This document shows positions 1 to 64,000 of a stretch of 64,000 bases of DNA, one piece after another. Origin of the DNA: an uncultured Actinomycetes bacterium (GTDB lineage: Bacteria > Actinomycetota > Actinomycetes > Streptosporangiales > Streptosporangiaceae); the NCBI GenBank assembly GCA_963808295.1, contig CAWEFP010000022.1, forward strand, positions 111,464 to 175,463. Direction: 5' to 3'. Each line of letters starts with the position of its first letter. Position 1 is the first letter of the stretch. The notes under the pieces were generated by a model. The model had not been told where the DNA came from. It saw only the letters and a list, made by a program, of their open reading frames with translations, and ran no database searches. The position numbers were made by a program, and so were the translations under genes.

Positions 1-1213
1 CATGATCACCCGAACGGACACGGGTGCGAGTCCCCCCGCCGCGGACCCGCCCGGAGCGGGTGCGGGCGGCGCGGCGGCGGCCTCGGCGCAGAAGCGGGCC
101 AGGACCTCGGCCACCCGGCGGCACAACTCGGTCCCCGCGGCCGGGAGCAGTCCCGCCTCGTCCCACAGTTCGGCCGCGTGCCGCGCCGAGTTCGCCGCCT
201 CGACCTGGGCGGCGAGGTCCGGGGCGCCCCCGGCGGCGCGGGTGATCTCCGCGAGCAGATCGTGCGGCACCCGGGACCGCGTGTAGTGCGTCATCAGCAC
301 GCCGCCCGCGAGCTTGGCCAGCTTCCCGGCCATCCCGGCGAAGACGACCCGGCCGACGCCGCACGCCACCACGCGGCGCAGCGCGGCCCCGGTGAAGTCG
401 CCGACCTCGATGAAGCAGACCTCGGGCAGGCCGGGCAGCAGGGCCATGGCCGCCTTCTCGGTCCGCCCGCCGGTGCACAGCACGGCCGTCGTCTCGCCGC
501 GGGCGGCCAGCACGGACACGGCCTGCTCGACGCTCGCCCGCCAGGACGCGGTGGAGAACGGGCGGACGATGCCGGTCGTGCCGAGGATCGAGATGCCGCC
601 GATGATGCCCAGCCGCGCGTTGGTCGTCTTGCGCGCCATCCGCTCGCCCTCGGGCACCGAGATGACCACCCGGATGCCGAACGACGCCAGATCGACGGCC
701 TCCCCGACGGCCTGGGTGATCATCTCGCGGGGCACCGGGTTGATGGCCGGGGTGCCCGGCTCCAGGCCGAGGCCGGGCCTGGTGACGACCCCGACGCCGA
801 CGCCGCCGTCCAGCTCGATCCCGGGCGCCTCCCGCCAGGTCACCGTCGCGGTGAGATGGGCGCCGTGGGTGACATCCGGGTCGTCGCCGGCGTCCTTGAC
901 CACGACCGCCTCGGCCCGTTCGGCCGGCTGCGGGGCCGCGGCCCCCTCGCCCCGTCCCGGGGGCGGGAGCACGGCCGCGCGGCTCCGCCCGGCGCGGGAC
1001 CAGCTCGCAGGAGTCGACGGGGAAGCCGACGCGGCGCCCGGAGGGGAGCGCGATCTCCACGTCGCGCTGCACCTCGCCGGTGCGCAGCGCCGTCGCCGCG
1101 GCCTTGGCGGCGGCCGCGGCGCAGGTCCCGGTGGTCCAGCCGGTGCGCAGCGCGCGGCCGCGCTGCTTTGCCGTGCGGGGCAGGTCGGGCTCGCGCAGCT
1201 CGGGGCCGGTCAC
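1..1213 (-). CDS. cbiD: cobalt-precorrin-5B (C1)-methyltransferase CbiD, C-terminus runs off the left edge
   Basis: Absent from the ORF track because it has no stop in the window. My minus-strand translation from GTG at 1213 reads [39 protein letters not shown]...ARLGIIGGISILGTTGIVRPFSTASWRASVEQAV...LMTHYTRS, which is CbiD-like throughout. GTGA start/stop overlap with cobM. Confidence 0.85.
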   Translation of the reverse strand, partial: MTGPELREPDLPRTAKQRGRALRTGWTTGTCAAAAAKAAATALRTGEVQRDVEIALPSGRRVGFPVDSCELVPRRAEPRGRAPAPGTGRGGRGPAAGRTGRGGRGQGRRRRPGCHPRRPSHRDGDLAGGARDRAGRRRRRRGRHQARPRPGAGHPGHQPGAPRDDHPGRRGGRRSGVVRHPGGHLGARGRADGAQDDQRAAGHHRRHLDPRHDRHRPPVLHRVLAGERRAGRVRAGRPRRDDGRAVHRRADREGGHGPAARPARGLLHRGRRLHRGRAAPRGGVRRRPGRLRRDGREAGQARGRRADDALHAVPGAARSARGDHPRRRGRPGPRRPGRGGELGAARGRTVGRGGTAPGRGDRVVPPGGRGPGPLLRRGRRRAARTRSGRVRGGGTRTRVRSGDH

Positions 1214-2070
1214 GTTCGCTCCCCGTCCGGCGCGCGCCGGTCACCGTCCTGGGCGCGCAGGGCGCGGCGCGCGGCGGACTCGGCCCGGCGGAAGCCGTGG
1301 AAGTGACCGGGGTGGTACAGGTGCGACCGGGTGCCCTCGGCGCTCAGGCCCGGGCCGACCAGCACCAGGGTGTGCTTCCAGAGCTTGCGCGCCTTGATGG
1401 TCGAGGCCAGGTCCGCCAGCGCGCAGCGCACGATCAGCTCGTCGGGCCAGGTCACCTGGTAGGCGATCACGCACGGGGTGGCCGGCGGATAGCCGCCGGC
1501 CAGCAGTTCGTCCTGCAGCTGCCCGGACCGCGCGGCGGACAGGAACAGCGCCATCGTGGTCCCGTGCCGGGCGAATCCGGCCACCTGCTCCCCCGGCGGC
1601 ATCGGGGTCTTCCCGCCGCCGAGCCGGGTCAGGATCACCGACTGGGCCACCTCGGGGATCGTCAGCTCCCGGCCGATCCGCGCGGCGGCCGCGGTGAAGC
1701 TGGAGACACCGGGCACGATCTCGGTGCGCAGGCCCAGCTCGGCGCACCGGTCCAGCTGCTCCTGGATCGCGCCCCACAGCGCCGGGTCACCGGAATGCAC
1801 CCGCGCCACCCGCAGCCCGCCGGCGGCGGCACGCTGGTAGTACGGGAGCACCCCCTCCATCGGCAGCTCCGCCGAGTCGACGATCTCCGCGCCGGGCCGG
1901 GCATGCTCGAGGACACCGGGATGGACCAGGCTGGACGCCCAGATCACGACGTCCGCGGCGGCGATGGCGGCGGCGCCGCGCAGGGTGATCAGGTCCGGCG
2001 CCCCGGGCCCGGCCCCGACGAACGTGACCTGCCCAGCGGTCCCCCCAGCGGTCCCCCTCCTCCCCAGCAG
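1210..2070 (-). CDS. cobM: precorrin-4 C11-methyltransferase (CobM/CbiF); start codon unresolved
   Basis: ORF 1210..1947 plus an in-frame upstream extension, [41 protein letters not shown]..., a tetrapyrrole methylase fold with the GAGPG SAM motif. There is no ATG/GTG/TTG between the upstream stop (2071) and that motif. Only CTG codons at 2070/2067 follow an AGGAGG. Confidence 0.85.
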
Positions 2071-2866
2071 TCACAGGGCACCCCGGCCGGAACGTCCCAG
2101 GCTCGCGCCCACCCCGTCGCGCCGGGCCGGGACGATCAGCGTGGACAGGTACGGCACGGCGCGCAGCGCGGCCAGCTCGGCGGCGGGCCTGATGTCCTGG
2201 CCGGGCAGCCCGAGCCGGGCCCCGGCGATCGCCCCGTCGAGCCGGCCGGCCGCGGCGAGCAGGTCGCGTACCTCCCCGGGCGACGGCCCGGCGGCCGCGC
2301 CGAGCTTGTAGCCGACGACGGTGCCGGGCCGGCCCAGCGCGTCGCGCAGCGGCCCGGCGCCGGCGGTCAGCGGCAGCAGCGTCAGCGGCTCGTCCCCCTC
2401 GGCCAGCACGGTCCCGGCCCCGGCCAGCGTGGCCGACCGCGCCGCCAGGTCCTGCATGGCCGTGATGCCGGGCACGGTCTCGATGAGCACGTCGCGGACC
2501 ATATCGCGGACCGTCTGCGCGAGATAGCTGAACGTCGAGTACAGGTTGGGGTCGCCGATCGTGCCGAACGCGACCGTGCTGGCCCCCGCCCCGAACGTGC
2601 GGGCCACCTCGCGGGCGGCCGCGTGCCAGGCGGACGCGCGGCGGGCCGTGACCCCGCCGGTGTCGTTCAGCGCGAAGGCGACCGGGCGGATGGTCTGCGG
2701 GCCGATGTGGGCGCGGATCGTCGCCTCGGCCCGGCCCGGGCCCGGGGCCGCGGCCCGCCATGACGGGGACGAAGACCGCGTCGGCCTCGCGCAGCACCCG
2801 CAGCGCCTTGACCGTGATCAGCTCCGGATCACCCGGCCCGACCCCCACCCCGACGAGCCGCTTCAT
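2071..2866 (-). CDS. cobI: precorrin-2 C20-methyltransferase (CobI/CbiL); reading frame broken by a 1-nt shift near 2735-2760
   Basis: The N-terminus [44 protein letters not shown] is in the 2866 frame. The rest ([27 protein letters not shown]...[28 protein letters not shown]...) is in the 2607 frame. The shift lies in a GGCCCCGGGCCCGGGCCGGGCC run. ATGA overlap with the cobB stop. Confidence 0.8.
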
Positions 2867-4501
2867 TCATTACCTCCCTCGCGGGCGCTTCGCGTGGTCG
2901 TGCCGGAGGCGCGCAAAACATCAAAGCGGGAGGCTGGTCCTCGGCGCCGGGACACCGCAACGGCCGCAGGCGTGCGTCGTGCCGGAGCCGCGCGGCAGGC
3001 GGCGGCGAAGCGGGCGGCGGCGCCCGGGTAACCGGCCCAGTGGGTGTGCAGGTACGACGCGTGCACGGCACCGCGGACGTGGCCTTCGCGGCGAACAGGG
3101 TGGGCGCTGAGGCTGCTGGGGCCATTGGGGCTGCGCGGGAGCTGGCGGGAGCCGCCAGGCGGCGGGGTCGCCGTGGTCCGGGGTGACGGCCGTGCGGTGG
3201 AACTCGTGCGCGCGGACCACGTCGCCGGCGGCGGCGAGCACGGAATCGGTCTCGGCGCGGGCCTGCCGGTAGCCGAGCGTCAGCCGGCCGGTCATGGCCG
3301 CGTCGGCCGGGAGGACCCCGCACATGGGCTGGCCGTCCAGGGACCGCGCCAGGTACAGCAGCCCCGCGCACTCGGCGGCGATCGGTACGCCCCGGGCGGC
3401 GGCCGCGGCCACCTCCCGGCGCAGCGGCTCGTTGGCGGACAGGTCCGCGGCGTGGACTTCCGGGAAGCCGCCGCCCAGGATGATCCCGGCCGTGCCCTCG
3501 GGCAGGCGCTCGTCGCGCACCGGGTCGAACGCCGCCACCTCCAGCCCGGCCGCGGCGAGCAGTTCGGCGTGCTCGGTGTAGCTGAAGGTGAAGGCGGCGC
3601 CGCCGGCGATCGCGACCACGGAGCCGGCGGACACCGGGAACGGCCCGGAAGCGGCGGGGACCGGGGGCGCCCCGGAACGGGAGGACACCGGGAACGGCCC
3701 GGAGCCGGCGGACACCGGGAACGGCCCGGAAGCGGCGAGGGCGCCGGCGGGGTCCCAGGGCGGGCCGGGGAGCGGGGCGGCGCCGCGGGCCAGCGCGAGC
3801 AGGCCGCGCAGGTCGCAGGACTCGCGGACCAGGGCGGCGAGCCGGTCCATGGTGTCGGCCGCGGCAGCGGAACGTTCGGCGGCGGGGACCAGGCCCAGGT
3901 GCCGGGACGGCGCGGCCACCTGGGCCGAGCGGCGGATCGCGCCGTAGACCGCGATCCCGGCCGTGGCGAGGGCGTCGCGCAGCAGCCGTTCGTGCCGGTC
4001 CGACGCGACCCGGTTGAGGATCACCCCGGCCACCGCGGTACGCGGGTCGAACCGGGCGAAGCCGGCCGCCACGGCGGCCACCGAGCGCCCCATCGCGGCG
4101 GCGTCGATGACCAGCACGACGGGCGCGCCCAGCAGCCGGGCGACGTGCGCGGTGGAGCCGAAGCCCGGATCCCCCCCTCCCCGCACCCGTCGCCCCGCAC
4201 CCGGGTCGGTGCCGTCGAACAGGCCCATCACGCCCTCCACGACGGCGACGTCCGCGTCCCGGGCGGCGTGCGTGAACAGCGGGACGATCCGGTCCTCGCC
4301 GCACAGGAACGGGTCCAGGTTCCGGGCCGGGCGCCCGGTGGCCAGCGCGTGGTAACCGGGATCGATGTAGTCCGGGCCGGTCTTGTGGCCGGACACGGTG
4401 AGCCCGGCCGCCCGCAGCGCGGCCATCAGCCCGCACGCGACCGTGGTCTTCCCGCTGCCCGAGGCCGGGGCCGCGATCACGAGCCGGGGGACGGCTACCA
4501 T
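2863..4501 (-). CDS. cobB: cobyrinate a,c-diamide synthase (CobB/CbiA); frame break near 3066-3160 and an internal tandem-repeat insertion
   Basis: ORF 2921..4501 reads [51 protein letters not shown]...GVMGLFDG. The conserved C-terminal [20 protein letters not shown] is in a different frame (ORF 2863..3066). Confidence 0.85.
3620..3740. repeat. about 27-bp tandem repeat inside cobB (GPFPVSAGS-type peptide units)
   Basis: The unit gccggcggacaccgggaacggcccgga recurs about 3 times. The protein reads [38 protein letters not shown]. Confidence 0.8.
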
Positions 4502-5091
4502 TCGATGCCCTTCTGCCCCTTCTGGCCGCGGTCCATCGGGTGCGTGATCTTCGTCATGTCCGTGACCAGGTCGGCGTGGGCGACCAGGTCCGGGTGCGCG
4601 TCGCGGCCGGTGATCACCACGTGCTGGTTACCCGGCCGGGCGTCCAGCACGGAGATCACCTCGGCCACATCGACCCAGCCCCACTTGATCGGGTAGGTGA
4701 ACTCGTCCAGGACATAGAAACGGTAGGTCTGCGCGGCGAGATCGCGGGCCACCTGCGCCCAGCCCTCGGCCGCCTGCTCGGCGTGGCCGCCCGCCTCCCG
4801 CTGAATCCACGACCAGCCCTCGCCCATCTTGTGCCAGCTGACCGTGCCGCCCTCGCCGCTGGCGCCGAGCGTCCGCAGCGCGTGCTCCTCCCCCACCCGC
4901 CACTTGGCCGACTTGACGAACTGGAAGACCCCCACCGGCCAGCCCTGGTTCCAGGCGCGCAGCGCCATGCCGAACGCGGCGGTGGACTTGCCCTTGCCGG
5001 TCCCGGTGTGCACGACGACCAGCGGCCGGGCGCGCCGCGCGCGCGTCGTGAGCCCGTCGTCCGGCACGCTGGCCGGCTGCCCCTTGGGCAT
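4495..5091 (-). CDS. cobO: cob(I)yrinic acid a,c-diamide adenosyltransferase
   Basis: 198 aa: LVVVHTGTGKGKSTAAFGMALRAWNQGWPVGVFQFVKSAKWRVGEE...YVLDEFTYPIKWGWVD...VVITGRDAHPDL, the CobO/BtuR family pattern. Confidence 0.9.
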   Translation of the reverse strand: MPKGQPASVPDDGLTTRARRARPLVVVHTGTGKGKSTAAFGMALRAWNQGWPVGVFQFVKSAKWRVGEEHALRTLGASGEGGTVSWHKMGEGWSWIQREAGGHAEQAAEGWAQVARDLAAQTYRFYVLDEFTYPIKWGWVDVAEVISVLDARPGNQHVVITGRDAHPDLVAHADLVTDMTKITHPMDRGQKGQKGIEW

Positions 5092-5870
5092 CAGGCGGCC
5101 ATTCCGCGCACGGCGCGCACGATCCCGGCGAGCGTCCCGGCCCCGGCCGCGGCCAGGTCGTCCAGGCTGACCAGGGCGGCGCCCAGCCGGCCGGCGAGCG
5201 CCCCGGCCAGACCCAGCCGGATCGGCCCGGTCTCGCAGTCCACCACCACGGCCGCCACCCCGGCCAGCAGGGCGGTAGCCCGGGCCAGGTCGGCGTCGCC
5301 GCCGTGGGTGGCGCGGCCGTCGGTGACGATCACCAGCAGCGGGCGCCGGGCGGGGTCGCGGATCTTCTCGGCGGCGAGCACCTCGGCGGACCGGGCCAGG
5401 CCCGCTGCCAGCGGGGTGCGCCCGCCGGTGGCCAGCGTGGCCAGCCGCCGGGCGCCCGCCTCCACCGACGACGTGGGCGGCAGCACCAGCTCGGCGCCGT
5501 CCCCGCGGAAGGTGACCAGCCCGACCTTGTCCCGCCGCTGGTACGCGTCGAGCAGCAGCGAGAGCACTGCGCCCTTGGCCGCGCGCATCCGCGGCCGCGC
5601 CGCCATCGAGCCGCTGGCGTCCACGGTGAACAGCACCAGGTTGCCCTCACGGCCGACATGGACGGCCTCGCGCAGGTCGTTCGGGGCCAGGAGGAAGCCG
5701 GGCTGCGTGGTGCCGGCCCGCCGCTTGCGTTCCGGCTGGGACGGGGCCGCCGCCCGGAGCGTGGCCGGAAGGTGCACCGCGGTAAGCCGGCCGGACGGCG
5801 GCCGCGCGCCGACGGTCCGGCCCTGCGGGGTGTAGGCGGGCGACCGGCGGCCCAGCGCCCCGGCGCCCAT
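5091..5870 (-). CDS. ChlD-like vWA domain of cobalt chelatase, probably the C-terminal half of a fused ChlI/ChlD protein
   Basis: NLVLFTVDASGSMAARPRMRAAKGAVLSLLLDAYQRRDKVGLVTFRG...GGRTPLAAGL...LLVIVTDGRAT carries the vWA MIDAS pattern. It lies 12 nt after the chlI-like ORF, in another frame. Confidence 0.75.
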   Translation of the reverse strand: MGAGALGRRSPAYTPQGRTVGARPPSGRLTAVHLPATLRAAAPSQPERKRRAGTTQPGFLLAPNDLREAVHVGREGNLVLFTVDASGSMAARPRMRAAKGAVLSLLLDAYQRRDKVGLVTFRGDGAELVLPPTSSVEAGARRLATLATGGRTPLAAGLARSAEVLAAEKIRDPARRPLLVIVTDGRATHGGDADLARATALLAGVAAVVVDCETGPIRLGLAGALAGRLGAALVSLDDLAAAGAGTLAGIVRAVRGMAA

Positions 5871-5881
5871 CCCGGGGACGG

Positions 5882-7246
5882 TCAGCAGCCGGGCCCGGAA
5901 CGGCGGCGGCGCCGGAACGGGGTCCGGTCCTGCGGGCGGCGGGCCCCCGGCACAGGCCCGTTCGGCATCGTGATCTGCGGCCCGCTGGGCCGCGGCGGGT
6001 TCCGGCGCGGGACCCGGGCCCGCAGGGCCCTGGCCGGCGGGGCCCTGGCCGCGGCGTGCGCGGCCGGGCCGGGCGCACGGCCGGAGGGCGGCGGCCCGCC
6101 GGGCTGCGGCGGGTCCGGCTGGTCGGGGGGCTCAGGCGAGTCCGGGCCGGACGGGTCAGGGGGGGCCGGCGGGCCCGGCGGCGGCTGGCTGAGCGCGTCC
6201 TCGAGCTCCTGCTCGTCCAGGCCCGGGGCGTCGAACGGGTCGCGGCGGCGGCGGTGCGGCAGCGCCAGCCGGGCCGCCTGGCGGATGTCGTCCACGGTCA
6301 CCTCGCCGCGGCCGTGCCAGGCCGCCAGCGCGATCGCCGCGCGCGCGGTGACCAGGTCGGCGCGCATGCCGTCGACCCCGAACCGGCCGCACACCGCGCA
6401 GATCTGCCGCAGCGCGGCGTCGGGCAGCACGACGTGCGGCAGCCGGGCGCGCGCGGCGGCCACGGCGGCGGCGATCCGGCGGGAATCGGCGGCGAAACGG
6501 GCCGCGAAACCGGCCGGGTCCGCCTCGAAGGCGAGCCGGCGGCGGACGACCTCGGCGCGCTCGTCCGGATCGCGGCTGGCCGCCACCTCCACGGTCAGAC
6601 CGAACCGGTCGAGCAGCTGCGGCCTCAGCTCGCCTTCCTCCGGGTTCATCGTGCCGACGAGCAGGAAACGCGCGGCGTGCCGGACCGAGACCCCCTCGCG
6701 CTCGACGTAGCTGACCCCGAGCGCCGCCGCGTCGAGCAGCAGGTCGACGAGATGGTCGTGCAGCAGGTTCACCTCGTCCACGTACAGCAGGCCGCGGTGC
6801 GCCGCGGCGAGCACGCCCGGCTCGTAGGCGGTGACGCCCTCGGACAGCGCGCGCTCGATGTCCAGCGAGCCGACCAGGCGGTCCTCGGTGGCGCCCACGG
6901 GCAGCTCCGCGAGCGTGGCCCGCCGGGCCTGCTCCGGCGCGCCGGGCGGGTGCGGGCCGTCCGGGCAGGCCGGGTCGGGCGCGGCCGGATCACAGGAGAA
7001 CCGGCAGCCCCGAACGACACGCACCGGGGGCAGCAGCTCGCCGAGGCCGCGGACGACGGTCGACTTCGCGGTGCCCTTCTCGCCGCGCACCAGCACCCCG
7101 CCGATCGCGGCCGAGACCGCGTTGAGCAGCAGCGCGAGCTTCAGATCCGGCATGCCGACGATCGCGGCGAAGGGATACAGCGGCGCATGGGTGCCGCCGC
7201 GCACCGCGTGCCGCTCGTCGCCGGACGTTACGCCGCTGGCTGTCAT
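5882..7246 (-). CDS. ChlI-like AAA+ ATPase of cobalt chelatase with a Pro-rich linker tail
   Basis: [40 protein letters not shown]...[26 protein letters not shown]...[24 protein letters not shown], followed by a [33 protein letters not shown] linker. Confidence 0.8.
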
Positions 7247-7261
7247 GCGAGGGTGTCCTTC

Positions 7262-7470
7262 CCGGGTCTTCGCGCCCGTAGCCGGTCATACCGGCGGCCG
7301 GAGTCTCCTGGCTCCCGGATCGGTGCTCGCCCTCGCCTTCCCGCCGCGGTGGCGGCGGTGGCCTCGATGAGGGGTTACTCCCCGGTTACAGTTGCGCGAC
7401 AGCCCCGGATTCGCACCGGAGTTCCTCTGCATACCGCCTCGGCCCAGCATGACACATTTACCGAGGTGCC
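7262..7470 (-). promoter_or_regulatory. cobalamin (B12) riboswitch leader of the chlI-cobO-cobB-cobI-cobM-cbiD operon
   Basis: The minus-strand RNA contains AGGAACUCCGGUGCGAAUCCGGGGCUGUCGCGCAACUGUAA (the GGUG..AA..CC / CGCAACUGU core). A B12-box-like GGGAGCCAGGAGACUCCGGCC follows, just upstream of the ATG at 7246. Confidence 0.7.
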
Positions 7471-7679
7471 GGGACCCGGGCCGGCCGCGCCGGTACACTG
7501 ACCAGGCATATTGGCCCGCCAACACTGCGGTTGGCCGTAGAGTGCCGCCGTTTGACCGGCTTGCCCGGGCGCGCGCGGCCCGCAGCTTCCCCCCAGCTAA
7601 TCCTCAGTTCGGGGCGGTAACGTGCCCGCGTTACACAGTTTGCTTAATCAGGACTGACCGACATGCGAATGGAGCTTGA

Positions 7680-8756
7680 ATGGGGAACGATTTCCGCTCC
7701 CGGATACCGGCAACGGCGGGTCGTGTACTGGTGACGGGTGGCTCCGGGTTCATCGGCCGGCGGCTGGTGGCGGCGCTGGTGGGCGGCGGCGCCGAGGTGA
7801 CGGTGGCCGACCTCAAGCCCTTCCCCGGCTCGCCCGGCGGCCCGGTGCAGGCCATCGTCGGTGACCTGTACGACCCGGACGTCGCGGGCCAGGCGGTTCA
7901 GCCCGGGACGGACACGATCATCCACCTCGCGGCGCGGACCTCGGTCCTGGAGTCGGTCAAGGATCCCGAGACCACCTACCGGAACAACGTCGCGGTGACG
8001 GCCGGCCTCCTGGAGCTGGCCCGGCAGCGCGGCGTGCGGACGTTCCTGTTCGCATCCACCAACGCCGTCGTCGGCAACGTCGGCGGGGCGGTCATCACCG
8101 AGCAGGCCCCGCTGCGGCCGCTCACCCCGTACGGCGCGACCAAGGCCGCCTCCGAGATGCTGATCAACTGCTACGCGGCGTCCTACGGGGTCCGGGGTGT
8201 CTCGCTCCGGTTCTCCAACGTCTACGGGCCCGGGATGCAGCACAAGGACAGCTTCATCCCGCGGCTGATGCGCGCCGCGCGCGACGGCACCGGCGTCAAG
8301 GTCCGCGGGGACGGCACCATGATCCGCGACGTGATCCAGGTCGACGACGTCCTGGCCGGGATCTTCGCCGCGTGGCGCTCCGGCCACACCGGCCCGGTCA
8401 TCCTGGGTTCCGGGCAGTCCGTCACGGTGAACGACATGGTGGCGACCGCGCGCCGGGTCACCGGCGTGGCGATCCCGGCCGAGAACGCCCCGATCGCCCA
8501 GGGCGAGATGCCCGCGGTCAAGCTGGACATCTCCACCGCGCGCGGGCTGGGTTACGCGCCGACCTACGACCTCGAAACGGGCATGGCGACGGTGTGGCCC
8601 GATTTCGCGCCCGAGGGCGCGCTGGCCGCGGCGGGCCTGGGGCCGGCGGGGGCCCGGCGGCCCGGGACTCGGCGGCGCTGGCTGCGGAGGGCGTGCGATG
8701 AGCCCGGGCATATCGGCTGCGTACGCCGCGTCCGCTGGCGACGTGGCCGTCGATGA
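7680..8756 (+). CDS. NAD-dependent epimerase/dehydratase (extended SDR)
   Basis: VLVTGGSGFIGRRLV Rossmann motif and PYGATKAASE (YxxxK). The Arg-rich last ~45 aa look like run-on sequence. Confidence 0.8.
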   Translation: MGNDFRSRIPATAGRVLVTGGSGFIGRRLVAALVGGGAEVTVADLKPFPGSPGGPVQAIVGDLYDPDVAGQAVQPGTDTIIHLAARTSVLESVKDPETTYRNNVAVTAGLLELARQRGVRTFLFASTNAVVGNVGGAVITEQAPLRPLTPYGATKAASEMLINCYAASYGVRGVSLRFSNVYGPGMQHKDSFIPRLMRAARDGTGVKVRGDGTMIRDVIQVDDVLAGIFAAWRSGHTGPVILGSGQSVTVNDMVATARRVTGVAIPAENAPIAQGEMPAVKLDISTARGLGYAPTYDLETGMATVWPDFAPEGALAAAGLGPAGARRPGTRRRWLRRACDEPGHIGCVRRVRWRRGRR

Positions 8757-9702
8757 CGCCGCGATCCGCGTCATGGCCGGCCGGTACGGCGACCGGGTGC
8801 GGCAGCTGCCGCCGGTCGCGCTGGTGATCGCCGCCTACAACGAGGAGGGCGCGGTCGGGCCGGTCATCCGGAACCTTCCGGCGCGGGTGTGCGGGCTGGA
8901 CACCGCGACGATCGTCGTGGCCGACGGCTGCGCCGACGCCACCGCCAAGGAGGCGGAGGCGGCCGGGGCGCTGGTCGCGGACGTCCCGGTCAACCGGGGC
9001 CAGGGGGCCGCGCTGCGGCTCGGGTACCGGATCGCCCGGGACGGCGGCGCGCAGTACATCGTGACCACGGACGCGGACGGCCAGTACAACCCGGCCGAGA
9101 TCGAGGGGCTGCTCCGGCCGGTCGTGGCCGGGGAAGCCGACTTCGTGACCGGCTCGCGCCGGCTGGGCAGCGAGGAGACCAAGGACCCGATCCGCCAGGC
9201 GGGAGTCCGGTTCTTCGCCGCCACCATCAGCCTGCTGACCGGCCAGAAGGTCACCGACACCACGTTCGGGCTGCGGGCCATGCGGGCGGAGGTCACCGCG
9301 GCGGTGCAGCTGTCGCAGCCGCAGTATCAGGCCTCAGAACTGCTGATCGGCGTCATCACCCACGGCTACAAGGTGGCCGAGATCCCCGCCACCATCCACA
9401 AGCGCCGCGTCGGTGAGAGCAAGAAGGGCCAGAACCCCTTCTACCGCCTGCACATCCCCGGCGTGAACAACCTCTTCTACGGCCTGCGCTTCAGCCGGGT
9501 GGTCTTCGGGACCTGGTGGCGCGAGCGTCAGCGGAGATCGGGGCTCGCGTCGGCGTCACCCCGGTCGGCGCAGACCGGGACCGCGGAGTCGGCGGCCATG
9601 ACGAACGGCTCGTCGCCGGCCGGGCCCCCCGCCGCCGCACTGGATGAGCTGATGGGCGGGCCGGACTCGCGCGGGGACCGCCGGTCGGCGAAGAGGACGT
9701 AG
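8698..9702 (+). CDS. family 2 glycosyltransferase (polyprenyl-phosphate sugar synthase / GtrB-like)
   Basis: VALVIAAYNEEGAVGPVIRNL...IVVADGCADAT...YIVTTDADGQYNPAEI...FVTGSRRLG...TFGLRAM. An alternative ATG at about 8773 follows the epimerase stop. The 3' end overlaps the convergent gtrA-like gene. Confidence 0.8.
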   Translation: MSPGISAAYAASAGDVAVDDAAIRVMAGRYGDRVRQLPPVALVIAAYNEEGAVGPVIRNLPARVCGLDTATIVVADGCADATAKEAEAAGALVADVPVNRGQGAALRLGYRIARDGGAQYIVTTDADGQYNPAEIEGLLRPVVAGEADFVTGSRRLGSEETKDPIRQAGVRFFAATISLLTGQKVTDTTFGLRAMRAEVTAAVQLSQPQYQASELLIGVITHGYKVAEIPATIHKRRVGESKKGQNPFYRLHIPGVNNLFYGLRFSRVVFGTWWRERQRRSGLASASPRSAQTGTAESAAMTNGSSPAGPPAAALDELMGGPDSRGDRRSAKRT

Positions 9703-10142
9703 TGGAAGATCACGAAGCGCCCCAGGAAGGTGAGGCAGTTGGCGGCGAAGTACGTGCCGTCGGTCAGCAGCACCCGCCGGATGCCGTCCACCTCGACCGC
9801 CTCGGCCAGCGCGACGCCCAGCTTCGCGGCCAGGCCGAGGATGATCCACGCACCGATGGAGACCAGCCAGAACGGCAGGGTTTCCGTCAGCAGCTGCGGC
9901 TTACCCTTGCGTTCCCACGCCCAGCGGCTCAGTACGTAGCTCACCGCCGCACCGATGATCGCCGCCAGGCCGCCGGAAATTCCAGCCGTCATGTTCGCCG
10001 GGCCGATGAAGATGCTCAGCGCCACCTGGCTGGCTACCACGGAGGCCACGGCCACCAGGGTGAACCGCGTGAAACGGACACCGACGTTGGTGCGTGCCTT
10101 GCGGATCAGCGCGGCGCCGATCCGGCTCGATGCGAGTGCCAT
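9528..10142 (-). CDS. GtrA-family membrane protein
   Basis: RFTRFTLVAVASVVASQVALSIFIG...GGLAAIIGAAVSYVLSRWAWERK...FWLVSIGAWIILG...ANCLTFLGRFVIFHYVLF is a four-helix GtrA pattern. The non-membrane tail may be run-on sequence. Confidence 0.75.
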   Translation of the reverse strand: MALASSRIGAALIRKARTNVGVRFTRFTLVAVASVVASQVALSIFIGPANMTAGISGGLAAIIGAAVSYVLSRWAWERKGKPQLLTETLPFWLVSIGAWIILGLAAKLGVALAEAVEVDGIRRVLLTDGTYFAANCLTFLGRFVIFHYVLFADRRSPRESGPPISSSSAAAGGPAGDEPFVMAADSAVPVCADRGDADASPDLR

Positions 10143-10443
10143 TGAAGTCCTAGGTTACGTGACCGACGATAAAGGGCTACCGACGAGGTCCCGGAGAGCA
10201 GGTATAAAGTGCCGACGCCGCAGGCCACAGCGCCCGGGTGGGCCGTGTGTTGTGCCGACCGGTCTCCCGGCCGCACTGCAGCACGCTACCGTGTCGCAAC
10301 AGCGAGCGCAGCCAATGCGGGCTCCAGATGAGCTGGGAAAACGCTGAGTGAAGCGGGAAAGCGCGTCGCCGGTACCAAACGACCGGCCAGGGCAGACACA
10401 CAACCGAAAGCGACACTACGATCCCAAGGCAGGAAAACCGAGT

Positions 10444-11595
10444 ATGAAGATTTTGGTGTTGGGCGGGGATGGGTACCTCGGCTGGCCGACGGCGCTGCAT
10501 CTGTCGCAGGCGGGTCATGAGGTGGCGGTGGCCGATAATTTCGTGCGCCGGCATTATGACAATGAGCTCGGGGTCGAGTCCCTGGTGCCGATCGAGCCGC
10601 TGCAGACCCGGATCGCGGTGTGGAAGGAGCTGACCGGCAAGAGCCTCGGGTGTTACATCGGGGACCTGACCGACGCGATCTTCACCTACCACATCATCGA
10701 GGACTTCGCCCCGGACGCGGTGGTGCACTTCGCCGAGCAGCGGGCGGCGCCGTATTCGATGATCGACCGGGCGCACGCGGTCTACACCCAGCAGAACAAC
10801 GTGGTCGGGAACCTGAACCTGCTGTTCGCGATCGCGGAGATCAACCCGGAGATCCACCTGGTCAAGCTGGGCACAATGGGCGAGTACGGCACCCCGAACA
10901 TCGACATCGAGGAAGGCTGGCTGGAGGTCGAGCACAAGGGCCGCACCGACCGGGTGATGTTCCCCAAGCGGCCGGGGTCGTTCTATCACCTGTCGAAGGT
11001 GCACGACAGCCACAACATCGAGTTCGCGTGCCGGATCTGGAACCTGCGCGCCACCGACCTGAACCAGGGCGTGGTCTACGGCCAGCAGACCCCCGAGACC
11101 GCCCGTGACGAGCGGCTGGCGACCCGGTTCGACTACGACGCGGTGTTCGGCACCGTGCTGAACCGGTTCGTGATCCAGTCGGTCATCGGGCACCCGCTGA
11201 CCGTCTACGGCACCGGCGGGCAGACCCGCGGCATGATCGACATCCGCGACACCGTCCGCTGCGTCCAGCTCGCGTGCGAGAACCCCGCCAACCGCGGCGA
11301 GTTCCGGGTGTTCAACCAGATCACCGAATGGAAATCGGTCAAGGACGTCGCCGAGACCATCGCGGCCGTCAGCCCCGAAGACGTGACGATCGAGTACATC
11401 GACAACCCCCGGGTGGAGCTGGCCGACCACTACTACAAGGTCACCCACACCAAGCTGATCGAGCTCGGCCTGCAGCCGCATCTGCTGTCCGACACCCTGA
11501 TCGAGTCCCTCTTCGAAATCACCAAACGGTACGCCCACCGCGTCCGCCCCGAAGCCCTCCTGCCCACCGTCAACTGGCGCAGCCCGAAGGCCTGA
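10444..11595 (+). CDS. sqdB: UDP-sulfoquinovose synthase (SQD1/SqdB/Agl3 family)
   Basis: From the ATG at 10444: MKILVLGGDGYLGWPTALHLS...VHFAEQRAAPYSMIDRAHAVYTQQNNVVGNLNLLFAI...HLVKLGTMGEYGTPNIDIEEGW...SFYHLSKVHDSHNI...ATDLNQGVVYG...DYDAVFGTVLNRF...GHPLTVYGTGGQTRG.IDIRDTV...GEFRVFNQ.TE. It is collinear with my recollection of plant SQD1 along the full length. Confidence 0.85.
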   Translation: MKILVLGGDGYLGWPTALHLSQAGHEVAVADNFVRRHYDNELGVESLVPIEPLQTRIAVWKELTGKSLGCYIGDLTDAIFTYHIIEDFAPDAVVHFAEQRAAPYSMIDRAHAVYTQQNNVVGNLNLLFAIAEINPEIHLVKLGTMGEYGTPNIDIEEGWLEVEHKGRTDRVMFPKRPGSFYHLSKVHDSHNIEFACRIWNLRATDLNQGVVYGQQTPETARDERLATRFDYDAVFGTVLNRFVIQSVIGHPLTVYGTGGQTRGMIDIRDTVRCVQLACENPANRGEFRVFNQITEWKSVKDVAETIAAVSPEDVTIEYIDNPRVELADHYYKVTHTKLIELGLQPHLLSDTLIESLFEITKRYAHRVRPEALLPTVNWRSPKA

Positions 11596-11679
11596 TCCTG
11601 ACGCTTCCTGCGCGGGCGTTAGAGGTGGCGACCGGGCGCCGGGCGGCGATGCCGTCCGGCGCCCGGTCTGCTTTTGCGC

Positions 11680-11745
11680 GGGCGTCTCTTTGCCGGGGCG
11701 GCTCGTCGCGGGGGCGTCTCTTTGCCGGGGCGGCTCGTCGCGGGG
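11680..11745. repeat. 32-bp direct tandem duplication, intergenic
   Basis: gggcgtctctttgccggggcggctcgtcgcgg occurs twice between the sqdB stop and the TetR stop. Confidence 0.75.
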
Positions 11746-11753
11746 CGGGTGTC

Positions 11754-12569
11754 TCAGGCGGCGAGGCCGATCAGCTGGCCCAGGTCGGCGACGGCACGGT
11801 CGAAATACGCGGCGGTATCGGTGACGACGTTGTTGAACTGGCCGAACAGCTCGAAGCTGATGACCCCGAATACTCCGGCCCAGGCCGTCAGCGCCCCGAC
11901 CGCGGTCTCGTCGCTGACCCCCGGCAGGACGCTGTCCCGGAGCCGCCGGCGTCCTCGGACAGCGCGTTCGGCATCGGCGGGTTGCCGCGGCGCCGGGCAC
12001 GAGTTCGCGCGTTCGCCGGGCACGAGTTCGCTGTGCTCGCGTTCGCTGTGCTCGCGTTCGCCGTGCTCGCGTTCGCCGGGCAGGAGTTCGCCGGGCTCGC
12101 GTTCCCCGGGCGCGAGTTCGCCGGCCGCGTGGGCGTCGCTGATCAGCCGGCCGAAGACGGCGGCGGACCGGGCCGCGGGGCCGATAGTGTCCGGCGGCGC
12201 CTGGTACCCGGGCACGGGCGAACCGTAGATCAGCGCGTACTCGTGCGGGTGCGCGAGCGCCCAGGCCCGGGCGGCCCGGCACGCCGCCCGCCACCGGCCC
12301 GGGTAGTCGTCCCGCCGGCACTTTGCGTCGGCGTCCTCGACGGCCTGGCCGATGGCGTTGTAGCCGTCGATGATCAGCGCGGTCAGCAGCTCGTCACGGC
12401 TGGCGAAATACCGGTAGATCGCGGAGGAGACCATGCCCATGTCCCGGGCCACGGCCCGAAGCGACAGGGCGGCGGCACCATCCGCCGCGAGCTGGGTGCG
12501 GGCGATATCCGTGATCTCGCGGGTAATCTCCGCGCGGACCCGTTCCCGCGCCGTCCTGCGTGCCGGCAC
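11754..12569 (-). CDS. TetR/AcrR family regulator with an internal 15-bp repeat insertion
   Basis: The N-terminal HTH reads ITDIARTQLAADGAAALSLRAVARDMGMVSSAIYRYFASRDELLTALI. The C-terminal domain is interrupted by GEREPGELLPGEREHGEREHSEREHSELVPGE. Confidence 0.8.
   Translation of the reverse strand: MPARRTARERVRAEITREITDIARTQLAADGAAALSLRAVARDMGMVSSAIYRYFASRDELLTALIIDGYNAIGQAVEDADAKCRRDDYPGRWRAACRAARAWALAHPHEYALIYGSPVPGYQAPPDTIGPAARSAAVFGRLISDAHAAGELAPGEREPGELLPGEREHGEREHSEREHSELVPGERANSCPAPRQPADAERAVRGRRRLRDSVLPGVSDETAVGALTAWAGVFGVISFELFGQFNNVVTDTAAYFDRAVADLGQLIGLAA
11995..12125. repeat. 15-bp tandem repeat (about 8 units) inside the TetR gene
   Basis: ctgtgctcgcgttcg / ccgtgctcgcgttcg / ccgggcaggagttcg units in a strict 15-nt register. 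Confidence 0.85.
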
Positions 12570-14119
12570 CCTCCGACCTTAGCAGAGCGCCAGGCACAAA
12601 CAAGAGCAGCGCTCTTTCCGGTGTTCATCCCGGCGGAGGGCACCCGGCGCGGCTGCCGGGAGCCGTCATCCAGTACGTCCTGCGGTTCACCTCGGCGAAG
12701 GACGGAGCGTCGCCCCGCACCGGGACGCACCCGCCGAAACGTCCGCCCAGAAGCCGAAGTGACACAAGCGGCGCACGGGGCCAGCTGACACTCCCCGCGG
12801 CGGCAAGCCCCGGCCTCGGCCAGTTCCGGGCAGATTTTTTGGCACATACTGCCGAAAAGTCTGCCCATAGTGGGGCGAACCTGGGTGGGGGCGCGCTCGG
12901 TCACGGGGAGCGGGGGGCGACGGCGGGGGCGGCGGGGCCGGTGGCGGGGGCGGGGCGGCGGGCGCTCGGACCAGATTGGGACCGCGAAGATCGCCGCGAT
13001 GGGGAACAGGGCCCCGATGCCGAACGCCCCGGCGTAGCCCGACAGTCCGATGAGCTGCGCCATCACCGGGGGCGTCGCGGCCGCGGCCACGTTCTGCCCG
13101 GTGTTCTGCACCCCGAGCGCGCGGCCCGCCCACGACATGCCCGCGATCTCCGCCACCGCCGTGAACGCGAGGCCGTTCGTGCTGACCGACAGGGCGATCG
13201 CGGCGAGCAGCGCGCCGACGGCCAGCGGCGAACGCCACCACATCCCGAGCGCGGTCAGCCCCATGACGGCCGCCACCACGCAGGCCAGCCAGCGCATCGG
13301 CCGGAGCCTGCTCATCGCGCGGTCAGACCACCGGCCGGCCACGAGCCGGGTGAGCGCGCCCGCCAGGTTAGCGATCGCGATGACCCGGCCCGCGCCCTCC
13401 GCGCCCCAGCCGCGCCCGGCCACCAGGTACACCAGCGCGAAGCCGGTGGTCGCGAACTGCGGCACCACGAGCAGCATGCTGGCCGCGTGAATGCGCCACA
13501 GCGTGGGCGTCCGGTACGGATTCGGCGCGGGGGCGGCGCCTGCGCGGGCGGCGCGGGGCGGGTCGGCCGCGAAGACCGCGACGGCGGCCGCGGCCACCAG
13601 GCACAAAGCTCCGCACGCCCCCAGCGCTCCGGCCAGCGCCCAGCGGGCCGCGATGAACGGCAGGGAGGCCGCGGCGATCATGGTCCCGAGCGGCTGCGCC
13701 GTCTGCCGTGCCCCCATCGCCAGGCCTCGTTCGGCCGCTGAGAACCAGCCGAGGACCAGCCGGCCGCTGGCCGCGTTGACCGAGGCGCCGCCGGCTCCGG
13801 CGCAGCCGAGCAGGATGCCGATGCTCAGGGCGCCGGACAGCCGCGTCGCCGCGATGAGGCTGGCGCCGGCGATCGCGAGCCCGGCGGTGATGACCAGCCG
13901 CTCACCGTACCGGTCGGCGGCGGCCCCCCACGCGACCAGCGCGATGATGACGCCGACCAGCGGCGCGGCCGCGAGCGTGCTCGCGCCGGTCAGCGACAGC
14001 CCGAGCTGGTGACGCAGGTCCGGCACGATGTACGGGAGGCCGTACAGGAACACGCAACTGGCCGCCTGCGCGCCCATGCCGAGGGCCAGCATCCACCACC
14101 TGCGGCGATCCGCTGCCAT
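12383..14119 (-). CDS. MFS transporter; the last ~180 codons are probably run-on and overlap the TetR gene
   Basis: About 395 aa of 12-TM MFS-like sequence (WWMLALGMGAQAASCVFLYGLPYIVPDL...AADRYGERLV...). An Arg/Pro-rich non-membrane tail then extends into 12383-12569. Confidence 0.7.
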   Translation of the reverse strand: MAADRRRWWMLALGMGAQAASCVFLYGLPYIVPDLRHQLGLSLTGASTLAAAPLVGVIIALVAWGAAADRYGERLVITAGLAIAGASLIAATRLSGALSIGILLGCAGAGGASVNAASGRLVLGWFSAAERGLAMGARQTAQPLGTMIAAASLPFIAARWALAGALGACGALCLVAAAAVAVFAADPPRAARAGAAPAPNPYRTPTLWRIHAASMLLVVPQFATTGFALVYLVAGRGWGAEGAGRVIAIANLAGALTRLVAGRWSDRAMSRLRPMRWLACVVAAVMGLTALGMWWRSPLAVGALLAAIALSVSTNGLAFTAVAEIAGMSWAGRALGVQNTGQNVAAAATPPVMAQLIGLSGYAGAFGIGALFPIAAIFAVPIWSERPPPRPRHRPRRPRRRPPLPVTERAPTQVRPTMGRLFGSMCQKICPELAEAGACRRGECQLAPCAACVTSASGRTFRRVRPGAGRRSVLRRGEPQDVLDDGSRQPRRVPSAGMNTGKSAALVCAWRSAKVGGCRHAGRRGNGSARRLPARSRISPAPSSRRMVPPPCRFGPWPGTWAWSPPRSTGISPAVTSC

Positions 14120-14230
14120 GGGCCTGACGATAATTCTATCTCACAGTAGGATAAAATCCGTTTCACATAGTGAGATGGCGGAGGGGCAGTGCAGGTGGGC
14201 GGGGCCGGGTGGCGCGGGCGTCAGCCGGTG

Positions 14231-14415
14231 GGGCCCGCGCGGTGGCGGAGGGCCCCGTGGCGGAGGGCCCCGTGGCGGAGGGCCCCGTGGCGGAGGGCCC
14301 CATGGCGGAGGGCCCCATGGCGGAGGGCCCCGCGGCGCGAGGGCCCCCGTGGGCCCCGGCGGGAGGGCCCCATGGCGGAGGGCCCCGTGGCGGAGGGCCC
14401 CGTGGCGGAGGGCCT
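14231..14415. repeat. 15-bp tandem array (about 12 units) between the glyA stop and the MFS start
   Basis: The ggcggagggccccgt unit has point variants (cat/cgc). At least four of the six reading frames carry a long track ORF across it (14028.., 14170.., 14189.. and 14141..14542). Confidence 0.9.
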
Positions 14416-14429
14416 GGCTGGGCGCGGCG

Positions 14430-15716
14430 TCAGGGGGCGGACCAGCCGGGCATGGGGAACGCCGCCAGCAGGTCGCGGACCTCATGGGCGATCCGGTCCA
14501 GCGCCGCCTCGTCCTCCTTGGCCGCGGCGGTGATCGCGTCATCCATCCAGGCGGCGATCAGCGGCATGTGCTCCCCGCCGAGGCCGCGGGTGGTGATCGC
14601 GGGGGTGCCGAGCCGGATACCGGACGGGTCGAACGGCTTGCGCGGGTCGTAGGGCACGGTGTTGTAGTTGAGCTCGATGCCGGCCCGGTCCAGCGCCCGC
14701 GCGGCGGGCTTGCCGGCGATCCCCTGACGGGTCAGGTCCACCAGGATCAGGTGGTTGTCGGTGCCACCGGACACGAGGTCGTAGCCGCGCGCCGTCAGCG
14801 CCTCGGCCAGTGCCCGCGCGTTGGTGACCACCTGGTGCGCGTACTCGCGGAACTCGGGCTGCGCGGCCTCGTGCAGGGCCACGGCGATCGCGGCGGTGGC
14901 GTGGTCGTGCGGGCCGCCCTGCAGCCCGGGGAACACCGCCTTGTCCAGGGCGGACGCATGCTCCGCGGTCGACATGATCATCGCGCCGCGCGGGCCGCGC
15001 AGCGTCTTGTGCGTGGTCGTGGTGATCACGCCGGCGTGACCGGCCGGGGAAGGGTGCGCCCCTCCGGCGATCAGCCCGGCGATGTGCGCGATGTCGGCCA
15101 CGAGCACCGCGCCGACCTCGGCGGCGATCTGGTCGAACGCGGGGAAGTCGATGGTCCGCGGGATCGCCGTCCCGCCGCAGAAGATGAGCTTCGGCCGTTC
15201 CCGGCGGGCCAGGTCGCGGACCTCGTCCAGGTCCAGGCGGCCCGTATCGGCGCGGACGCCGTACTGCACGCTGCGGAACCACTTGCCGGTCACCGACACC
15301 GGCCAGCCGTGGGTCAGGTGACCGCCCATCGGCAGCGACATGCCCATGATGGTGTCGCCCGGCTGGGCGAAGGCCAGGTAAACGGCCAGGTTGGCCGGGG
15401 AGCCCGAGTATGGCTGAACGTTGGCGTGCTCGACGCCGAACAGCGCCTGCGCCCGCTGCACGGCCATGGTCTCGATGATGTCGATGAACTGCTGGCCCTC
15501 GTAGTAGCGGCGGCCCGGGTACCCCTCCGAGTACTTGTTGGTGAGCACCGAGCCCGAGGCCTCGAGCACGGCCAGCGATACGTAGTTTTCGGACGGGATG
15601 AGCCGGATCTTCTCGAACTCCCTGCGGGCCTCCTGCTCGATCAGGCTGGCGATCTCCGGGTCGGTCCTGGCGGCGTGCGGGATGGGCGGCTGGTGCATAT
15701 CGAACCTCCTCGGCAT
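14430..15716 (-). CDS. glyA: serine hydroxymethyltransferase
   Basis: 428 aa: RLIPSENYVSLAVLEASGSVLTNKYSEGYPGRRYYEG...VITTTTHKTLRGPRGAMI, including the PLP-Lys motif THKTLRGPR. Confidence 0.95.
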   Translation of the reverse strand: MPRRFDMHQPPIPHAARTDPEIASLIEQEARREFEKIRLIPSENYVSLAVLEASGSVLTNKYSEGYPGRRYYEGQQFIDIIETMAVQRAQALFGVEHANVQPYSGSPANLAVYLAFAQPGDTIMGMSLPMGGHLTHGWPVSVTGKWFRSVQYGVRADTGRLDLDEVRDLARRERPKLIFCGGTAIPRTIDFPAFDQIAAEVGAVLVADIAHIAGLIAGGAHPSPAGHAGVITTTTHKTLRGPRGAMIMSTAEHASALDKAVFPGLQGGPHDHATAAIAVALHEAAQPEFREYAHQVVTNARALAEALTARGYDLVSGGTDNHLILVDLTRQGIAGKPAARALDRAGIELNYNTVPYDPRKPFDPSGIRLGTPAITTRGLGGEHMPLIAAWMDDAITAAAKEDEAALDRIAHEVRDLLAAFPMPGWSAP

Positions 15717-15805
15717 GAGGCTACAAGCGGACGGCCGGCCGGGGGGCGGGACCGGTCGGCGCCCGGGCCGGCCTCGCCGCGCGGGAACGTGGGTCCGGTA
15801 GCGTC

Positions 15806-16864
15806 GTGGCTAGGCCGGGGGCACGTCGCAGGGAAGGAACGCGGGTGGCTGAGAAGATCATTCTGGACTGCGATCCAGGCATCGACGACGCGCTGGCCAT
15901 CACCTTCGCGGTCGGCAGCCCGGACCTTGACCTGTGCGGCATCACCACCGTGTCCGGCAACGTGGGCCTGGACCTCACCACGTCCAACGCGCAGCGGGTC
16001 TGTGAGTTCATCGGCGCGGCGGGTATCCCGGTCACCCCGGGCAGCCCCGCGCCGCTGCTCCGGCCGCCGGTGGATGCCCGGGACGTGCACGGGAAGACCG
16101 GTCTCGGCGGTGCGCGGCTGCCGCCACCGGAATCACGGCCCTCGGGCGGTCACGCTATCGATTTCCTGATCGAGACGATCGGCGCGGCCCCGGGTGGGAT
16201 CACCCTCGTCGCCACCGGCCCGCTGACCAACATCGCCCTGGCCGTTCACCGGGAGCCGCAGCTGGTCAGCCAGGTCAAGGAGTTTGTGATCATGGGCGGT
16301 TCGTCCGGCCGGGGCAACACCACGCCCGCGGCCGAGTTCAACATGGCCGTCGACCCCGAGGCCGCCGCGATCGTCTTCCGTGCGGGCTGGACGGTCACCA
16401 TGGTGGGGCTGGACGTGACCCTGCAGGCCCGGGCGACCGCGGCGGTGCGGGACCGGATGCGGGGCCTGGGCGCGCTGGCCAGTGAACTGCTGCTGCCCGG
16501 CCTGGAGCACTACGCCTCGGACGAGGACCCGCTGTCCGCGCTGCCCGGTCCCGCCGGGAACGGCCAGGAAGACGAGGCGCGCACGCCGATCGTGGCCGAC
16601 CCCGCCGTGCACGACGTGTGCGCGGTAGCGTACGTCGCCGACCACGGCCTGCTGGGCTGCCTGCCCGCCCGGGTGGAGGTCGAGACCACCGGCCGCTGGA
16701 CCTCGGGCATGACGGTCACCGACTTCCGCGCGCCGGCCGCCGAGCGGAACGCCCTCGTCGCCACGGCCATCGACGTCCAGGGATTCTGGGACCGGGTGAT
16801 CGGGGCGTACACGAACGTGGCCGCCGCCATGAACGCGGGCACCCGGCGCGCGCCCGGGCGCTGA
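15806..16864 (+). CDS. nucleoside hydrolase (inosine/uridine-preferring family)
   Basis: KIILDCDPGIDDALAITFA (DxDxxxDD motif), LVATGPLTNIA, IMGGSSGRGNTTPAAEFN. An alternative GTG start lies at about 15845. Confidence 0.85.
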   Translation: MARPGARRREGTRVAEKIILDCDPGIDDALAITFAVGSPDLDLCGITTVSGNVGLDLTTSNAQRVCEFIGAAGIPVTPGSPAPLLRPPVDARDVHGKTGLGGARLPPPESRPSGGHAIDFLIETIGAAPGGITLVATGPLTNIALAVHREPQLVSQVKEFVIMGGSSGRGNTTPAAEFNMAVDPEAAAIVFRAGWTVTMVGLDVTLQARATAAVRDRMRGLGALASELLLPGLEHYASDEDPLSALPGPAGNGQEDEARTPIVADPAVHDVCAVAYVADHGLLGCLPARVEVETTGRWTSGMTVTDFRAPAAERNALVATAIDVQGFWDRVIGAYTNVAAAMNAGTRRAPGR

Positions 16865-16984
16865 CGGTACGGCCGGGCCCGCCGGGCGGCGCGGCCCGCC
16901 GGGCGGTGGGGGCCGCGGACGGTGGGGGCCCGCTGGAGCGGCGGGGGCGGCGGGCTAGGAAAGCGAGGCTAGCTAGGTGCCTGG

Positions 16985-17316
16985 GGCGCTGGTGGGTGAT
17001 CAGCGCGTAGGCGGTGAGTACGGCTTCGAGCCGCCCGGCGGGGCTGTCGGCGGCCTGATCCCGACCGCGGCGAGGTGTTCCAAGTGGCGGGCTACGTGGC
17101 GGGCGTGCCAGGCGGCCAGGATCGCCTCGACATCGGAGAAGTACTTGTACAGCGTCGCGCGCCCGATGCCGGTCTCGGCGGCGAGGGACATCGTCACCGA
17201 CGCGCAGCCCGTGCTCGGCAACCAGGGCCGCGGTGGCGTGCAGGCGTCGCGTCGTGCACCGCGCGCGGTGCTACTCGATCGTTTCGGTCCACAGCTTGGG
17301 CACGACTTCAGCCATA
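16985..17316 (-). pseudogene. degraded TetR-family regulator (in-frame TAG, frameshifts, truncated)
   Basis: My translation gives MAEVVPKLWTETIE*HR..LHATAALVAEHGLR, then shifts frame to SVTMSLAAETGIGRATLYKYFSDVEAILAAWHARHVARHLEHLAAV. RLEAVLTAYALITHQR appears in a third frame. Confidence 0.55.
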
Positions 17317-17640
17317 CAACACGTCCTGATATATCGACAGTTAGATTTTGACAGCGACAAAATGTCTCGATAAAACTGGTGACCTGACACAGACCGGCAA
17401 GCCCCGCGCGACAGGACAGGACACCGACATGGCTGATCGACCTCGCCACCCAGATATCAGCGAGGACACGGGGCAGGTACTGCGGGCGATCCAGGCGCGG
17501 CCAGGCGCGCTGGAAGGTCGTGCTGGTGATCACCCTGGTGGACGGTCGCGCTGCTGCTGCTGATCGTGCTGCACGTCACTGGCGTCGTCGGCGCTAACAC
17601 CAACGGCTAGTCACGTGCGACCGGAAATCGGAGTCCGCAG

Positions 17641-18540
17641 ATGATCGAGGTAACCGACCTGACCAAGAGCTACGGCGACCACCGTGGCGGTGGACGGCCT
17701 CTCATTCACCGTGCGACTGGCCAGGTGACCGGGTTCCTCGGCCCGAACGGGGCGGGCAAGTCCACGACGATGCGCCTGATCCTCGGCCTGGACGCGCCGA
17801 CGTCCGGGGTCGGTGACGGTGAACGGTCGGCCTACGCTGGCTACCGCCGCCCGCTGTTCGAGGTGGGCGCAATGCTGGAGGCCGAAGGCGTTGCACGGCG
17901 GGCGAAGCGCGTACAACCACCTGCTGTGCCTGCGCTGTCAGCAACGGGATCGCGCCGCCCGGGTCGATGAGGTGCTGGACCTGGTCGGGCTGGCCGAGCG
18001 CCGCTCGCAAGCGGGCTGGCGGGTTCTCGCTCGGCATGGGACAGCGACTGGGCATCGCGGCAGCGCTGCTCGGCGACCGCCGGTGCTGATGCTGGACGAG
18101 CCGGTTAACGGCCTAGACCCGGAGGGCGTCTGTGGATCCGCACCCTGCTGCAAGTCCCTGGCCGCTGAGGGCCGCACCGTCCTGCTGTCCAGCCACCTGA
18201 TGAGCGAGATGGCGCTGACCGCCGACCGCCTGATCATCATCGGGCGCGGCCGGCTGATCACGCAGACCACGATGAACGATCTTCTTGGCAGCGGTAACAG
18301 CGGCTCGGTGCGCGCCGCTCACCCCAAGCCGCTGCGCTAGCGTGGCGCTGCGCGCGCCGCGGTGCCACGATCGCCAGTCGGGACGGTGACACCTTCGCCA
18401 TCACCGGAAGCACGAGGGACACTGTCGGCGAGCTCGCCGGCCAGCGGGTTCACGCTGACCGAGCTCTCTGCGCAGGAAGCATCGCTGGAAGAGAGGTACA
18501 TGGAACTCACCAGGGATGCCGTCGACTACCAGCACCGCAG
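17641..18540 (+). pseudogene. ABC transporter ATP-binding protein, multiply frameshifted
   Basis: Fragments are spread over three frames: [44 protein letters not shown] (Walker A), VLMLDEPVNGLDPEG (Walker B), GRTVLLSSHLMSEMALTADRLIIIGRGRL, and FTLTELSAQEASLEERYMELT. Confidence 0.7.
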
Positions 18541-18644
18541 GCCGCCGCCCGGCGGGGAAATGAGGCCGGCCATGCAAGCCACGCCCCGCCCGGCCCGGCT
18601 ACCGCGCGCAACCGCCTGGTGGCCCGCTCGGCCGTGATGCCGAT

Positions 18645-19398
18645 GTGCTCGGCTCGGAGTACTGGAAGCTCCGCACGGTGCGCTCGACCTACTGGACGCT
18701 GCTGGCAGTCGGTGCTATACAACATCGCGCTTGCGGCGCTGCTGGCGATCTTCTGCCGAGCCATATGAGCGCGCACCAGAAGATGACATCGACTCGACCC
18801 CGGTAAGCCTCGGCGGCAGGCACCTCTCGCAGATCGCGATCGGTGTACTCGGCGTGCTGATCATCACCAGCGAATACGGGACGGGAATGATCCGCGTCAC
18901 GTTCAGCGCCGTGCTGCAACGTCGCCTGATGCTCGCAGCGAAGACCGCGGTGTTCACTGCGACCGCTCTCGGTCGGCGGGATCGTTGCGAGCTACGCCGC
19001 CTACTTCGTCTTCCAAGGGCTGCTGCAACAGGCGACGTCATGCGGACCTCGCTGAGCGATCCCGGAGTGCTGCGGGCGCTAATAGGCGGTGGGCTGTATC
19101 TGACGGTGCTCGGCCTGCTGGGATTTGGTATCGGCGTGATCATCCGCTCCAGCACCGGTGCGATCGCTACGCTGCTCGGGCTGCTGTTCGTGCCCACGAT
19201 CCTGGTCAGAGCTGCTGCCGCAGTCCTGGAAGAACACGATCGGCTACGTACGTGCCGATGAAGGTAGGCGAGCAGATCTTCGCCGTGCAACATCGAGGCG
19301 CATACTCTGGAGCCGTGGGCGGGGTTCGGGGTGTTCTGCCTGTACGCCGCAGTTGCTCTCACGGCCGGGTTCTCCTTATCACCCGCCGCGACACCTAA
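18645..19398 (+). pseudogene. ABC-2 type permease, frameshifted
   Basis: SEYWKLRTVRSTYWTLLAV; LSQIAIGVLGVLIITSEYGTGMIRVTFSAV; LRALIGGGLYLTVLGLLGFGIGVIIRSSTGAIATLLGLLFVPTIL; WAGFGVFCLYAAVALTAGF. These lie in different frames. Confidence 0.6.
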
Positions 19399-19450
19399 CC
19401 GCCGGCAACCAGAGACCGCGAGAGGCCGCGCCCCCAAGGGAGGAAACACC

Positions 19451-19741
19451 ATGCGGACCGCCGAAGCCGTAGTCAAGACCGAGCACCGGACCGCTACCTC
19501 GCCAGCTCTGCAAGCACGCCAGCAAGATGGGCGGCCACCTGCGCCATCGGCCTGGCAGCCACGCCGATGGTGCCACGCCCCGAGATACGGCACTCCGAAT
19601 CGTCAGCCACCGACGGAACCGTCACCCTGAACTGGGGCCAGTGGACCATGCACGCCGCCCCCGGCACGCTGACACTGCGCGCGGAAGCCGACAGCGAAGG
19701 AACACCTGCGGCGGATGCAGGATCTCGTCACCGAGGGCTAG
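19451..19741 (+). pseudogene. DUF2218-like protein, at least 3 frame changes
   Basis: MRTAEAVVKTEH.., MGGHLRHRPGSHADGATP and EIRHSESSATDGTVTLNWGQWTMHAAPGTLTLRAEADSE are found in three frames after a GGGAGGA RBS. Confidence 0.5.
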
Positions 19742-20617
19742 CCGGGACCGCCGGCCGCGGAGGCGACCTCCTGCTCGATCTCCTCGTGCACCCAGACGGC
19801 CCGCTCGGACACCTCAACGAGGTCCGCGTACGTCCAGTGCTGGCTGTCACCGGCGGGCGTGCGCAGCGAAACGGCCCCGTCCCGGCAGCAGAGGGTCAGG
19901 CCGCGCGGCACCCAGAGCACCGACATGTCCGCGGCGGGCTGATCGGTGCGCCGGAGCCGTCCGCCGAGGCCCCGCGCGGACAGCATCGCCTCGAGTTCTC
20001 CGGTAGCCTGCTGCGCGCTCAGCCGGCGGCAACGGCGCATCACGGCCAGATCCGCCGCCCACGCGTCGCTCCTGCCGGGCACCGCGGGCACGTGCTCCCG
20101 CGCCGGAGCGGGCAGCGCGAACCAGACCGCCTTGCCGCGCACCTGCCACCCGCCCAGCCGGGACCGGGTCAGGTGATAACCCCATCGCCCGCTGGACAGC
20201 TCGTGCACGATCTGAAGCCCCCGGCCGCTGACCGCCCCGGCGGAGGCCCGGAGCGGGACCGAACCCGGCGCGCGGCCCAGTGTCCAGCCCGGCGAGGCGT
20301 CGAACACCTTGCACACCAGCTCACGCGTCATGCCGCTGCCGCGCAGGTACAGCCAGAGTTCGGGACGCGCCGTGACCGGCCGCCCGCCGCCCCGCACACG
20401 CGGTATCCGGCCGCGCGTGCAGGGCCTTGGCCGCGTGCAGGGTATTGGCGGCCAGTTCACTCGCCATCATGGTGCCGTCGCAGCTCAGCTCGTCCCTGAT
20501 CCCGGCCTCGGCCGCGGCGTCACGGTAGAGCTGGCGGGCCGCCCGGGCGCAGGAGGCGTCCATGGGCAGCGGCCAGGCGCAGCACGCTCCGGTCAGCAGA
20601 TTGCGCAAGCCGCCCAT
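19738..20617 (-). CDS. HATPase_c / anti-sigma-factor-like ATP-binding protein of the WhiJ-type cluster; one frame break near 20400-20460
   Basis: The N-terminus (ORF 20321..20617) reads AWPLPMDASCARAARQLYRDAAAEAGIRDELSCDGTMMASELAANTLHA. The C-terminus (ORF 19738..20460) reads ELWLYLRG...VCKVFDASPG...GRGLQIVHELSSGRWGY...GKAVWFAL. Confidence 0.6.
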
Positions 20618-20989
20618 ATCTGCTTCCTCCCACAGGATCGCCGCCTCAGGTCACCCCGGCCGCCGCGGCCCTGGGCGACCGCACGCACGTTCCACAATGC
20701 CAGGCTTGCATTCTCAAATCTGTGAGCACATTATGAGTTGCGCACAGCGTTCCGCAAGCTTTGGTGATCAATAACACACAATCAAAGCTTCCCGCGCACC
20801 GCCGCGATGCGGGCGTTACCGGGTATCCAGCCGTCAGCTCACATATGCCCTGCATATGCGGCGTGTTTATCTCAGCTAACGACCGGCGGCGGGCCGATAT
20901 GGCCGCAAACAAATAGCACGTGTACAGTCACAATCGCGGCGGAAAACCACATGGCGGACCGCCAGGCCTTGAGACAGGGGCAGTAAATG

Positions 20990-21028
20990 GGTGGATCCCC
21001 CCGGGATTGCCCCCCGGGGGGATCCACC
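20990..21028. terminator. 16-bp perfect GC-rich hairpin downstream of the DUF397 gene
   Basis: GGTGGATCCCCCCGGG-attg-CCCGGGGGGATCCACC sits about 10 nt after the stop at 21037. There is no clear U-tract. Confidence 0.5.
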
Positions 21029-21036
21029 ACCCCCCG

Positions 21037-21246
21037 CTACGACACCTCGATGTCGTAGCGCCCCCCCTTCACATCCGCCAGGAATCTGGCGAATGCCGTC
21101 CGGTCGATGACGTGCGCGCCGCCTTCCGGCTGCTTGCTATCCCGTAGAGCGGTCACGCCAGGAAGGTTGGCCGCGATCTCCACGCAGCCGCCATTGTGCG
21201 AGCTACGGCGGGCCTTCCGCCAGATGGCTTGAGACAGATCGGTCAT
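21037..21246 (-). CDS. DUF397 domain protein
   Basis: AIWRKARRSSHNGGCVEIAANLPGVTALRDSKQPEGGAHVIDRTAFARFLADVKGGRYD is the canonical DUF397 pattern. Confidence 0.85.
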   Translation of the reverse strand: MTDLSQAIWRKARRSSHNGGCVEIAANLPGVTALRDSKQPEGGAHVIDRTAFARFLADVKGGRYDIEVS

Positions 21247-21249
21247 TGC

Positions 21250-22122
21250 TTACTCCAGTCGGTCAGCGAGACGCTCGAGATAGGCCACCGTGTCGCGCGG
21301 GTCGAGCGCCCCGTCGCAGGCACGGTCGAACGACTGCGTGTAGCCGTGCACTGATTCGCGCTTGCTCACCTCCTCGATCATGTAGTCGGTCTCCACGAAG
21401 ACGAGACTCGGCTCCCCGCCGCCGAAGCCGAAGATGTTGACCATGGAGTGCGCGCCGCTCGGCGGCCCATCCTCGAAGCGCTGAACGCGCAGCTCGACGT
21501 TGCGGCGGGCCGCCATGTCGGCCAGGTGGAGAATCTGCTCCCTGCGGTCGGCGTGGGTGCCCCACCGGTACAGCAGGGACGCCTCGGTGATCACGGCGCT
21601 CAGCGTCGGGGCGGTCCCGTCCGAGCGGTCGAGAATTTCCTGCCGCCGCAGCCGTGCGGCCAGCGCGTCACGCCGCCACTTGGGCGGCCGGGGACCGGTC
21701 CGCAGCAGTGACTCGATATACGCCGGCGTCTGCAGCAACCCGGGCAGGATGAGCGGCATGAACGCGCGGATGGTGCTGGCGTCGTTCTCGTAGCCGGGGA
21801 ACTCGCTGTCGAAGATCTCCGGGAAGTCACGCCACCAGGGCCGGGCCCGGGCCCGCACGGCGAGTTCCTCGACCTCCTCGCCCTCGCTGCCCGTGACGCC
21901 GTAGATGCGCAGCAGGTCCCGGACGTCGCTCATCTCGGGGCGCTTCCACTGATTGGCCTCGAAGCGGCCCACCTTGCCCCGGCCCCAGTTCAGGATGTCG
22001 CAGACGTGGTTGGCGGTGTAGCCGCTGGCCACGCGGAGCTCGGACAGGCGGTGAGACAGCCGGCGCTTGGCGATGGTGGCGCCGTAGGCATCGTCGCTCA
22101 CGCCGCTCTGCCTCCCTGACAA
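21250..22122 (-). CDS. XRE-family HTH regulator with DUF5753-like C-domain (WhiJ-like)
   Basis: IAKRRLSHRLSELRVASGYTANHVCDILNWGRGKVGRFEAN (HTH) and LLQTPAYIESLL...AVITEASLLYRWG. It lies 4 nt upstream of the DUF397 gene. Confidence 0.85.
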   Translation of the reverse strand: MSGRQSGVSDDAYGATIAKRRLSHRLSELRVASGYTANHVCDILNWGRGKVGRFEANQWKRPEMSDVRDLLRIYGVTGSEGEEVEELAVRARARPWWRDFPEIFDSEFPGYENDASTIRAFMPLILPGLLQTPAYIESLLRTGPRPPKWRRDALAARLRRQEILDRSDGTAPTLSAVITEASLLYRWGTHADRREQILHLADMAARRNVELRVQRFEDGPPSGAHSMVNIFGFGGGEPSLVFVETDYMIEEVSKRESVHGYTQSFDRACDGALDPRDTVAYLERLADRLE

Positions 22123-22260
22123 GTTCTTAACTTCAACATGAGACTACCCAACTTGCGATTCGCAGATCTACACCTCTAATGAGCAAATCTCGGCCGGACC
22201 GGCCCATTCCGGCGACCCGCCAGGGCCGCCCCACTCCTCGTTCTGCGGCATACGACCAGG

Positions 22261-22797
22261 TCAAACCGTCCTAATAGCACCCCGCGGACGGCCTAAGGGG
22301 GTGGCATTACCAGCCGCATCGTCGAATTCGCCTTTTCGGGCGCCATCCAGAAAGCACTCCCACTCGTTCCGGTCGAACACGAGGACCCGGCGGTCCGGAT
22401 CACCGGCGACCCGCATCAGAATCCAGTCCCCGTCGCGTCGTTTCGCCGCCCTGTGCACACGGCTATCCCCGGACGCCCCGGGCCCACCAGATGTCCCGGG
22501 CACACTGGGCGCCCCGGAAACGCCCGCTACGCCGGGCACCCCGGAAACGCCCGCACGCCGGGCACCCCGGGAACGCCCGCCACCCCGGAGCGGGGGCCAC
22601 CCCGGGAGCGGGGGCCACCCGGGAGCGGGGGCCACCCCGGAAACGGGGGCCACCCCGGGAACGCCCGGGGCCCCGAAAAGCCCAGCGGTCACGCGAGCAA
22701 AAGCAATCTCAATGGCACCGGCGCCCTCTCCCGAACGCTGCCATTCCTGAGCGTCAGGATCGATGCCGAGTTCCTCGACCGTGGGCTTGGCGGTCAC
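22261..22797 (-). CDS. DUF397-like protein split by a ~90-aa repeat insertion
   Basis: AQEWQRSGEGAGAIEIAFARV, then a GVPGVAPVSGVAPAPGWPPLPGWPPL...GVSGVPGVAGVSGAPSVPGTSGGPGASG insert, then DWILMRVAGDPDRRVLVFDRNEWECFLDGARKGEFDD. The GTG start overlaps the methyltransferase stop (GTGA). Confidence 0.65.
   Translation of the reverse strand: MTAKPTVEELGIDPDAQEWQRSGEGAGAIEIAFARVTAGLFGAPGVPGVAPVSGVAPAPGWPPLPGWPPLRGGGRSRGARRAGVSGVPGVAGVSGAPSVPGTSGGPGASGDSRVHRAAKRRDGDWILMRVAGDPDRRVLVFDRNEWECFLDGARKGEFDDAAGNATPLGRPRGAIRTV
22470..22675. repeat. GC-rich tandem repeats (two unit types) inside the DUF397-like gene
   Basis: cgccgggcaccccggaaacgcccg occurs about 3 times and ccaccccgggagcggggg about 4 times. 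On the coding strand these are TTCCGGGG..CCCC mini-hairpin units. Confidence 0.85.
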
Positions 22798-23618
22798 GGG
22801 CGCCTGGCAACCCCGCAGTAGAGCCAGCGCTGGCCCTCGCTGTCCGCGAGTACCGGATCCTCCGCGCCCCAGACGCCGGTGAAGCTGAGGCCGGGGTCGG
22901 CGCCCTCGTACGGCGGAACCAGTTCCAGCCCGTCGAAGAACCGCGCGATATCCGCGAGCGACCGGAAGTGCATGCGCTCGCTGGCCCTGTCGAAGACGGC
23001 ACGGAAGCGCTCCACGGTGAGCGGCGGCTTGCGCTCGTCGGTGAGGTGCGACAGTGACAGGTAGCTTCCGGGGGCCACCGCATTCATGTAGCGCGCCACC
23101 AGGCCCCAGGGATCCGAGCCGTCGGACACGAACATCAGGACGGCGGTCATCAGCACCCCGACCGGCTCGCTGAAATCGATGAGCCGCCGAAGCTCCGGGT
23201 GACCGAGAATCGTGTCCGGCTCGCGCATGTCACCACGGATCACGGCGGTCGTCCCCGCGCCGGCGAGCAGCAAGCGGCCCTGCGCTTCCACCATCGGGTC
23301 GTTGTCGATGTAGATGATCCGGGCGTCCGGGATCACCTGCTGGACGACCTCGTGCGTGTTGCCGACGGTCGGCAGCCCGGAGCCGATATCGATGAACTGC
23401 CGGATCCCGCGCTCGGCGATCCATTTCGCCGCCCGCTGGTGAAACCCGCGGTTGGACCAGGCGCAGTCCCTGATCTCCGGTACGGCGCCCAAGATCTGCT
23501 CGGCGGCACGCGCGTCCACGTCGAGATAGTGCTCACCGCGCAGCATGTAGTCATAAATCCGCGCAGGGGTGGGAACGCTGGCATCCGCCCCCGCGGGGAC
23601 CGGTGACGTCTGAGCCAT
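22794..23618 (-). CDS. SAM-dependent methyltransferase (DUF574 / Methyltransf_19-like)
   Basis: ARIYDYMLRGEHYLDVDARAAEQILGAVPEIRDCAWSNRGFHQRAAKWIAERGIRQFIDIGSGLPTVGNTHEV...IIYIDNDPMV. Confidence 0.8.
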   Translation of the reverse strand: MAQTSPVPAGADASVPTPARIYDYMLRGEHYLDVDARAAEQILGAVPEIRDCAWSNRGFHQRAAKWIAERGIRQFIDIGSGLPTVGNTHEVVQQVIPDARIIYIDNDPMVEAQGRLLLAGAGTTAVIRGDMREPDTILGHPELRRLIDFSEPVGVLMTAVLMFVSDGSDPWGLVARYMNAVAPGSYLSLSHLTDERKPPLTVERFRAVFDRASERMHFRSLADIARFFDGLELVPPYEGADPGLSFTGVWGAEDPVLADSEGQRWLYCGVARRP

Positions 23619-23709
23619 CGCCGCCTCCGCTGAAACCGTTACTTACAGTGTGTCACGGGATGTGCGAATCGCGAACCGCAACATCGCATAACTGTGCCAC
23701 ATCCGGCCA

Positions 23710-26700
23710 TTAACCGCCTGCCTCCAGGTCACCCTCCAGGTCCAGGAAGACCTGCCGGAGCTGGTCCAGCGTCTTCGGATCCGGCTCCGCCCACATGCCT
23801 CGCTGGGCCGCCTCCAGCAGACGTTCCGTGATGCCCCGCAGCGCCCAGGGGTTGGATTTTTCCATAAACGCGCGGTTCTCCGGGTCGAACACGTAGGCGG
23901 CGGCGAGCCGCTCATACATCCAGTCCGCCACGACGTGCGCGGTCGCGTCGTACCCGAACAGGTAGTCCACCGTCGCGGCCAGCTCAAACGCGCCCTTGTA
24001 GCCGTGCCTGCGCATCGCCGCGATCCACCGTGGATTGACCACCCGGGAACGGAACACCCGGCGTGTCTCCTCGGCCAGCGTGCGGGTCTTGACCGCATCG
24101 GGGGTGGCCGAATCGCCGATATAGGCGGCCGGGCTGCGCCCGGTCAGCGACCGGACCATGGCCACCATGCCGCCGTGGTACTGGAAGTAGTCGTCGGAGT
24201 CGGCGATGTCGTGCTCGCGGGTGTCGGCGTTCTTGGCCGCCACCGCGATCCGGGCGAACGCGGTCTCCATGTCGGTCCGCGCGGGGGCACCGTCGAGGTC
24301 GCGGCCGTACGCGTAGCCGCCCCAGACCGCGTAGACCTCGGCGAGGTCGGCGTCGTCGCGCCAGTTCCGCGCGTCGATCAGCGGGAGCAGGCCCGCCCCG
24401 TAGGCGCCCGGCTTCGAGCCGAAGATCCGGGTCGTCGCGCGGCGCCAGTCCCCGTGCGCGGCCTGGTCGGCGGTGGCGTGCGCGCGCAGGTAGTTCACCT
24501 CGGCGGGCTCGTCCAGCGCCGCGACCGCGGCGATCGCGTCGTCCAGCAGCGCGATGACGTGCGGGAACGCGTCACGGAAGAAGCCGGAGATGCGCACGGT
24601 GACGTCGATCCGCGGCCGTCCCAGCTCCTGCGCCGGGACGACCGCAAAGCCGGTGACCCGGCGCGAGACCTCGTCCCAGACCGGGCGGCACCCGATCAGG
24701 GCGAGGACTTCGGCGATATCGTCACCCTGGGTGCGCATCGCCGAGGTGCCCCAGACGGTCAGGCCGATGCAGCGCGGGTAGCTGCCCTCGTCCGCGAGAT
24801 GCCGGGCCAGCAGCGATTCGGCCAGCGCCGCCCCGGTGTCCCAGGAGTTCGGCGACGGGATGGCCTTGGGGTCGACCGAGTAGAAGTTCCGCCCGGTCGG
24901 CAGGACGTTGACCAGCCCGCGGGTGGGTGACCCGGACGGCCCGGCGGGGATGTACCCGCCGGACAGCGCGCGCAGCACCGCACCGATCTCCCCGGTCGTC
25001 GCGGCCAGGCGCGGCACCACTTCGGCACACGCGAACTGCAGAACCCGCGCCACCGCGGCCGGCTCCGCCCCTCATGCCGAACGGGCCATGGCGCTCCTTC
25101 TCCCCCGTCCGGGGCATTCCCGGCGAGGGGAAGGGCGGCGGGAGCGTCACCGGGGGCCATTGAGGTGGCGGGAGCGAAGTCGTCGGCGGGAGTCCGGGAC
25201 GTGGCGGCGGGAGTGGCGGGAGCTCCGCGGAGAGGTTGTGGCGGCGGGAGTTCCGGGAAGTTCTGTGGCGGCGGGACGAAGTTCTGTGGCGGCGGCGGCC
25301 GGGGGCGGTGGGCGGGCCTCCTCGGCGAGCACGGTGGCGGCGACGCTCGGGCGCGCGGGCGGCGTCCCAGTTGGTGGCGGCCACGGCCTCGACGAGGGCG
25401 CGGGCGGTGCGCTCGTAGCGGTCGGTCTCGGTGCGGGACGCGTCGTCGCGGCCCTCGGCCAGCCCGAGCGCGGCGCGCAGCCCCGGCAGGGCGCCCCAGC
25501 GGGCGCTCCACAACTGCGCGGAACGCAGGATGACCAGGACCAGGTTGGTGAGCGCTTCCCCGGTGGGCGCCTCGCCGAGGATGTGCAGGCCGTCCCGGAT
25601 CGCGGCGTCCTTGACCTCGCAGAGATAGCCGTCGATGTGCAGCACGAACTCGTCGAACTCGGCCGCGCCCGGCTCGGCCGGCACGTCCAGGTCGTGGTGA
25701 AGCTGCGCCGCGTGCACCAGCGACCAGATCTGCGCCCGGACCGCGGGCAGCTTGCCCGGATCCAGCGCCGCGACCGTCGCGTACTCATCCAGCAGCTGTT
25801 CCAGCTTGGCGAGCTCGCCGTAGCTGTCGGCGCGTGCCATCGGCGGGACCAGGTGATCGACGATGACCGCGTGCGCGCGCCGCTTGGCCTGGGTCCCCTC
25901 CCCCGGGTCGTTGACGATGAACGGGTAGATGAGCGGGATGTCCCGCAGGACCGCGTCGGGCGCGCACTCCTGCGACAGGCCGAGGCCCTTGCCGGGCAGC
26001 CATTCCAGGGTGCCGTGCTTGCCGAGATGGATGACCGCGTCCGCGCCGAACTCCTCATCCAGCCACCGGTAGGCCGCCAGGTAGTGGTGGGACGGCGGCA
26101 GGTCCGGGTCGTGGTAGATGGCGACCGGGTTCTCGCCGAAACCGCGCGGCGGCTGGATCATCACCACCACGTGCCCGAACCGCAGGGCGGCCAGCACGAT
26201 GTCGTCGCCGTCGGTGTAGAGCTCGCCCGGCGGCTCCCCCCACTGACTGGTCAGCTTCTGCCGGGGCCCGTTCGGCAAAGAAGAGAACCACTGACGGTAC
26301 GCCGGCAGCGGGACCCGCGCCGGTGCGGCGCTGAGCTGCTCCTCGGTCAGCCATTCGGTGTCGTAGCCGCCGGCCGCGATGAGCGTGTGGATGAGCGTGT
26401 CGCCGTCGTCGGGGAAACCGTCGCCGAGGTCGTACCCGGCCTCGCGGAGGGCCTGCAGCAGGCGGACCGCGGAGGCGGGGGTGTCGAGGCCGACGGCGTT
26501 GCCGACCCGGGAATGCTTCGTTGGGTAGGAGGAAAGCATGATCGCGACGCGCTTGTCCCGGTTCGGGGTGGCGGCCAGGCGCGCGTGCCGGACGGCGATG
26601 CCCGCGAGGCGGCCGGCCCGCTCGCGGTCGGCGACGTAGACCGGGATCCCATCCGGCCCCTCCTCCTTGAAGGAGAACGGGACCGCGATCAGGCGCCCGT

Positions 26701-27649
26701 CGAACTCGGGGATGGCGACCTGCATGGCCGCGTCGATCGGGCTCAGGCCGCCGCCCGCGTCGTGCCACTGGGCGCGCGATGAGGTCAGGCAGAGGCCCTG
26801 GATGAGCGGGACGCCCAGCCCGGCGAGCGCGCCCGCGTCCCAGTCGCCGTCGGTGCCCGCGTCGGCGGCGACCGAACCCCCGGCCGCGAGGACCGTCGTG
26901 ATGATGACGCTGGCCGGGCGGAGAAGTTCGGCCAGGCCGGGATCGGCGGCCCGGAGCGAGGAGCAGTACACCGGCAGCGGTGTCGCGCCGTGCTCGGTGA
27001 TCGCCGCGCAGAGCGTGTCGACGAAACCGGTGTTGCCCGAGAGCTCGTGCGCCCGGTAGAAGATCACCGCGACCGTGGGCGGCGCCGTGCCGGGGCTGTC
27101 GCCCGCGGCGGGGCCGACCGGCGGGCGGGGGCGGGATTCGCCGGGGCGGGATTCGCCGGGGCGGGATTCGCAGGGGCGGGATTCGCAGGGGCGGGGTTCG
27201 CAGGGGCGGGGAGGCGGTGCAGGCCGTAGGCGGGGCGCGGGCTCGGGCGGGGCGAAACCCTGGCCGGTGAGCAGCACGGTGTCGGACAGGAACGCCGCGA
27301 GCTCGCGCAGGTTGGCGGGGCCCTCCTCGCGCAGGTAGCCGAGCGCCTCGGCGGCCACCCCGGCCGGGACGGTGGACAGCGCCATGAGTTCCGCGTCGGG
27401 TGCCGATTCGCCGCCGAGCGCGACCAGCGGGATCCCGGTGGCGCGCAGCGCCGCGACCCCCGCGGGCCACGCCTGGCGCCCGCCGAGCAGGCGCAGCACG
27501 ACGATGTCCGCCCCGTCCGTCAGCGCGGCGAGCGGTCCCGGCTCATCGAGCGAGATACGCACCGGGTTCGCGGCCCGGTAGCCCGCCCCCGAAGCGCGCG
27601 CGGCGAGGAGCTCGGTATCGGCGGTGGAAAGGAGCAGGATCGTGGCCAC
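23710..27649 (-). CDS. cobN: cobaltochelatase subunit CobN; interrupted by a repeat-rich segment with frame change (25053-25400) and carrying a second in-frame repeat
   Basis: From the GTG at 27649: VATILLLSTADTELLAARASGAGYRAANP...IFYRAHELSGNTGFVDTL...HLGKHGTLEWLPGKG...DPGEGTQAKRRAHAVIVDHL. The C-terminal 447 aa (ORF 23710..25053: VLQFACAEVVPRLAATTGEI...GGYIPAGPSGSPTRG...) is in another frame. Confidence 0.85.
25165..25300. repeat. degenerate gtggcggcgggag-type repeats in the cobN interruption
   Basis: gtggcgggagcgaagtcgtcggcgggagtccgggacgtggcggcgggagtggcgggagctccgc...gttctgtggcggcgggacgaagttctgtggcggcgg. Confidence 0.65.
27128..27210. repeat. 15-bp tandem repeat x5 inside cobN (CESRP/GESRP units)
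   Basis: cgggattcgccgggg x2, cgggattcgcagggg x2 and cggggttcgcagggg. The protein reads PCEPRPCESRPCESRPGESRPGESRP. Confidence 0.9.
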
Positions 27650-27899
27650 CCCCCGATCCTGCCACGGCGGCGCGAGCCATCCTCCCGCCTTCCCGCCTCC
27701 CCCGCTCCCGGCGGCCCGTGGCCGAGCGACCACGATGCCCCTGCCGGGACCCGCCCCGGTACCCGCGACGGCACCTCTGCCCTCGGGTCGGCCATCGCCG
27801 CCGTCTTCCTGCTCGGGTTCGGCCTGCGGCTGGCTCGTCCACCAAGCTGAACGCCCATCTCCGCCGACCCCATCGGGCGCTGGCCGGAGTGGCCGGGAG

Positions 27900-28397
27900 T
27901 TAGAGCACCGTGCTGCCGTACATCTCACCGAGCGGATCGGCGAGCAGTTCGATGCGCGCGCCGTCCGGGTCCCGGAAGTAGATCGACGTGCCGCTTTCCA
28001 TCTGGTAGGGGACACCGGCCGCGTCGAGCTTGCCGCGCAGGTGCCGCCACGACTCCGGGGTCACCGAAATGGCCAGGTGATGCAGGCCACCGAGGACCTC
28101 CGCGTACGGGCCCACGTCCAGGCCGGGAAAGTCGAAGAACGCGAGCAGGTTGCCGTTGCCCAGGTCGAAAAAGAAGTGGCTGGAGCCCTTGTAGTCGCGG
28201 TTCTCGATGATCTCGGTCAGCGGGAACTCCAGCAATTCCTGATAGAAGCGGATGGTCCGTTCGGGATCGGAACTGATCAGCGCGGTGTGGTGCACTCCGC
28301 GGGCACTGCTGACCGGCCGCCGGTCCATCAGGTAGGCGGCGCGGAGCCGGGATCGTTGCTCGTCGAGCGCGGCCAGGTCGGGCGGGGTGTCCGTCAT
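27900..28397 (-). CDS. VOC / glyoxalase-bleomycin-resistance-dioxygenase family protein
   Basis: From the ATG at about 28397: MTDTPPDL...GVHHTALISSDPERTIRFYQELLEFPL...GGLHHLAISV...TSIYFRDPDGARIEL. Confidence 0.8.
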   Translation of the reverse strand: MTDTPPDLAALDEQRSRLRAAYLMDRRPVSSARGVHHTALISSDPERTIRFYQELLEFPLTEIIENRDYKGSSHFFFDLGNGNLLAFFDFPGLDVGPYAEVLGGLHHLAISVTPESWRHLRGKLDAAGVPYQMESGTSIYFRDPDGARIELLADPLGEMYGSTVL

Positions 28398-28619
28398 GTC
28401 GATATCTCCGGTTCGGAAATCCCGGCGACCGGGCACGGCGATCCGGCGGGCCGCTGCGCGGGAGGCTCGCAGTGAGGATGCCCGGGCGCCGCCGGCCTGA
28501 AGCACGCAAGCCCGCCGCCCCGCCGCCCCGCCGCGCAGGGGCGCGGTCGCGGGACGGCGGGAGCTTGCGGCCGACAAAGAACTGGCGGCCCGGCCGACCG
28601 GGTTACCAGGCGGGCGGCG

Positions 28620-28856
28620 TCAGGAGACGAGGTGGTCGAACTCCCCGTCCCGCAGGCCGTCCATGAGGGCCACGATGGCGTCCCGGCGGCAAATAAGCGC
28701 CGGCCCGTACGGGTCCCTGGAGTTCCGCATCGCAACTATCTCGGCGTCGATCCTGGCAATCTCCACGCAGGCGCCCTGTGAGTTGCTGCGCTGGCTCTTC
28801 CGCCAGGCCGCTCCCTCAAGGTCTCTGGCAGACATGCCGTTGTAGATGCCACCCAT
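28620..28856 (-). CDS. orphan DUF397 domain protein
   Basis: MGGIYNGMSARDLEGAAWRKSQRSNSQGACVEIARIDAEIVAMRNSRDPYGPALICRRDAIVALMDGLRDGEFD. The ORF track offers a longer GTG start at 28919. Confidence 0.75.
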   Translation of the reverse strand: MGGIYNGMSARDLEGAAWRKSQRSNSQGACVEIARIDAEIVAMRNSRDPYGPALICRRDAIVALMDGLRDGEFDHLVS

Positions 28857-29801
28857 CGTCGTGTCTCCCTGACTGGCTATCACCACTAGCAGTGCGCTGG
28901 CCGTCTTGACCTCAGGCACGGTCGTGGCACGCTACCCCGGCCGCGTCCTGCGGGTCCGGACGGTGTTATGTTATGCAAGATGCACGTGCATTCGCATGGG
29001 CTTTCGCATACTCATCCGCACAGTCATCCGCAAGTGCCGCGGCGAGTGCCCGCGCACGTGCCACATGGGGCGTTGACGGAGGGCTCCGACCAGAAAATTC
29101 CCGAATACTCCCTCCCGCGGGGACACCGGCCCGCGTTTATGCCAGCCGCCAATAAGTCGGCCTAATAGCGGCTTCTAATAAAAATTGGGTATCACCCAGA
29201 TGAACTTTCGTCAACATGAGGCGTGCGTACAACCGAATAAGGCCGCAGCGTCCTGATAGTTGCGCATTAACGCATTTCGGACGCCGGAGTATGAACGGGT
29301 GACATTGCCCGGATGACCGGAAACCCCGCACCCGGCCGCACGAGCGTGCAGGCCGCGACGGGGTGGCCGCCGCACAGTCCCCGGCAGCCAGACCCGGTGA
29401 CGGCATGGCGCAGGGCACCGCGACGCAGGGCCAGCCCGCCAGGTGTTGACTTATGAAAGAGACGGCCGGGGAGAAAGTTGCTACCTGTCGGCCAGCATGA
29501 CGACCTTCCGGCACGGACCGGGGGAAAATCACCCTGATTTCGGTCGGCCCAGGGCCGGTATGCCGGCTCCCGGGGTAGGCGCATAACGCGGCGCGCAATG
29601 GAAGTGTCCAAAAAGGAAATCATTTACTAGAATGGCAAACCGGATTGGCTGATCGGCAAAGATAGACCAGTTCTGACTCTCTGCCACGCTGCATGCCCGG
29701 TGTGATCGATGCTCGCCGCATAGCTGGTGACCAGCCAGCCCGCAGGCTGGAAAATGCCCGTGCCAGGCCGGCCGGATGGCATGTGCGAGCTGGGGTAGCT
29801 A

Positions 29802-29851
29802 AATGCCGGCCGCCGGGCAGCCGCAGGGACGGCTGGCCGACGGCCGGCATT
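29802..29851. terminator. hairpin about 65 nt downstream of metK
   Basis: The arms AATGCCGGCCG ... CGGCCGGCATT (11 bp) are separated by 28 nt. Confidence 0.4.
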
Positions 29852-29917
29852 AGTTCGGCCCCGAGCCTGGCCCCGGTATCCCGATCAGAGCCCGGTACCT
29901 GGGCCCCGGTACCGCGA

Positions 29918-31111
29918 TCAGAGACCGGCGGCGGCGCGCAGCTGCTCGACACGGTCGGCGCGCTCCCAGGAGAAGTCCGGCTCGGTACGGCCGAAGTGCC
30001 CGAAGGTGGCGGTCTGCGAGTAGATGGGGCGCTGCAGGTCCAGGATGGAGATGATGGCCCGCGGCCGGAGGTCGAACACTTCCAGGACGGCGTCCTGAAT
30101 CCGCTCGACCGGCACCTTCTCGGTGCCGAAGCACTCGACGAACAGCCCGACCGGCTTGGCCTTCCCGATCGCGTAGGCGACCTGCGTCTCGCACCGGTCG
30201 GCGAGCCCCGCCGCGACCACGTTCTTGGCCACCCACCGCATCGCGTACGCCGCGCTGCGGTCCACCTTGGACGGGTCCTTGCCGGAGAACGCGCCACCGC
30301 CGTGCCGGGCCATGCCGCCGTAGGTGTCAATGATGATCTTGCGGCCGGTCAGGCCGGCGTCCCCCATCGGGCCGCCCACCTCGAAGCGGCCGGTGGGGTT
30401 GACCAGCAGCCGGTAGTTGGACGTGTCCAGTTCCAGGGCCGCCACCACCGGCTCGACCACGTAGTCCTTGATGTCGGGGGCCAGCAGTTCCTTCAGGTTG
30501 ATGTCCGGTGCGTGCTGCGTCGACACCACGACCGTGTCCAGGCGCACCGGCGTGATGCCCGCGTACTCGACCGTCACCTGGGTCTTGCCGTCCGGGCGCA
30601 GGTACGGCACGGTTCCGCTGCGGCGGACGTTGGACAGCTGCTTGGACAGCTGGTGCGCCAGCATGATCGGGAGGGGCATCAGCTCGCTTGTCTCGCGGCA
30701 CGCGTACCCGAACATCAGGCCCTGGTCGCCGGCCCCCTGCCGGTCAAATTCCTCGGCGCCCTCGCCCTCGCGGTACTCGTACGCGTCGTCGATACCGAGA
30801 GCGATGTCCGGCGACTGCGACCCGATGGACACCGACACGCCGCAGGAGGCGCCGTCGAAGCCCTTGGCGGAGGAGTCGTAGCCGATCTCAAGGATCTTCT
30901 CCCGGATGATGCCCGGGATGTCGACGTAGGTCCGGGTGGTGACCTCACCCGCGACGTGCACCTGGCCGGTGGTGATCAGAGTCTCGACGGCGACCCGGCT
31001 TTCGGTGTCGTCTTTGATCATGGCGTCGAGGATGGCGTCACTGATCTGGTCGGCCATCTTGTCCGGATGACCCTCAGTGACCGACTCGGAGGTGAAGAGG
31101 CGACGTGCCAC
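29918..31111 (-). CDS. metK: S-adenosylmethionine synthetase
   Basis: [31 protein letters not shown]...[12 protein letters not shown]...[23 protein letters not shown] at about 31111 follows GGGAG; the ORF track start is 31141. Confidence 0.95.
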
Positions 31112-32534
31112 GAGACTCCCTTTCCTTCTGTACGGGTCCAATGTTCTTTCCCGGCAGACTCGCCCGAAGTTTATCCATGATCATGTCGCCGGTGGCCGGG
31201 ACGCAGTCGAGCGCCCCTTCACTTGATCGCTTCCGGCCGCATTTGATACTGGTGGACGGCCTGCGTAAGGCTACCTTTGACCGCAGCCGGGGCGCCACAA
31301 GATCCCAGACGGTATCGGCCAGGACCTCCTTGGGGGCCCGCGGGATCTCCGTCTGCGACCCGTCGGCACCCACCACGACGGCCTCGTTGTCACTGGTCCC
31401 GAAGGCCAGCCCGTTTCCGACCCGGTTGACCACCAGCAGGTCACAGCCCTTGCGGGCGAGCTTGGCCCGGCTGCCGGCCAGGTCCGGCTCGGTCTCCGCC
31501 GCGAAGCCGACGATGACCTGCCCGGGACGCGGCGCCCCCGGGAGGACGCCGGGCGCGCCGGGCGCCCCGGCCGCCGTACTGCGCTGCGCGGACAGCTCGG
31601 CCAGGATGTCGGGGTTGCGGACGAGCCCGATCGGGGCTGGTTCCGAGCCATCCTTCTTTATCTTTGCCGCGCTCCGCACCGCGGGGCGGAAGTCGGCCAC
31701 GGCGGCGGCCATCACGACCGCGTCGGCGTCAGCCGCCTCGGCCAGCATCACGTCGCGCATCTCCAGCGCGGAGGTCACCCGGATCACGCGCGTCCCGGCC
31801 GGGTCGGGCAGCGCGACGTTCGCCGCCACCAGCGTCACCTTGGCCCCGCGGGCGACGGCAGTCTCCGCGAACGCGTACCCCTGGCGGCCAGAAGACCAGT
31901 TACCGAGGAACCGCACCGGGTCGAGCTCCTCACGGGTCCCCCCGGCGGACACGACGACCTTGCGGCCGGCCATGTCCTGGCCGAGCCCGCCCGCGCCCCG
32001 CGCCAGGACCCGCATCGCGGCCGCGTATATCTCACCGGGCTCCGGCAGCCGGCCGACCCCGGAGTCCGCGCCGGTCAGGCGGCCGCTGGCCGGATCGAGC
32101 ACGATCGCCCCGCGGTCCCGCAGCAGCGCGACGTTGGCCCGCGTGGCCGGGTGCTCCCACATCTCCGTGTGCATCGCCGGTGCGTACAGCACCGGGCACC
32201 GCGCGGTCAGCAGCGTCGCGGTCAGCAGGTCATCGGCCATACCCGCCGCGGCCCGCGCCATGAGATCCGCCGTGGCCGGGGCGACGATCACGAGATCCGC
32301 CGACTGCCCGAGCCGGACGTGCGGAACCTGATCCGCCCCGGTCCAGGCATCGGTGCGGACGGGATGGCCGGACAGCGCCGCCCAGGTCGCCTCGCCGACG
32401 AATCGCAGCGCGTCCGGGGTGGGCACGACCCATACGTCATGACCCGTTTCGGTGAGCCGCCGGAGCAGCTCGCACGCCTTGTAGGCAGCTATGCCGGCCG
32501 TTACGCCGAGGATGACCCGCGGTGCCACACGCAC
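31074..32534 (-). CDS. coaBC: bifunctional phosphopantothenoylcysteine decarboxylase / synthetase; ~70-codon run-on tail overlaps the metK start
   Basis: [21 protein letters not shown]...[23 protein letters not shown]...[27 protein letters not shown]. It carries a Gly/Ala/Pro insert, [18 protein letters not shown]. Confidence 0.9.
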
Positions 32535-32555
32535 TCCCGCCCGGTCGGGCGGCCG

Positions 32556-32816
32556 TCAGCCCTCGGTGCGCTCGACCGAGAGAAGCCCGTCCCGCACTTC
32601 ACGCAGCGCGATCGACAGCGGCTTCTCCTGGACCCGGGTCTCCACCAGCGGGCCCACGTACTCGAGCAGGCCCTCGCCCAGCTGCGAGTAGTACGCGTTG
32701 ATCTGCCGCGCCCGCTTCGCGGCCATGATCACGAGCTGGTACTTGCTGTCCACGACTTTGAGCAGGTCGTCGATCGGCGGGTTGATAATGCCATCTGCGG
32801 CGGGAGTCCCTGCCAC
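32556..32816 (-). CDS. rpoZ: DNA-directed RNA polymerase subunit omega
   Basis: 86 aa: [40 protein letters not shown]. Confidence 0.9.
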
Positions 32817-32841
32817 GTCACGCCTTTCGTCTGATTAACGC

Positions 32842-33507
32842 TTATCGCTCATCGGAGCATCGCTCGTCCGAGCCGAAAACCAAGGCTACCACCTGGTGGC
32901 ATACCTCCTGGACCGACGTGTTGACCAGCGTAAGGTCGAATTCGCTCTCCGCGGCGAGCTCGCGGCGCGCCGCGTCCAGCCGCCGCTGCACGACCTCGGG
33001 CGGCTCCGTGCCGCGCCCGGTCAGCCTGCGGACCAGTTCCTCCCAGGACGGCGGGGCCAGGAAGACCAGGCGGGCGTCGGGCACGCTGCGCCGCACCTGC
33101 CGGGCCCCCTCAAGGTCGATCTCCAGGAGGCAACCAATCCCGGCGGCCAGCTTCTCATCGAGGGGCTTTCGCGGCGTTCCATACTTATTACCGGCGAACT
33201 CCGCCCATTCCAGTAGCTCGCCATCGACGACCATCCGGTCAAATTCCTTGTCGTCGACAAAGTAATATTCCCGCCCGTCGACCTCCCCGGCCCGCGGCGC
33301 CCGCGTCGTCACCGAAACGGAAAGCCACAGTTCGGGGCAGCACCGGCGCAGTTCCGCGATGACCGTGCTCTTCCCGACCCCGGAGGGGCCGGAGAGCACG
33401 GTCAGCCGGGAGAACTTCCGCATGGAAAGGCAGTATCCACCGCCGATCCTCGCGGCTCCGCCGGGGGTGGCGAAGTCGCGCACGAAATCTCCGGAGTGGG
33501 CGACCAT
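32842..33507 (-). CDS. gmk: guanylate kinase
   Basis: [19 protein letters not shown]...[22 protein letters not shown]...[12 protein letters not shown]. The likely start is the internal ATG at about 33423. Confidence 0.9.
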
Positions 33508-33542
33508 GCCCCCGTGCCCGCTCCCGGGTTCCGCTGGCCGCC

Positions 33543-33863
33543 TCAGATGTCCGAGCCGAACTCGTGCTCTAGCGCCGAGCGCTGGTTCGTACCAAGCCCG
33601 CGGACGCGGCGGGACTCGGCGATGCCAAGCCGTTCCATGATCTGCTTGGCCCGGACCTTGCCCACGCCGGGCATCGACTCAAGCAAGGCCGAGACCTTCA
33701 TCTTGCCAATGACGTCATCGGTCGAGCCTTCCTTGATGACGTCCGAGAGCGTGGTGGCTCCGCGCTTGAGGCGATTCTTCACCTCTGCGCGTTCTTTACG
33801 CGCTCTGGCGGCCTTCTCCAAGGCCGCCGCGCGCTGGTCAGGAGTGAGGGGAGGAAGAGCCAC
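33543..33863 (-). CDS. mihF: actinobacterial integration host factor mIHF
   Basis: [35 protein letters not shown]...[35 protein letters not shown]. Confidence 0.9.
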
Positions 33864-34492
33864 TCGAGGTCACCTCGGGTTTCGTCGGTAAAAACGTTGG
33901 TCGGGGGGAAACTAGCGAGTAAGCGTACCTTTCGGCAACGCGAATCCCCGTTTATGTCATAATAAATTTAAGGATATTACTTTGAGTGATCGATTGATCA
34001 CTATGAGCAAGCAACCAACGGTCACACGCTCTCCTGTCCGCCCTGCCGGCCGTGAACCAATGCACCGAGCGCCCCCGTCACCGGGGCCGCCACGATGGGC
34101 CATCCACGCAAGAGTAAGCCAACTGACGCCGTTCCTGAACAGGGGCGGAGGGATGACTTCGCCGCCCGGCGGTCAATACGCCGCGCTCGCGGCGCACACA
34201 CCCAGCCCGCACCGGTTCGCAGATTTGGCCACCGCCCGATCGCGCATATGATGGCCACCGCACACCACTGAAGCCGTTACTCCATACGGCGCGTGTCACC
34301 ACTCCCCGGTTACCACACAGACTGGCACAGCAAGGCGCCGCAATCCCATGGAAACGGACCGGCGGCCGAAGTTACATGGCGAGTAAATATTTTACCTTTC
34401 AAGGCCATGCCCATCCTATGGTGAAGCCAAACGGCCAATCATCTGCATACGAATCGGCCAGGTGACCCTTACCACACGCCCTTACCGCTTCC

Positions 34493-35380
34493 TTACCGTG
34501 CCCGGCTACGCGGTGGCATTTCACCCTGGCTCAGGCGTAACGCCAGCCGGTGAGCTGGCGTGAGCCGCCGCAGGGACGCCGCCACGGCGGCCGCAGCCGC
34601 GCCGGGGTCGGCCGCGCTGGTGATGGGCCGCCCGATGACCAGCAGGTCAGAGCCCGCCTTGACGGCCTCCTCGGGCGTGGCCACCCGGGCCTGATCGTAG
34701 GCGGCCGAGCCCGCGGGCCGCACGCCAGGGGTGATGAGCATGATGTCGGGCCCCACCTCGGCCCGCACCGCGCCGACCTCGCGCGGCGAGCAGACGATGC
34801 CTCCGGCGCCGGCCTCGACGGCGAGCGAGGCGAGCCGCAGCACCGTGTCGTGCACGCTCCCCGTCACGCCGATCTGCCCCAGCTGGGCCTCGTTCAGTGA
34901 GGTGAGGAGGGTGACCGCGGCGATCTTCGTGCGGGGCGCGGCCTCCGTGGCGGCGCGGATGACGTCGGCGCCGCCGCTCGCGTGCACCGTCAGCAGGTCA
35001 GGGTGCAGGCGCGCGACGGTCCGCGCGGCGCGGGCCACCGTCGCCGGGATGTCATGCAGCTTGAGGTCCAGGAAGACGCGCACGCCGCTGGCCCCCCTGA
35101 TCGAGGCGACCACATCCGGGCCGTACCGCAAGTACAGCTCCAGGCCGATCTTCACCGTACTGACGTGCGGCGTCACCAGGTCGGCCCAGCGCGCGGCGGT
35201 TTCCAGATCGGGTGCGTCCAGCGCGACGGCGACTGGCGCGGGGTTGCTCAAGGCCACTCCTTCAACTCGTGCCCGGCAGGGTTCCGCGTCCTGCATCAAC
35301 GTTCCCGACCCCACCAGCCCTGTGCGTCTCCCAGGCACGTGTCGTACCTGCGGCACCTCCGCTCTCCCGCGCCGGGACAC
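34493..35380 (-). CDS. pyrF: orotidine-5'-phosphate decarboxylase
   Basis: PVAVALDAPDLETAARWADLV..HVSTVKIGLELY...VFLDLKLHDIPATV...LLVIGRPIT. The likely start is the internal ATG at about 35296. Confidence 0.9.
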   Translation of the reverse strand: MSRRGRAEVPQVRHVPGRRTGLVGSGTLMQDAEPCRARVEGVALSNPAPVAVALDAPDLETAARWADLVTPHVSTVKIGLELYLRYGPDVVASIRGASGVRVFLDLKLHDIPATVARAARTVARLHPDLLTVHASGGADVIRAATEAAPRTKIAAVTLLTSLNEAQLGQIGVTGSVHDTVLRLASLAVEAGAGGIVCSPREVGAVRAEVGPDIMLITPGVRPAGSAAYDQARVATPEEAVKAGSDLLVIGRPITSAADPGAAAAAVAASLRRLTPAHRLALRLSQGEMPPRSRAR

Positions 35381-35473
35381 GGGCCCGGCGTCGTTCTACG
35401 TACCCGCTTACCCCCCACGGGCCACCGCCATGTCTGCGTGGGCACCGGTGCGGTGGCGGTCGCGGGGCGGGGG

Positions 35474-36437
35474 TCAGGCCGGGCGGCGGCGGAGGGGCGT
35501 GGAGTAGCCGCCGGTCTGATGGGCCAGCCCGGTCACCTCGGCGAGGCGCCCGGCGCCCAGCACGGTGAGCTCTTCCTCCAGTTCGCGCTGAATCCGGGTG
35601 CAGGCCGACGGGTCGTTGAAGATGGCCGTGCCCACGCCCACCAGGGACGCACCGGCCATGATCAGCTCAAGCGCGTCGCGGCCCGGTGCGCACGCCGCCG
35701 ATGCCGATGATGGGGACGTCGGGGAGGGCCTCCCGCGCCAGCCAGATGCACCGCACGGCCACCGGGCGGATCGCCGGGCCGGACAGGCCGCCCAGCGCGC
35801 CCGCGATCGCCGGGCGCCTGGTTTCCGGGTCGATGACCATGCCGGGCAGCGTGTTGATCATGGACAGGCCGTCGGCGCCCGCCGCCACGCAGGACCGGGC
35901 GATGGTCACGATGTCGGTGACATCCGCGGACAGCTTGGCGAAGACGGGGATGTCGTACCGGGCGGAGCCGCGCGCGGCCTCGACCACGCGGGCCGCCGCG
36001 TCGGGCTGGGAGGCGAAGTCCTGCCCCCGGGCGCCGGCGTTCGGCCAGGACAGGTTCAGCTCGATCGCCGTGACCCCGGCCGCGTCGGACAGCCGCGCGG
36101 CGAGCTCGGCGTATTCGCCCGCGCTGCCGCCGGCGATCGAGACCACCGTGCGGGCACCGCGGGAGAGCAGCCAGGGCAGGTCACGCTGGAGGAACGCATC
36201 GATCCCGGGCCCCTGGAGGCCGACCGAGCTGAGCATGCCGCTGGGTGTCTCGGCGGTACGCGGTGTCGGCCGGCCTGCCTGCGGCTCGATCAGGATCGAT
36301 TTGGTGACGATGGCGCCGATCTTGGCCACGTCGATGAACTGCGCCAGCTCGCGGCCGGTTCCCGCGCATCCGGCGGCCGTGAGGACCGGGTTCGGCAGCT
36401 CGACGTGGCCGAGCCGGGCCCGCAGGTCAGCCGGCAT
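35474..36437 (-). CDS. pyrD: dihydroorotate dehydrogenase catalytic subunit (class 1B); 1-nt frame break near 35665
   Basis: LPNPVLTAAGCAGTGREL...GAIVTKSI...NLSWPN...IIGIGGVRTG then PRRA*. The expected continuation RDALELIMAGASLVGVGTAIFNDP is in ORF 35474..35659, with an extra C in GGGCCGCGAC. Confidence 0.85.
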
Positions 36438-37474
36438 GGCCGGCCTGGGGCGGGCGCGGATGCTGCACCGGGCGGGCAGCCGTGGACGGCCGCGGTATCT
36501 GCGGCCGGCGTGCGGTGTGGGGTAGCTGAGCCGCCGCGTGATCGGCCGGGGCCTCGCGGGGGGCGCGGGGGGGCTTCCAGCCGGGGGCGCCCAGCGCGTC
36601 GAAGGGGATCGTCCCCACGTCGTCCCAGCGCACCACGTCGCCGCGGAATACCGGGCCGTCGACGCACGACCGCACGATGCGGGTGATCCCGTCCGAACCC
36701 ACCACCGGCAGCACGCAGCTCATGCAGACCCCGGTCCCGCAGCCCATGGCCTCCTGCACGCAGGCCTGCACGGGAATGTCGTACCGGCTGGCCAGCGCGG
36801 TCACCTCGCGCAGCACGGGAAGCGGCGCCGACGCGTAGATGACGTCGCTGCGGGCCTCGTGGATGACCTGGCTGAGCAGGTCGGTGACGACCCCGCGCGT
36901 GCCCAGCGACCCGTCCCCGGTGGTGATCGTCGCGCTGCGCGCGGTGCGGCGTGCGCGCAGCGCGCCGAACACGTGGTCCGCGCTTTCCGCGCCGAGCAGG
37001 AAGTCGACCTGGCAGCCGCGCTCACGCAGCCGGTCCGCGAGCGGGAACAGCGCCGTGCTGCCGAGCCCGGCCCCGACCAGCAGGCAGCTCGCGGATTCGC
37101 GCGGGACGGGGAACGGCCGGCCGAGCGGGCCAACCGCGTCCAGCATGTCCCGGCTGCGGCGGTCGGGCCAGCCACCGGGTGCCCGGCTCGCTGGCGGTGA
37201 AGACGAACTCGACCGTGCCGCCGTGGTCGGGGCGCACGTCGTGGACGGTGAAGGCCCGGCGCAGCAGCATCGAGCTTTCCGGCCCGCCGACGGCGACCGT
37301 GACGAACTGCCCCGGCCGGAAGCGGCTCGCGATGGCCGGGGCCACCATCGTCAGGGCGTGGTAGGCGTCGATCCGGCGCACGGTGAGCACCGGCCCGCGT
37401 ACCTGAACCGGCGCCACGCCCTGCTCACCATCCCTTGACGTTCTGGACGTCGTCATGACCCCTCCCTGGCTCAT
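36427..37474 (-). CDS. pyrK: dihydroorotate dehydrogenase electron-transfer subunit; frame break near 37146-37175
   Basis: The N-terminus (ORF 37022..37474) reads VLTVRRIDAYHALTMVAPAIASRFRPGQFVTVAV...RRAFTVH. The C-terminus (ORF 36427..37146) reads LDAVGPLGRPFP...LLVGAGLGSTALFPLA...CGTGVCMSCV, a 2Fe-2S Cys cluster. Confidence 0.8.
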
Positions 37475-37588
37475 GCGGCCAGGGAAATCCGGTCACCGCG
37501 CTGCCAGTGTCGTCCTATCGGGCTCGTGCTATCCGGCACCGTACCGCCTGGCGGCGCCGGCCGGGACCGCGCGGGGCCAGCCGAAGGG

Positions 37589-41245
<3,657 letters not shown>

Positions 41246-41448
41246 GCGCTCCCGTCGTGTCTAGCTGTCACGCTGTTCACGCATTGCGCGCCCCACCGGC
41301 CCCGCGCGTCCCAGCAGCCCCATAGCCGGAGCGGCGGCGCGGCGGCGTACCGGCGCCGGCGTTTCCGCAGTATCTGCGGAAGAGCCGGCGCCGATCATGG
41401 CGGGAGACGCCGCGGGCGCGGGCAGCGGCCCGGCCGGACTGGGCGGGG

Positions 41449-42751
41449 TCATTGGGGGCGCTCCATGGCGGCGCAGAACTCCTCGAAGAGGCCGGCGGCG
41501 TCGTGCGGGCCGGGGGCCGCCTCGGGGTGGTACTGGACGCTGAACACGGGGCGCTCCAGCATCCGCAGGCCCTCGACCACGCCGTCGTTGAGGTTGACGT
41601 GGCTGACGACCGCGGGCCCGTAGGGGGTGTCGAAGGGCTGGCGGGCGGCGGCGGGGATGTGCGCCCATTCGGTCCCGGTGCCGGGGAGCGGCTTCCCCGG
41701 GGCGTGGCCTTCCCCGCGGGGTGGCCTTCCCCGGCGGGGCATGGCTCTCCCCGGCGGACTGGTCCCCGGCGAGGGTCACCCCGGGCAGGGCGGCGGCGAA
41801 GCCGTGGTTGTGGCTGGTCACCTGGACCCGGCCGGTGGCCAGGTCCATGACCGGCTGGTTCACGCCGCGGTGGCCGTAGCGGAGCTTGTAGGTGTCCAGG
41901 CCCAGCGCCCGGCCGAGGATCTGGCTGCCCAGGCAGATCCCGAACACCGGCAGGCCGGCCTCCAGCACGCCCCGCATCGCCTGCACCGCGTAGCCGGCCG
42001 CGGCCGGGTCACCGGGGCCGTTGCTGAAGAAGACCCCGTCCGGGTCCCGCTCCAGGATCGTGGCGGCGGTGGCGTCCGCGGGCAGGACCAGCACCTCACA
42101 CCCGAGCCGGGCCAGGTAGCGCGGGGTCGAGGCCTTGATGCCCAGGTCCACCGCGGCGACCCGGTACCGGGCCGGCGTCCCGGCCGGCGGGCTGACCGTG
42201 TAGGGCTCGGAGGTGGTGACGGTCCGGGCCAGGTCGGCGCCGACCATTCCCGGGCTGGCCAGCACGCGCTGCAGCAGCGCGGCCGGGTCGGCTTCGGTGG
42301 TGCTGATCGCCGCGCGCATCGCGCCGTGCTCGCGCAGCCGCCGGGTGAGCGCGCGGGTGCCGCGGACCGCGATGCCGGTGACGCCCTGGTCGCGGAGCTC
42401 GGCGTCCAGGTCCCGGGCCGCCCGCCAGCTCGACGTCAGCCGGGCGGGCTCCCGCACCACGTAACCGCCCACCCAGATGCGCCGCGATTCCGGGTCCTCG
42501 TCGTTGACGCCGGTGTTGCCGATGTGCGGGGCGGTCATGGCGACGATCTGGCGCGCGTACGACGGGTCGGTCAGCGTCTCCTGGTAACCCGTCATGCCGG
42601 TGTTGAACACCATCTCCCCGAAGGTCTCGCCCTCCGCGCCGAATGAGCTCCCGCGCAGGACCGTTCCGTCTTCGAGGACGAGCAGGGCCGGCGGTGCCGC
42701 ACGGCCGTCGGCGGCCTGGCCGGCGGCGGCCGGCGCGGCGTCCGCGGTCAT
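41449..42751 (-). CDS. carA: carbamoyl-phosphate synthase small subunit; repeat insertion plus frame change near 41690-41790
   Basis: [44 protein letters not shown]...[12 protein letters not shown]...VTSHNHGFA is followed by a [20 protein letters not shown] insert. The real C-terminus, [14 protein letters not shown]...[16 protein letters not shown], is in ORF 41449..41742. Confidence 0.9.
41685..41770. repeat. ggccttccccg.gggg-type tandem repeats inside carA
   Basis: gcttccccggggcgtggccttccccgcggggtggccttccccggcggggcatggctctccccggcgg. Confidence 0.8.
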
Positions 42752-44055
42752 GACGCCAGCTTCCCGTCGAGCACGGTCGCGGTGCCGCGCAGGAACGTGG
42801 CCACCACCTTGCCCGGCAGCGCGACGCCGCGGAACGGCGAGTTGCGGCTCTTCGACGCGTGCGCGGCCGGGTCCACCGGCTCGGCCGCGGCCGCCGGGTC
42901 ATACAGCGTGAGGTTCGCGGGCGCCCCGGTCCCGGGCAGGATGCCGTGCCCGCTCAGCCGGCCGATGCCGGCCGGCCGCACCGACATCCGGTCCGCCACC
43001 CCGCCCCAGTCCAGCAGCCCGGTCTCCACCATGGCCCGCTGCACCGCGCGCAGCGCGACCTCCAGGCCGGTCATGCCGAAGGCGGCGTCGGCCCACTCGG
43101 TGTCCTTGGCTTCGGCCGGGTGCGGCGCGTGATCCGTGGCCACGCAGTCGATCGTCCCGTCGGCCAGGCCCTGCCGGAGCCCCGCGGCGTCAGCGGCGGT
43201 CCGCAGCGGCGGGTTGACCTTGAACACCGGGTCGTAGCCCTCGGCCAGCTCGTCGGTGAGCAGCAGGTGGTGCGGGGTGACCTCGGCCGTGACCCGCCAC
43301 CCCTTGGACTTGGCCCAGCGGATGATCTCCACCGACCCGGCCGTCGACACGTGGCAGACGTGCAGGGCCGAGCCCACGTGCGCGGCCAGCAGGCAGTCCC
43401 GGGCGATGATCGCCTCCTCGGCCACGGCCGGCCAGCCCGCCAGCCCCAGCCGCCCGGACACCGCGCCCTCGTTCATCTGGGCGTCCTCGGTGAGCCGGGG
43501 CTCCTGGGCGTGCTGCGCGATCACCCCGTCGAACGCCTTGACGTACTCCAGCGCCCGGCGCATCAGCAGCGGGTCGGACACGCAGCGGCCGTCGTCGGAA
43601 AACACCCTGACCCGGGCGGCCGAGTCGGCCATCGCGCCGAGCTCGGCCAGGCGCGTTCCGCCGAGCCCGAGCGTCACGGCGCCGACCGGCTGGACGTCAC
43701 AGTGCCCGGCCTCCCGGCCGAGCCGCCACACCTGCTCCACCACCCCGGCGGTGTCGGCAACCGGCTCGGTGTTGGCCATGGCGTGCACGGCGGTGTAGCC
43801 GCCCAGCGCGGCCGCCCGGGTGCCGGTCTCGATGGTCTCCGCGTCCTCGCGGCCCGGCTCCCGCAGGTGGGTGTGCAGGTCGACCAGCCCGGGCAGCGCG
43901 ATCAGGCCGTCCGCGTCCAGCACCTGGGCCCCGGCCGCGGCGAGCCGCGTCCCGGTGTCCGCGATCACCCCGCCGCGCAGCAGCAGGTCGGTGCGCTGGC
44001 CGCCGGGCAGGGTGACCGTCCTGATCAGCCAGGTGTCCGCCATGCCGTTCACCAT
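42748..44055 (-). CDS. pyrC: dihydroorotase
   Basis: MVNGMADTWLIRTVTLPGG...GLVDLHTHLREPGREDAETIETGTRAAALGGYTAV...HVCHVSTAGSVE...ATDHAPH. The ORF stays open upstream to 44301 through the repeat array. Confidence 0.9.
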   Translation of the reverse strand: MVNGMADTWLIRTVTLPGGQRTDLLLRGGVIADTGTRLAAAGAQVLDADGLIALPGLVDLHTHLREPGREDAETIETGTRAAALGGYTAVHAMANTEPVADTAGVVEQVWRLGREAGHCDVQPVGAVTLGLGGTRLAELGAMADSAARVRVFSDDGRCVSDPLLMRRALEYVKAFDGVIAQHAQEPRLTEDAQMNEGAVSGRLGLAGWPAVAEEAIIARDCLLAAHVGSALHVCHVSTAGSVEIIRWAKSKGWRVTAEVTPHHLLLTDELAEGYDPVFKVNPPLRTAADAAGLRQGLADGTIDCVATDHAPHPAEAKDTEWADAAFGMTGLEVALRAVQRAMVETGLLDWGGVADRMSVRPAGIGRLSGHGILPGTGAPANLTLYDPAAAAEPVDPAAHASKSRNSPFRGVALPGKVVATFLRGTATVLDGKLAS

Positions 44056-44084
44056 TCCACCGTGTCTTCCTCCGCTGTGCCGTC

Positions 44085-44180
44085 CGGGCCGCCATTGGGC
44101 CGTCCACTGGGCCTTCCACTGTGCCTTCCATTGGGCCTTCCGTCGTCTCCACTGTGCCTTCCGTCGCCGTGTTCCGGGCG
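44085..44180. repeat. 12-bp tandem array in the pyrB-pyrC spacer
   Basis: ccattgggccgt ccactgggcctt ccactgtgcctt ccattgggcctt ... ccactgtgcctt. In the pyrC frame it reads KAQWRRKAQWKAQWKAQWTAQW. Confidence 0.9.
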
Positions 44181-44230
44181 GTCGCCTTCCGTCGTCGCGC
44201 TCGCGGCGGCCGTCCCGGGCGCCTGGCCGG

Positions 44231-45241
44231 TCACCGGGGTTCCCCGGGCAGTTCCGCGCCGCCGAGGAGCAGGTACAGCACGGCCATCCGGACGCTGACA
44301 CCGTTCGCGACCTGCTCCACGATCGTCGACCGGGGCGAGTCCGCCACCTCGGCCGCGATCTCGACCCCCCGGTTCATCGGCCCCGGATGCATCACGATGG
44401 CGTGCTCGGGCAGCACCGCCATCCGCCCGGCGTCCAGCCCGTACCGGCGGCTGTACTCACGGACGCTGGGGAAGTACGCGGCGGTCATCCGCTCCTGCTG
44501 TACCCGCAACATCATGATCACATCGCTCTTGGGCAGCACCGCATCCAGGTCGTAGCTGACCTCGCACGGCCAGCCGTCCACGGCGATGGGCAACAGCGTA
44601 GGCGGCGCGACCAGGGTCACCTCGGCGCCGAGGATGTTCAGCAGCGTGATGTTCGACCGGGCCACGCGGCTGTGCAGGACGTCCCCGACGATCGTCACCC
44701 GCACGCCGTCCAGCCCGCCCGTACCGGACCGGCCGCTGCCGGGTACCCGGCGGCCGGCCCCGCCCGGGCCGCTTCCCCCGGCCCCGGGCCGCAGGCCGAG
44801 CCGGCGCCGGATGGTGAAGGCGTCGAGCAGCGCCTGGGTGGGGTGCTCGTGCATGCCGTCACCGGCGTTGACCACGTGGCCGCGAATCCAGCCGGCCAGC
44901 CGCTGCGGCGCGCCGGACGCGACGTGCCGGATGACCACGGCATCGGCGCCCATGGCCTCCAGCGTCAGCGCCGTGTCCTTGAGGCTCTCCCCCTTGGCGA
45001 CGCTGGACCCCTTGACCGAGAAGTTGATCACGTCCGCGGACAGCCGCTTGGCGGCGGCCTCGAACGAGATCCTGGTCCGGGTCGAATCCTCGAAGAACAG
45101 GTTGACGACGGTGCGCCCGCGCAGCGTCGGCAGCTTCTTGATCGGCCGGTCGGACACGCGCGCCAGCTCTTCGGCGGTGTCCAGGATCAGGAGTGCATCG
45201 TCCCGGCTGAGGTCGGCGACCGAGAGCAGGTGCCGGTTCAT
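44231..45241 (-). CDS. pyrB: aspartate carbamoyltransferase catalytic subunit, with a Gly-rich ~25-30 aa insertion
   Basis: [26 protein letters not shown]...[21 protein letters not shown]...[16 protein letters not shown]...[11 protein letters not shown]. The insert [28 protein letters not shown] lies just before [15 protein letters not shown] overlap with the pyrR stop. Confidence 0.9.
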
Positions 45242-45888
45242 GCCAGCGCCCCCTTCCACTCACCCAGCAGTACGGCGTCCTCGCCATCGGTCTCGGTGAG
45301 GAGGACCCGCACCATCTCGCGTTGTGAGGTGGGCAGGTTCTTGCCCACGTAGTCGGCCCGGATCGGCAGCTCGCGGTGCCCGCGGTCGACGAGGACAGCG
45401 AGCTGCACCGAGCGCGGGCGGCCCAGGTCGGTCAGCGCGTCCAGCGCGGCCCGGACCGTGCGCCCGGAGTAGAGGACGTCATCGACGATGACGACCGTCT
45501 TGCCGTCGATGCCGTCGGCGGGAAGCTCGGTGCGGCCGAGCGCCCGGGCGGGGCGCAGCCGGAGGTCATCCCGGTACATGGTGACGTCGAGCGAGCCCCA
45601 CGGAACGGGCCGGCCCTCGAACTCGGCGGCCCGCTCGGCGAGCCGCTCGGCGAGCGGGACGCCGCGGGTGGGAATGCCGAGAAGCACGATGTCGTCGGCG
45701 CCGTGGGTCCGTTCCAGGATCTCGTGCGCGATCCGGGTCAGCGCCCGCCGGATCTCTGCGGGCTCAAGGACCCGCTTATGCCCGCCGGGATCGTCTCGGC
45801 CTGGGCCTGAACCTGCGTCGCCCGAGCGGCCTGCGCGGCCGGCGTGCGGGCCAGCTGGCCCGTCTCCCGCGTTGTGCGCATGCATCAT
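45238..45888 (-). CDS. pyrR: bifunctional pyrimidine operon regulator / uracil phosphoribosyltransferase PyrR
   Basis: [39 protein letters not shown]...[21 protein letters not shown]...[26 protein letters not shown]. Confidence 0.9.
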
Positions 45889-45890
45889 CC

Positions 45891-45940
45891 GCGACCTCCT
45901 TCACCGCCTCACGGAACGGTCCTTAAAGGACGTCTGTCGC
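45891..45940 (-). promoter_or_regulatory. putative PyrR-binding leader hairpin sequestering the pyrR RBS
   Basis: The RNA reads GACGUCCUUUAAGGACCGUUCCGUGAGGCGGUGAAGGAGGUCGCGGAUGAUG. GACC..UCC can pair with GGAGGUC (the RBS), and a GUGAGGC-containing loop resembles the PyrR binding-loop theme. Confidence 0.4.
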
Positions 45941-46221
45941 CATCACGTTATCAGGGCGGCTGAGGGGCGGATGGACGACGCGCCGTGGGATAAATCGGGG
46001 CGGCACGTGCTCGCGGAACCCCGCTTCGTAGTGTGATTTGGGTCACACTTCAGGGGTTGCTCACAGAGCGCCACAACCCCCCGCCGACTACCCCAAAACG
46101 GTCGCAGACCGTCGATAAAGCCCGGCCAGGCCGAGGTTCCCGCACGCTGCGCGCGGGGTAGATAACGCTCCGGTAGGGCAGGCCGGTTACCGGGTAGGTT
46201 CAACCAGTTTTTGCCATTCGG

Positions 46222-46251
46222 CTTGACCTTGTCGTGCTCGCGGCTTACCGT
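46222..46251 (+). promoter_or_regulatory. candidate sigma-70/HrdB-type promoter of bldD
   Basis: TTGACC, a 17-nt spacer, then TACCGT (TANNNT) lie about 50 nt upstream of the bldD ATG. GTAAC-C-GTTAC dyad symmetry follows directly. Confidence 0.35.
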
Positions 46252-46301
46252 CACTGTCCGTAACCGTTACCGTAAGCTACGACTGGCCGGGGGGCCGAAA
46301 A

Positions 46302-46796
46302 ATGCCATCTGAGTACGCAAAGACCCTGGGCGCGCGGCTGCGCGCGATCCGGACACAGCAGGGCCTGTCCCTGCACGGGGTCGAAGAGAAGTCGCGCGGC
46401 CGCTGGAAGGCCGTCGTGGTTGGCTCCTACGAGCGCGGCGACCGGTCCGTGACCGTCCAGAAGCTGGCCGAACTGGCCGAATTCTACGGCGTTCCGGTAT
46501 CGGAACTGCTGCCCGGCGACTCGACGCCGGCACCGCTCGCACCGACACCCAAGCTCGTCATCGACCTTGAGCGGATGAACGAACTGCCCAAGGAGAAGTC
46601 CGGCCCGCTGGCCCGCTACATCGCCACCATCCAGAGCCAGCGCGGCGACTACAACGGCCGGGTGCTGTCGGTCCGGCAGGAGGACCTCCGGTCGCTGGCC
46701 GTCATCTACGACAAGTCCCCCGCCGACCTGACCGAGGAACTGATCAACTGGGGCGTGCTGGACTCCGAGGCTCGCGGAGCCATCGACACGCTCTGA
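46302..46796 (+). CDS. bldD: developmental master regulator BldD (XRE HTH plus c-di-GMP-binding C-domain)
   Basis: MPSEYAKTLGARLRAIRTQQGLSLHGVEEKSRGRWKAVVVGSYERGDRSVTVQKLAELAEFYGVPVSELL. The C-domain has RGD-YNGRVLSV-RQED, matching the RXD-X8-RXXD c-di-GMP motif. It is divergent from pyrR, as in Streptomyces. Confidence 0.9.
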   Translation: MPSEYAKTLGARLRAIRTQQGLSLHGVEEKSRGRWKAVVVGSYERGDRSVTVQKLAELAEFYGVPVSELLPGDSTPAPLAPTPKLVIDLERMNELPKEKSGPLARYIATIQSQRGDYNGRVLSVRQEDLRSLAVIYDKSPADLTEELINWGVLDSEARGAIDTL

Positions 46797-46818
46797 CGGC
46801 TAGGCCTCCCCGCCCGTA

Positions 46819-46876
46819 CCCCTTTCCCGCCCGGGCTCGCGCTCATCGTCGCGCTGGCATCCAGGCGGGGAAGGGG
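46819..46876. terminator. long imperfect hairpin between the convergent bldD and HEPN-like genes
   Basis: CCCCTTTCCCGCC ... GGCGGGGAAGGGG (12/13 complementary) with a ~32-nt loop. Confidence 0.3.
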
Positions 46877-46913
46877 AAGAAACGGTTGCTTCCGGCCGGG
46901 CCAGCGCGCCGGG

Positions 46914-47462
46914 TCAGCCCGCCGTGCGGAGCGGGAGCGGAGACTGGCCCGGGACGCCGAGCGCGGTCTCCACGACGGACAGGAATATCTCCGCGTCCCT
47001 CAGCAGGTCATCTGCCTCTCGCGCGGTGGCCGCCCGGGAAAGCCCGGCCTCGGCAGCGGCGCGCTTGCTCGCCCCCGCCGCGAAGAACGCGGCCCACTCC
47101 GCGAGTGTGGGCTCGACCTGCGGCAGCAGCTCCCACACACTGCGGGGGCGCCGGCGGCGGGACCCGCTGGACGGCTCCCCGCGGACAGCGACCACCGCCG
47201 CGGCCGCCCGCAGCGCGGCCAGGTGGGCGGCAACATAGCGTCCCGCGGGCGAGGTCTCATCAACGGCCTCAGCCAGCCCGCACCGCGCGGATTCGAGCAG
47301 CGCCATGGCCGAAGGCGCCATCCTGCGCCGTGGCTGCCCGCTGGGTGATGGCCTGCCGTTCCCCGGGCCGCGCTCCGCCGGGGCCCGCTCCGCGGAGCCG
47401 CGGTCGGCCGTCCTGGTACGCACCGGGGTACGTACCTGCGCTGAGGTGACTGCGTTCACCAT
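46914..47462 (-). CDS. hypothetical protein, resembling the SAV_6107-type HEPN-like protein found beside bldD
   Basis: 182 aa from the ATG at 47462: ...AMALLESARCGLAEAVDETSPAGRYVAAHLAALRAAAAVVAV...VWELLPQVEPTLAEWAAFFAAGASKRAAAEAGL..ATAREADDLLRDAEIFLSVVE. The family assignment is from memory only. Confidence 0.55.
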   Translation of the reverse strand: MVNAVTSAQVRTPVRTRTADRGSAERAPAERGPGNGRPSPSGQPRRRMAPSAMALLESARCGLAEAVDETSPAGRYVAAHLAALRAAAAVVAVRGEPSSGSRRRRPRSVWELLPQVEPTLAEWAAFFAAGASKRAAAEAGLSRAATAREADDLLRDAEIFLSVVETALGVPGQSPLPLRTAG

Positions 47463-48157
47463 CGCGTCCTCTCTTCCGTGCGGAACCGTGCCAGGCGAGG
47501 CACTTCCCGCTACCACGCCTGGCACGGGGTCCGGCCGCCCGAGGGGGGTCAGGCGGCCGGGGCCTTCACACATCCAGTCGAACACAGTTTCGGCTGTGTG
47601 TCCAGTCCGTTTGTACCTGCGTTCGAATGTAGCTGGGGGGTCCGACATTCCGGCCGGCCCCGCGGGCGCGGGGCGCGGGCGCGAGGCGGAGCCGGCCGGC
47701 GGGGTCAGCGGAACGGCCACGATGGCGCGGTCGTGGCCGCCATGACGTCGACGATGACGCCACCGTGGACGTGGCGAGATCCCAGGGGCGGGGATTTTCC
47801 GGGACGTTCGTCCATGGCCGAACGCGGACATGTCATGACATGGTTACGCGGTGTTTCCGGGAGTCGCCGTTCTGCCGGTTACGCCTGGTCCGGGGGATGT
47901 GCGCCCGTTCGCCGAAGATCCACGGGGAGGGCTACCACCGCGCACAGGTCGCAACTAAATGACCCGTTGCGTCGTCATTTATAGCGAAACCTCACCGGCG
48001 GTTCCCAGGGAACCCCCAGCAGGGCCACTGCCGGGACCCAGCGGGCGGCGGCCGGGGAACCGCACCGGAGGCACGGGCCGGCCGGTGAACGTTGGGCCTG
48101 AGATTGCGCGGCGGCAGCACGCGCCGAACGATCGCGACGTTGGAGGACTTATCCGGC

Positions 48158-50716
48158 ATGGGATCGCCGACGGGGGAAGCGGGGGAACCACCCCCGCACA
48201 CGGGAGAAGGCCGCGCGCACACGCGAGAGGGCCGCACACATACGGGAGAAGGCCGCGCGCACACGGGAGAACAGCAGGCGCGATCACGCGGGCCGTCACG
48301 CCGCACGCTGCTGGCCGGGGGGCTGGCCGGGGCGGCCGGCGCGGCCGTGATCCCGCTGACCCTGGACCGCGGCGGGGCCAGGCAGGCCCCCGGCGACGCC
48401 GCTGACCGGCCCGGGTGGGAACACTCCACGGCGCGGGATCGCCCGGTCACGGCGCTGCAGTACCCGTTCAACACCGGCTGGGTGTTCGGCGAGTACGCCC
48501 GCGGGTCCGAGCAGCCCGGGTATGACGACACGCAGCTCACGCCGGTCACGCTGCCGCACTGCGTCACCAAACTGTCCTGGCAGAAGTGGAACCCGGCGGC
48601 GTGGCAGCGCGTCTGGGTCTACCGCCGGTCCTTCGACGGCACGGGGCTGCGGGGCGGCCGCGTGCTGGCCGACTTCGACGGCGTGATGGTCAACGCCACG
48701 GTGATCATCAACGGCCGGACGGCGGCCAGTCACAAGGGCGGCTACCTGCCGTTCTCGGCCGAGCTGACCGGTTTGCTGCAGCCCGGCGACAACGTGCTCG
48801 CGGTGGTGGTCGACGCCCGTTGCATCCCGGTCCCGCCGGAGGTCCCGGACGCGCCGGGCACCGTCGACTTCCTGCAGCCGGGCGGGATCTACCGTGACGT
48901 CCGGCTGCGGCTGCTGCCGGACATCTACCTGTCCGACGTGTTCGCCCAGCCGGTCAACGTGCTGACCGCGCACCGGAGCGTCGCCATCGGTTGCACCATC
49001 GACGCTGCCGGGGCGCCGGCCGCGCCGGTGCGGATCACCGCCGCGCTGGCCCAGGGCACCCGGAAGATCGCCACGGTCTCCCGGACGCTGTACGAGGTCC
49101 GCGCGGGCCAGACGGTGGCCGCCCTGTCGCTCACCGGCCTGGGCGACATTGGGCTGTGGTCGCCGGCCAGCCCCGAGCTGTACGACCTGACGACAACCGT
49201 GTCGGTCCCGGGCTCCGGCACGCATTCGGTGCGGCAGCGGATCGGGTTCCGCGAGGCGGCGTTCCGGCCGGACGGCTTCTTCCTGAACGGCGAGCGGCTG
49301 AAGATATTCGGCCTGGACCGGCACCAGCTCTTTCCCTACGCCGGGATGGCCATGCCCGCCCGCATCCAGCGCCGGGACGCCGAGATCATCAAGAACGACT
49401 TCAACTGCAACATGGTGCGCTGCTCGCACTACCCGCAATCGCCGCACTTCCTGGACGCGTGCGACGAGCTGGGCCTGATGGTGTGGGAGGAGACGCCCGG
49501 CTGGCACCATATCGGCGGCGCGGCGTGGCAGGACATCGTGCTGGCCAACGTGCACGACATGGTGGTCCGGGATCGCAGCAGGCCATCGGTGATCATCTGG
49601 GGCACCCGGCTCAACGAGACCAAAGATTACCCCGGCCTGTACCGCCGGGCCCGGCAGATCGCGAAGGACCTGGACGGCTCGCGGCCCTCGTCCGGGGCGA
49701 TGGACCGCCACAGCACCGAATTCTGGGACGAGGACGTCTTCGCCTTCAACGATTACCACCTGAACGCGGCCGGCCACTACCGGCTGCTGCCCCCGCTTCC
49801 GAACGTTCCGTACCTGGTCACCGAGTCGGTGGGGGTGGAACTGCCGAAGCCGCGGCACTACCGCTGGACCGATCCCCCGGCGCTGCTGGCCCGGCAGGCT
49901 GTCTACCACGCGCAGGTGCACGACATCGCGCAGTCGGATCCGCGGTACGCGGGACTGCTCGCCTGGGTCGCGTTCGACTACGCCTCGCTGCAGGGGCCGG
50001 GCGGCCAGAGCATCAAGTGGGCAGGCGTCGCCGACGGGTTCCGGGTCGCCAAGCCCGGCGCCGCCATCTACCTTTCGCAGGTGGATCCCCGGGTCCGGCC
50101 GGTGGTCGTGCCGGTGTTCTTCTGGGATCTGGCGGACGGGGCGGCGCCGCGGGGACCCGGCCCCAACGCGATGCTGGCCAGCAACTGCGAGCAGGTGGAA
50201 GTCTTCATCGGCGGTGACCACGCCGGGACCGGGCGGCCCGTGCTGGACGCGGAACTGTACGGCCAGCTCGCCTACCCGCCGACCCTGGTCGACCTCACCG
50301 TGTCCCGGAACGACCATCCCGAACTGCGCATCGAGGGCTATCTCGGCGGCAGGCAGGTCGCGGTGGTCCGGATGTCCTGCGATCCGGCCGGCGACCGGCT
50401 CGCGATGACGGCCGACGACGCGGCGATCACCGGCGACGGTTCGGACGCCACTCGCGTGGTGTTCCGCGCGGTCGACGCCTACGGCAACCAGCGCAGATAT
50501 ACGTCCGGTGAGGTCAAACTGCACGTGGCGGGGCCCGCCGAGCTCATCGGGGACAACCCGTTCCCGCTCGGCGAGTACGGCGGGCTCGGCGCGGTCTGGC
50601 TGCGCTCGCAGCCGGGCCGGTCGGGCCCGGTCACGGTCATCGCCGACCACCCCGATCTCGGCCGCGCCCGGGTCATGCTCACGGTCACGCCGGCCGGCCG
50701 CCAGCGCCTCGACTGA
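48158..50716 (+). CDS. secreted glycoside hydrolase family 2 (TAT signal)
   Basis: SRRTLLAGGLAGAAGAAV twin-arginine signal. FGLDRHQLFPYAGMAMPARIQRRDAEIIKNDFNCNMVRCSHYPQSPHFLDACDELGLMVWEE and IIWGTRLNE match the GH2 TIM-barrel motifs. Confidence 0.85.
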   Translation: MGSPTGEAGEPPPHTGEGRAHTREGRTHTGEGRAHTGEQQARSRGPSRRTLLAGGLAGAAGAAVIPLTLDRGGARQAPGDAADRPGWEHSTARDRPVTALQYPFNTGWVFGEYARGSEQPGYDDTQLTPVTLPHCVTKLSWQKWNPAAWQRVWVYRRSFDGTGLRGGRVLADFDGVMVNATVIINGRTAASHKGGYLPFSAELTGLLQPGDNVLAVVVDARCIPVPPEVPDAPGTVDFLQPGGIYRDVRLRLLPDIYLSDVFAQPVNVLTAHRSVAIGCTIDAAGAPAAPVRITAALAQGTRKIATVSRTLYEVRAGQTVAALSLTGLGDIGLWSPASPELYDLTTTVSVPGSGTHSVRQRIGFREAAFRPDGFFLNGERLKIFGLDRHQLFPYAGMAMPARIQRRDAEIIKNDFNCNMVRCSHYPQSPHFLDACDELGLMVWEETPGWHHIGGAAWQDIVLANVHDMVVRDRSRPSVIIWGTRLNETKDYPGLYRRARQIAKDLDGSRPSSGAMDRHSTEFWDEDVFAFNDYHLNAAGHYRLLPPLPNVPYLVTESVGVELPKPRHYRWTDPPALLARQAVYHAQVHDIAQSDPRYAGLLAWVAFDYASLQGPGGQSIKWAGVADGFRVAKPGAAIYLSQVDPRVRPVVVPVFFWDLADGAAPRGPGPNAMLASNCEQVEVFIGGDHAGTGRPVLDAELYGQLAYPPTLVDLTVSRNDHPELRIEGYLGGRQVAVVRMSCDPAGDRLAMTADDAAITGDGSDATRVVFRAVDAYGNQRRYTSGEVKLHVAGPAELIGDNPFPLGEYGGLGAVWLRSQPGRSGPVTVIADHPDLGRARVMLTVTPAGRQRLD
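48195..48275. repeat. 21-bp tandem repeat x4 in the N-terminal region of GH2 copy 1
   Basis: cacacgggagaaggccgcgcg units; the protein reads HTGEGRA HTREGRT HTGEGRA HTGEQQA just before the RR signal. Confidence 0.85.
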
Positions 50717-50808
50717 CCGCCCGGGGACACGCACCCCCTCTCTCGCACGATCGTGACACTCCGAAGTAAATTAATTACTCAGAGTTGCAAACGGTGCGGG
50801 AGGTGACG

Positions 50809-53289
50809 ATGAGCCACGCCCGGCGGGAATCCGGCCTTCCCCTTCCCGCGGCGGAAGCCTCTCCGTCGCGGCGGGCGGTGCTGCGCGGCGGGGCGTTCGG
50901 CGGCGTGGCGCTGCTCTCGCTGGCCGCGGCGCCTAAGGCGCACGCCGCGCCGCGGCCGGAGCAGGCCGCGGCGTGGCCGCGGCAGGCCGTGCGCACGGCC
51001 GCGAGCGGGACGGCCGCCACCCCCGCACGCCAGTACGACTTCGGCCAAGGCTGGCTCTTCGGCGGGGCCTACCTGGCCGGCGCCGAGCAGCCCGGCTACC
51101 CCGACGACGGGTTCACCCGGGTGACGCTGCCGCATACGGTGACCCCGCTGTCGTGGGCCAACTGGGACCCCACGAGCTGGGAAAACGTGTGGATCTACCG
51201 CAAGCACTTCGCGGGGTCCGACGTCCGCGGCGGCCGGGTGTTCGCCGACTTCAACGGCGTCATGGTCAACGCGGCCGTGGTCATCAACGGGGTGACCGTC
51301 GCCACTCATGAGGGCGGCTACCTGCCGTTTTCGGCCGAGCTGACCGGCCACCTGGCCGACGGCGACAACGTGCTCGCGGTCATCGTCGACGCGCGCTGGC
51401 TGGACGTGCCGCCGGACAACCCGCCGAGCGGAACCGCGTCGGTGGACTACCTCCAGCCGGGCGGCATCTACCGGGATGTCACGCTGCGGGTCGTGCCCGA
51501 GGTCTGCATCCGCGACGTGTGGGCCAGGCCCGTCAACGTGCTCACCGCGGACCCGGCGCTCGAGGTTCAGGTCACGCTGGACGCCGCGAGCGTGCCGGAC
51601 GGCACGCTTCAGGTCGCCGTCCAGCTCCTGGACGGAGCCCGCGAGGTCGCCGCGGCCGGGATGGCCGCGGCGGTGGTAGCCATCGGCGCGACCGTGCTGC
51701 AGCTGACCCTGACCGGGCTGGCCGGCGTGGTGCTCTGGTCACCGGACGCGCCGAAGCTGTACACCGTGCGGACGACGGTCTCGCCCGTTACCGCGCCGCC
51801 GCACACCGTCGACGTCACCACCGGGTTCCGGCAGGCGGCGTTCCAGCCGGACGGCTTCTACCTCAACGGGAAGCGGCTGGAGATCTTCGGGCTGAACCGG
51901 CACCAGCTCTTCCCCTACCTCGGCATGGCGGCGGGCGCGCGGCTGCAGCGGCGGGACGCCGAGATCCTCAAGAACGAGCTGAACTGCAACATGGTGCGCT
52001 GCTCGCACTACCCGCAGTCGCCGCACTTCCTCGACGCCTGCGACGAGCTGGGCCTGATGGTGTGGGAGGAACCGCCCGGCTGGGCGTACACCGGCGACGC
52101 CGCCTTCGGGCAGATCGTGCTGCAGAACGTGCACGACATGGTGGTCCGCGACCGGAACCGCCCGTCGGTCATCGTCTGGGCCACCCGGCTCAACGAGACC
52201 GCCAGCGCCGTGGACCTGTACGCGCAGACCCGGCAGCTGGCGTACGACCTCGACGGGACCCGGCAGACCACGGGCGCGATGTCCAGCTACTCGCTGACCG
52301 GCTGGGCCGAGGACGTCTTCGGCTACGACGACTACCACGCGGTGGACGGCAACGCGACGCTGGAGCCGCCGCTGCCGGCCGTTCCGTGGCTGGTCAGCGA
52401 GGCGGTCGGCGCGCTGGACGGGTCGCCGCTCTACCGCTGGACCGATGCCGGGGCGGTGCTCGCCGAGCAGGGTCAGATGCACGCCCAGGTGCACAACATC
52501 GCCCAGTCCGATCCCCGGTACGCGGGCGTGCTGGGGTGGTGCGCCTTCGATTACGCCTCCCTGAACGGGGGGAGGAGGATCTGGGACAACCTGAAGACGC
52601 CGGGCGTGCTCGACACGTTCCGGGTGCCGAAGCCCGGCGCGGCGTTCTACCGCTCGCAGGTGTCCCCGGCGGACCAGCCGGTGATCCTGCCCATGTTCTT
52701 CTGGGATTTCGGTCCCGGGTCCCCGATCGCCGGGCCCGGCCAGGGCTCGATCATCGCCACCAACTGCGACCGGCTCGACATCTTCCTGGACGGGCAGCAC
52801 ATCGCCAGCACCACCCCGGACGTCACCGATTACGGGAACCTGGCTCACCCGCTGGCCTTCGCCGACCTGACGGTGGACGGGGCCAGCCGGCCCGAGCTGC
52901 GGATCGACGGTTACGTGGCCGGCGCCCTGGCGGCGTCGGTGCGCATGTCCGCGGACACCACCCGCGACCGGCTGTCCCTGGTGGCGGACGACACCTCGAT
53001 CCGGGCCGATGGGTCCGACACCACCCGGCTGACGTTCCGCGCGCTGGACGCCTACGGCAACCAGCGGCCCTATGTGGACGGCGCGGTGTCCCTCAGCCTG
53101 GTCGGCCCCGCCATTCTGGTGGGCGATAACCCATTTCCGTTCGGTATATACGGCGGCGTCGGCGGCGCGTTCGTGCGTTCGGTGCCCGGCCGGGCCGGGC
53201 TGGTCACGATCACGGCGGAGCACCCGGGGCTCGGGTCCGCCGCCACGCGGCTCACCGTGACACCCGCGCCCGGCCGCGCGTTCCTCTGA
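50809..53289 (+). CDS. secreted glycoside hydrolase family 2 (TAT signal), tandem paralog
   Basis: GGGAGG RBS then ATG. SRRAVLRGGAFGGVALLSLAAAPKAHA signal. FGLNRHQLFPYLGMAAGARLQRRDAEILKNELNCNMVRCSHYPQSPHFLDACDELGLMVWEE. Collinear with copy 1. Confidence 0.85.
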   Translation: MSHARRESGLPLPAAEASPSRRAVLRGGAFGGVALLSLAAAPKAHAAPRPEQAAAWPRQAVRTAASGTAATPARQYDFGQGWLFGGAYLAGAEQPGYPDDGFTRVTLPHTVTPLSWANWDPTSWENVWIYRKHFAGSDVRGGRVFADFNGVMVNAAVVINGVTVATHEGGYLPFSAELTGHLADGDNVLAVIVDARWLDVPPDNPPSGTASVDYLQPGGIYRDVTLRVVPEVCIRDVWARPVNVLTADPALEVQVTLDAASVPDGTLQVAVQLLDGAREVAAAGMAAAVVAIGATVLQLTLTGLAGVVLWSPDAPKLYTVRTTVSPVTAPPHTVDVTTGFRQAAFQPDGFYLNGKRLEIFGLNRHQLFPYLGMAAGARLQRRDAEILKNELNCNMVRCSHYPQSPHFLDACDELGLMVWEEPPGWAYTGDAAFGQIVLQNVHDMVVRDRNRPSVIVWATRLNETASAVDLYAQTRQLAYDLDGTRQTTGAMSSYSLTGWAEDVFGYDDYHAVDGNATLEPPLPAVPWLVSEAVGALDGSPLYRWTDAGAVLAEQGQMHAQVHNIAQSDPRYAGVLGWCAFDYASLNGGRRIWDNLKTPGVLDTFRVPKPGAAFYRSQVSPADQPVILPMFFWDFGPGSPIAGPGQGSIIATNCDRLDIFLDGQHIASTTPDVTDYGNLAHPLAFADLTVDGASRPELRIDGYVAGALAASVRMSADTTRDRLSLVADDTSIRADGSDTTRLTFRALDAYGNQRPYVDGAVSLSLVGPAILVGDNPFPFGIYGGVGGAFVRSVPGRAGLVTITAEHPGLGSAATRLTVTPAPGRAFL

Positions 53290-53292
53290 GCT

Positions 53293-53367
53293 GAGGGTTC
53301 CAGGGGTCGTCCCCCTCGGCCAGCAATCGGGGGTTCCAGGGGTCGTCCCCCTGAGCCAGCACTGGGG
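53293..53367. repeat. 37-bp hairpin-containing repeat x2 directly after the GH2 stop
   Basis: GGGTTCCAGGGGTCGTCCCCCTCGGCCAGCAATCGG / GGGTTCCAGGGGTCGTCCCCCTGAGCCAGCACTGGGG. The motif is the same as in the carB insertion. Confidence 0.9.
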
Positions 53368-53448
53368 CGCGAGGGATTCCTGGCCACCTCCGGTGGGTAC
53401 GGGGGAAACTTGACCGCCAAGCGCAGCGCCGCACGAGGAGGTAGCCCG

Positions 53449-54508
53449 ATGGGATGTGAGGTTTCGTGGTTCGCCGCACTGTGCGATGACGATTACGAGT
53501 TCCTTGGTGTGCCGGACCCGGCTCTGCAGTCCAGCTGGGAGCACTGCCGCACGATCGCGCTCGCCGCCGAGGCCGGCGGCTACGACAACCTGCTGCTGCC
53601 GTCGGGATACGCGATGGGCATCGACGCGGTGGGCTTCGCGGCCGGCATCGCCCCGCTGCTGCGGCGCATGCAGCTCCTGGTGGCCGTGCGGATGGGCGAG
53701 ATGTGGGCGCCGCAGCTGGCCCGGCAGCTGGCCACACTGGAGCAGATGCTCGGCGGCCGGCTGCACGGTCAACATCATCTCCTCCGACCTGCCGGGCCAG
53801 AAGCTGGAGTCCGTGCCCCGGTACCAGCGCACGCTGGAGATCATGGGCGTGCTGCGCGACCTGCTCGACGGCAAGCCGGTGGATTTCCGCGGGGAGTTCG
53901 TCGACGTGACGCTCGATCCGCCGCGGCTGCGGCCGAGGGGCGGGTGCCCGCCGTTCTACTTCGGCGGCCTGTCCGAGTCCGCGCGCGAGGTGGCCGCGCA
54001 GGCCGCGGACGTGTTCCTGATGTGGCCGGACACCCTGCCCGGGGTGGCGGCGGTGATCGAGGACATGCGGGCGCGGGCGGCGCGGTACGGGCGGGAACTG
54101 CGGTTCGGGTACCGGGCGCACGTGATCGTCCGCTCCACCGAGGCCGAGGCGCGGGCGGCGGCGCGGCGGCTGCTGTCCCGGCTGGACGCGGAGACCGGCG
54201 AGCAGATCCGCCGCCGGTCGCTCGACACCACCTCGGCCGGGAACGCGCGGCAGCGGGAACTGCGGGAGGTGGCCAACAGCGAGGGGTACGCCGAGCCCCA
54301 GCTGTGGACCGGCATCGGCCGGGCGCGTTCGGGCGCGGGGGCCGCCATCGTGGGCGACCCGGACCAGGTGCTGGCCAAGCTGCGGGCGTACCAGGCGCTG
54401 GGCATGGAGGCGTTCATCCTGTCCGGTTACCCGCACGCGGCCGAGGGCGACCTGTTCGCCCGCCATGTGCTGCCTCATCTGGACCACGGGCCCCTCTTCC
54501 CTCGCTGA
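53449..54508 (+). CDS. ssuD: FMNH2-dependent alkanesulfonate monooxygenase (LLM class); 1-nt frame break near 53761-53766
   Basis: GAGGAGG RBS. MGCEVSWFAALCDDDYEFLG... then, in the second frame, TVNIISSDLPG...PPFYFGGLSESAREVAA...LRFGYRAHVIVRSTEAEARAAARRLLSRLD...LWTGIGRARSGAGAAIVGDPDQVLAKLRAYQALGMEAFILSGYPH. It is collinear with my recollection of E. coli SsuD. Confidence 0.85.
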
Positions 54509-55134
54509 ACCTCCCCCAGATGGGCGTTGCGCGCTGAGGAACGCGTCCGGTGGGGTGGCCTCGGGTCAGACGGGCTGAAGCGGAGGCGGACTTGCCCTGG
54601 CGGGTGGTGCTGGGGCAGCCACCGTACGTGGCCCCTGTGGCCATTGCGACTTTTGCGATACGAGGGGCGGCTGGCCCGGCCGTCCATCGGGATTCGGGGC
54701 GACTAGTCCGCGCATGCTGCGGAAAAGCCGCCCCGAATCCGGCCGGGAGGGTCTGGGGGGCGCGGGGGCGGTGAATGCGGGGGCGCGGGGGCCGGGGGCG
54801 ATGCGGACGCCGGTGACCTCCGCGCCGATGTTGCCCGCGATGCGCCGGATGTCGATGGCCGGGGCACTGGTGGACATGGGTCTCCCTTCCGCAGGGTCGC
54901 GCGGCCCGTCCGGCGGGGCACGCATGGCCGTCTCCCTGAGCAAAACACTAGGGCAGAACAATTGTCAATAATTTAGATAGGTTTTGACGACTAAATACAG
55001 CGGCCCCGGGCAGGGGCACCGCGGCCGGCGGGGGCGCCGCCCGGGCGCGGGAGGCGGCATCCGCCGGGGCCGCTGGTCGGCGCGGGCGGCGGCGTCCATG
55101 GGCACCGGGGGCGGCGTCCCGTAAGCTCAGCAGG

Positions 55135-55701
55135 ATGGGCCCGGCAACGACGCTGACGGAACTGGCGGCCGCGCGGTTCGTCATGGCCGTCGACAAGATG
55201 CTCGCCGTGTACACGGCGGCCATGAACCCGGCGGCGTCGCAGCTGGCGGGCAGGCGGTCCATCATGGCCCGGCACGCCACCAACCCCGGTTTCCGCGCGC
55301 TGACCGTGCTCGACGGCGACGGTGAGCCGGTCGCCTTCAGCTACGGCTTCCACGGGGAGCCCGGCCAGTGGTGGCACGACATGGTGAACTACGCGCTGTC
55401 CACGTCGGCCGGGGCGGCCGAGGGCCGGCACTGGCTGACGGACTCGTTCGAGGTGGCCGAACTGCACGTGGTCCCGGCCTACCAGCACCAGGGACTTGGC
55501 CGCAGCCTGCTGTACCGGCTGACCGCCGACCTGGACGAGCCCAGCGCCCTGCTGTCCACGCACGACTCCGAATCGCCCGCGCGGCATCTCTACCGCAGCG
55601 CGGGCTTCGTCGACCTGCTGACCGCCTTCCGGTTCTCCGGCGGCGACCCGCCCTATGCGGTGATGGGCGCCGAGCTGCCGCTGCGCGAGATCCGCTCCTG
55701 A
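55135..55701 (+). CDS. GNAT family N-acetyltransferase
   Basis: [25 protein letters not shown]...[10 protein letters not shown] matches the acetyl-CoA binding motif Q/RxxGxG/A. Confidence 0.8.
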
Positions 55702-56663
55702 CCGGACGCGCGCATCCGGGCCGCGCGCTCGGCCAGGCCGAGCCGCTGGTAGATCTCCCGGGTGGCCCGTGACCAGTTCAGCGTGTAGAAGTGCAGGCCG
55801 GGGACGCCCTCGGCGAGCAGCCGCTCGCACATCGACGCCGCGTAGTCCACGCCGATCTCGCGCACCGCCGCCCGGTCGTCGGAGACGGCGTGCAGCCGCT
55901 CGGACAGCTCCGGCGGAATCCGGGTGCCGCCCAGCTCCACTGCGCGGTCGACGACCCGAACGCTGGTGATGGGCATGATGCCGGGGATGATCGGCACGTC
56001 ACAGCCGTGCGCCGCGACCCGGTCGCGCAGCCGCAGGTAGTCCTCGGGGTAGAAGAACATCTGCGTGACGGCGAAGTCGGCCCCGGCCCGGCACTTGCCG
56101 ACGAAGTACTCGACGTCGGAGTCGAGGTCGGGTGAGCGGGGGTGCTTCTCGGGGAAGGCGGCGACGCCGACGCAGAAGTCACCGGCCGACCGGATCAGGC
56201 GGACCAGGTCGTCGGCGTGGGCCAGGCCCTCGGGGTGCGCCGTCCACTGCCCGTTGGGGTCGCCGGGCGGGTCGCCGCGCAGCGCCAGCATGTTGCGCAC
56301 GCCGACCGCCGCGTAGGAGCCGATGACGTGCCGCAGCTCCGCGACCGAGTGGCTCACCGCGGTCAGGTGCCCGACCGGGGTCAGCGTGGTCTCCTCGGCG
56401 ATCCGGCCGGTCACGCGGACCGTGCGGTCGCGGGTCGAGCCGCCCGCGCCGTAGGTCACCGAGACGAACGTCGGCCGCAGCGGCTCGAGCTGCCGGATCG
56501 CGCGCCAGAGCTGCAGCTCCTCGGCGTCGGTCTTCGGCGGCATGAACTCGAACGAGAACGACTCACCGCCGGCCGCGATCAGGTCCCGGATCACGGCGGC
56601 GTGCCGGGCCAGGCGGGCCGGGGCATCGGCGGGCGCGGCGGAGCGCCGCGGGCGAGGAGGCAT
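55653..56663 (-). CDS. metF: methylenetetrahydrofolate reductase
   Basis: [14 protein letters not shown]...[17 protein letters not shown]...GHLTAV...[10 protein letters not shown]...VAAFPEKHP...FAVTQMFF...HFYTLN. Confidence 0.9.
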
Positions 56664-56705
56664 GCCTCAGGGTAACCGCTGAGCGCCCATCCGTGCCACG
56701 ACACC

Positions 56706-57353
56706 CTACGGCGCGGCGCGCAGCCGGGCGGCGAACGCGGCCGCGGCGGCGGCCGGGTCCGCGGCGTCGGTGAGCGCGCGGACCACCACCACCCGCCGCG
56801 CGCCCGCCGCCAGCACCTGGCCGAGGTTGTCCAGGGTGATCCCGCCGATCGCGAACCAGGGGCGGCGGGTGCCCAGCGTGGCGGCGTAGCGCAGCAGCGG
56901 CAGCCCGGGCGCGGCCCGGCCCGGCTTGGTCGGGGTCGGCCAGACCGGGCCCGTGCAGAAGTAGTCGACGCCGGGGGCGGCGGCTTCGGCGGCCGTTTCC
57001 GGCTCGGCGTGCGAGGAACGGCCGATCAGCGGCCCGGGGCCGACGATGGCCCGGGCCACGGCGACCGGGAGATCGTCCTGGCCCAGATGCAGGATGTCGG
57101 CCCCGGCGGCGTACGCCAGGTCGGCGCGGTCGTTGACGGCGAAGAGCGCGCCGTGCCGGGCCGCCTTCTCCCGGAACACCTCAAGGAACGCGAGTTCCTG
57201 CGCCGCCTCCAGGCCCTTCTGCCGGAGCTGGATGACGTCCACCCCGGCGCCGAGCACCGCGTCGAGGAAGTCCGGCAGGTCGCCGTGGCGCTCCCGGGCG
57301 TCCGTGCACAGGTAGAGCCGCGCGTCCGCGAGCCGGTCCCGGAGCCCCGGCAC
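56706..57353 (-). CDS. thiE: thiamine-phosphate synthase
   Basis: [35 protein letters not shown]...[24 protein letters not shown]...GRSSH...[16 protein letters not shown]...FAIGGI. A GTG start at about 57353 follows the ohr stop. Confidence 0.85.
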
Positions 57354-57358
57354 CGGGG

Positions 57359-57814
57359 TCAGGCGGGCTGGCCGGTGGCGGCGGCCGGCCCGGTGAGCCG
57401 CAGCTCCACGCTGATGTTGCCGCGCGTCGCCCGTGAGTACGGGCAGACCTGGTGGGCCGCCTCGGCGACCTCCCTGGCCTGCTCGGGCCCGACGTTCGGC
57501 AGGTGGATCTCCAGCGTGACGACCAGGTCGAACGCGTCGCCTTCGGGCCCGATGCCCACGTACGCGGTGACCGTGGAGCCGTCCACGTCGGCCCCGGTCC
57601 GGCGGCCGACCGCGCGCAGGGCGCTGTGGTAGCACGCCGCGTACCCGGCGGCGAAGAGCTCCTCGGGATTGGCGCCGTTACCCGACCCGCCCATCTCGGG
57701 CGGCAGCGCGAGATCGAGGTCGATCCGGCCGTCGGACGACGTGACGTGGCCGTTCCGGCCGTCGCCCGTCGACGTGGCTGCGGCGGTGTAGAGGACTTTC
57801 TCAGGCATGACCAA
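57359..57814 (-). CDS. ohr: organic hydroperoxide resistance protein (OsmC/Ohr family)
   Basis: [22 protein letters not shown]...[18 protein letters not shown]...[15 protein letters not shown], with the two conserved Cys. Confidence 0.85.
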
Positions 57815-57947
57815 CCACCCTCAAGGCTCCGGAATGGGACTCACGCGGGCGTTCACGGCGGCGGCCGTGCCCTGCGTCAGCCCGGCCGCGCTGCCGCCCA
57901 TGCTAGGGGACGGCGGATCACGCCGCCGCCCCGGTGAGCGGGCAGGC

Positions 57948-58610
57948 TCAGCGCGCCGGACCGGCCGCGAGCAGTTGCCGCAGCGCGGCGGCCGAGGTGA
58001 ACTGGACGGCCGCGATCCCGGCCGCCTTCGCGCCGGCCACGTTCGCCGCGACGTCATCGATGAAGAGGCAGTCCCCGGCGGCGACGCCGAACCGCCGCAG
58101 CGCGAGCGCGAAGATCCGCGGGTCGGGCTTGCACACGCCGACGGCGCTGGAAAGAACAATGTCCTTGAAGCAATGCAGGACGGGATAGGCGTCCAGCGTG
58201 GCCGGCCACACCTCGCCGGGAAAATTGGATATGGCGTACAGTTCCCGTCCCGATCCGGCCAATTCGGTGACGAGCTCGCTGGTACCGGGAATGGCACCGC
58301 CGAGCATTTCCGGCCAGCGATCCCAGTAGGCGCTGATCAGCCCGGCGTGGGCGGGATAGCGCGCGGCCAGCTCCGCGACCGCTTCCGCGGCCGGCTTGCC
58401 GGTGTCCATCTGCATGTTCCAGGCCGGGCTGCACACCTCGGTCAGGAACCATTCGCGCGTCTGCTCGTCGGGGATCAGCTTGCGGAAAAGGTGGCGGGGG
58501 TTCCAGTCCAGGACGACACCGCCCAGATCGAAGATGAGCACCGGCCGGGACGCCAGCCACGCTGGATCGCCGGTCTGCTCCGCGGCGGCGGCGTCGCCAC
58601 GTTCGTCCAT
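57948..58610 (-). CDS. HAD-superfamily hydrolase (subfamily IA)
   Basis: VLIFDLGGVVLDW (DxG motif I), AISNF, CKPDPRIF and FIDDVAANVAGA. Confidence 0.8.
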   Translation of the reverse strand: MDERGDAAAAEQTGDPAWLASRPVLIFDLGGVVLDWNPRHLFRKLIPDEQTREWFLTEVCSPAWNMQMDTGKPAAEAVAELAARYPAHAGLISAYWDRWPEMLGGAIPGTSELVTELAGSGRELYAISNFPGEVWPATLDAYPVLHCFKDIVLSSAVGVCKPDPRIFALALRRFGVAAGDCLFIDDVAANVAGAKAAGIAAVQFTSAAALRQLLAAGPAR

Positions 58611-58638
58611 CTCCTGGCCCCTCCCGTTCGGTGTGTGA

Positions 58639-60162
58639 TCACGGGCCCGCGGGCGGCAGCACCGGCAGGCCGGCCGGCGCGCCCCCGCTGATCAGCCGCG
58701 CGAGCGCCGCGGTGTCGAGGTGGTCGGCGACCAGATCGCCGAGCGCGTCCAGCCGCGCCTCGCGCAGCTTCGCGAAGTCGGTATCGGGCGCGGGCGTGAA
58801 ATCGCGGCCCGCCAGGCGCGCCACCTCGGCCAGGAACGCCCGCCTGAACTCGTCGTTTTCCATCGTGCCATGCCAGCTCGTGCCCCATACCGCGCCGCCG
58901 GGGCCGGCCCGGCAGCCGTCGAGGAACGGCTCGCCGCCCGCGCCGGTGAGCCGGACGACGCCGTGGTGGATCTCGTATCCGGCCACGGTGGTGCCCAGCG
59001 CGCGGCCCACCGGCCGTCCCAGGTGCTTGTCCGCGCCGAACTCCACCCGGGCCGGGAGCAGCCCCAGCCCGGCGACCGCACCCGCGCCGGATTCCACCCG
59101 GTCCTCGATCTGACCGGCCAGCATCTGGTACCCCCCGCAGATGCCGAGCACCGGCCGGCCCGCCCGCGCCCGCCCGGCGATCACCGCCGCGAGCCCGCGC
59201 TCGCGCAGCCACGCCAGGTCCGCGACGGTCGCCCGGGAGCCGGGCAGCACGACCAGGTCGGCGTCGGCCAGCTCGGCCGGCTCGCGGGCCAGCCGGACGA
59301 GCACGCCCGGCTCGGCGGCGAGCGCATCGATGTCAGTGAAGTTGCTGATCCGCGGGAGCCTGACCACGCTGATCCGCAGCACATCACGGCCGAACGGGCC
59401 TGGCGAGGAGCCCGCCAGGCCGCCGGAGCCGGCCGGCCGGGAGAGCGCGAGCGAGTCCTCCGCGTCGAGCCAGAGGTTCTCGGCCCAGGGCAGGACGCCG
59501 AGCAGCGGGCGGCCGGTGAGGCGCCCCAGCATGGCGATCCCGCTGTCCAGCAGTTCGGGCGCGCCGCGGAACTTGTTGATGACGAAGCCGGAGACGAGCT
59601 CCTGATCGGCGGGCGGCATGAGCGCCAGCGTCCCGTACAGCGCCGCGAACACGCCGCCCCGGTCGATGTCACCCACGACGATGACGGGCAGCCCGGCGGC
59701 CCGGGCCAGCCCCATGTTCGCGACGTCGGTGTCCCGCAGGTTGATCTCCGCCGGGCTGCCGGCCCCCTCGCAGATCACCACGTCGAACTCGCGGCGCAGC
59801 CTGGCCAGGCTGGCCAGCGCGACCTCGCGGAGGTCTTTCGCCATCGACCGGTAGGAGACCGCGTCGGCCTCGGCGGCGGGCCGGCCGAGGACGACGACCT
59901 GGCTGCGCCGGTCGCTGCCCGGCTTGAGCAGGACCGGGTTCATGTCCGCGGTCGGCTCGACACCGGCCGCGGCGGCCTGCATGACCTGGGCCCGGCCGAT
60001 CTCCGCGCCGCCGGGCGTGACGAAGGAGTTGAGCGACATGTTCTGCGCCTTGAACGGCGCCACCTTCAGGCCCTGGCGGGCCAGCCAGCGGCACAGCCCG
60101 GCCGTGATCACGCTCTTGCCGGCGTCGGAGCTGGTCCCCGCGACGAGCAGCGCCCCCCTCAC
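58639..60162 (-). CDS. cobQ: cobyric acid synthase
   Basis: [42 protein letters not shown]...[13 protein letters not shown]...GICGGYQML. Confidence 0.9.
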
Positions 60163-61304
60163 CGGCGCCCGGCCAGGGCGGCGAGGGCGGCCAGGGCGGC
60201 GGCGGTGACCGTGACGGCGCGGGACAGGCGCGCCACGCGGCGGATGTCGCGGGGCTCGGGCGGGCGGCCGTCGCCGAGTTCGGGCCGGTACTGCGGGACG
60301 CCGTGGTAGGCGCTGGCCCCGCCGAGCCGCAGGCCGAGCGCGCCGGCGAAGGCCGCCTCCGGCCGGCCCGCGTTCGGGCTGGGATGCTGCCCGCCGTCGC
60401 GGACGGCGGCGCGCAGCGACCCGCAGGGGCTTCCGCCGACGGCCGGCGCGCAGGCCGCGGCGAGCACCGCCGTCAGGCGCGCGGGGGCCCAGTTGGCCAC
60501 GTCGTCGAGGCGCGCCGCGGCCCAGCCGAACCGCTCGTAGCGCGGTGACCGGTAGCCCACCATCGCGTCCAGCGTATTCACCGCGCGGTAGGCGGCCAGG
60601 CCAGGCAGACCGGCCAGCGCGCCCCAGACCAGCGGGGCGACCGCCGCGTCGCTGGTGTTCTCGGCCACGGATTCCACCACGGCGCGCGCGAGGTCCTTCG
60701 CGCCGAGCTGGTCCGGGTCGCGGCTGCAGAGCCCCGGAAGCATCGCGCGGGCCGCCGCCAGATCGTTGGTATCCAGCGCGTCTGCGGTCCGTTCGGCTTC
60801 ATGGCGAAGCGAACGGGCACCGGTGACCGCCCAGACGGTGGCCGCGACGGCGGCGGCGCGCGGCAGCGGCCGGCCGCGGGTGAGGCGGTGCGCGGCCACG
60901 GCGGGCAGCGCGGCGGCCAGCACGCAGGCGCCGGCGTGCACCGAGCCGCGGCGCCGGCTGTCCGCGTACATGCGCGATTCCAGCCGCGCGGCGGCGCGGC
61001 CGAAGGCGGCCACGGGGTGCCCGCGGCGCGGGTCGCCGAGCAGCGCGTCCAGCGCCACACCCGCGGCCAGGCCGCCCGCCAGCGCCCAGTCCCGGCGCGG
61101 GCCCCGGCCCAGGCGCGGGCCGTGGCCCAGGCGCGGGCCGTGGCCCAGGCGCGGGCCGTGGCCCAGGCGCGGGCCGTGGCCCGGCGCGGGCCGTGGCCCC
61201 GGGAGGGCCAGCCAGCTGGTCCCGCCGAGGGCCAGGAGGCTCGTCCTCGGGAGGGCCAGCCGGCTCGCCGCGTCACCCGGCACCGCCCGGCGCCTGCCCC
61301 TCAC
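60159..61304 (-). CDS. cbiB: adenosylcobinamide-phosphate synthase (CbiB/CobD) with a repeat-encoded N-terminal extension
   Basis: The core reads [22 protein letters not shown]...[49 protein letters not shown]. It is preceded by [28 protein letters not shown]. No canonical start lies between the repeats and the core. Confidence 0.8.
61093..61270. repeat. 18-bp tandem repeat x4-5 plus flanking gggagggccagcc repeats at the cbiB 5' end
   Basis: gcccaggcgcgggccgtg occurs x4 with one 17-nt variant. gggagggccagccagctgg / gggagggccagccggctcg follow. Confidence 0.9.
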
Positions 61305-61405
61305 ACATCACAGCATCCGACCTTAGGCGAAACCACCGTGGTGTGGCCCGGCTCCCGCGGGTAACCGGGTGCGGGTTCGCGCGGCTGCCGGGGCTGGCTC
61401 GGCGC

Positions 61406-62281
61406 TCACCACGGCCGGCGGTCCGGCCGGCGCAGGCGCGCCTCGATCTCCGGCCGGTGGCGCTCCAGCCACACCGCCGAGCGCAGCAGCCGCTCCCCCA
61501 CCCCGGCGTCGAGCATGCCGATCCAGGCCCCGCCCTGCATGCGGGCCCGCTGGGCAATGGTGTCCCGCGAACGGCGCAGCCACCGGCTGGCCACCGAGAC
61601 GAGACGGGCCCGTTCGGCGTAGGGAAGGCCGTACGCCTCGCAGAAGACCGCGATCCGGGCCGGGGCGTCGGCGTTCTTCAGCGCCGGATCGCGGTCGGCG
61701 GGCGCGGCGATCGGGGCCCAGTGGCGCAGCGTCTGGACGATGTCGACCAGCCGTGTCCCGGGCCGTGCCAGATCGAAGTCGATGAGAGCGTACGGCCGGG
61801 GGCCGTCCGGCCCGGGGCGGAAGATGACGTTCTCCAGGTTCACGTCGCAGTGGCAGACGATGCCCGGCGGGCCGTCGACGAGCCGGGTCAGCTCGCCGTC
61901 CCACCGCGCCCAGGCGGGTGGCTCGAAGCCGGCGACCGCCTCGTGATAACGCAGAAGCAGTTCGGCCAGGGAGACCAGGGTCGAGTCGGCGGTGACGAAC
62001 GCCGCGCGCGGGCGCCGGGCCACCACGCCGGGCAGGTAGGTCAGGACCTCCCGATTCCTCGCATCGACCCCGAGCACACGCGGGGCTCCCTCGAAGCCGG
62101 CGGCTTCGAGGTGCCGCAGTAATGCGTGCACCGCGGCGGTGTGCGGCCGGACCGGGCGCCGGACGGTTCCGCCGACGCGGACGACGCCTCTGGTCATGTC
62201 ACCGCCGAGGAGGGGAATTTCGGCGGCCTCGGGGTCGGCGCTGACGTAGGGGCACGGCAGCACGGCGCTCTCCGCGGCCAA
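61406..62281 (-). CDS. aminoglycoside/choline-kinase-like phosphotransferase (APH family)
   Basis: GIVCHCDVNLENVIFRPG (HxDxxxxN catalytic loop) and ALIDFDLARPG (DFD). Confidence 0.75.
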   Translation of the reverse strand: MAAESAVLPCPYVSADPEAAEIPLLGGDMTRGVVRVGGTVRRPVRPHTAAVHALLRHLEAAGFEGAPRVLGVDARNREVLTYLPGVVARRPRAAFVTADSTLVSLAELLLRYHEAVAGFEPPAWARWDGELTRLVDGPPGIVCHCDVNLENVIFRPGPDGPRPYALIDFDLARPGTRLVDIVQTLRHWAPIAAPADRDPALKNADAPARIAVFCEAYGLPYAERARLVSVASRWLRRSRDTIAQRARMQGGAWIGMLDAGVGERLLRSAVWLERHRPEIEARLRRPDRRPW

Positions 62282-62485
62282 GGGGCTCTCCGCGGCGAAG
62301 GGGCTCTCCGCGGCGAAGGGAGCGCCGGTAACGCCGCCGTCGTGGCCGCACTCCCCGGCGTTCCGCTCCCCGAGCGCCCCGGCGTTCCGCGCCCTCAGCG
62401 CCTCGGCGTTCCGCGCCCTCAGCGGCCCCGGCGTTCCGCGCCCTCAGCGGCCCGGCGTTCCGCGCCCCGAGCGGCCCGGCGCGTT
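62265..62485. repeat. two adjacent tandem arrays (18-bp x3; ~21-22-bp x5-6) at the APH gene 5' end
   Basis: ggggctctccgcggcgaa occurs x3, then ccggcgttccgcgccctcagcg-type units. The block ends in the hairpin TTCCGC-agc-GCGGAA. Confidence 0.85.
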
Positions 62486-63124
62486 TCCGCAGCGCGGAAC
62501 GGGCCTTGAGCGTTTGGCTGCGGTCCAGCAGTTCGCCGGAATGCTCGCGCAGCACGCCGGCGAAGGCCCGGATAAGGTCGAGGCGGTCGGACACCGACCG
62601 GATCTGACGCCAGGCTGTACCGGTGTCATCGGCGTCATCGGCCAGCCCGTCGGGGGGGCTGGCTGCTCCGTCATGCTCCGCCAACGCGTCATCCGGCGCA
62701 TCGGCCCCGGCCTGACGGCTGGTAAGTAAATCCCTAATAGGTGGTTTTTCCACGAACATCATGAAAAGTGACGATAAGCGGTTACTGCCCGAAATTGCTA
62801 GATGTCACTGAGGTAATGGTGAACCCTTTGGCTTTCAATTTGTGTAACTGCAGGCAACACCGACCGCAGGGATCACATTGGCATCTTCAGCTGCCGGGGA
62901 TGCCACTTGCCTCATGTGACCGTTATGGCACCGGGGCACCGGATAGGGACATTCGGCGCACGGGGACGCCCAGCCCAGAATGGTCGGTCGATGCTTGTTC
63001 CGGTCCATTGCGCCTGGGGCTGGGCGACGCGGGCCGAAGCCACGTTCGGCCGGGTTGGGCGAGGTTGGGCGAGGCGCGGGAGCGTGAGATGCTGGAATGC
63101 GCCGGGGGATGCTGAATGGCGTTC

Positions 63125-63215
63125 GGGTCGTGTCCGGTCAGGGCGTCCAGGGCGTGTCCGGGCCGGGCGTCCAGGGAGTGTCCGGCCAAGGATGCGGGGC
63201 GTGTCCGGCCAGGGG
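63125..63215. repeat. degenerate GTCCAGGG.GTGTCCGG-type repeats upstream of the tRNA
   Basis: ggtcgtgtccggtcagggc gtccagggcgtgtccgggccgggc gtccagggagtgtccggccaagg ggggcgtgtccggccagggg. The units resemble the third unit of the carB insertion (TCCAGGGGAGTCGTCCCCCGG). Confidence 0.6.
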
Positions 63216-63322
63216 CGCAGGCACGGTCGCTGGCGGTGAAGCACCCGGCCCGGTCGCCGCGATGTAGAGCGAACCTGCCTGTGGCCGACACGTGACCTTT
63301 GACATGCACAATGTTGTGCCGG

Positions 63323-63396
63323 GCGCCCGTAGCTCAGTCGGATAGAGCAGCTGCCTTCTAAGCAGCAGGTCGCAGGTTCGAGTCCTGCCGGGCGCG
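63323..63396 (+). tRNA. tRNA-Arg (anticodon UCU)
   Basis: A manual cloverleaf fold works: acceptor GCGCCCG/CGGGCGC, D arm GCTC-AGTCGGATA-GAGC, anticodon arm GCTGC-CTTCTAA-GCAGC (anticodon TCT), variable AGGTC, T arm GCAGG-TTCGAGT-CCTGC, discriminator G. No CCA is encoded. Confidence 0.9.
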
Positions 63397-63448
63397 CTCA
63401 CCGGAAATCCCAGGTCAGCGACCATATTGGTGTGTCCGCAGTCGACGC

Positions 63449-64000
63449 TTACGAGGCCCTCGTCGGCTGCCGTGCCACTTTCGTGCCAGATGCGCCGTCG
63501 TCGTCGACCGGTTTCCTGACCTGGCGCATCTGTGCCCGGGCCAGTTTCCCAACCGTGTCGGCCAGCGTGTGCTGTCGTTCGCTGGTCGAGTGCAGGTAGA
63601 TGAGTGCGGCGCGAGTGCTGGTGTGGCCCATGCGCTCCATCAGCTCGCGCAAGTTCGCGCCCGCTTCCGCCGTGAGCGTGTTCCCGGTATGGCGGAGATC
63701 GTGGAAGTGCAGGTCAGGCAGGCCAACCACCTGCACGGCCTTGGTCCAGGCGCGGCGGTAGAAGTTGCTGTGCCGCAGCGGCAGCCCGGCCGGGCTGGTG
63801 AACACGAGCGCGTCGGCCTGGTCCGGGACGAAGCACGCGAGATGCCAGCGCAGGTCGGCCGCGATCACGTCAGGGAACGCCACGCCCCGGATGCCCGCCT
63901 CCGACTTGGGCGGCCCGAAGCCTGGCTTGCCCGCGATCGTCTCGGTGAGCTGCCGGTCGACGCTGACCGTGCAGGCTGTGAGGTCGATATCGCCCCGGCG
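63449..64000 (-). mobile_element. tyrosine-type site-specific integrase (N-terminus beyond the right edge), marking the start of a tRNA-Arg-associated integrative element
   Basis: HFHDLRHTGNTLTAEAGANLRELMERMGHTSTRAALIYLHST carries the R..HxxR..Y catalytic motifs. The frame stays open to position 64000. The stop lies about 50 nt from the tRNA 3' end. Confidence 0.85.

Follow-up and report, generated by a model that had tools for sequence, protein, structure and literature searches.

The repeat blocks in the 64-kb window analyzed here (the whole stretch of DNA, from an uncultured Streptosporangiaceae genome; GC content, 72%) are likely explained by three superimposed components: slippage arrays, a dispersed palindromic element, and consensus errors. 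Most blocks are copy-number-variable repeats of an ordinary kind in tolerant linkers, loops, and spacers (Table 1), and the insert in carB is a copy of a stop-free hairpin element that is apparently undescribed so far. TRF found arrays at almost all of the sites where the initial annotation had claimed tandem repeats, with 24 arrays in the window at a score of ≥60 and 11 at ≥100. In comparison, the shuffled window (n = 40) yielded means of 0.55 to 1.4 arrays at ≥60 and 0 at ≥100; the arrays exceed chance by a wide margin and are non-random.

Table 1. Arrays, variable loops, and hairpin elements of the window (window coordinates; arrays by TRF)
Feature	Position	Strand	Repeat structure	Context
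CobB linker array	3619..3737	-	27 bp x4.4, GPFPVSAGS-type	Just N-terminal of GATase domain
Fused ChlI/ChlD-type chelatase linker	6007..6181	-	Low-complexity 15/9-bp repeats	Pfam
Intergenic repeat	11676..11748	.	32/16 bp	Between epimerase and TetR genes
TetR loop array	12008..12130	-	12008-12124, 15 bp x7.8, GEREH/GEREP	In TetR_C_33 domain (Pfam)
Biggest window array	14242..14414	.	15 bp x12, score 246	Non-coding, directly after glyA (SHMT) stop
'DUF397' array	22500..22665	.	Hairpin-rich, 18/27/35 bp	Between Methyltransf_19 and HTH_31 genes
CobN linker 2	25002..25333	-	25215-25276, 27 bp x2.2	Pro/Ala-rich, inter-domain
CobN linker 1	27117..27210	-	27128-27210, 15 bp x5.5, 97%	
CoaBC loop	31535..31600	-	31547-31574, 9 bp x3.1	In frame, gene intact
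Composite palindromic insert in carB	39459..39785	-	327-nt stretch, net +318 nt	Oligomerization-domain region
CarA variable loop	41640..41790	-	41681-41757, 17/20-nt units	Between HNHGFAA and VSHVNLNDG
pyrB-pyrC spacer array	44060..44230	.	Periods 12/21/24/28 nt	5′ of conserved PyrC start
PyrB inter-domain loop	44696..44809	-	Gly-rich, ~29 aa	In frame, gene intact
GH2 array	48195..48282	+	48195-48271, 21 bp x3.7, HTGEGRA	Pfam
Two tandem 40-nt hairpin units	53289..53365	+	Profile matches E=9e-9, 4e-8	Begin at stop codon of GH2 paralogue
cbiB upstream arrays	61094..61267	-	18 bp x5.9 (61094-61199; GHGPRL as read) + 24 bp x2.7	
APH-family kinase arrays	62267..62490	-	18 bp x3 + 24/49 bp x5	Upstream of gene, or at its N-terminus
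24-bp array	63118..63214	.	24 bp x4.1	Stretch without coding periodicity (GC3 frame plot)

Approximately half of the window arrays lie outside conserved coding sequence, i.e., are non-coding or located at gene starts: after glyA, in the pyrB-pyrC spacer, in a Tat signal peptide, and 5′ of cbiB, of the APH gene, and of the DUF397-like ORF. The remaining arrays fall in linkers or loops, two of these sites in CobN and the others in CobB, CoaBC, PyrB, CarA, and TetR. The initial claim that essential enzymes are special targets is not supported, and several of the supposed housekeeping hosts proved wrong or of another kind (the DUF397, cbiB, and GH2 arrays). Specifically, the DUF397 Pfam match is weak and found only downstream of the array, and the orthologous stretch is uncalled or intergenic in the close relative L081. 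The cbiB arrays precede the conserved CbiB start, with the CobD_Cbib domain beginning past them, at ORF residue 79. The GH2 enzyme is secreted, and its array falls within the n-region of the Tat signal peptide, followed in the translation by SRRTLLAGG; the second APH array crosses a stop in the kinase-gene frame (translation, Pfam). The biggest array of the window, that after glyA, was absent from the initial list.

Every intragenic block falls in a linker or loop whose length varies family-wide, and the claim that the blocks are more than low-complexity linkers is not supported. In CobB, P0123, P0172, and P0166 carry linker repeats unrelated to those of the window, and TetR homologues are mostly 233 aa long, with different repeats in the same loop in P0250 and P0262. 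CobN linker 1, whose peptide is GESRP as read and PANPA in the frame of the flank, is variable in all orthologues, several of which have tandem repeats (including the short-read JGI proteins P0005, P0016, and P0021). Linker 2 is read through three frames in the window, with the Pfam match broken at profile positions 668/677; the homologous peptide lies in one frame in P0001, and P0006, P0007, P0008, and P0011 have long repeats of their own. The CoaBC loop measures 22 aa in the window, 19 in L081, 18 in L001, and 2 to 3 in L003 and Actinomadura. The carA repeat has 17/20-nt units and alters the reading frame: the loop is 187 nt long in the window, giving a frame shift (tblastn frames), while across the clade it ranges from 51 to 270 nt, is nearly always 3n in relatives, and shows no expansion in L006 or L042. 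Similarly, the Gly-rich insert in PyrB was confirmed as a loop, but no TRF array exists there; in solved ATCases its position separates the two domains, and its length varies from 12 to 116 nt among 59 loci (37 aa in L001, 3 to 14 aa in other relatives by alignment). The window copy of the chelatase gene is in two pieces owing to an indel of +2 nt at 6054; in L082 and L083, the gene is a single unbroken ORF that includes an AAPxQ linker domain. Pro/Ala/Gly linkers of this kind (e.g., PF26791 AAPxQ, in ChlD-type chelatases) resemble those of the clade in position, composition, and variable length among orthologues; the clade linkers differ in their very fast turnover, in often being perfect DNA tandem repeats, and in some holding the dispersed element.

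Relatives with 93–99% identity have 0 to 2 units where the window has 4 to 12. At the same loci, they are shorter by 137 nt after glyA (about 2 copies in L081), 83 nt in cobN linker 1 (L081), 54 nt in cobB (about 2 units in L083), 85 nt in TetR (short-read L204), 69 nt in 'DUF397' (L081), and 9 nt in coaBC (L081); the epimerase-TetR intergenic repeat is 16 nt longer in the window than in L081/L083, and the pyrB-pyrC spacer is about 120 nt longer than in L001 (relatives' spacers, roughly 10 to 60 nt). The same sites are length-variable clade-wide, with a lineage-specific repeat at each, short-read assemblies included. This copy-number gap points to slippage, and the VNTR-like slippage proposed earlier fits most blocks, with each array made of its own local unit. 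Mycobacterial VNTR/MIRU loci are head-to-tail arrays in or beside genes, and their copy number varies among close relatives through slipped-strand mispairing. The window arrays share the head-to-tail arrangement, the placement in or beside genes, and the differing copy number between close relatives; compared by description, MIRUs differ in being a dispersed family with 40–100-bp units, in contrast to the locus-own units of 9–27 bp found here. Almost without exception, the window arrays exceed those of relatives in length, a difference to which consensus problems in repeats could contribute. Two 15-bp arrays each have a compensating single-base indel 40–47 nt away (cobN linker 1, +1 nt 40 nt upstream; TetR, -1 nt 47 nt downstream), with a net gain of 84 nt in both, a pairing that fits neither slippage nor random error neatly.

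A clean division between 3n periods inside genes and non-3n periods outside them does not hold in the window, where intergenic arrays have periods of 15, 18/27, 12/21/24, 24, and 24. A modest 3n bias in CDS is present across 1.7 Mb of the clade, with 3n periods in 47 of 56 cases (84%) vs 91 of 143 (64%) in non-coding DNA (Fisher p=0.006). The repeat density, described at first as unusual, lies inside the clade range (3.75 per 10 kb in the window; clade median 2.33, maximum 5.54), and the highest clade densities are those of some short-read MAGs.

The dispersed element has a 40-nt core, cGGGGGGTTCCGGGGGGTCGTCCCCCCGGGCCAGCAc, with no stop codon in any of the six frames. Among 107 copies, it shows sharp boundaries and a consensus of ~40 nt, cGGGGGG-TTCC-GGGGGG-TCGT-CCCCCC-GGGCCAGCAc, which forms a hairpin with an 8-bp G/C stem and a 4-nt loop. 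The core is mostly intergenic and is sometimes arrayed or within a ~250-nt composite; it occurs on at least 120 short-read contigs from soil and is abundant in soil metagenomes. In-frame copies reside in intact genes of other genomes, namely those for CarB (L003) and PyrB (L054, L040, L035, and L037), as well as in at least 13 other conserved proteins on short-read contigs. Hosts in which Pfam domains flank the copy at either end include GltB, Tricorn, PheS, NadE, CobB, CCA/polyA polymerase, SNF2, Ada/AlkA, prolyl oligopeptidase, and an ABC transporter. Same-frame copies are in excess (20 of 36 vs an expected one-third, p=0.005), and the loop-borne element is ~90% identical (41/45 nt) between different genes of different genomes. 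From its dispersal alone we infer that the element is mobile; an enzyme would be responsible for its movement, and the in-frame copies would be translated.

Within the window, the element profile gave matches at E<1 only at the carB insert (E=9e-9) and at 53.3 kb, and block-against-block BLAST found no shared sequence except between these two sites, which both hold copies of one REP-like element. The carB insert, whose site aligns with E. coli CarB ~477–483, consists of two ~88-nt hairpin modules, GGGGCGCGGAGCGC, and three ~40-nt hairpin units, and is collinear with the ~250-nt composite; five short-read contigs (L117, L177, L134, L084, and L155) match it collinearly at 89–95% over 87–162 nt. 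None of the relatives has it. The block noted in carB does exist, but it is not a clean tandem array and contains one in-frame TGA (39717-39719). Given this TGA and two further frameshifts in carB, the gene may have been inactivated by the element in this genome, as opposed to tolerating it. Within the window, the suggested RPE-like mechanism suits the carB insert alone; outside the window, it is well supported by the in-frame copies in intact genes of other genomes.

Rickettsia palindromic elements (RPEs) are likewise dispersed repeats that often lie in frame in unrelated conserved genes, keep the ORF, and add a peptide at a tolerated site (PMC10969869). Compared by description, RPEs are roughly 100–150 bp long and belong to AT-rich genomes, whereas the present core has 40 nt of almost pure G/C; unlike RPEs, it is hosted by free-living soil Actinobacteria, occurs in several frames and both orientations with no single conserved peptide, and is mostly intergenic. 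In size and behavior, the element matches intragenic REPs (GTAG/CGTC-tagged; Di Nocera et al. 2013, PMC3733652) well by analogy: these are hairpins of 20–40 bp that lie mainly between genes, frequently close to gene ends, and form single units, dimers, and clusters, with a minority in genes adding 20–80 residues. In contrast to them, its consensus has no evident terminal GTAG or CGTC tag, and it has the additional ~250-nt composite form. Actinobacteria are unmentioned in that REP survey (PMC3733652).

Many 1–2-nt indels in the window break carB, carA, cobN, and cobB, and indels are enriched two- to threefold in homopolymer runs. Three frameshifting indels in 4.4 kb distinguish the window from the short-read contig L082, in which the genes are intact. 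Related MAGs are Nanopore-only with one Medaka polishing round (PMC12313526), and, judged from the sequence comparisons, the window indels are probably consensus errors. Such errors, which are concentrated in repeats and in runs of G/C, would make several genes appear frameshifted, including carB, carA, cobN, cobB, and that of the chelatase. Since many of the indels are lacking in a short-read contig from this species or a sister one, the 'in frame' reading of the window is untrustworthy in detail. Together with the excess length of the window arrays over those of L081, L083, and L204 and the single-base indels that accompany the non-3n expansions (83 and 85 nt), these features could suggest that the blocks are artefacts of long-read basecalling or of assembly, the arrays and the carB insert having been made or inflated by noise or mis-polishing. 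This is very unlikely: an independent short-read JGI contig (L082/P0121) has an identical cobB block with the same copy number, relatives hold shorter versions of the same arrays at the same loci, linkers are as repetitive and repeat density is equal or higher in short-read assemblies, and short-read contigs match the carB insert. That the broken genes are real pseudogenes, with repeats and insertion reflecting relaxed selection, could be argued from the multiple lesions per gene (carB with -1, +1, and the stop-bearing insert; cobN in three frames; cobB without its conserved C-terminus). Yet protein identity exceeds DNA identity on both flanks of the carB lesions (94–98% vs about 91%, against L001), the neighboring genes are mostly intact, and the lesioned genes have intact counterparts in a 97.3%-identical short-read contig; joint loss of pyrimidine/arginine and cobalamin synthesis would also be unexpected in a large-genome soil actinomycete, leaving genome decay a distinctly unlikely explanation.

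It is also unlikely that the blocks are simply ancient, ordinary low-complexity linkers shaped by no active process. Orthologues do have a variable linker or loop at every intragenic block, one of them modeled by Pfam (AAPxQ), but conservation of the same linker sequence at each site was not found across genera: each lineage has linkers of unrelated sequence, often with internal repeats, copy number varies between the closely related genomes, and some loops hold the dispersed element. Conversely, a single selfish palindromic family behind all blocks would account for the hairpin units in the PyrB, CarA, and CarB loops of relatives, for the short TTCC-GGGG-nnn-CCCC motifs in the 'DUF397' and cobB arrays, and for the three window blocks that fold better than shuffles ('DUF397', z=-3.4, and cbiB, z=-3.8, among the arrays scored). 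Excess folding is absent from most arrays, and the BLAST and profile searches link just the carB insert and the 53.3-kb pair; the single-family origin is largely refuted and, as a complete account, highly improbable. Least credible is that the minus-strand pair at 53302-53354 is a working guanidine-II riboswitch (mini-ykkC, RF01068) and the family a set of riboswitch hairpins. The pair does consist of two tandem GGGGACGACCCC hairpins spaced 19 nt and scores 35.1 bits in Rfam vs a gathering score of 32, but it lies antisense to the genes on either side, with no minus-strand gene downstream to regulate. Moreover, only 70–79% of the 107 copies have T as the fourth loop base, so that many would read GCGA in place of ACGR, coding-region copies occur in both orientations, and six relatives with intragenic copies have no RF01068 match.

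Under the combined explanation that we favor, locus-specific arrays with units of 9–27 bp occupy stretches whose length is barely constrained, i.e., inter-domain linkers, surface loops, a signal-peptide n-region, non-coding spacers, and gene 5′ ends. Replication slippage or unequal recombination would make these arrays grow and shrink, and selection would purge non-3n lengths within genes. A hairpin element that enters a tolerant loop and adds a net length of 3n may be kept as a Gly/Pro/Ser/Arg-rich insertion. The array sites are hypervariable throughout the soil Streptosporangiaceae clade, with the repeat unit differing by lineage.

The tandem repeats of this window, which has a GC content of 72%, are real and non-random. 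TRF reported 24 arrays at a score of ≥60 (mean across 40 shuffled windows: 0.55 to 1.4) and 11 arrays at a score of ≥100 (none in the 40 shuffled windows), and it found arrays at nearly all positions where the initial annotation had described GC-rich tandem-repeat blocks set in frame within many conserved housekeeping genes. The density, which that annotation had called unusual, proved to be 3.75 arrays per 10 kb and falls inside the range of the clade, as the densities of related loci, measured in the same way, have their median at 2.33 and reach at most 5.54 per 10 kb. Several short-read MAGs are among the densest of these loci, indicating that a high repeat density is a trait of the clade and is not peculiar to the window or to long-read sequencing. 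Across 1.7 Mb of the clade, periods that are multiples of 3 (3n) were found for 47 of the 56 arrays in a confident same-frame CDS context vs 91 of the 143 non-coding arrays (p = 0.006). This is the frame-maintenance bias that had been expected, and it is modest in size.

According to Pfam and orthologue mapping, approximately half of the arrays lie outside conserved coding sequence, and all of the intragenic blocks are in linkers or loops (see the table below). The blocks of CobN, CobB, TetR, PyrB, CarA, CoaBC, and the oligomerisation-domain region of CarB are situated between conserved domains or at a domain edge, in segments whose length varies among orthologues. The two GH2 paralogues are arranged in tandem with a spacing of ~2.58 kb and DNA segments that are 73–84% identical, and both carry a Tat signal peptide, with a separate 21-bp array close to each N-terminus. 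A tRNA gene (Rfam, 74 bits) is found within an otherwise non-coding-looking stretch at 62.5–63.7 kb, and a Cobalamin riboswitch (85 bits) precedes the fused ChlI/ChlD-type chelatase gene in the cob cluster.

Repeats, element copies, and neighbouring features (window coordinates unless a related locus, Lnnn, is named; length differences are those of the window from its close relatives)
Feature	Position	Setting	Length difference
Largest array, 15 bp x12	14242–14414	begins directly 3′ of the glyA stop	+137 nt
'DUF397' array		corresponding stretch intergenic in L081	+69 nt
Array at 11711	11711		+16 nt
pyrB-pyrC array	44086–44209	spacer
cbiB array and APH arrays		5′ of conserved domains
GH2 array		n-region of Tat signal peptide
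GH2 paralogue array		just past its signal peptide
24-bp x4 array	63118–63214	neighbour of tRNA gene
CobB block		linker preceding GATase domain	+54 nt vs L083
CobN blocks		two linkers	+83 nt (cobN array)
CoaBC block		loop	+9 nt
PyrB block		inter-domain loop
CarA block		loop
TetR block		loop of C-terminal domain	+85 nt
CarB block	39459–39785	oligomerisation-domain region
Pair of 40-nt units	53289–53365	directly past stop of GH2 paralogue
RF01068 match	53302–53354, minus strand	two ACGR-loop hairpins
15-bp array and indel	27117–27199 and ~27255	intragenic
15-bp array and indel	12008–12130 and ~11953	intragenic
GH2 paralogues	48092–53289	tandem
TetR and MFS-transporter genes	11754–14119	remnants align at 12850–13069
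LLM-type oxidoreductase	53410–54537	split over two frames near 53760
tRNA gene	63323–63396, plus strand
Cobalamin riboswitch	7301–7427, minus strand	upstream of chelatase gene
Unit copies past carB	~11.45–11.65 kb of L024, L026, L040, L041, L072, L075	just 3′ of carB stop
Tandem 40-nt units	L187:5240–5360, L086:1517–1586, L117:155–230, L155:1969–2029	periods 39–48 nt
ACGTTTCCGCGGAAACG	~7.7–7.9 kb of L008, L012, L015, L016, L021, L022, L032, L037, L040	CarA loop
ACGTTTCCGCGGAAACG	L008:18723, L021:19447, L026:19252, L030:20264, L032:20792	unrelated sites

Searching with a CarB fragment placed its closest relatives among MAGs of uncultured Streptosporangiaceae, a large number of which are long-read 'MFD' MAGs, along with short-read SMAG/SPRUCE MAGs and Actinomadura. 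Comparators included L001 (DNA identity 88–92%, covering ~27.6–49 kb of the window), L081/L083 (ENA contig_82991; 93–97%, syntenic with ~0–37.5 kb), the short-read JGI contig L082 (97.3%, 2.6–7.1 kb), and L204, a short-read contig over TetR with flanks that are ~99% identical. Whether the blocks are lineage-specific insertions received a divided answer: their positions are common to orthologues, but the repeat sequences are each lineage's own. Specifically, CobN orthologues (1187–1349 aa) have unrelated Pro/Ala-rich linkers at both window sites, and several, short-read JGI proteins included, contain their own tandem repeats there; CobB and TetR homologues likewise keep the site but not the linker or loop sequence. 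Among the 80 loci surveyed, loop lengths spanned 12–116 nt in PyrB and 51–270 nt in CarA, and the CarB segment measured 285–603 nt; nearly all of these lengths in relatives are 3n. The PyrB and CoaBC expansions are common to L001 and L081, and more distant relatives lack them.

At the same loci, the window and relatives 93–99% identical to it differ in copy number by whole blocks of units, while the cobB array in L082 is exactly equal in length to that of the window. Block-against-block comparison detected no shared sequence among the tandem blocks, and most of them lack excess secondary structure, which argues for local amplifications rather than copies of one element. The head-to-tail arrangement of short units (9–27 bp) beyond chance and the copy-number differences from L081/L083, L082, and L204 are VNTR-like; MIRUs, as a single dispersed family of 40–100-bp units, do not describe these short and mutually unrelated blocks. 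Of the mechanisms put forward in the initial annotation, VNTR-like slippage fits most blocks and an RPE-like origin fits one (carB) only. BLAST of the blocks against one another and the profile of the hairpin unit described below both spoke against every block being a decayed copy of that unit, and this reading was rejected. We conclude that most blocks are ordinary slippage-prone repeats at tolerant positions in a repeat-rich lineage. L081/L083 (93–97% identical) lack the pair of genes for TetR and the MFS transporter, of which only short remnants align there; these close relatives and the window therefore differ by the insertion or deletion of two genes.

Several reading frames of the window are disrupted. 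carB has a 1-nt deletion at ~40731 and a 1-nt insertion at ~39041 that gives a TGA, in addition to an in-frame TGA in its insert; carA shifts frame in its loop; and linker 2 of cobN runs through three reading frames, yet its peptide is nearly the same as that of the homologous protein P0001. Compared with L082, in which all four genes are intact, the window has +1 at 2751, +1 at 3135 (with loss of HASYLHTHW, the conserved C-terminus of CobB), and +2 at 6054 (splitting the chelatase gene). Real recent gene decay is a conceivable but unlikely cause of such lesions. The CarB fragments are 94–98% identical to L001 in protein at a DNA identity of ~91%, a sign of continued constraint. The single-base indels relative to L081, 53 in all, are two- to threefold enriched in homopolymer runs, and related MFD MAGs are Nanopore-only assemblies with a single Medaka round (PMC12313526). 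The most economical reading is that the frameshifts stem from errors left in the consensus, which cluster in G/C-rich repeats. The split in the LLM-type (luciferase-like) oxidoreductase is probably another indel error. Oddly, each of the two intragenic 15-bp arrays has a single-base indel 40–47 nt away that compensates for it (net +84 nt in both cases), which places 13–15 conserved flanking codons out of frame. Frames and peptides read from error-prone, repeat-rich high-GC windows are unreliable.

The carB block, a 327-nt stretch (net +318 nt) that none of the relatives has, is a member of an RPE-like, stop-free hairpin element family that is apparently undescribed. Its folding is pronounced (z = −4.6), and its G-run/C-run hairpins recur as the two tandem units past the GH2 paralogue; these are the only two places in the window that match the unit profile. 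The profile also matches many relatives, 3′ of carB at several loci and within genes at others. Exact unit patterns proved too strict (0 matches in 80 related loci), with copies being recovered by a looser regex and the profile, and a scan of JGI metagenomes revealed at least 120 short-read soil contigs with the core and a GCCAGCA tail. For 107 copies among the matches listed, the 40-nt consensus is cGGGGGG-TTCC-GGGGGG-TCGT-CCCCCC-GGGCCAGCAc, with sharp boundaries beyond which conservation drops to background. This consensus contains no stop codon in any of the six frames and no visible terminal GTAG or CGTC tag, the mark that, with an associated RAYT transposase, defines REPs sensu stricto, and it forms a hairpin with an 8-bp stem (CCGGGGGG/CCCCCCGG) and a 4-nt loop. 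A-T replaces G-C at the stem base in some copies (e.g., L149, L182, L184, and window 53334).

Over its whole length, the carB insert is collinear with a composite element of ~250 nt, in which two ~88-nt hairpin modules are followed by a GGGGCGCGGAGCGC hairpin and then by the 40-nt unit(s); ~160 nt of the insert matches five short-read contigs at 89–95%. These matches rule out an assembly artefact and make the insert a member of a dispersed family. An intein or intron is disfavoured on sequence grounds, as the insert is a 106-codon low-complexity stretch collinear with a dispersed, mostly intergenic repeat. The net length is 3n and the flanks are in one frame, though carB carries the insert's TGA and the two further frameshifts; that TGA sits where other element copies are 1 nt shorter. 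The 40-nt unit also occurs in tandem arrays in some soil contigs. Many relatives have a unit copy just past the carB stop, so that this spot may be a preferred landing site or the unit may act there like a terminator.

Copies inside intact genes were found in relatives. In L003, the unit reads in frame as an insertion of ~16 residues with CarB intact, and the PyrB loop of L054, a short-read MAG, consists of two units in an intact gene; the PyrB loops of L035, L037, and L040 are similar, and L019 has a similar unit but a loop whose length is not 3n and contains a stop. Among the matches listed, 36 of 126 copies had coding sequence on both flanks, and in 20 of these 36 both flanks were in the same frame (12 expected, p = 0.005). 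A continuous coding-like ORF extended across 16 of the 18 candidate intragenic copies among the matches listed (two of them in the L187 array; L181 and L137 were left out as chance matches). Pfam assigned the hosts to GltB, Tricorn protease, POR, a TsaD-family protein, NudC, CobB, PheS, SNF2 helicase, acyl-CoA ligase, CCA/poly(A) polymerase, NadE, Ada/AlkA, prolyl oligopeptidase, an ABC transporter, and an FHA-PrsW protein. The copies usually lie between domains, with Pfam domains on both sides (e.g., GltB, PheS, NadE, and Tricorn), and the prolyl oligopeptidase of L187 contains an in-frame array of five units encoding a peptide repeated five times. The family is dispersed and palindromic, as RPEs and intragenic REPs are, and is in frame within intact conserved genes in relatives and metagenomes. 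Two other palindromes, ACGTTTCCGCGGAAACG and the CGTTGTGACAACG-type (families 2 and 3), are absent from the window and occur in frame within CarA loops of relatives. There, ACGTTTCCGCGGAAACG encodes the peptide DVSAET and is often paired around GCAATTGC. As it also lies at unrelated sites, this palindrome may be a further dispersed element or may serve as a binding site for a regulator.

The hairpin pair at 53.3 kb scored 35.1 bits against the guanidine-II model of Rfam (RF01068; gathering score 32). It is antisense to both GH2 (end 53289) and the LLM oxidoreductase (start ~53410), with no minus-strand gene downstream for which it could serve as a 5′ leader. A working guanidine-II riboswitch was rejected because of this orientation and context, an ACGR loop that is not kept across the family, and the copies inside genes; Rfam returned no relevant match on six relatives with intragenic copies. 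The match is likely a false positive that annotation pipelines would report, and annotators should note that wrongly oriented G/C hairpin pairs from this family can exceed the guanidine-II threshold.

In-frame palindromic elements are known in Rickettsia as RPEs (PMC10969869), and intragenic REPs encoding 20–82 residues are known in several Proteobacteria (PMC3733652); neither paper mentions Actinobacteria. Among the papers searched by sequence and by topic, none described the 40-nt unit, and the only hits were papers on guanidine-II hairpins with the complementary core. Given its base composition, homology of the element to RPE-1 to RPE-10 is very unlikely. Overall, the observation behind the initial annotation was confirmed in part and its interpretation supported in part, with most of the finding being ordinary, i.e., repeat-rich linkers, loops, and spacers of a high-GC genome under error-prone consensus. 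We tentatively propose, as a possibility falling somewhat short of probable, that soil Actinobacteria harbour an undescribed ORF-compatible palindromic family (40-nt stop-free core, ~250-nt composites) that spreads through the genome, repeatedly colonises permissive loops and linkers of CarB, PyrB, CarA, GltB, PheS, NadE, and CobB, and gives rise, jointly with slippage of its inserted units, to much of the loop variation that is specific to lineages of the clade. If so, the family would be a GC-rich counterpart of the Rickettsia RPEs in free-living hosts. The small size of the unit, its sharp boundaries, and its abundance in public soil metagenomes make its mobility, its insertion preference, and its effect on host proteins directly testable. 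The hairpin element would carry the RPE/intragenic-REP phenomenon over to free-living Actinobacteria and would point to a concrete origin, at the level of DNA, for some lineage-specific insertions in conserved enzymes.

Follow-up and report, generated by a model that had tools for sequence, protein, structure and literature searches.

The window, that is, the whole 64-kb stretch of DNA that was analysed, carries four genes between positions 7680 and 11595, all present as originally placed and backed by GC3 frame analysis and the ORF listing. Together with the neighbouring features, they are as follows.

7680..8756, + strand: GalE-like NAD-dependent sugar-nucleotide 4-epimerase, 358-aa ORF (PF01370, E 1e-52)
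8698..9702, + strand: GT2 glycosyltransferase of the polyprenyl-phosphate sugar synthase type (PF00535, NCBIfam, PDB, Foldseek)
9528..10142, - strand: divergent GtrA-family membrane protein, 204 aa (PF04138 in orthologues, hydropathy)
10143..10443, no strand: divergent intergenic region between the GtrA gene and sqdB (alignments of relatives)
10444..11595, + strand: SQD1/SqdB-type UDP-sulfoquinovose synthase, 383 aa (1qrr match, NF041015, conserved motifs)
11630..11668, + strand: terminator-like hairpin, 18-bp stem with 16 G-C pairs and a T-rich tail (consensus scan)
11754..12569, - strand: TetR-family regulator (PF00440 and PF13305)

At this locus of a soil actinobacterium, sqdB, the gene for the synthase of the plant-type sulfosugar sulfoquinovose, is closely linked to genes of the type that place a sugar onto a lipid carrier and transfer it outward, not lipid-making genes. 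Of the three neighbours, only the GtrA gene is transcribed away from sqdB. The epimerase and GT2 genes, which the earlier note had also described as divergently arranged, precede sqdB, share its strand and point towards the GtrA gene. The 3' ends of the GT2 and GtrA genes overlap by 175 bp (9528-9702), an arrangement common to many relatives.

SqdB is the sole nucleotide-sugar-forming enzyme of the conserved core. It is collinear with the SQD1 structure 1qrr over residues 2-379 (E 1e-156, 525 bits) and 59% identical to Arabidopsis SQD1 over its full length (224/378), the SQD1-specific insert included, which bears out the full-length collinearity with SQD1/SqdB claimed in the earlier note; all the motifs quoted there were found, and GGDGYLGW, GTMGEYG (T145) and YHLSK (Y182/H183/K186) are conserved. 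The GxxGxxG motif and residues T145, Y182, H183 and K186 are intact in the window protein and in 75-79 of 79 orthologues; catalytic residues and full-length architecture alike follow SQD1. These features argue against the proposal, which we regard as very improbable, that the SQD1-like protein of the actinobacterial clade adds no sulfite and acts as a UDP-glucose 4,6-dehydratase or forms a 5,6-ene, feeding another 6-modified sugar to the GT2. Such a proposal draws on the NCBIfam UDP-sulfoquinovose synthase profile NF041015, whose match (E 2e-141, 471 bits) lies below the curated cut-off of 575 bits, on the fact that SQD1-like members of this clade are known from sequence alone, and on the archaeal Agl3, which makes UDP-glucose-5,6-ene without sulfite in vitro; Agl3, however, is experimentally confirmed and only about 40% identical to SQD1, as against 59% for the window SqdB (PMC4388408).

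The locus shares this first enzyme, SqdB/SQD1, with the canonical sulfolipid operons (sqdB with sqdX, or sqdB-sqdD-sqdC). In those operons the partner is a GT4 (SqdX/SQD2) or a GT8 (SqdD) glycosyltransferase, which makes SQDG. Here, in contrast, the window and the examined neighbourhoods are free of such a partner: no GT4/GT8-type glycosyltransferase (sulfolipid synthase) came up when about 44 ORFs across the 64-kb window were scanned with Pfam, in agreement with the earlier observation that no SqdX/SQD2 or SqdD is adjacent, and none appears in the gene tables of the relatives L161, L165 and L167.

PF00535 matches the GT2 (E 3.5e-17), and the DXD motif lies within TTDADGQY. Its best NCBIfam matches are the dolichyl-phosphate hexose transferase, PpgS and AglJ profiles (about 80-94 bits), followed by ArnC (41 bits), all of them under the equivalog cut-offs and far under for every named one. 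By sequence, the best solved structures are DPMS (5mlz) and ArnC, and a Foldseek search, for which the query was a low-confidence model, returned ArnC, DPMS, GpgS and GtrB in the top ranks. As judged from such comparisons, its closest characterised relatives are all polyprenyl- or dolichyl-phosphate glycosyltransferases. The previous label of GtrB-like GT2 holds for the polyprenyl-phosphate type and not for the architecture, which is PpgS/Ppm1-like: no transmembrane segment was found in the GT2 (maximum 19-residue Kyte-Doolittle hydropathy 1.15), so that of the C-terminal "amphipathic or membrane segment" first described only the amphipathic helix stands, placed at residues 256-283 in the low-confidence model and amphipathic judging by sequence, and the tail is of low complexity. 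No direct sequence determinant naming the sugar transferred was found in the GT2. An enzyme without transmembrane helix, in a window without GT-C, would also fit a quite unlikely scheme in which the GT2 uses UDP-sulfoquinovose with an acceptor other than polyprenyl phosphate, the product being a new sulfoquinovosyl lipid of the membrane or, as glucosyl-3-phosphoglycerate synthase would suggest, a soluble sulfoquinovosyl compound, and the GtrA protein serving as membrane partner or exporter. GpgS structures are indeed among the top fold matches, and weak GpgS matches occur among the NCBIfam and PDB profiles, but by sequence the polyprenyl-phosphate transferases score higher, at about 94 bits, than GpgS, at 27.7 bits, and without a lipid-linked donor it is difficult to account for the constant pairing with a GtrA-family protein and for the in-frame PMT-like polytopic fusion of four genomes.

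The GtrA protein presents three hydrophobic segments above the hydropathy threshold and a fourth (about 125-151) discerned by eye. Its family assignment is upheld by its orthologues, 18 of the 19 aligned matching PF04138 (best E 2.8e-12), though the window copy alone scores 22.3 bits, below the gathering cut-off of 26.1; it may be the flippase, a membrane partner for the GT2, or both. The catalytic domain of the epimerase spans approximately residues 15-310 and is matched by the GalE profile TIGR01179 (E 3e-42, under its cut-off). Its best solved relatives are 6wj9/6wjb (E 3e-38), which we take to be a PelX-type UDP-GlcNAc 4-epimerase, and MoeE5 6kv9 (E 9e-37), presumably a UDP-GlcA 4-epimerase. 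Compared with the 97%-identical relative L167, a 1-nt deletion near 8653 shifts the last ~16 epimerase codons; the epimerase frame of close relatives stops at what corresponds to 8701 here, and its stop overlaps the start codon of the GT2 gene (ATGA in L167), which suggests coupled expression in these relatives.

The co-occurrence of sqdB, GT2 and gtrA extends well past the window. In loci chosen by sqdB, a GT2 lies within 5 kb in 62 of 64 genome loci and GtrA in 63 (59 with the window query and four more with the L077 query), and in the reverse test sqdB was present in all 34 metagenome loci chosen by GT2 similarity that had enough flank, all the loci counted being from related Actinomycetota, so that the counts are not independent events. 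The three genes are co-conserved across Streptosporangiales, Pseudonocardiales and one Acidimicrobiales MAG despite changes in gene order, and the linkage survives inversion or rearrangement in Nonomuraea, Microtetraspora, Streptosporangium and Actinomadura. The epimerase is found within 5 kb of sqdB in 50/64 loci and is missing from the other 14, where GT2, GtrA and sqdB stay.

No GT-C transferase is encoded in the 64-kb window; the search for a cognate one led to putative GT-Cs beside or fused to the cluster in relatives. A PMT-like GT-C is fused in-frame to the GT2, as one ORF, in four Pseudonocardiaceae loci (L074, L077, L079 and L080); in L078 its gene and the sqdB stop overlap, in L071 and L161 it is found 0.9-2.6 kb away from sqdB, and in one MAG it is unlinked to the cluster. 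Nonomuraea-type loci carry a GT87/PIG-M-like GT-C in the cluster, and the Acidimicrobiales MAG a DUF2079-like membrane protein. The GT-C assignments are weak profile matches (PF02366 is matched by 23 of 40 members of the PMT-like family, best E 2.7e-7), with a structure model of pLDDT 53. The usual partner of the PMT-like GT-C in Streptosporangiaceae MAGs is a GT-C of the MptA/B family, the pair lying at unrelated sites of the genome, and for this reason the PMT-like GT-C may serve a mannan pathway.

Like the window GT2, mycobacterial PpgS is devoid of transmembrane helices. In M. tuberculosis, the PpgS (Rv3631)/Rv3632/Rv3779 system decorates arabinogalactan with galactosamine; it too combines a GT2 polyprenyl-phosphate sugar synthase, a small integral membrane partner and a nearby GalE-type epimerase (Rv3634c), and on the outer side of the membrane the lipid-linked monosaccharide serves as donor for a GT-C encoded at an unlinked site (PMC3485146, PMC5389812). 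That an epimerase, a GT2 without transmembrane segments and a small membrane protein form this same mycobacterial GalNAc layout (PpgS/Rv3632/Rv3634c) is a point against a sulfosugar cargo, since a neutral or amino sugar may be carried instead. Two functions could thus lie side by side: the epimerase, GT2 and GtrA protein would form a PpgS-type system loading polyprenyl phosphate with a hexose, neutral or amino (Gal, GalNAc or Glc), for extracytoplasmic decoration, and SqdB would provide UDP-sulfoquinovose for a different glycosyltransferase of the cytoplasm, encoded at an unlinked site, which makes ordinary SQDG or a glycan assembled on the cytoplasmic side, the genes being clustered only through a common envelope product or shared regulation. 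The presence of PpgS among the best NCBIfam matches, the presumed 4-epimerase activity of the epimerase's solved relatives and the overlap of the epimerase stop with the GT2 start agree with this. We consider it unlikely nevertheless, because the GT2 scores 94 bits against a PpgS cut-off of 370 and is not a PpgS orthologue, the loci without epimerase retain the other three genes, the reverse test links GT2 to sqdB without exception, the GT-C gene of L078 overlaps the sqdB stop, and neither a GT4/GT8 nor any other candidate sulfoquinovose transferase is conserved near sqdB in the neighbourhoods examined. The hosts considered here, Streptosporangiales and Pseudonocardiales, are not arabinogalactan-containing Corynebacteriales. 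Unlike in the PpgS system, the conserved partner is an SQD1-type synthase, and it is on this ground that the cargo is taken to be a sulfonated 6-deoxyhexose rather than GalNAc.

We find it on balance probable that UDP-sulfoquinovose or its 4-epimer is loaded onto polyprenyl phosphate, flipped, and used by a GT-C to decorate an envelope polymer; both the identity of the lipid-borne sugar and the acceptor we infer. The lipid-linked sulfosugar interpretation of the earlier note finds support, in genomic context only: each computational check suggested there, on the active site, the co-conservation and the GT-Cs of relatives, favoured it. In this view the four genes would supply the cytoplasmic steps and the flipping, one half of a three-component system for extracytoplasmic glycosylation with a sulfosugar as cargo. 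Strong homology stands behind the first step of this route only, not behind the epimerase, GT2/GtrA or GT-C steps. Where present, the GalE-like epimerase would balance the UDP-Glc/UDP-Gal pool or, speculatively, convert UDP-sulfoquinovose to its C4 epimer. Going by family membership and linkage, the GT2 would load polyprenyl phosphate with the sulfosugar at the inner membrane face, and the GtrA-family protein would probably aid it and may also, or instead, flip the lipid-linked sugar. Outside the membrane, as the fusions and adjacency in relatives suggest, a GT-C would transfer the sugar from the polyprenyl phosphate to an envelope polymer, lipoglycan or protein; its gene, adjacent or fused to GT2 in relatives, would lie elsewhere in the source genome.

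GtrB has C-terminal transmembrane helices, unlike the window GT2, which is related in fold and sequence to both GtrB and ArnC. The proposed route resembles GtrA/GtrB/GtrC O-antigen glucosylation, ArnC/ArnT and CsbB/GtcA/YfhO, in which a GT2 loads polyprenyl phosphate, a GtrA-family protein has a presumed part in flipping and a GT-C passes the sugar on outside the membrane (for the general mechanism, see PMC11127046 and PMC7389260). It differs from these systems in the lack of a window-encoded GT-C and in a donor sugar that would be anionic and C-S bonded, of which no report for any system of this kind was found in the searched literature. Sulfolobus builds sulfoquinovose into a dolichol-linked oligosaccharide that is transferred by the oligosaccharyltransferase AglB, and we know of no GT2/GtrA/GT-C monosaccharide route there. 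The likeness to Sulfolobus acidocaldarius Agl3 lies in the non-lipid use of UDP-sulfoquinovose from an SQD1 homologue, on surface glycoconjugates, namely N-glycans (PMC4388408, PMC11407970). The searched literature yielded no description of such a sulfosugar glycosylation system, which we rate as a new variant on the three-component theme; if true, it suggests a bacterial cell surface decorated with a sulfonated sugar by a route so far undescribed.

Alignments of relatives reveal two conserved blocks in the region between the GtrA gene and sqdB, one with consensus GGTATACAGTACGGGAACCG, including a TAnnnT -10-like hexamer, and the other AGCACGTTACCG, as well as a Shine-Dalgarno sequence; the promoter(s) and a long leader of sqdB are probably located in 10143-10443, and neither an Rfam match nor a covariation-supported structure was found there. 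The terminator-like hairpin directly 3' of sqdB is a candidate terminator. The TetR-family protein is a possible local regulator, its belonging to the system being uncertain; its gene lies beside sqdB in the closest relatives only (L001, L003, L004, L009, L011, L071, L161, L165, L167 and L168).

The cluster that the earlier note had read, from the sequence alone, as a polyprenyl-phosphate-sulfoquinovose glycosylation system comprises four genes, whose calls are backed by third-codon-position G+C analysis and the ORF list, in a window of 66-78% G+C from a high-G+C actinobacterium. These genes, and the element that bounds them on the left, are:

7301-7427, - strand: cobalamin riboswitch (RF00174, 85 bits), upstream of a chelatase-like AAA/VWA gene and the cob operon
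7680-8756, + strand: SDR epimerase, GalE-like
8698-9702, + strand: GT2 glycosyltransferase, with its DXD motif within TTDADGQY
9528-10142, - strand: small membrane protein of the GtrA family (PF04138 via orthologues)
10444 (conserved product start)-11595, + strand: SQD1-like gene (sqdB), 383 aa

By homology, the core products are an SQD1-type synthase, a GT2 of the polyprenyl-phosphate type and a GtrA-family protein. The epimerase and GT2 genes run in the same direction, and in the relatives L167 and L168 (97-98% identical) the epimerase stop and the GT2 start overlap as ATGA; in the window a 1-nt deletion near 8653 lengthens the epimerase ORF to 8756. The GtrA gene converges on the GT2 gene, the two 3' ends sharing 175 bp (9528-9702), and a convergent overlap of 100-290 bp is found in many relatives, including rearranged Nonomuraea-type loci. 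The overlap runs through low-complexity tails, and both convergence and overlap survive rearrangement of the cluster. The sqdB and GtrA genes point away from each other, with 301 bp between them that include conserved sequence blocks, and a strong terminator-like hairpin follows sqdB at its 3' side. The cobalamin riboswitch sets the left edge of the glycosylation cluster, the unrelated cobalamin operon of the left flank (the chelatase-like AAA/VWA gene, CobQ-type amidase genes and corrin methylases) being a separate B12-regulated unit. On the right lie genes for a TetR regulator, an MFS transporter, serine hydroxymethyltransferase (SHMT) and a nucleoside hydrolase, and the remaining window is housekeeping in nature (CobN, metK, coaBC, a pyrimidine operon, two GH2 genes and MTHFR).

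The full-length collinearity of the SqdB protein with SQD1, which the earlier note had noticed by eye, is borne out by comparison with the Arabidopsis SQD1 structure 1qrr (E 1e-156; query 2-379, chain 3-383), to which the protein is 59% identical (224/378) and with which it shares the insertion, specific to SQD1, that separates the Thr and Tyr motifs. Exact-sequence look-ups with the protein in 383-aa and 415-aa versions gave no match. The protein retains GGDGYLGW (the GxxGxxG NAD site), GTMGEYG and YHLSK, and the catalytic residues on which that assignment was said to depend, Thr145, Tyr182 and Lys186, are intact together with His183; the roles of the SQD1 catalytic residues have been described (PMC4388408). 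Motifs were counted in 79 full-length orthologues (the wider set, with one partial sequence, numbers 80): YHLSK is kept in 79/79, and the catalytic Thr in 73/79 with Ser in 3/79, the search pattern having failed on the other 3. The NCBIfam model for UDP-sulfoquinovose synthase, NF041015, is matched over profile positions 1-384 (E 2e-141) with 471.3 bits, under its cut-off of 575; this shortfall is read as reflecting a strict model threshold and not another function. Since the archaeal Agl3, which has been validated by experiment, shares only about 40% identity with SQD1 (PMC4388408), and the window protein is 59% identical with intact motifs, we infer on strong homology that it makes UDP-sulfoquinovose; it is very improbable that this SQD1 homologue has another activity. 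Actinobacterial SqdB homologues, namely SACE_5690 of Saccharopolyspora erythraea, Mvan_5143 and PFREUD_00050, have been placed in a published tree (PMC4388408).

The closest named families of the GT2 in NCBIfam, every one of them a lipid-phosphate glycosyltransferase, are haloarchaeal dolichyl-phosphate hexose transferase, mycobacterial PpgS, AglJ and ArnC, and its top solved structures by sequence are DPMS and ArnC. The top fold matches are ArnC, DPMS, GpgS and GtrB, obtained with an AlphaFold model (pLDDT 60, C-terminal half poor) that backs the fold family and not an analysis of the pocket. Every named match lies under its equivalog cut-off (94.1 bits against 370 for the PpgS equivalog NF058614), so that the polyprenyl-phosphate transferase assignment holds at family level only. 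No segment of the GT2 reaches the transmembrane hydropathy threshold and the model has only a C-terminal helix (256-283), which makes the architecture PpgS/Ppm1-D2-like and not GtrB-like. Of the GtrB-like enzyme proposed at first, the polyprenyl-phosphate-type catalytic domain therefore stands, on the DXD motif and the family matches, and the C-terminal transmembrane anchoring of GtrB is given up on hydropathy. The appearance of GpgS among the fold matches would suit a GT2 that uses UDP-sulfoquinovose on a non-polyprenyl acceptor, a reading that sequence scores and the links to GtrA and to GT-C proteins (putative third-component membrane transferases) render distinctly unlikely; a GpgS-like soluble enzyme was ranked low, as the scores favour polyprenyl-phosphate transferases and the GtrA and GT-C links are present.

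The membrane protein keeps its place in the GtrA family, though the window copy scores 22.3 bits against PF04138, under the gathering score of 26.1, since 18 of 19 aligned orthologues match that profile (best E 2.8e-12). It has three hydrophobic segments above the hydropathy threshold and a fourth, at ~125-151, read by eye. The best solved relatives of the epimerase are entries 6wj9/6wjb, which we take to be the UDP-GlcNAc 4-epimerase PelX, and MoeE5, presumably a UDP-GlcA 4-epimerase.

The association of sqdB, GT2 and gtrA, on which the first proposal was built, recurs across genomes. Screening one genome for each GTDB species gave 80 loci whose SqdB is 74-94% identical, from MAGs of Streptosporangiaceae and Trebonia, from cultured genera in which the cluster is found (Nonomuraea spp., Microtetraspora, Streptosporangium, Actinomadura, Saccharopolyspora and Haloechinothrix), from other Pseudonocardiaceae and from one Acidimicrobiales MAG; in soil metagenomes, homologues of sqdB number in the thousands, as do those of the GT2. 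Of these loci, 64 extend at least 4 kb to either side of sqdB; they are phylogenetically related, so that the counts are not independent. In this set of 64, a GT2 gene lies within 5 kb of sqdB in 62, a GtrA-like gene in 59 (with four more Pseudonocardiaceae copies detected by a closer query) and an epimerase gene in 50. The order is not fixed: Nonomuraea-type clusters have sqdB, a translationally coupled SAM-methyltransferase gene and GtrA, then GT2 and epimerase genes on the opposite strand and a GT-C-like gene. That the linkage outlasts rearrangement, and is seen in no fewer than two orders, speaks for functional coupling. In the reverse direction, 80 metagenome loci were picked solely by GT2 similarity (67-86% identity), and sqdB was present in all 34 with at least 1.3 kb of downstream sequence, the others stopping at contig edges. 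Comparative genomics thus shows that the SQD1-type synthase, the GT2 and GtrA are an evolutionarily maintained unit. A PpgS-like module for a neutral or amino sugar, merely co-located with sqdB, is favoured by a layout identical to that of the mycobacterial GalNAc system, but is rather unlikely given the reverse linkage from GT2 to sqdB and the existence of loci that have no epimerase gene.

A link from this unit to a putative user of the lipid-linked sugar is provided by relatives: in several lineages, comparative genomics shows GT-C-like proteins adjoining the GT2 or fused to it. Four Pseudonocardiaceae loci (L074, L077, L079 and L080) have the GT2 as the C-terminal part of an ORF of 760-845 aa, of which the N-terminal ~500 residues, joined in frame (L077:6895-9432), form a polytopic protein with weak PMT/PMT_2 matches; this fusion is a Rosetta-stone link between the synthase of a lipid-linked sugar and its putative user. 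A free-standing PMT-like gene overlaps the sqdB stop in Haloechinothrix (L078), lies 0.9-2.6 kb from sqdB in L071 and L161, and is found on another contig (L162) of the MAG that holds L029 (assembly GCA_963822825.1); PF02366 (PMT) is matched by 23/40 members of this family, with a best E of 2.7e-7. In Streptosporangiaceae-type MAGs the PMT-like gene is always preceded by a GT-C gene of the MptA/B family, at varying genomic sites:

L161:8664-11494, MptA/B-family and PMT-like GT-C pair
L162:8644-11482, MptA/B-family and PMT-like GT-C pair
L163:6788-9518, MptA/B-family and PMT-like GT-C pair
L164:6629-9509, MptA/B-family and PMT-like GT-C pair

In L161, the flanks of which are window-like, the pair sits between the TetR and SHMT genes, where the window has its MFS gene. 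It may be speculated that the pairing hints at a mannan or lipoglycan acceptor. Other loci have other proteins in this place: one with weak GT87 and PIG-M similarity in Nonomuraea-type clusters, and a DUF2079-like membrane protein directly after sqdB in the Acidimicrobiales locus. Profile-profile comparison detected no relationship between the PMT-like and GT87-like families, and the structure model of the PMT-like protein (pLDDT 53) gives meaningless Foldseek matches, so "GT-C" is here a profile-level assignment. For the cognate transferase that the earlier note had suggested looking for, nearby or elsewhere, the candidates are GT-C-like genes near or fused to the cluster in relatives; the 64-kb window has none, as no GT-C protein was found among the ~44 ORFs scanned and searches for homologues of the relatives' GT-Cs and for MptA/B-family GT-Cs were negative. 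Homologues of the sqdB-coupled methyltransferase and of DPBB, TauE and DUF6504 proteins were likewise sought in the window, with none found. In L162, a TauE/SafE-family gene (sulfite-exporter-type) follows the PMT-like GT-C gene.

Our overall model, to which we give somewhat better than even credence, is that a polyprenyl-phosphate-linked sulfosugar is made, flipped and transferred on the outer side of the membrane by a GT-C. The donor of the GT2 would be UDP-sulfoquinovose, the sole nucleotide sugar that the conserved core is expected to make, or, in clusters with an epimerase gene, the 4-epimer of UDP-sulfoquinovose; the product would be a polyprenyl-phosphate sulfosugar. GtrA may aid its synthesis, its flipping or both, and the GT-C would then put the sulfosugar onto an extracytoplasmic acceptor. 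Among the nearest known systems, this logic is common to the GtrABC, ArnC/ArnT and CsbB/GtcA/YfhO three-component systems and to mycobacterial PpgS/Rv3632/Rv3779, where PpgS has Rv3632 as its small membrane partner (PMC3485146); the window GT2 is an orthologue neither of PpgS, whose cut-off it does not reach, nor of GtrB, given the cut-offs and its lack of transmembrane helices. The first enzyme is shared with two further close systems, the Agl3-dependent sulfoquinovose of Sulfolobus N-glycans and the canonical sqdB-sqdX/sqdD sulfolipid operons, the glycosyltransferases of which are absent here: in agreement with the first reading, Pfam finds no GT4 (SqdX/SQD2) or GT8 (SqdD) among the ~44 window ORFs, and the gene tables of L161, L165, L167 and L168 hold no GT4 or GT8 sulfolipid synthase either.

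The turnover of sulfoquinovose forms one of the major branches of organic sulfur cycling. Phototrophs, which make it as SQDG, and a few archaea, which have it in glycans, are regarded as its producers, and recent reviews name no home for this sugar other than the sulfolipid SQDG and archaeal N-glycans (PMC12890257, PMC11407970); a full-text literature search returned no lipid-phosphate-linked sulfoquinovose route described for bacteria. The chances seem evenly balanced that soil Actinomycetota (Streptosporangiales, Pseudonocardiales and some Acidimicrobiia) link sulfoquinovose, or the 4-epimer sulfofucose, to polyprenyl phosphate, and that PMT-like or other GT-Cs install it on a lipoglycan, a wall polymer or a protein outside the cytoplasm. 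If so, it would be the first non-lipid glycoconjugate of sulfoquinovose in bacteria and the first sulfosugar cargo of a three-component system, extending such glycosylation to an anionic, C-S-bonded sugar, and would suggest a phosphate-free means of giving negative charge to the envelope of these Gram-positive bacteria. It would also constitute a large, non-phototrophic and so far unrecognised soil source of sulfoquinovose, and the sugar in envelope polymers would help to account for how common sulfoglycolytic bacteria are in places away from plants. We infer the system from genomes, and it is readily testable, since the cluster is present in cultured strains.

Upstream of sqdB, the region 10143-10443 is strongly conserved (alignments A5 and A7). 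It contains a block, GGTATACAGTACGG, that includes a -10-like TAnnnT hexamer, an invariant AGCACGTTACCG, and CCGCAC/GTGCGG/CCGCAC repeats that flank the conserved blocks and could form alternative hairpins. A riboswitch or structured leader was considered and set aside; there is no Rfam match and RNAalifold gives no compensatory pairs, so no RNA structure is claimed for the leader, and an operator, a leader and an attenuator are the candidates for this element.

In comparison with close relatives, the window has several split genes: CobN lies in two overlapping ORFs (23710-28060, - strand), the carB large subunit in at least three pieces (37589-41260, - strand), and the chelatase AAA and VWA parts are separate (5091-7246, - strand), being a single 717-aa gene in L167. 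These splits and the deletion at the 3' end of the epimerase gene suggest the kind of indel error that long-read MAGs typically contain, or else genuine pseudogenisation; the disruptions spare the catalytic parts of the four cluster genes.

Further genes accompany sqdB in relatives. A class I SAM methyltransferase gene (241-244 aa) overlaps the sqdB stop in Nonomuraea-type clusters (L051:11161-11895; the same type in L044, L054, L056, L057, L060, L062, L063, L066, L069, L070 and L073), and a SAM methyltransferase gene adjoins sqdB in Haloechinothrix (L078:9064-9789); the enzyme might methylate the sulfosugar or the lipid-linked intermediate. Rv2525c-like glycoside-hydrolase-like proteins are encoded just downstream of sqdB at L028:11225-13352, L043:11161-13689, L029:11230-12900 and L050:11173-12585. 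In the window itself, a Guanidine-II (mini-ykkC) riboswitch match (53302-53354, - strand; 35.1 bits against a gathering score of 32, E 0.0026) has a GH2 gene on one side and a luciferase-like monooxygenase gene on the other. Both are + strand genes, so that the match has no obvious downstream gene on its own strand; it may be a false positive. The two GH2 glycoside hydrolase genes are tandem paralogues (48089-53289, + strand) coding for about 875 and 839 aa.

Follow-up and report, generated by a model that had tools for sequence, protein, structure and literature searches.

What are the two short GC-rich units that stand side by side behind a GH2 beta-galactosidase gene, and why does a similar unit lie within carB elsewhere in the same window (the whole stretch of 64,000 nt analysed here)? 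The array begins 5 nt past the TGA stop (53287-53289, + strand) of GH2b (50785-53289; GC3 0.95; homologues named beta-galactosidase), the second of two GH2 genes. Read on the - strand, the unit distal to the stop (53331-53367) is AGTGCTGGCTCAGGGGGACGACCCCTGGAACCCCC; its parts are a 5' box, an ACGA-loop hairpin and the tail GGAACCCCC. The unit adjoining the stop (53295-53330, - strand) shares this hairpin, with greater degeneracy at the base of the stem. Both are head-to-tail copies of one 36/37-nt unit, and an exact 22-mer common to them, GGGTTCCAGGGGTCGTCCCCCT, is absent from every shuffle of the window, which bears out the proposal of an earlier note on this DNA that they are tandem copies. 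Most likely, both belong, as decaying copies, to a family of short palindromic repeats, similar to REP, TRIT and RPE elements, that is carried by Streptosporangiales-type actinomycetes. The unit of this family is called the head in the following.

Membership of the family was assessed with an nhmmer profile trained solely on 129 distinct copies from other genomes, which was then run on the window, and with a covariance model run with its filters off. Five window copies are found by nhmmer, confined to carB and to the spacer between GH2b and the gene of a luciferase-like monooxygenase (LLM, 53449-54537), and the covariance model agrees with scores of 63.9, 38.8, 31.4, 16.1 and 15.7 bits. Behind GH2b, the distal unit is matched at 53329-53362 (nhmmer E=1e-6; covariance model 38.8 bits, E=5e-6) and the adjoining one at 53295-53326 (E=4e-5; 15.7 bits). 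The remaining three copies lie within carB (37589-41245, - strand) on the + strand, opposite to the gene. Head 1 (39556-39592) is a perfect copy of the family consensus, GTGCTGGCCCGGGGGGACGACCCCCCGGAACCCCCCG (nhmmer 39556-39593, E=2e-11; 63.9 bits), head 2 (39514-39549) has a CCGA loop and a degenerate tail (31.4 bits, E=1.5e-4; nhmmer 39514-39543, E=0.03), and head 3 (39490-39513) retains the hairpin core only (GGGGGACGACTCCCC; 16.1 bits; nhmmer E=0.06). The kinship between the carB-internal unit and the GH2b units, which had been read from the letters, is therefore upheld by a profile of foreign copies as well as by the covariance model.

Several other places in the window had been put forward as weaker relatives, and these are not members of the family according to nhmmer, the covariance model and pattern searches. 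The array next to the tRNA and integrase (63125-63215), the DUF397 array (22500-22665), cobB (41681-41757) and the TTCCGCAG hairpins at 41362-41380 and 62470-62490 give no match with E<1 under either model, the best score in their neighbourhood being 10.3 bits (E=3.6) at 22487-22528. They represent separate tandem repeats with other unit lengths. A common TTCC-GGGG-loop-CCCC module had also been suggested. In the loose form TTCC-N-GGGG-loop-CCCC, the module occurs at four distinct places of the window (six overlapping matches) against 0.12 expected; the array at 22645 is the sole one of these outside the head family, and a search of 246 related loci for the unit of this DUF397 array, TTCCSGGGGTGGCCCCC, gave no match. 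A weak head-like hairpin at 29300-29331 (+ strand; TGACATTGCCCGGATGACCGGAAACCCCGC; 16 bits, E=0.2) may be a decayed relic or a product of chance. Additionally, other short tandem repeats are unusually abundant in the window, mostly with a period divisible by three and many apparently in ORFs (e.g. 14242-14414, 12008-12130, 27128-27210, 61091-61182, 62329-62481, 3619-3737, 48195-48282, 22500-22665 and 41681-41757), and none of these is a member of the head family. A cobalamin riboswitch (85 bits) at 7301-7427 (- strand) and a tRNA-Arg(TCT) gene at 63323-63397 (+ strand) are further features of the window.

The head is about 37 nt long and reads GTGCTGGCC-CGGGGGG-ACGA-CCCCCCG-GAACCCCCCG; the consensus of the genome matches is (G)TGCTGGCC-CGGGGGG-ACGA-CCCCCCG-GAACCCCCCG. 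The conserved core comprises an 8-bp G/C stem, an RCGA loop and a GGAACCCCCC tail, with a looser GTGCTGGCC box on the 5' side. Searching a genome collection with the 20-base pattern GGGGGACGACCCC-N(1-3)-GGAACCC yielded at least 141 matches in at least 120 loci, and a metagenome collection, scanned with the loop left free, yielded at least 125 matches in at least 120 loci. By our own rough estimate, about 10 matches to the 20-base pattern would be expected by chance in the entire collection. The patterns by which every locus was ascertained prescribe a large part of the stem, which biases variation and copy numbers; with this bias, the loop among the listed free-loop copies is ACGA in 80 of 125, GCGA in 36 and another sequence in 9 (RCGA, 93%), and ACGG was found in one of the 125 among the matches listed. 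Conservation extends to a 5' CCC and a 3' CCCG, which the patterns leave unspecified, and the stem position left free by the patterns is G-C in 232 copies, A-T in 17 and half-changed in 6 (A-C 4, G-T 2). This swap is a compensatory change typical of particular lineages, e.g. Actinomadura and Microbispora. The order-wide conservation of loop and tail points to a sequence-specific partner.

Nearly all listed records are soil actinomycete MAGs, many labelled Streptosporangiaceae, and the named ones are almost all Streptosporangiales. The isolates among the matches listed belong to Microtetraspora, Microbispora, Actinomadura, Spirillospora and Actinoallomurus, together with a Trebonia MAG; elsewhere, the matches listed comprise a single one in Allorhizocola, two in Streptomyces and a few short contigs binned in other taxa. 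Several genomes give multiple loci among the matches listed, and about 10 of the listed 120 genome loci possess a second, independent site within 8 kb. The density is roughly one site per 30-80 kb, with two sites in the 64 kb of the window, and by extrapolation a genome would hold 100-300 sites as an order of magnitude. Some element-bearing contigs are found in foreign bins. For instance, the one in a Myxococcaceae MAG (L116) carries the same DUF349 C-terminus plus head as three actinomycete loci (L025, L053, L105), which suggests a binning error, and those in an Acidimicrobiia MAG (L017) and in Propionibacteriaceae MAGs (L024, L042, L074) could be binning errors or real spread. IMG/VR holds one match to the element; head plus D body (a second module described below) gave no match in plasmid and phage collections, where the low-complexity filter of BLAST may hide some.

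The breadth of this distribution bears directly on the thought that GC-rich sequence slipped locally and independently at each place, or that the assembly created the units, with the likeness between carB and the intergenic copies being coincidental. Such an origin might be favoured by the many unrelated short tandem repeats of the window and by the indels in its assembly. However, a model trained on other genomes gives E-values of 2e-11 to 4e-5, chance would explain only about ten matches in the entire collection, and an identical 37-mer is present in hundreds of loci. Moreover, the carriers are not confined to long-read assemblies, as they include short-read-style contigs (k141/NODE-named; Illumina-type L008, L042 and L243) and isolate genomes. 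Slippage or artefact is thus refuted by the E-values of the foreign-copy model and by recurrence in at least 240 loci, and it can hardly be credited any longer. Conversely, at least 240 outside loci, empty and filled sites and in-frame copies support what the earlier note had argued against independent slippage, namely a dispersed family in coding and non-coding contexts and in both orientations.

At least 308 heads were counted at at least 253 sites in 1.68 Mb of sampled loci, and they commonly have one of several hairpin modules (A to D) on their 3' side. Type D is an imperfect hairpin of about 85-90 nt that itself repeats in tandem. Among the matches listed, all 55 adjacent head pairs are direct and none is inverted, with a spacing of 33-46 nt, or of 72-130 nt where a second module lies between them, and direct tandem arrays reach five units. 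The flanking sequence is coding on the 5' side of 61 of 116 heads versus the 3' side of 22 of 116, which fits the polarity of head followed by module.

The carB copies belong to such a composite. By alignment with an empty relative (L121) and a filled one (L122), the insertion spans 327 nt (109 codons; 39459-39785, + strand, opposite carB) and consists of three heads, a linker and two type-D bodies. The linker (39593-39609) and type-D body 1 together occupy 39593-39692 (+ strand), the body being a long imperfect hairpin, ACCGGCC..GGGC-loop-GCCCGG..GGCCGGT...CGCCTCGCCGTAGG, and type-D body 2 (39698-39785, + strand) is a second D copy in tandem. The head-plus-D composite is also present in L021, L025, L029, L059, L066, L099, L102 and L107, and further in L111, L136, L148, L164, L179, L227 and L233. 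The carB array exceeds shuffled sequences in stability (z = -3 to -4). Heads in carB number none in L121, one in L122 and three in the window. The empty site of L121 reads AERVRG-SS-SLDPETLRVAKGAGF, and L122 carries a single head with a D body at the site occupied in the window, with the called gene reading through. The closest relatives are contigs of ENA assemblies ERZ250394xx-ERZ250396xx and a JGI soil metagenome, and the CarB homologues are named Streptosporangiaceae or Trebonia.

The length of the carB insertion is a multiple of three, yet one TGA (39717-39719, - strand), within D body 2, falls in the carB frame. If real, this TGA would split carB at the junction of its two homologous halves. 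The quality of the assembly has to be considered here. Compared with L121, carB has an extra base near 39041, and its frame changes near 40650; the LLM gene has a frame shift near 53750, and exact-protein look-ups for the product of this frameshifted gene gave no match. Contigs of related MAGs carry indels different from those of the window, and MFD-labelled MAGs like those in the genome scan presumably derive from nanopore sequencing. The frameshifts of carB and LLM look like the outcome of an error-prone long-read assembly rather than of pseudogenes; homopolymer lengths, frameshifts and the carB TGA are possibly erroneous, and assembly indels render the lengths of the G/C runs in the units uncertain.

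A second comparison of empty and filled sites is offered by the GH2b-LLM spacer. The order GH2a-GH2b-LLM is kept in three relatives (L243, L244, L245), and the spacer holds no unit in L244 and L245, two in the window and four, more degenerate, in L243. Neither target-site duplication nor terminal inverted repeats are visible in the two comparisons of empty and filled sites (carB and GH2b-LLM). The array at 53295-53367 can be regarded, with good but incomplete confidence, as dispensable DNA, inserted or expanded between the stop of GH2b and the conserved LLM leader. About 80 nt before the LLM start (53368-53448) are almost invariant in the window, L243, L244 and L245, and the GH2b proteins of these four genomes are merely 75-92% identical; the invariant stretch could be a conserved promoter or leader. 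The two GH2 genes (48092-50716 and 50785-53289) are tandem paralogous beta-galactosidase genes with a DNA identity of 73-84% over long stretches. Their pairing is kept in L244 and L245, where both genes are full-length, and probably in L243, the contig of which starts within the upstream GH2 gene.

The two hairpins behind GH2b raise a further question, as Rfam calls a guanidine-II (mini-ykkC) riboswitch in exactly this place (53302-53354, - strand; RF01068, 35.1 bits). Were the call genuine, two ACGA-loop hairpins would dimerise on guanidine and control the downstream gene. The score exceeds the curated threshold of 32 bits, ACGA stands in both loops, and the hairpin cores GGGGACGACCCC are identical to riboswitch stem-loops, this 12-mer being the one employed in structural work on the guanidine-II riboswitch (PMC5486947). 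Tandem heads reproduce the two-hairpin layout and pass the cut-off; the head copies of carB also match RF01068 on the + strand, below threshold. The earlier note had overlooked this identity with the guanidine-II stem-loop, and its suggested Rfam check returns RF01068 and no family dedicated to the repeat.

The surroundings of the hairpins speak against a riboswitch. Of mini-ykkC motifs, 90% are found no more than 33 nt from a Shine-Dalgarno sequence, and the genes concerned form a narrow set (PMC1950547). At 53302-53354, however, no coding ORF follows on the - strand, and the region is antisense to the C-terminus of GH2b, the + frame of which has a GC3 of 0.95. Two syntenic relatives lack the units here and a third has them in degenerate form; unlike the riboswitch, the element is not conserved at orthologous sites. 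They do not stand in 5' leaders: a gene start on the same strand follows at 4 of 116 sites, none with a guanidine-related gene (the four are a flavin monooxygenase, an NB-ARC regulator, a leucyl aminopeptidase and one ORF whose identity is unclear), and among these four heads two are in-frame insertions in the gene. The window loops are ACGA, apart from one CCGA in carB. Family-wide, the loop varies as RCGA, whereas the riboswitch has ACGR; GCGA, with 29% of the listed loops against 64% for ACGA, is outside ACGR, and the variable base is the first rather than the fourth. Furthermore, most family sites have one hairpin (214 of 253, ~85%, among the matches listed), and the two-hairpin layout at 53302-53354 is the product of a tandem duplication, which inflates the weight of the Rfam E-value. 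RF01068 also passes its cut-off in 4 of 18 related loci scanned, which are plain repeat arrays (L020 7852-7902, L120 1934-1984, L056 3616-3670 and L104 6375-6430). The riboswitch is therefore rejected as very improbable. The authors of the motif had cautioned that false positives would become prohibitively frequent with single hairpins (PMC1950547), and the tandem duplication of a look-alike hairpin is what defeats the two-hairpin safeguard. With the cut-off exceeded in the window and in four further loci, riboswitch calls in Streptosporangiales genomes and soil MAGs likely contain systematic false positives.

With the riboswitch set aside, the reading of a repeat family can be followed to the positions that its copies take relative to genes. 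Most copies are outside ORFs, and they point both with and against the adjacent gene. ORFs approach a head from its 5' side in 57 cases; in 27 of them the stop codon falls 11-24 nt ahead of the loop, and for 8 of these 27 it is a TAG that the GCTAGCC variant of the element itself supplies. Heads also lie between convergent genes, for example between DUF349 and relA in L053. In four genomes (L025, L053, L105, L116), a head follows the orthologous DUF349 gene, 1-3 nt past the stop in three of them and 35 nt past it in L053, and the second module is different in each; occupation of this one gene end with differing second modules speaks for long persistence.

Such placement would also be expected of a terminator or 3'-end stabiliser similar to TRIT, which the host selects and keeps at gene ends and which is neither mobile nor selfish. 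The narrow post-stop distribution with an element sometimes supplying the stop resembles TRIT (PMC3152330), and heads between convergent genes, the DUF349 gene end occupied in four genomes and the conservation of loop and stem with compensatory change are all in its favour. However, there is no T-tract and, in the window, no T-tract terminator at the repeat sites, and the stability of the local hairpins at 53290-53372 does not exceed that of shuffled sequence (z = 0.1 to 1.2). Among relatives, the two window sites hold between 0 and 4 copies, the units of L243 are decayed, and direct tandem arrays run to as many as five heads. Copies also lie in frame inside housekeeping and conserved genes such as carB, nadE and hrpA. 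As the main explanation, this host-selected role appears rather improbable, and it is compatible with the repeat family as a secondary effect and remains a live possibility in that capacity.

The in-frame copies deserve closer description. Strong coding signal on both sides of an in-frame site was found at at least 12 of 130 sites. Pfam domains flank the insert on both sides in five of the eight ORFs checked, where it separates two domains: a prolyl oligopeptidase with five 30-residue units (L110), an HrpA-type helicase (L051), NadE (L003), an XDH-type molybdoenzyme (L036) and an ABC transporter (L042). In an NRPS (L076) it is situated inside the Condensation domain, and a MenF-like isochorismate synthase (L088) and FadB (L108) have a domain match on one side only. 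The consensus is free of stops in all six frames and hence encodes loops rich in Gly, Pro, Arg and Asp, with peptides including PGGRPPGTP.

Dispersal, presence/absence and copy-number change, in-frame tolerance and constraint on loop and stem are thus properties of this family in the genomes compared, and from the distribution we infer that it has a propagation mechanism of its own, in keeping with the earlier proposal. New copies would be placed by a sequence-specific agent with hairpin, loop and tail as its recognition signals; its substrate would most likely be single-stranded DNA, by analogy with HUH/Y1 enzymes and REPs. Arrays would then lengthen and shorten via slippage or unequal recombination. 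Selection would retain only harmless insertions, i.e. those past stops, between convergent genes or in in-frame inter-domain linkers, and the transcribed hairpin would probably be nothing but a stable 3'-end structure. The near-identical 37-mer across families and the persistence at the DUF349 site would fit host function or concerted evolution as well. A mobilising gene was looked for, not systematically, between three inverted head pairs (L002, L030, L053; 2.3-4.4 kb apart), and the ORFs there are ordinary genes. The heads of a fourth inverted pair (L036) are situated within and at the end of an XDH-like ORF.

A bolder picture, which we hold as tentative and on balance doubtful, is that of an actively mobile cassette with a dedicated enzyme that would read the RCGA loop and the GGAACCCCCC tail; a still bolder variant would have the ACGA loops form guanidine-dependent kissing dimers as RNA. 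If true, the head would be among the smallest mobile units known, spread across an actinomycete order, and as a stop-free sequence it would repeatedly seed linker peptides in CarB, NadE, HrpA and other conserved enzymes. In practice, the element lends itself to strain typing, and homopolymer errors and mis-assembly concentrate there in long-read MAGs.

The earlier note did not recognise a described actinobacterial element here, which has so far stood. In the open literature, with subscription journals outside this scope, the sequence is unprinted except in the guanidine-II structural work, and nothing was found on a REP or RAYT linked to Streptosporangiales; Rfam has no family for it apart from the look-alike match. 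The family is therefore provisionally considered undescribed, and its standing is best seen next to known systems. It differs from MITEs in that terminal inverted repeats and target-site duplication are not visible at the two sites compared. BOX elements of Streptococcus pneumoniae and MIRU of Mycobacterium are modular, with constant and variable modules in direct arrays that vary between relatives, and MIRU are units of 40-100 bp in intergenic regions of operons. By general description, heads are similar to both in their modular direct arrays and differ in sequence, size and host.

The likeness to REP/BIME and REPIN-RAYT systems is closer. Heads are imperfect palindromes of about 35 nt in high copy, mainly extragenic and mostly just downstream of genes, where they cluster with other motifs; an extrapolated 100 or more sites per genome, long vertical persistence and sharing at the level of family to order are further parallels. 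In contrast, a REPIN is an inverted doublet and a BIME alternates, whereas all 55 adjacent head pairs among the matches listed are direct. Heads also have no GTAG, are frequently inserted in frame in genes and conserve their loop, and no RAYT was seen near the three inverted pairs. TRIT, the Tuberculosis Rho-independent terminator motif of Mycobacterium, comprises about 150 copies of a conserved palindromic hairpin without U-tract, bidirectional, in a narrow window at or overlapping stop codons (PMC3152330). Heads are likewise conserved actinobacterial hairpins concentrated in a narrow window at the stop codon; they are set apart, by description, through another sequence and host clade, their arrays and composites and their in-frame positions. 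Finally, RPE are palindromic repeats of about 100-150 bp, restricted to Rickettsia, which occur in frame in unrelated housekeeping genes, adding a peptide, and also in intergenic regions (PMC10969869). Heads similarly enter unrelated genes in frame, leaving the ORF open, and are intergenic as well. Unlike RPE, they have a unit of 36-39 nt (12-13 residues), are hosted by free-living actinomycetes with large genomes and bear no sequence relationship to the Rickettsia repeats. The family thus extends in-frame palindromic insertion of the Rickettsia type to large genomes of free-living actinomycetes, with a unit of merely 12-13 codons.
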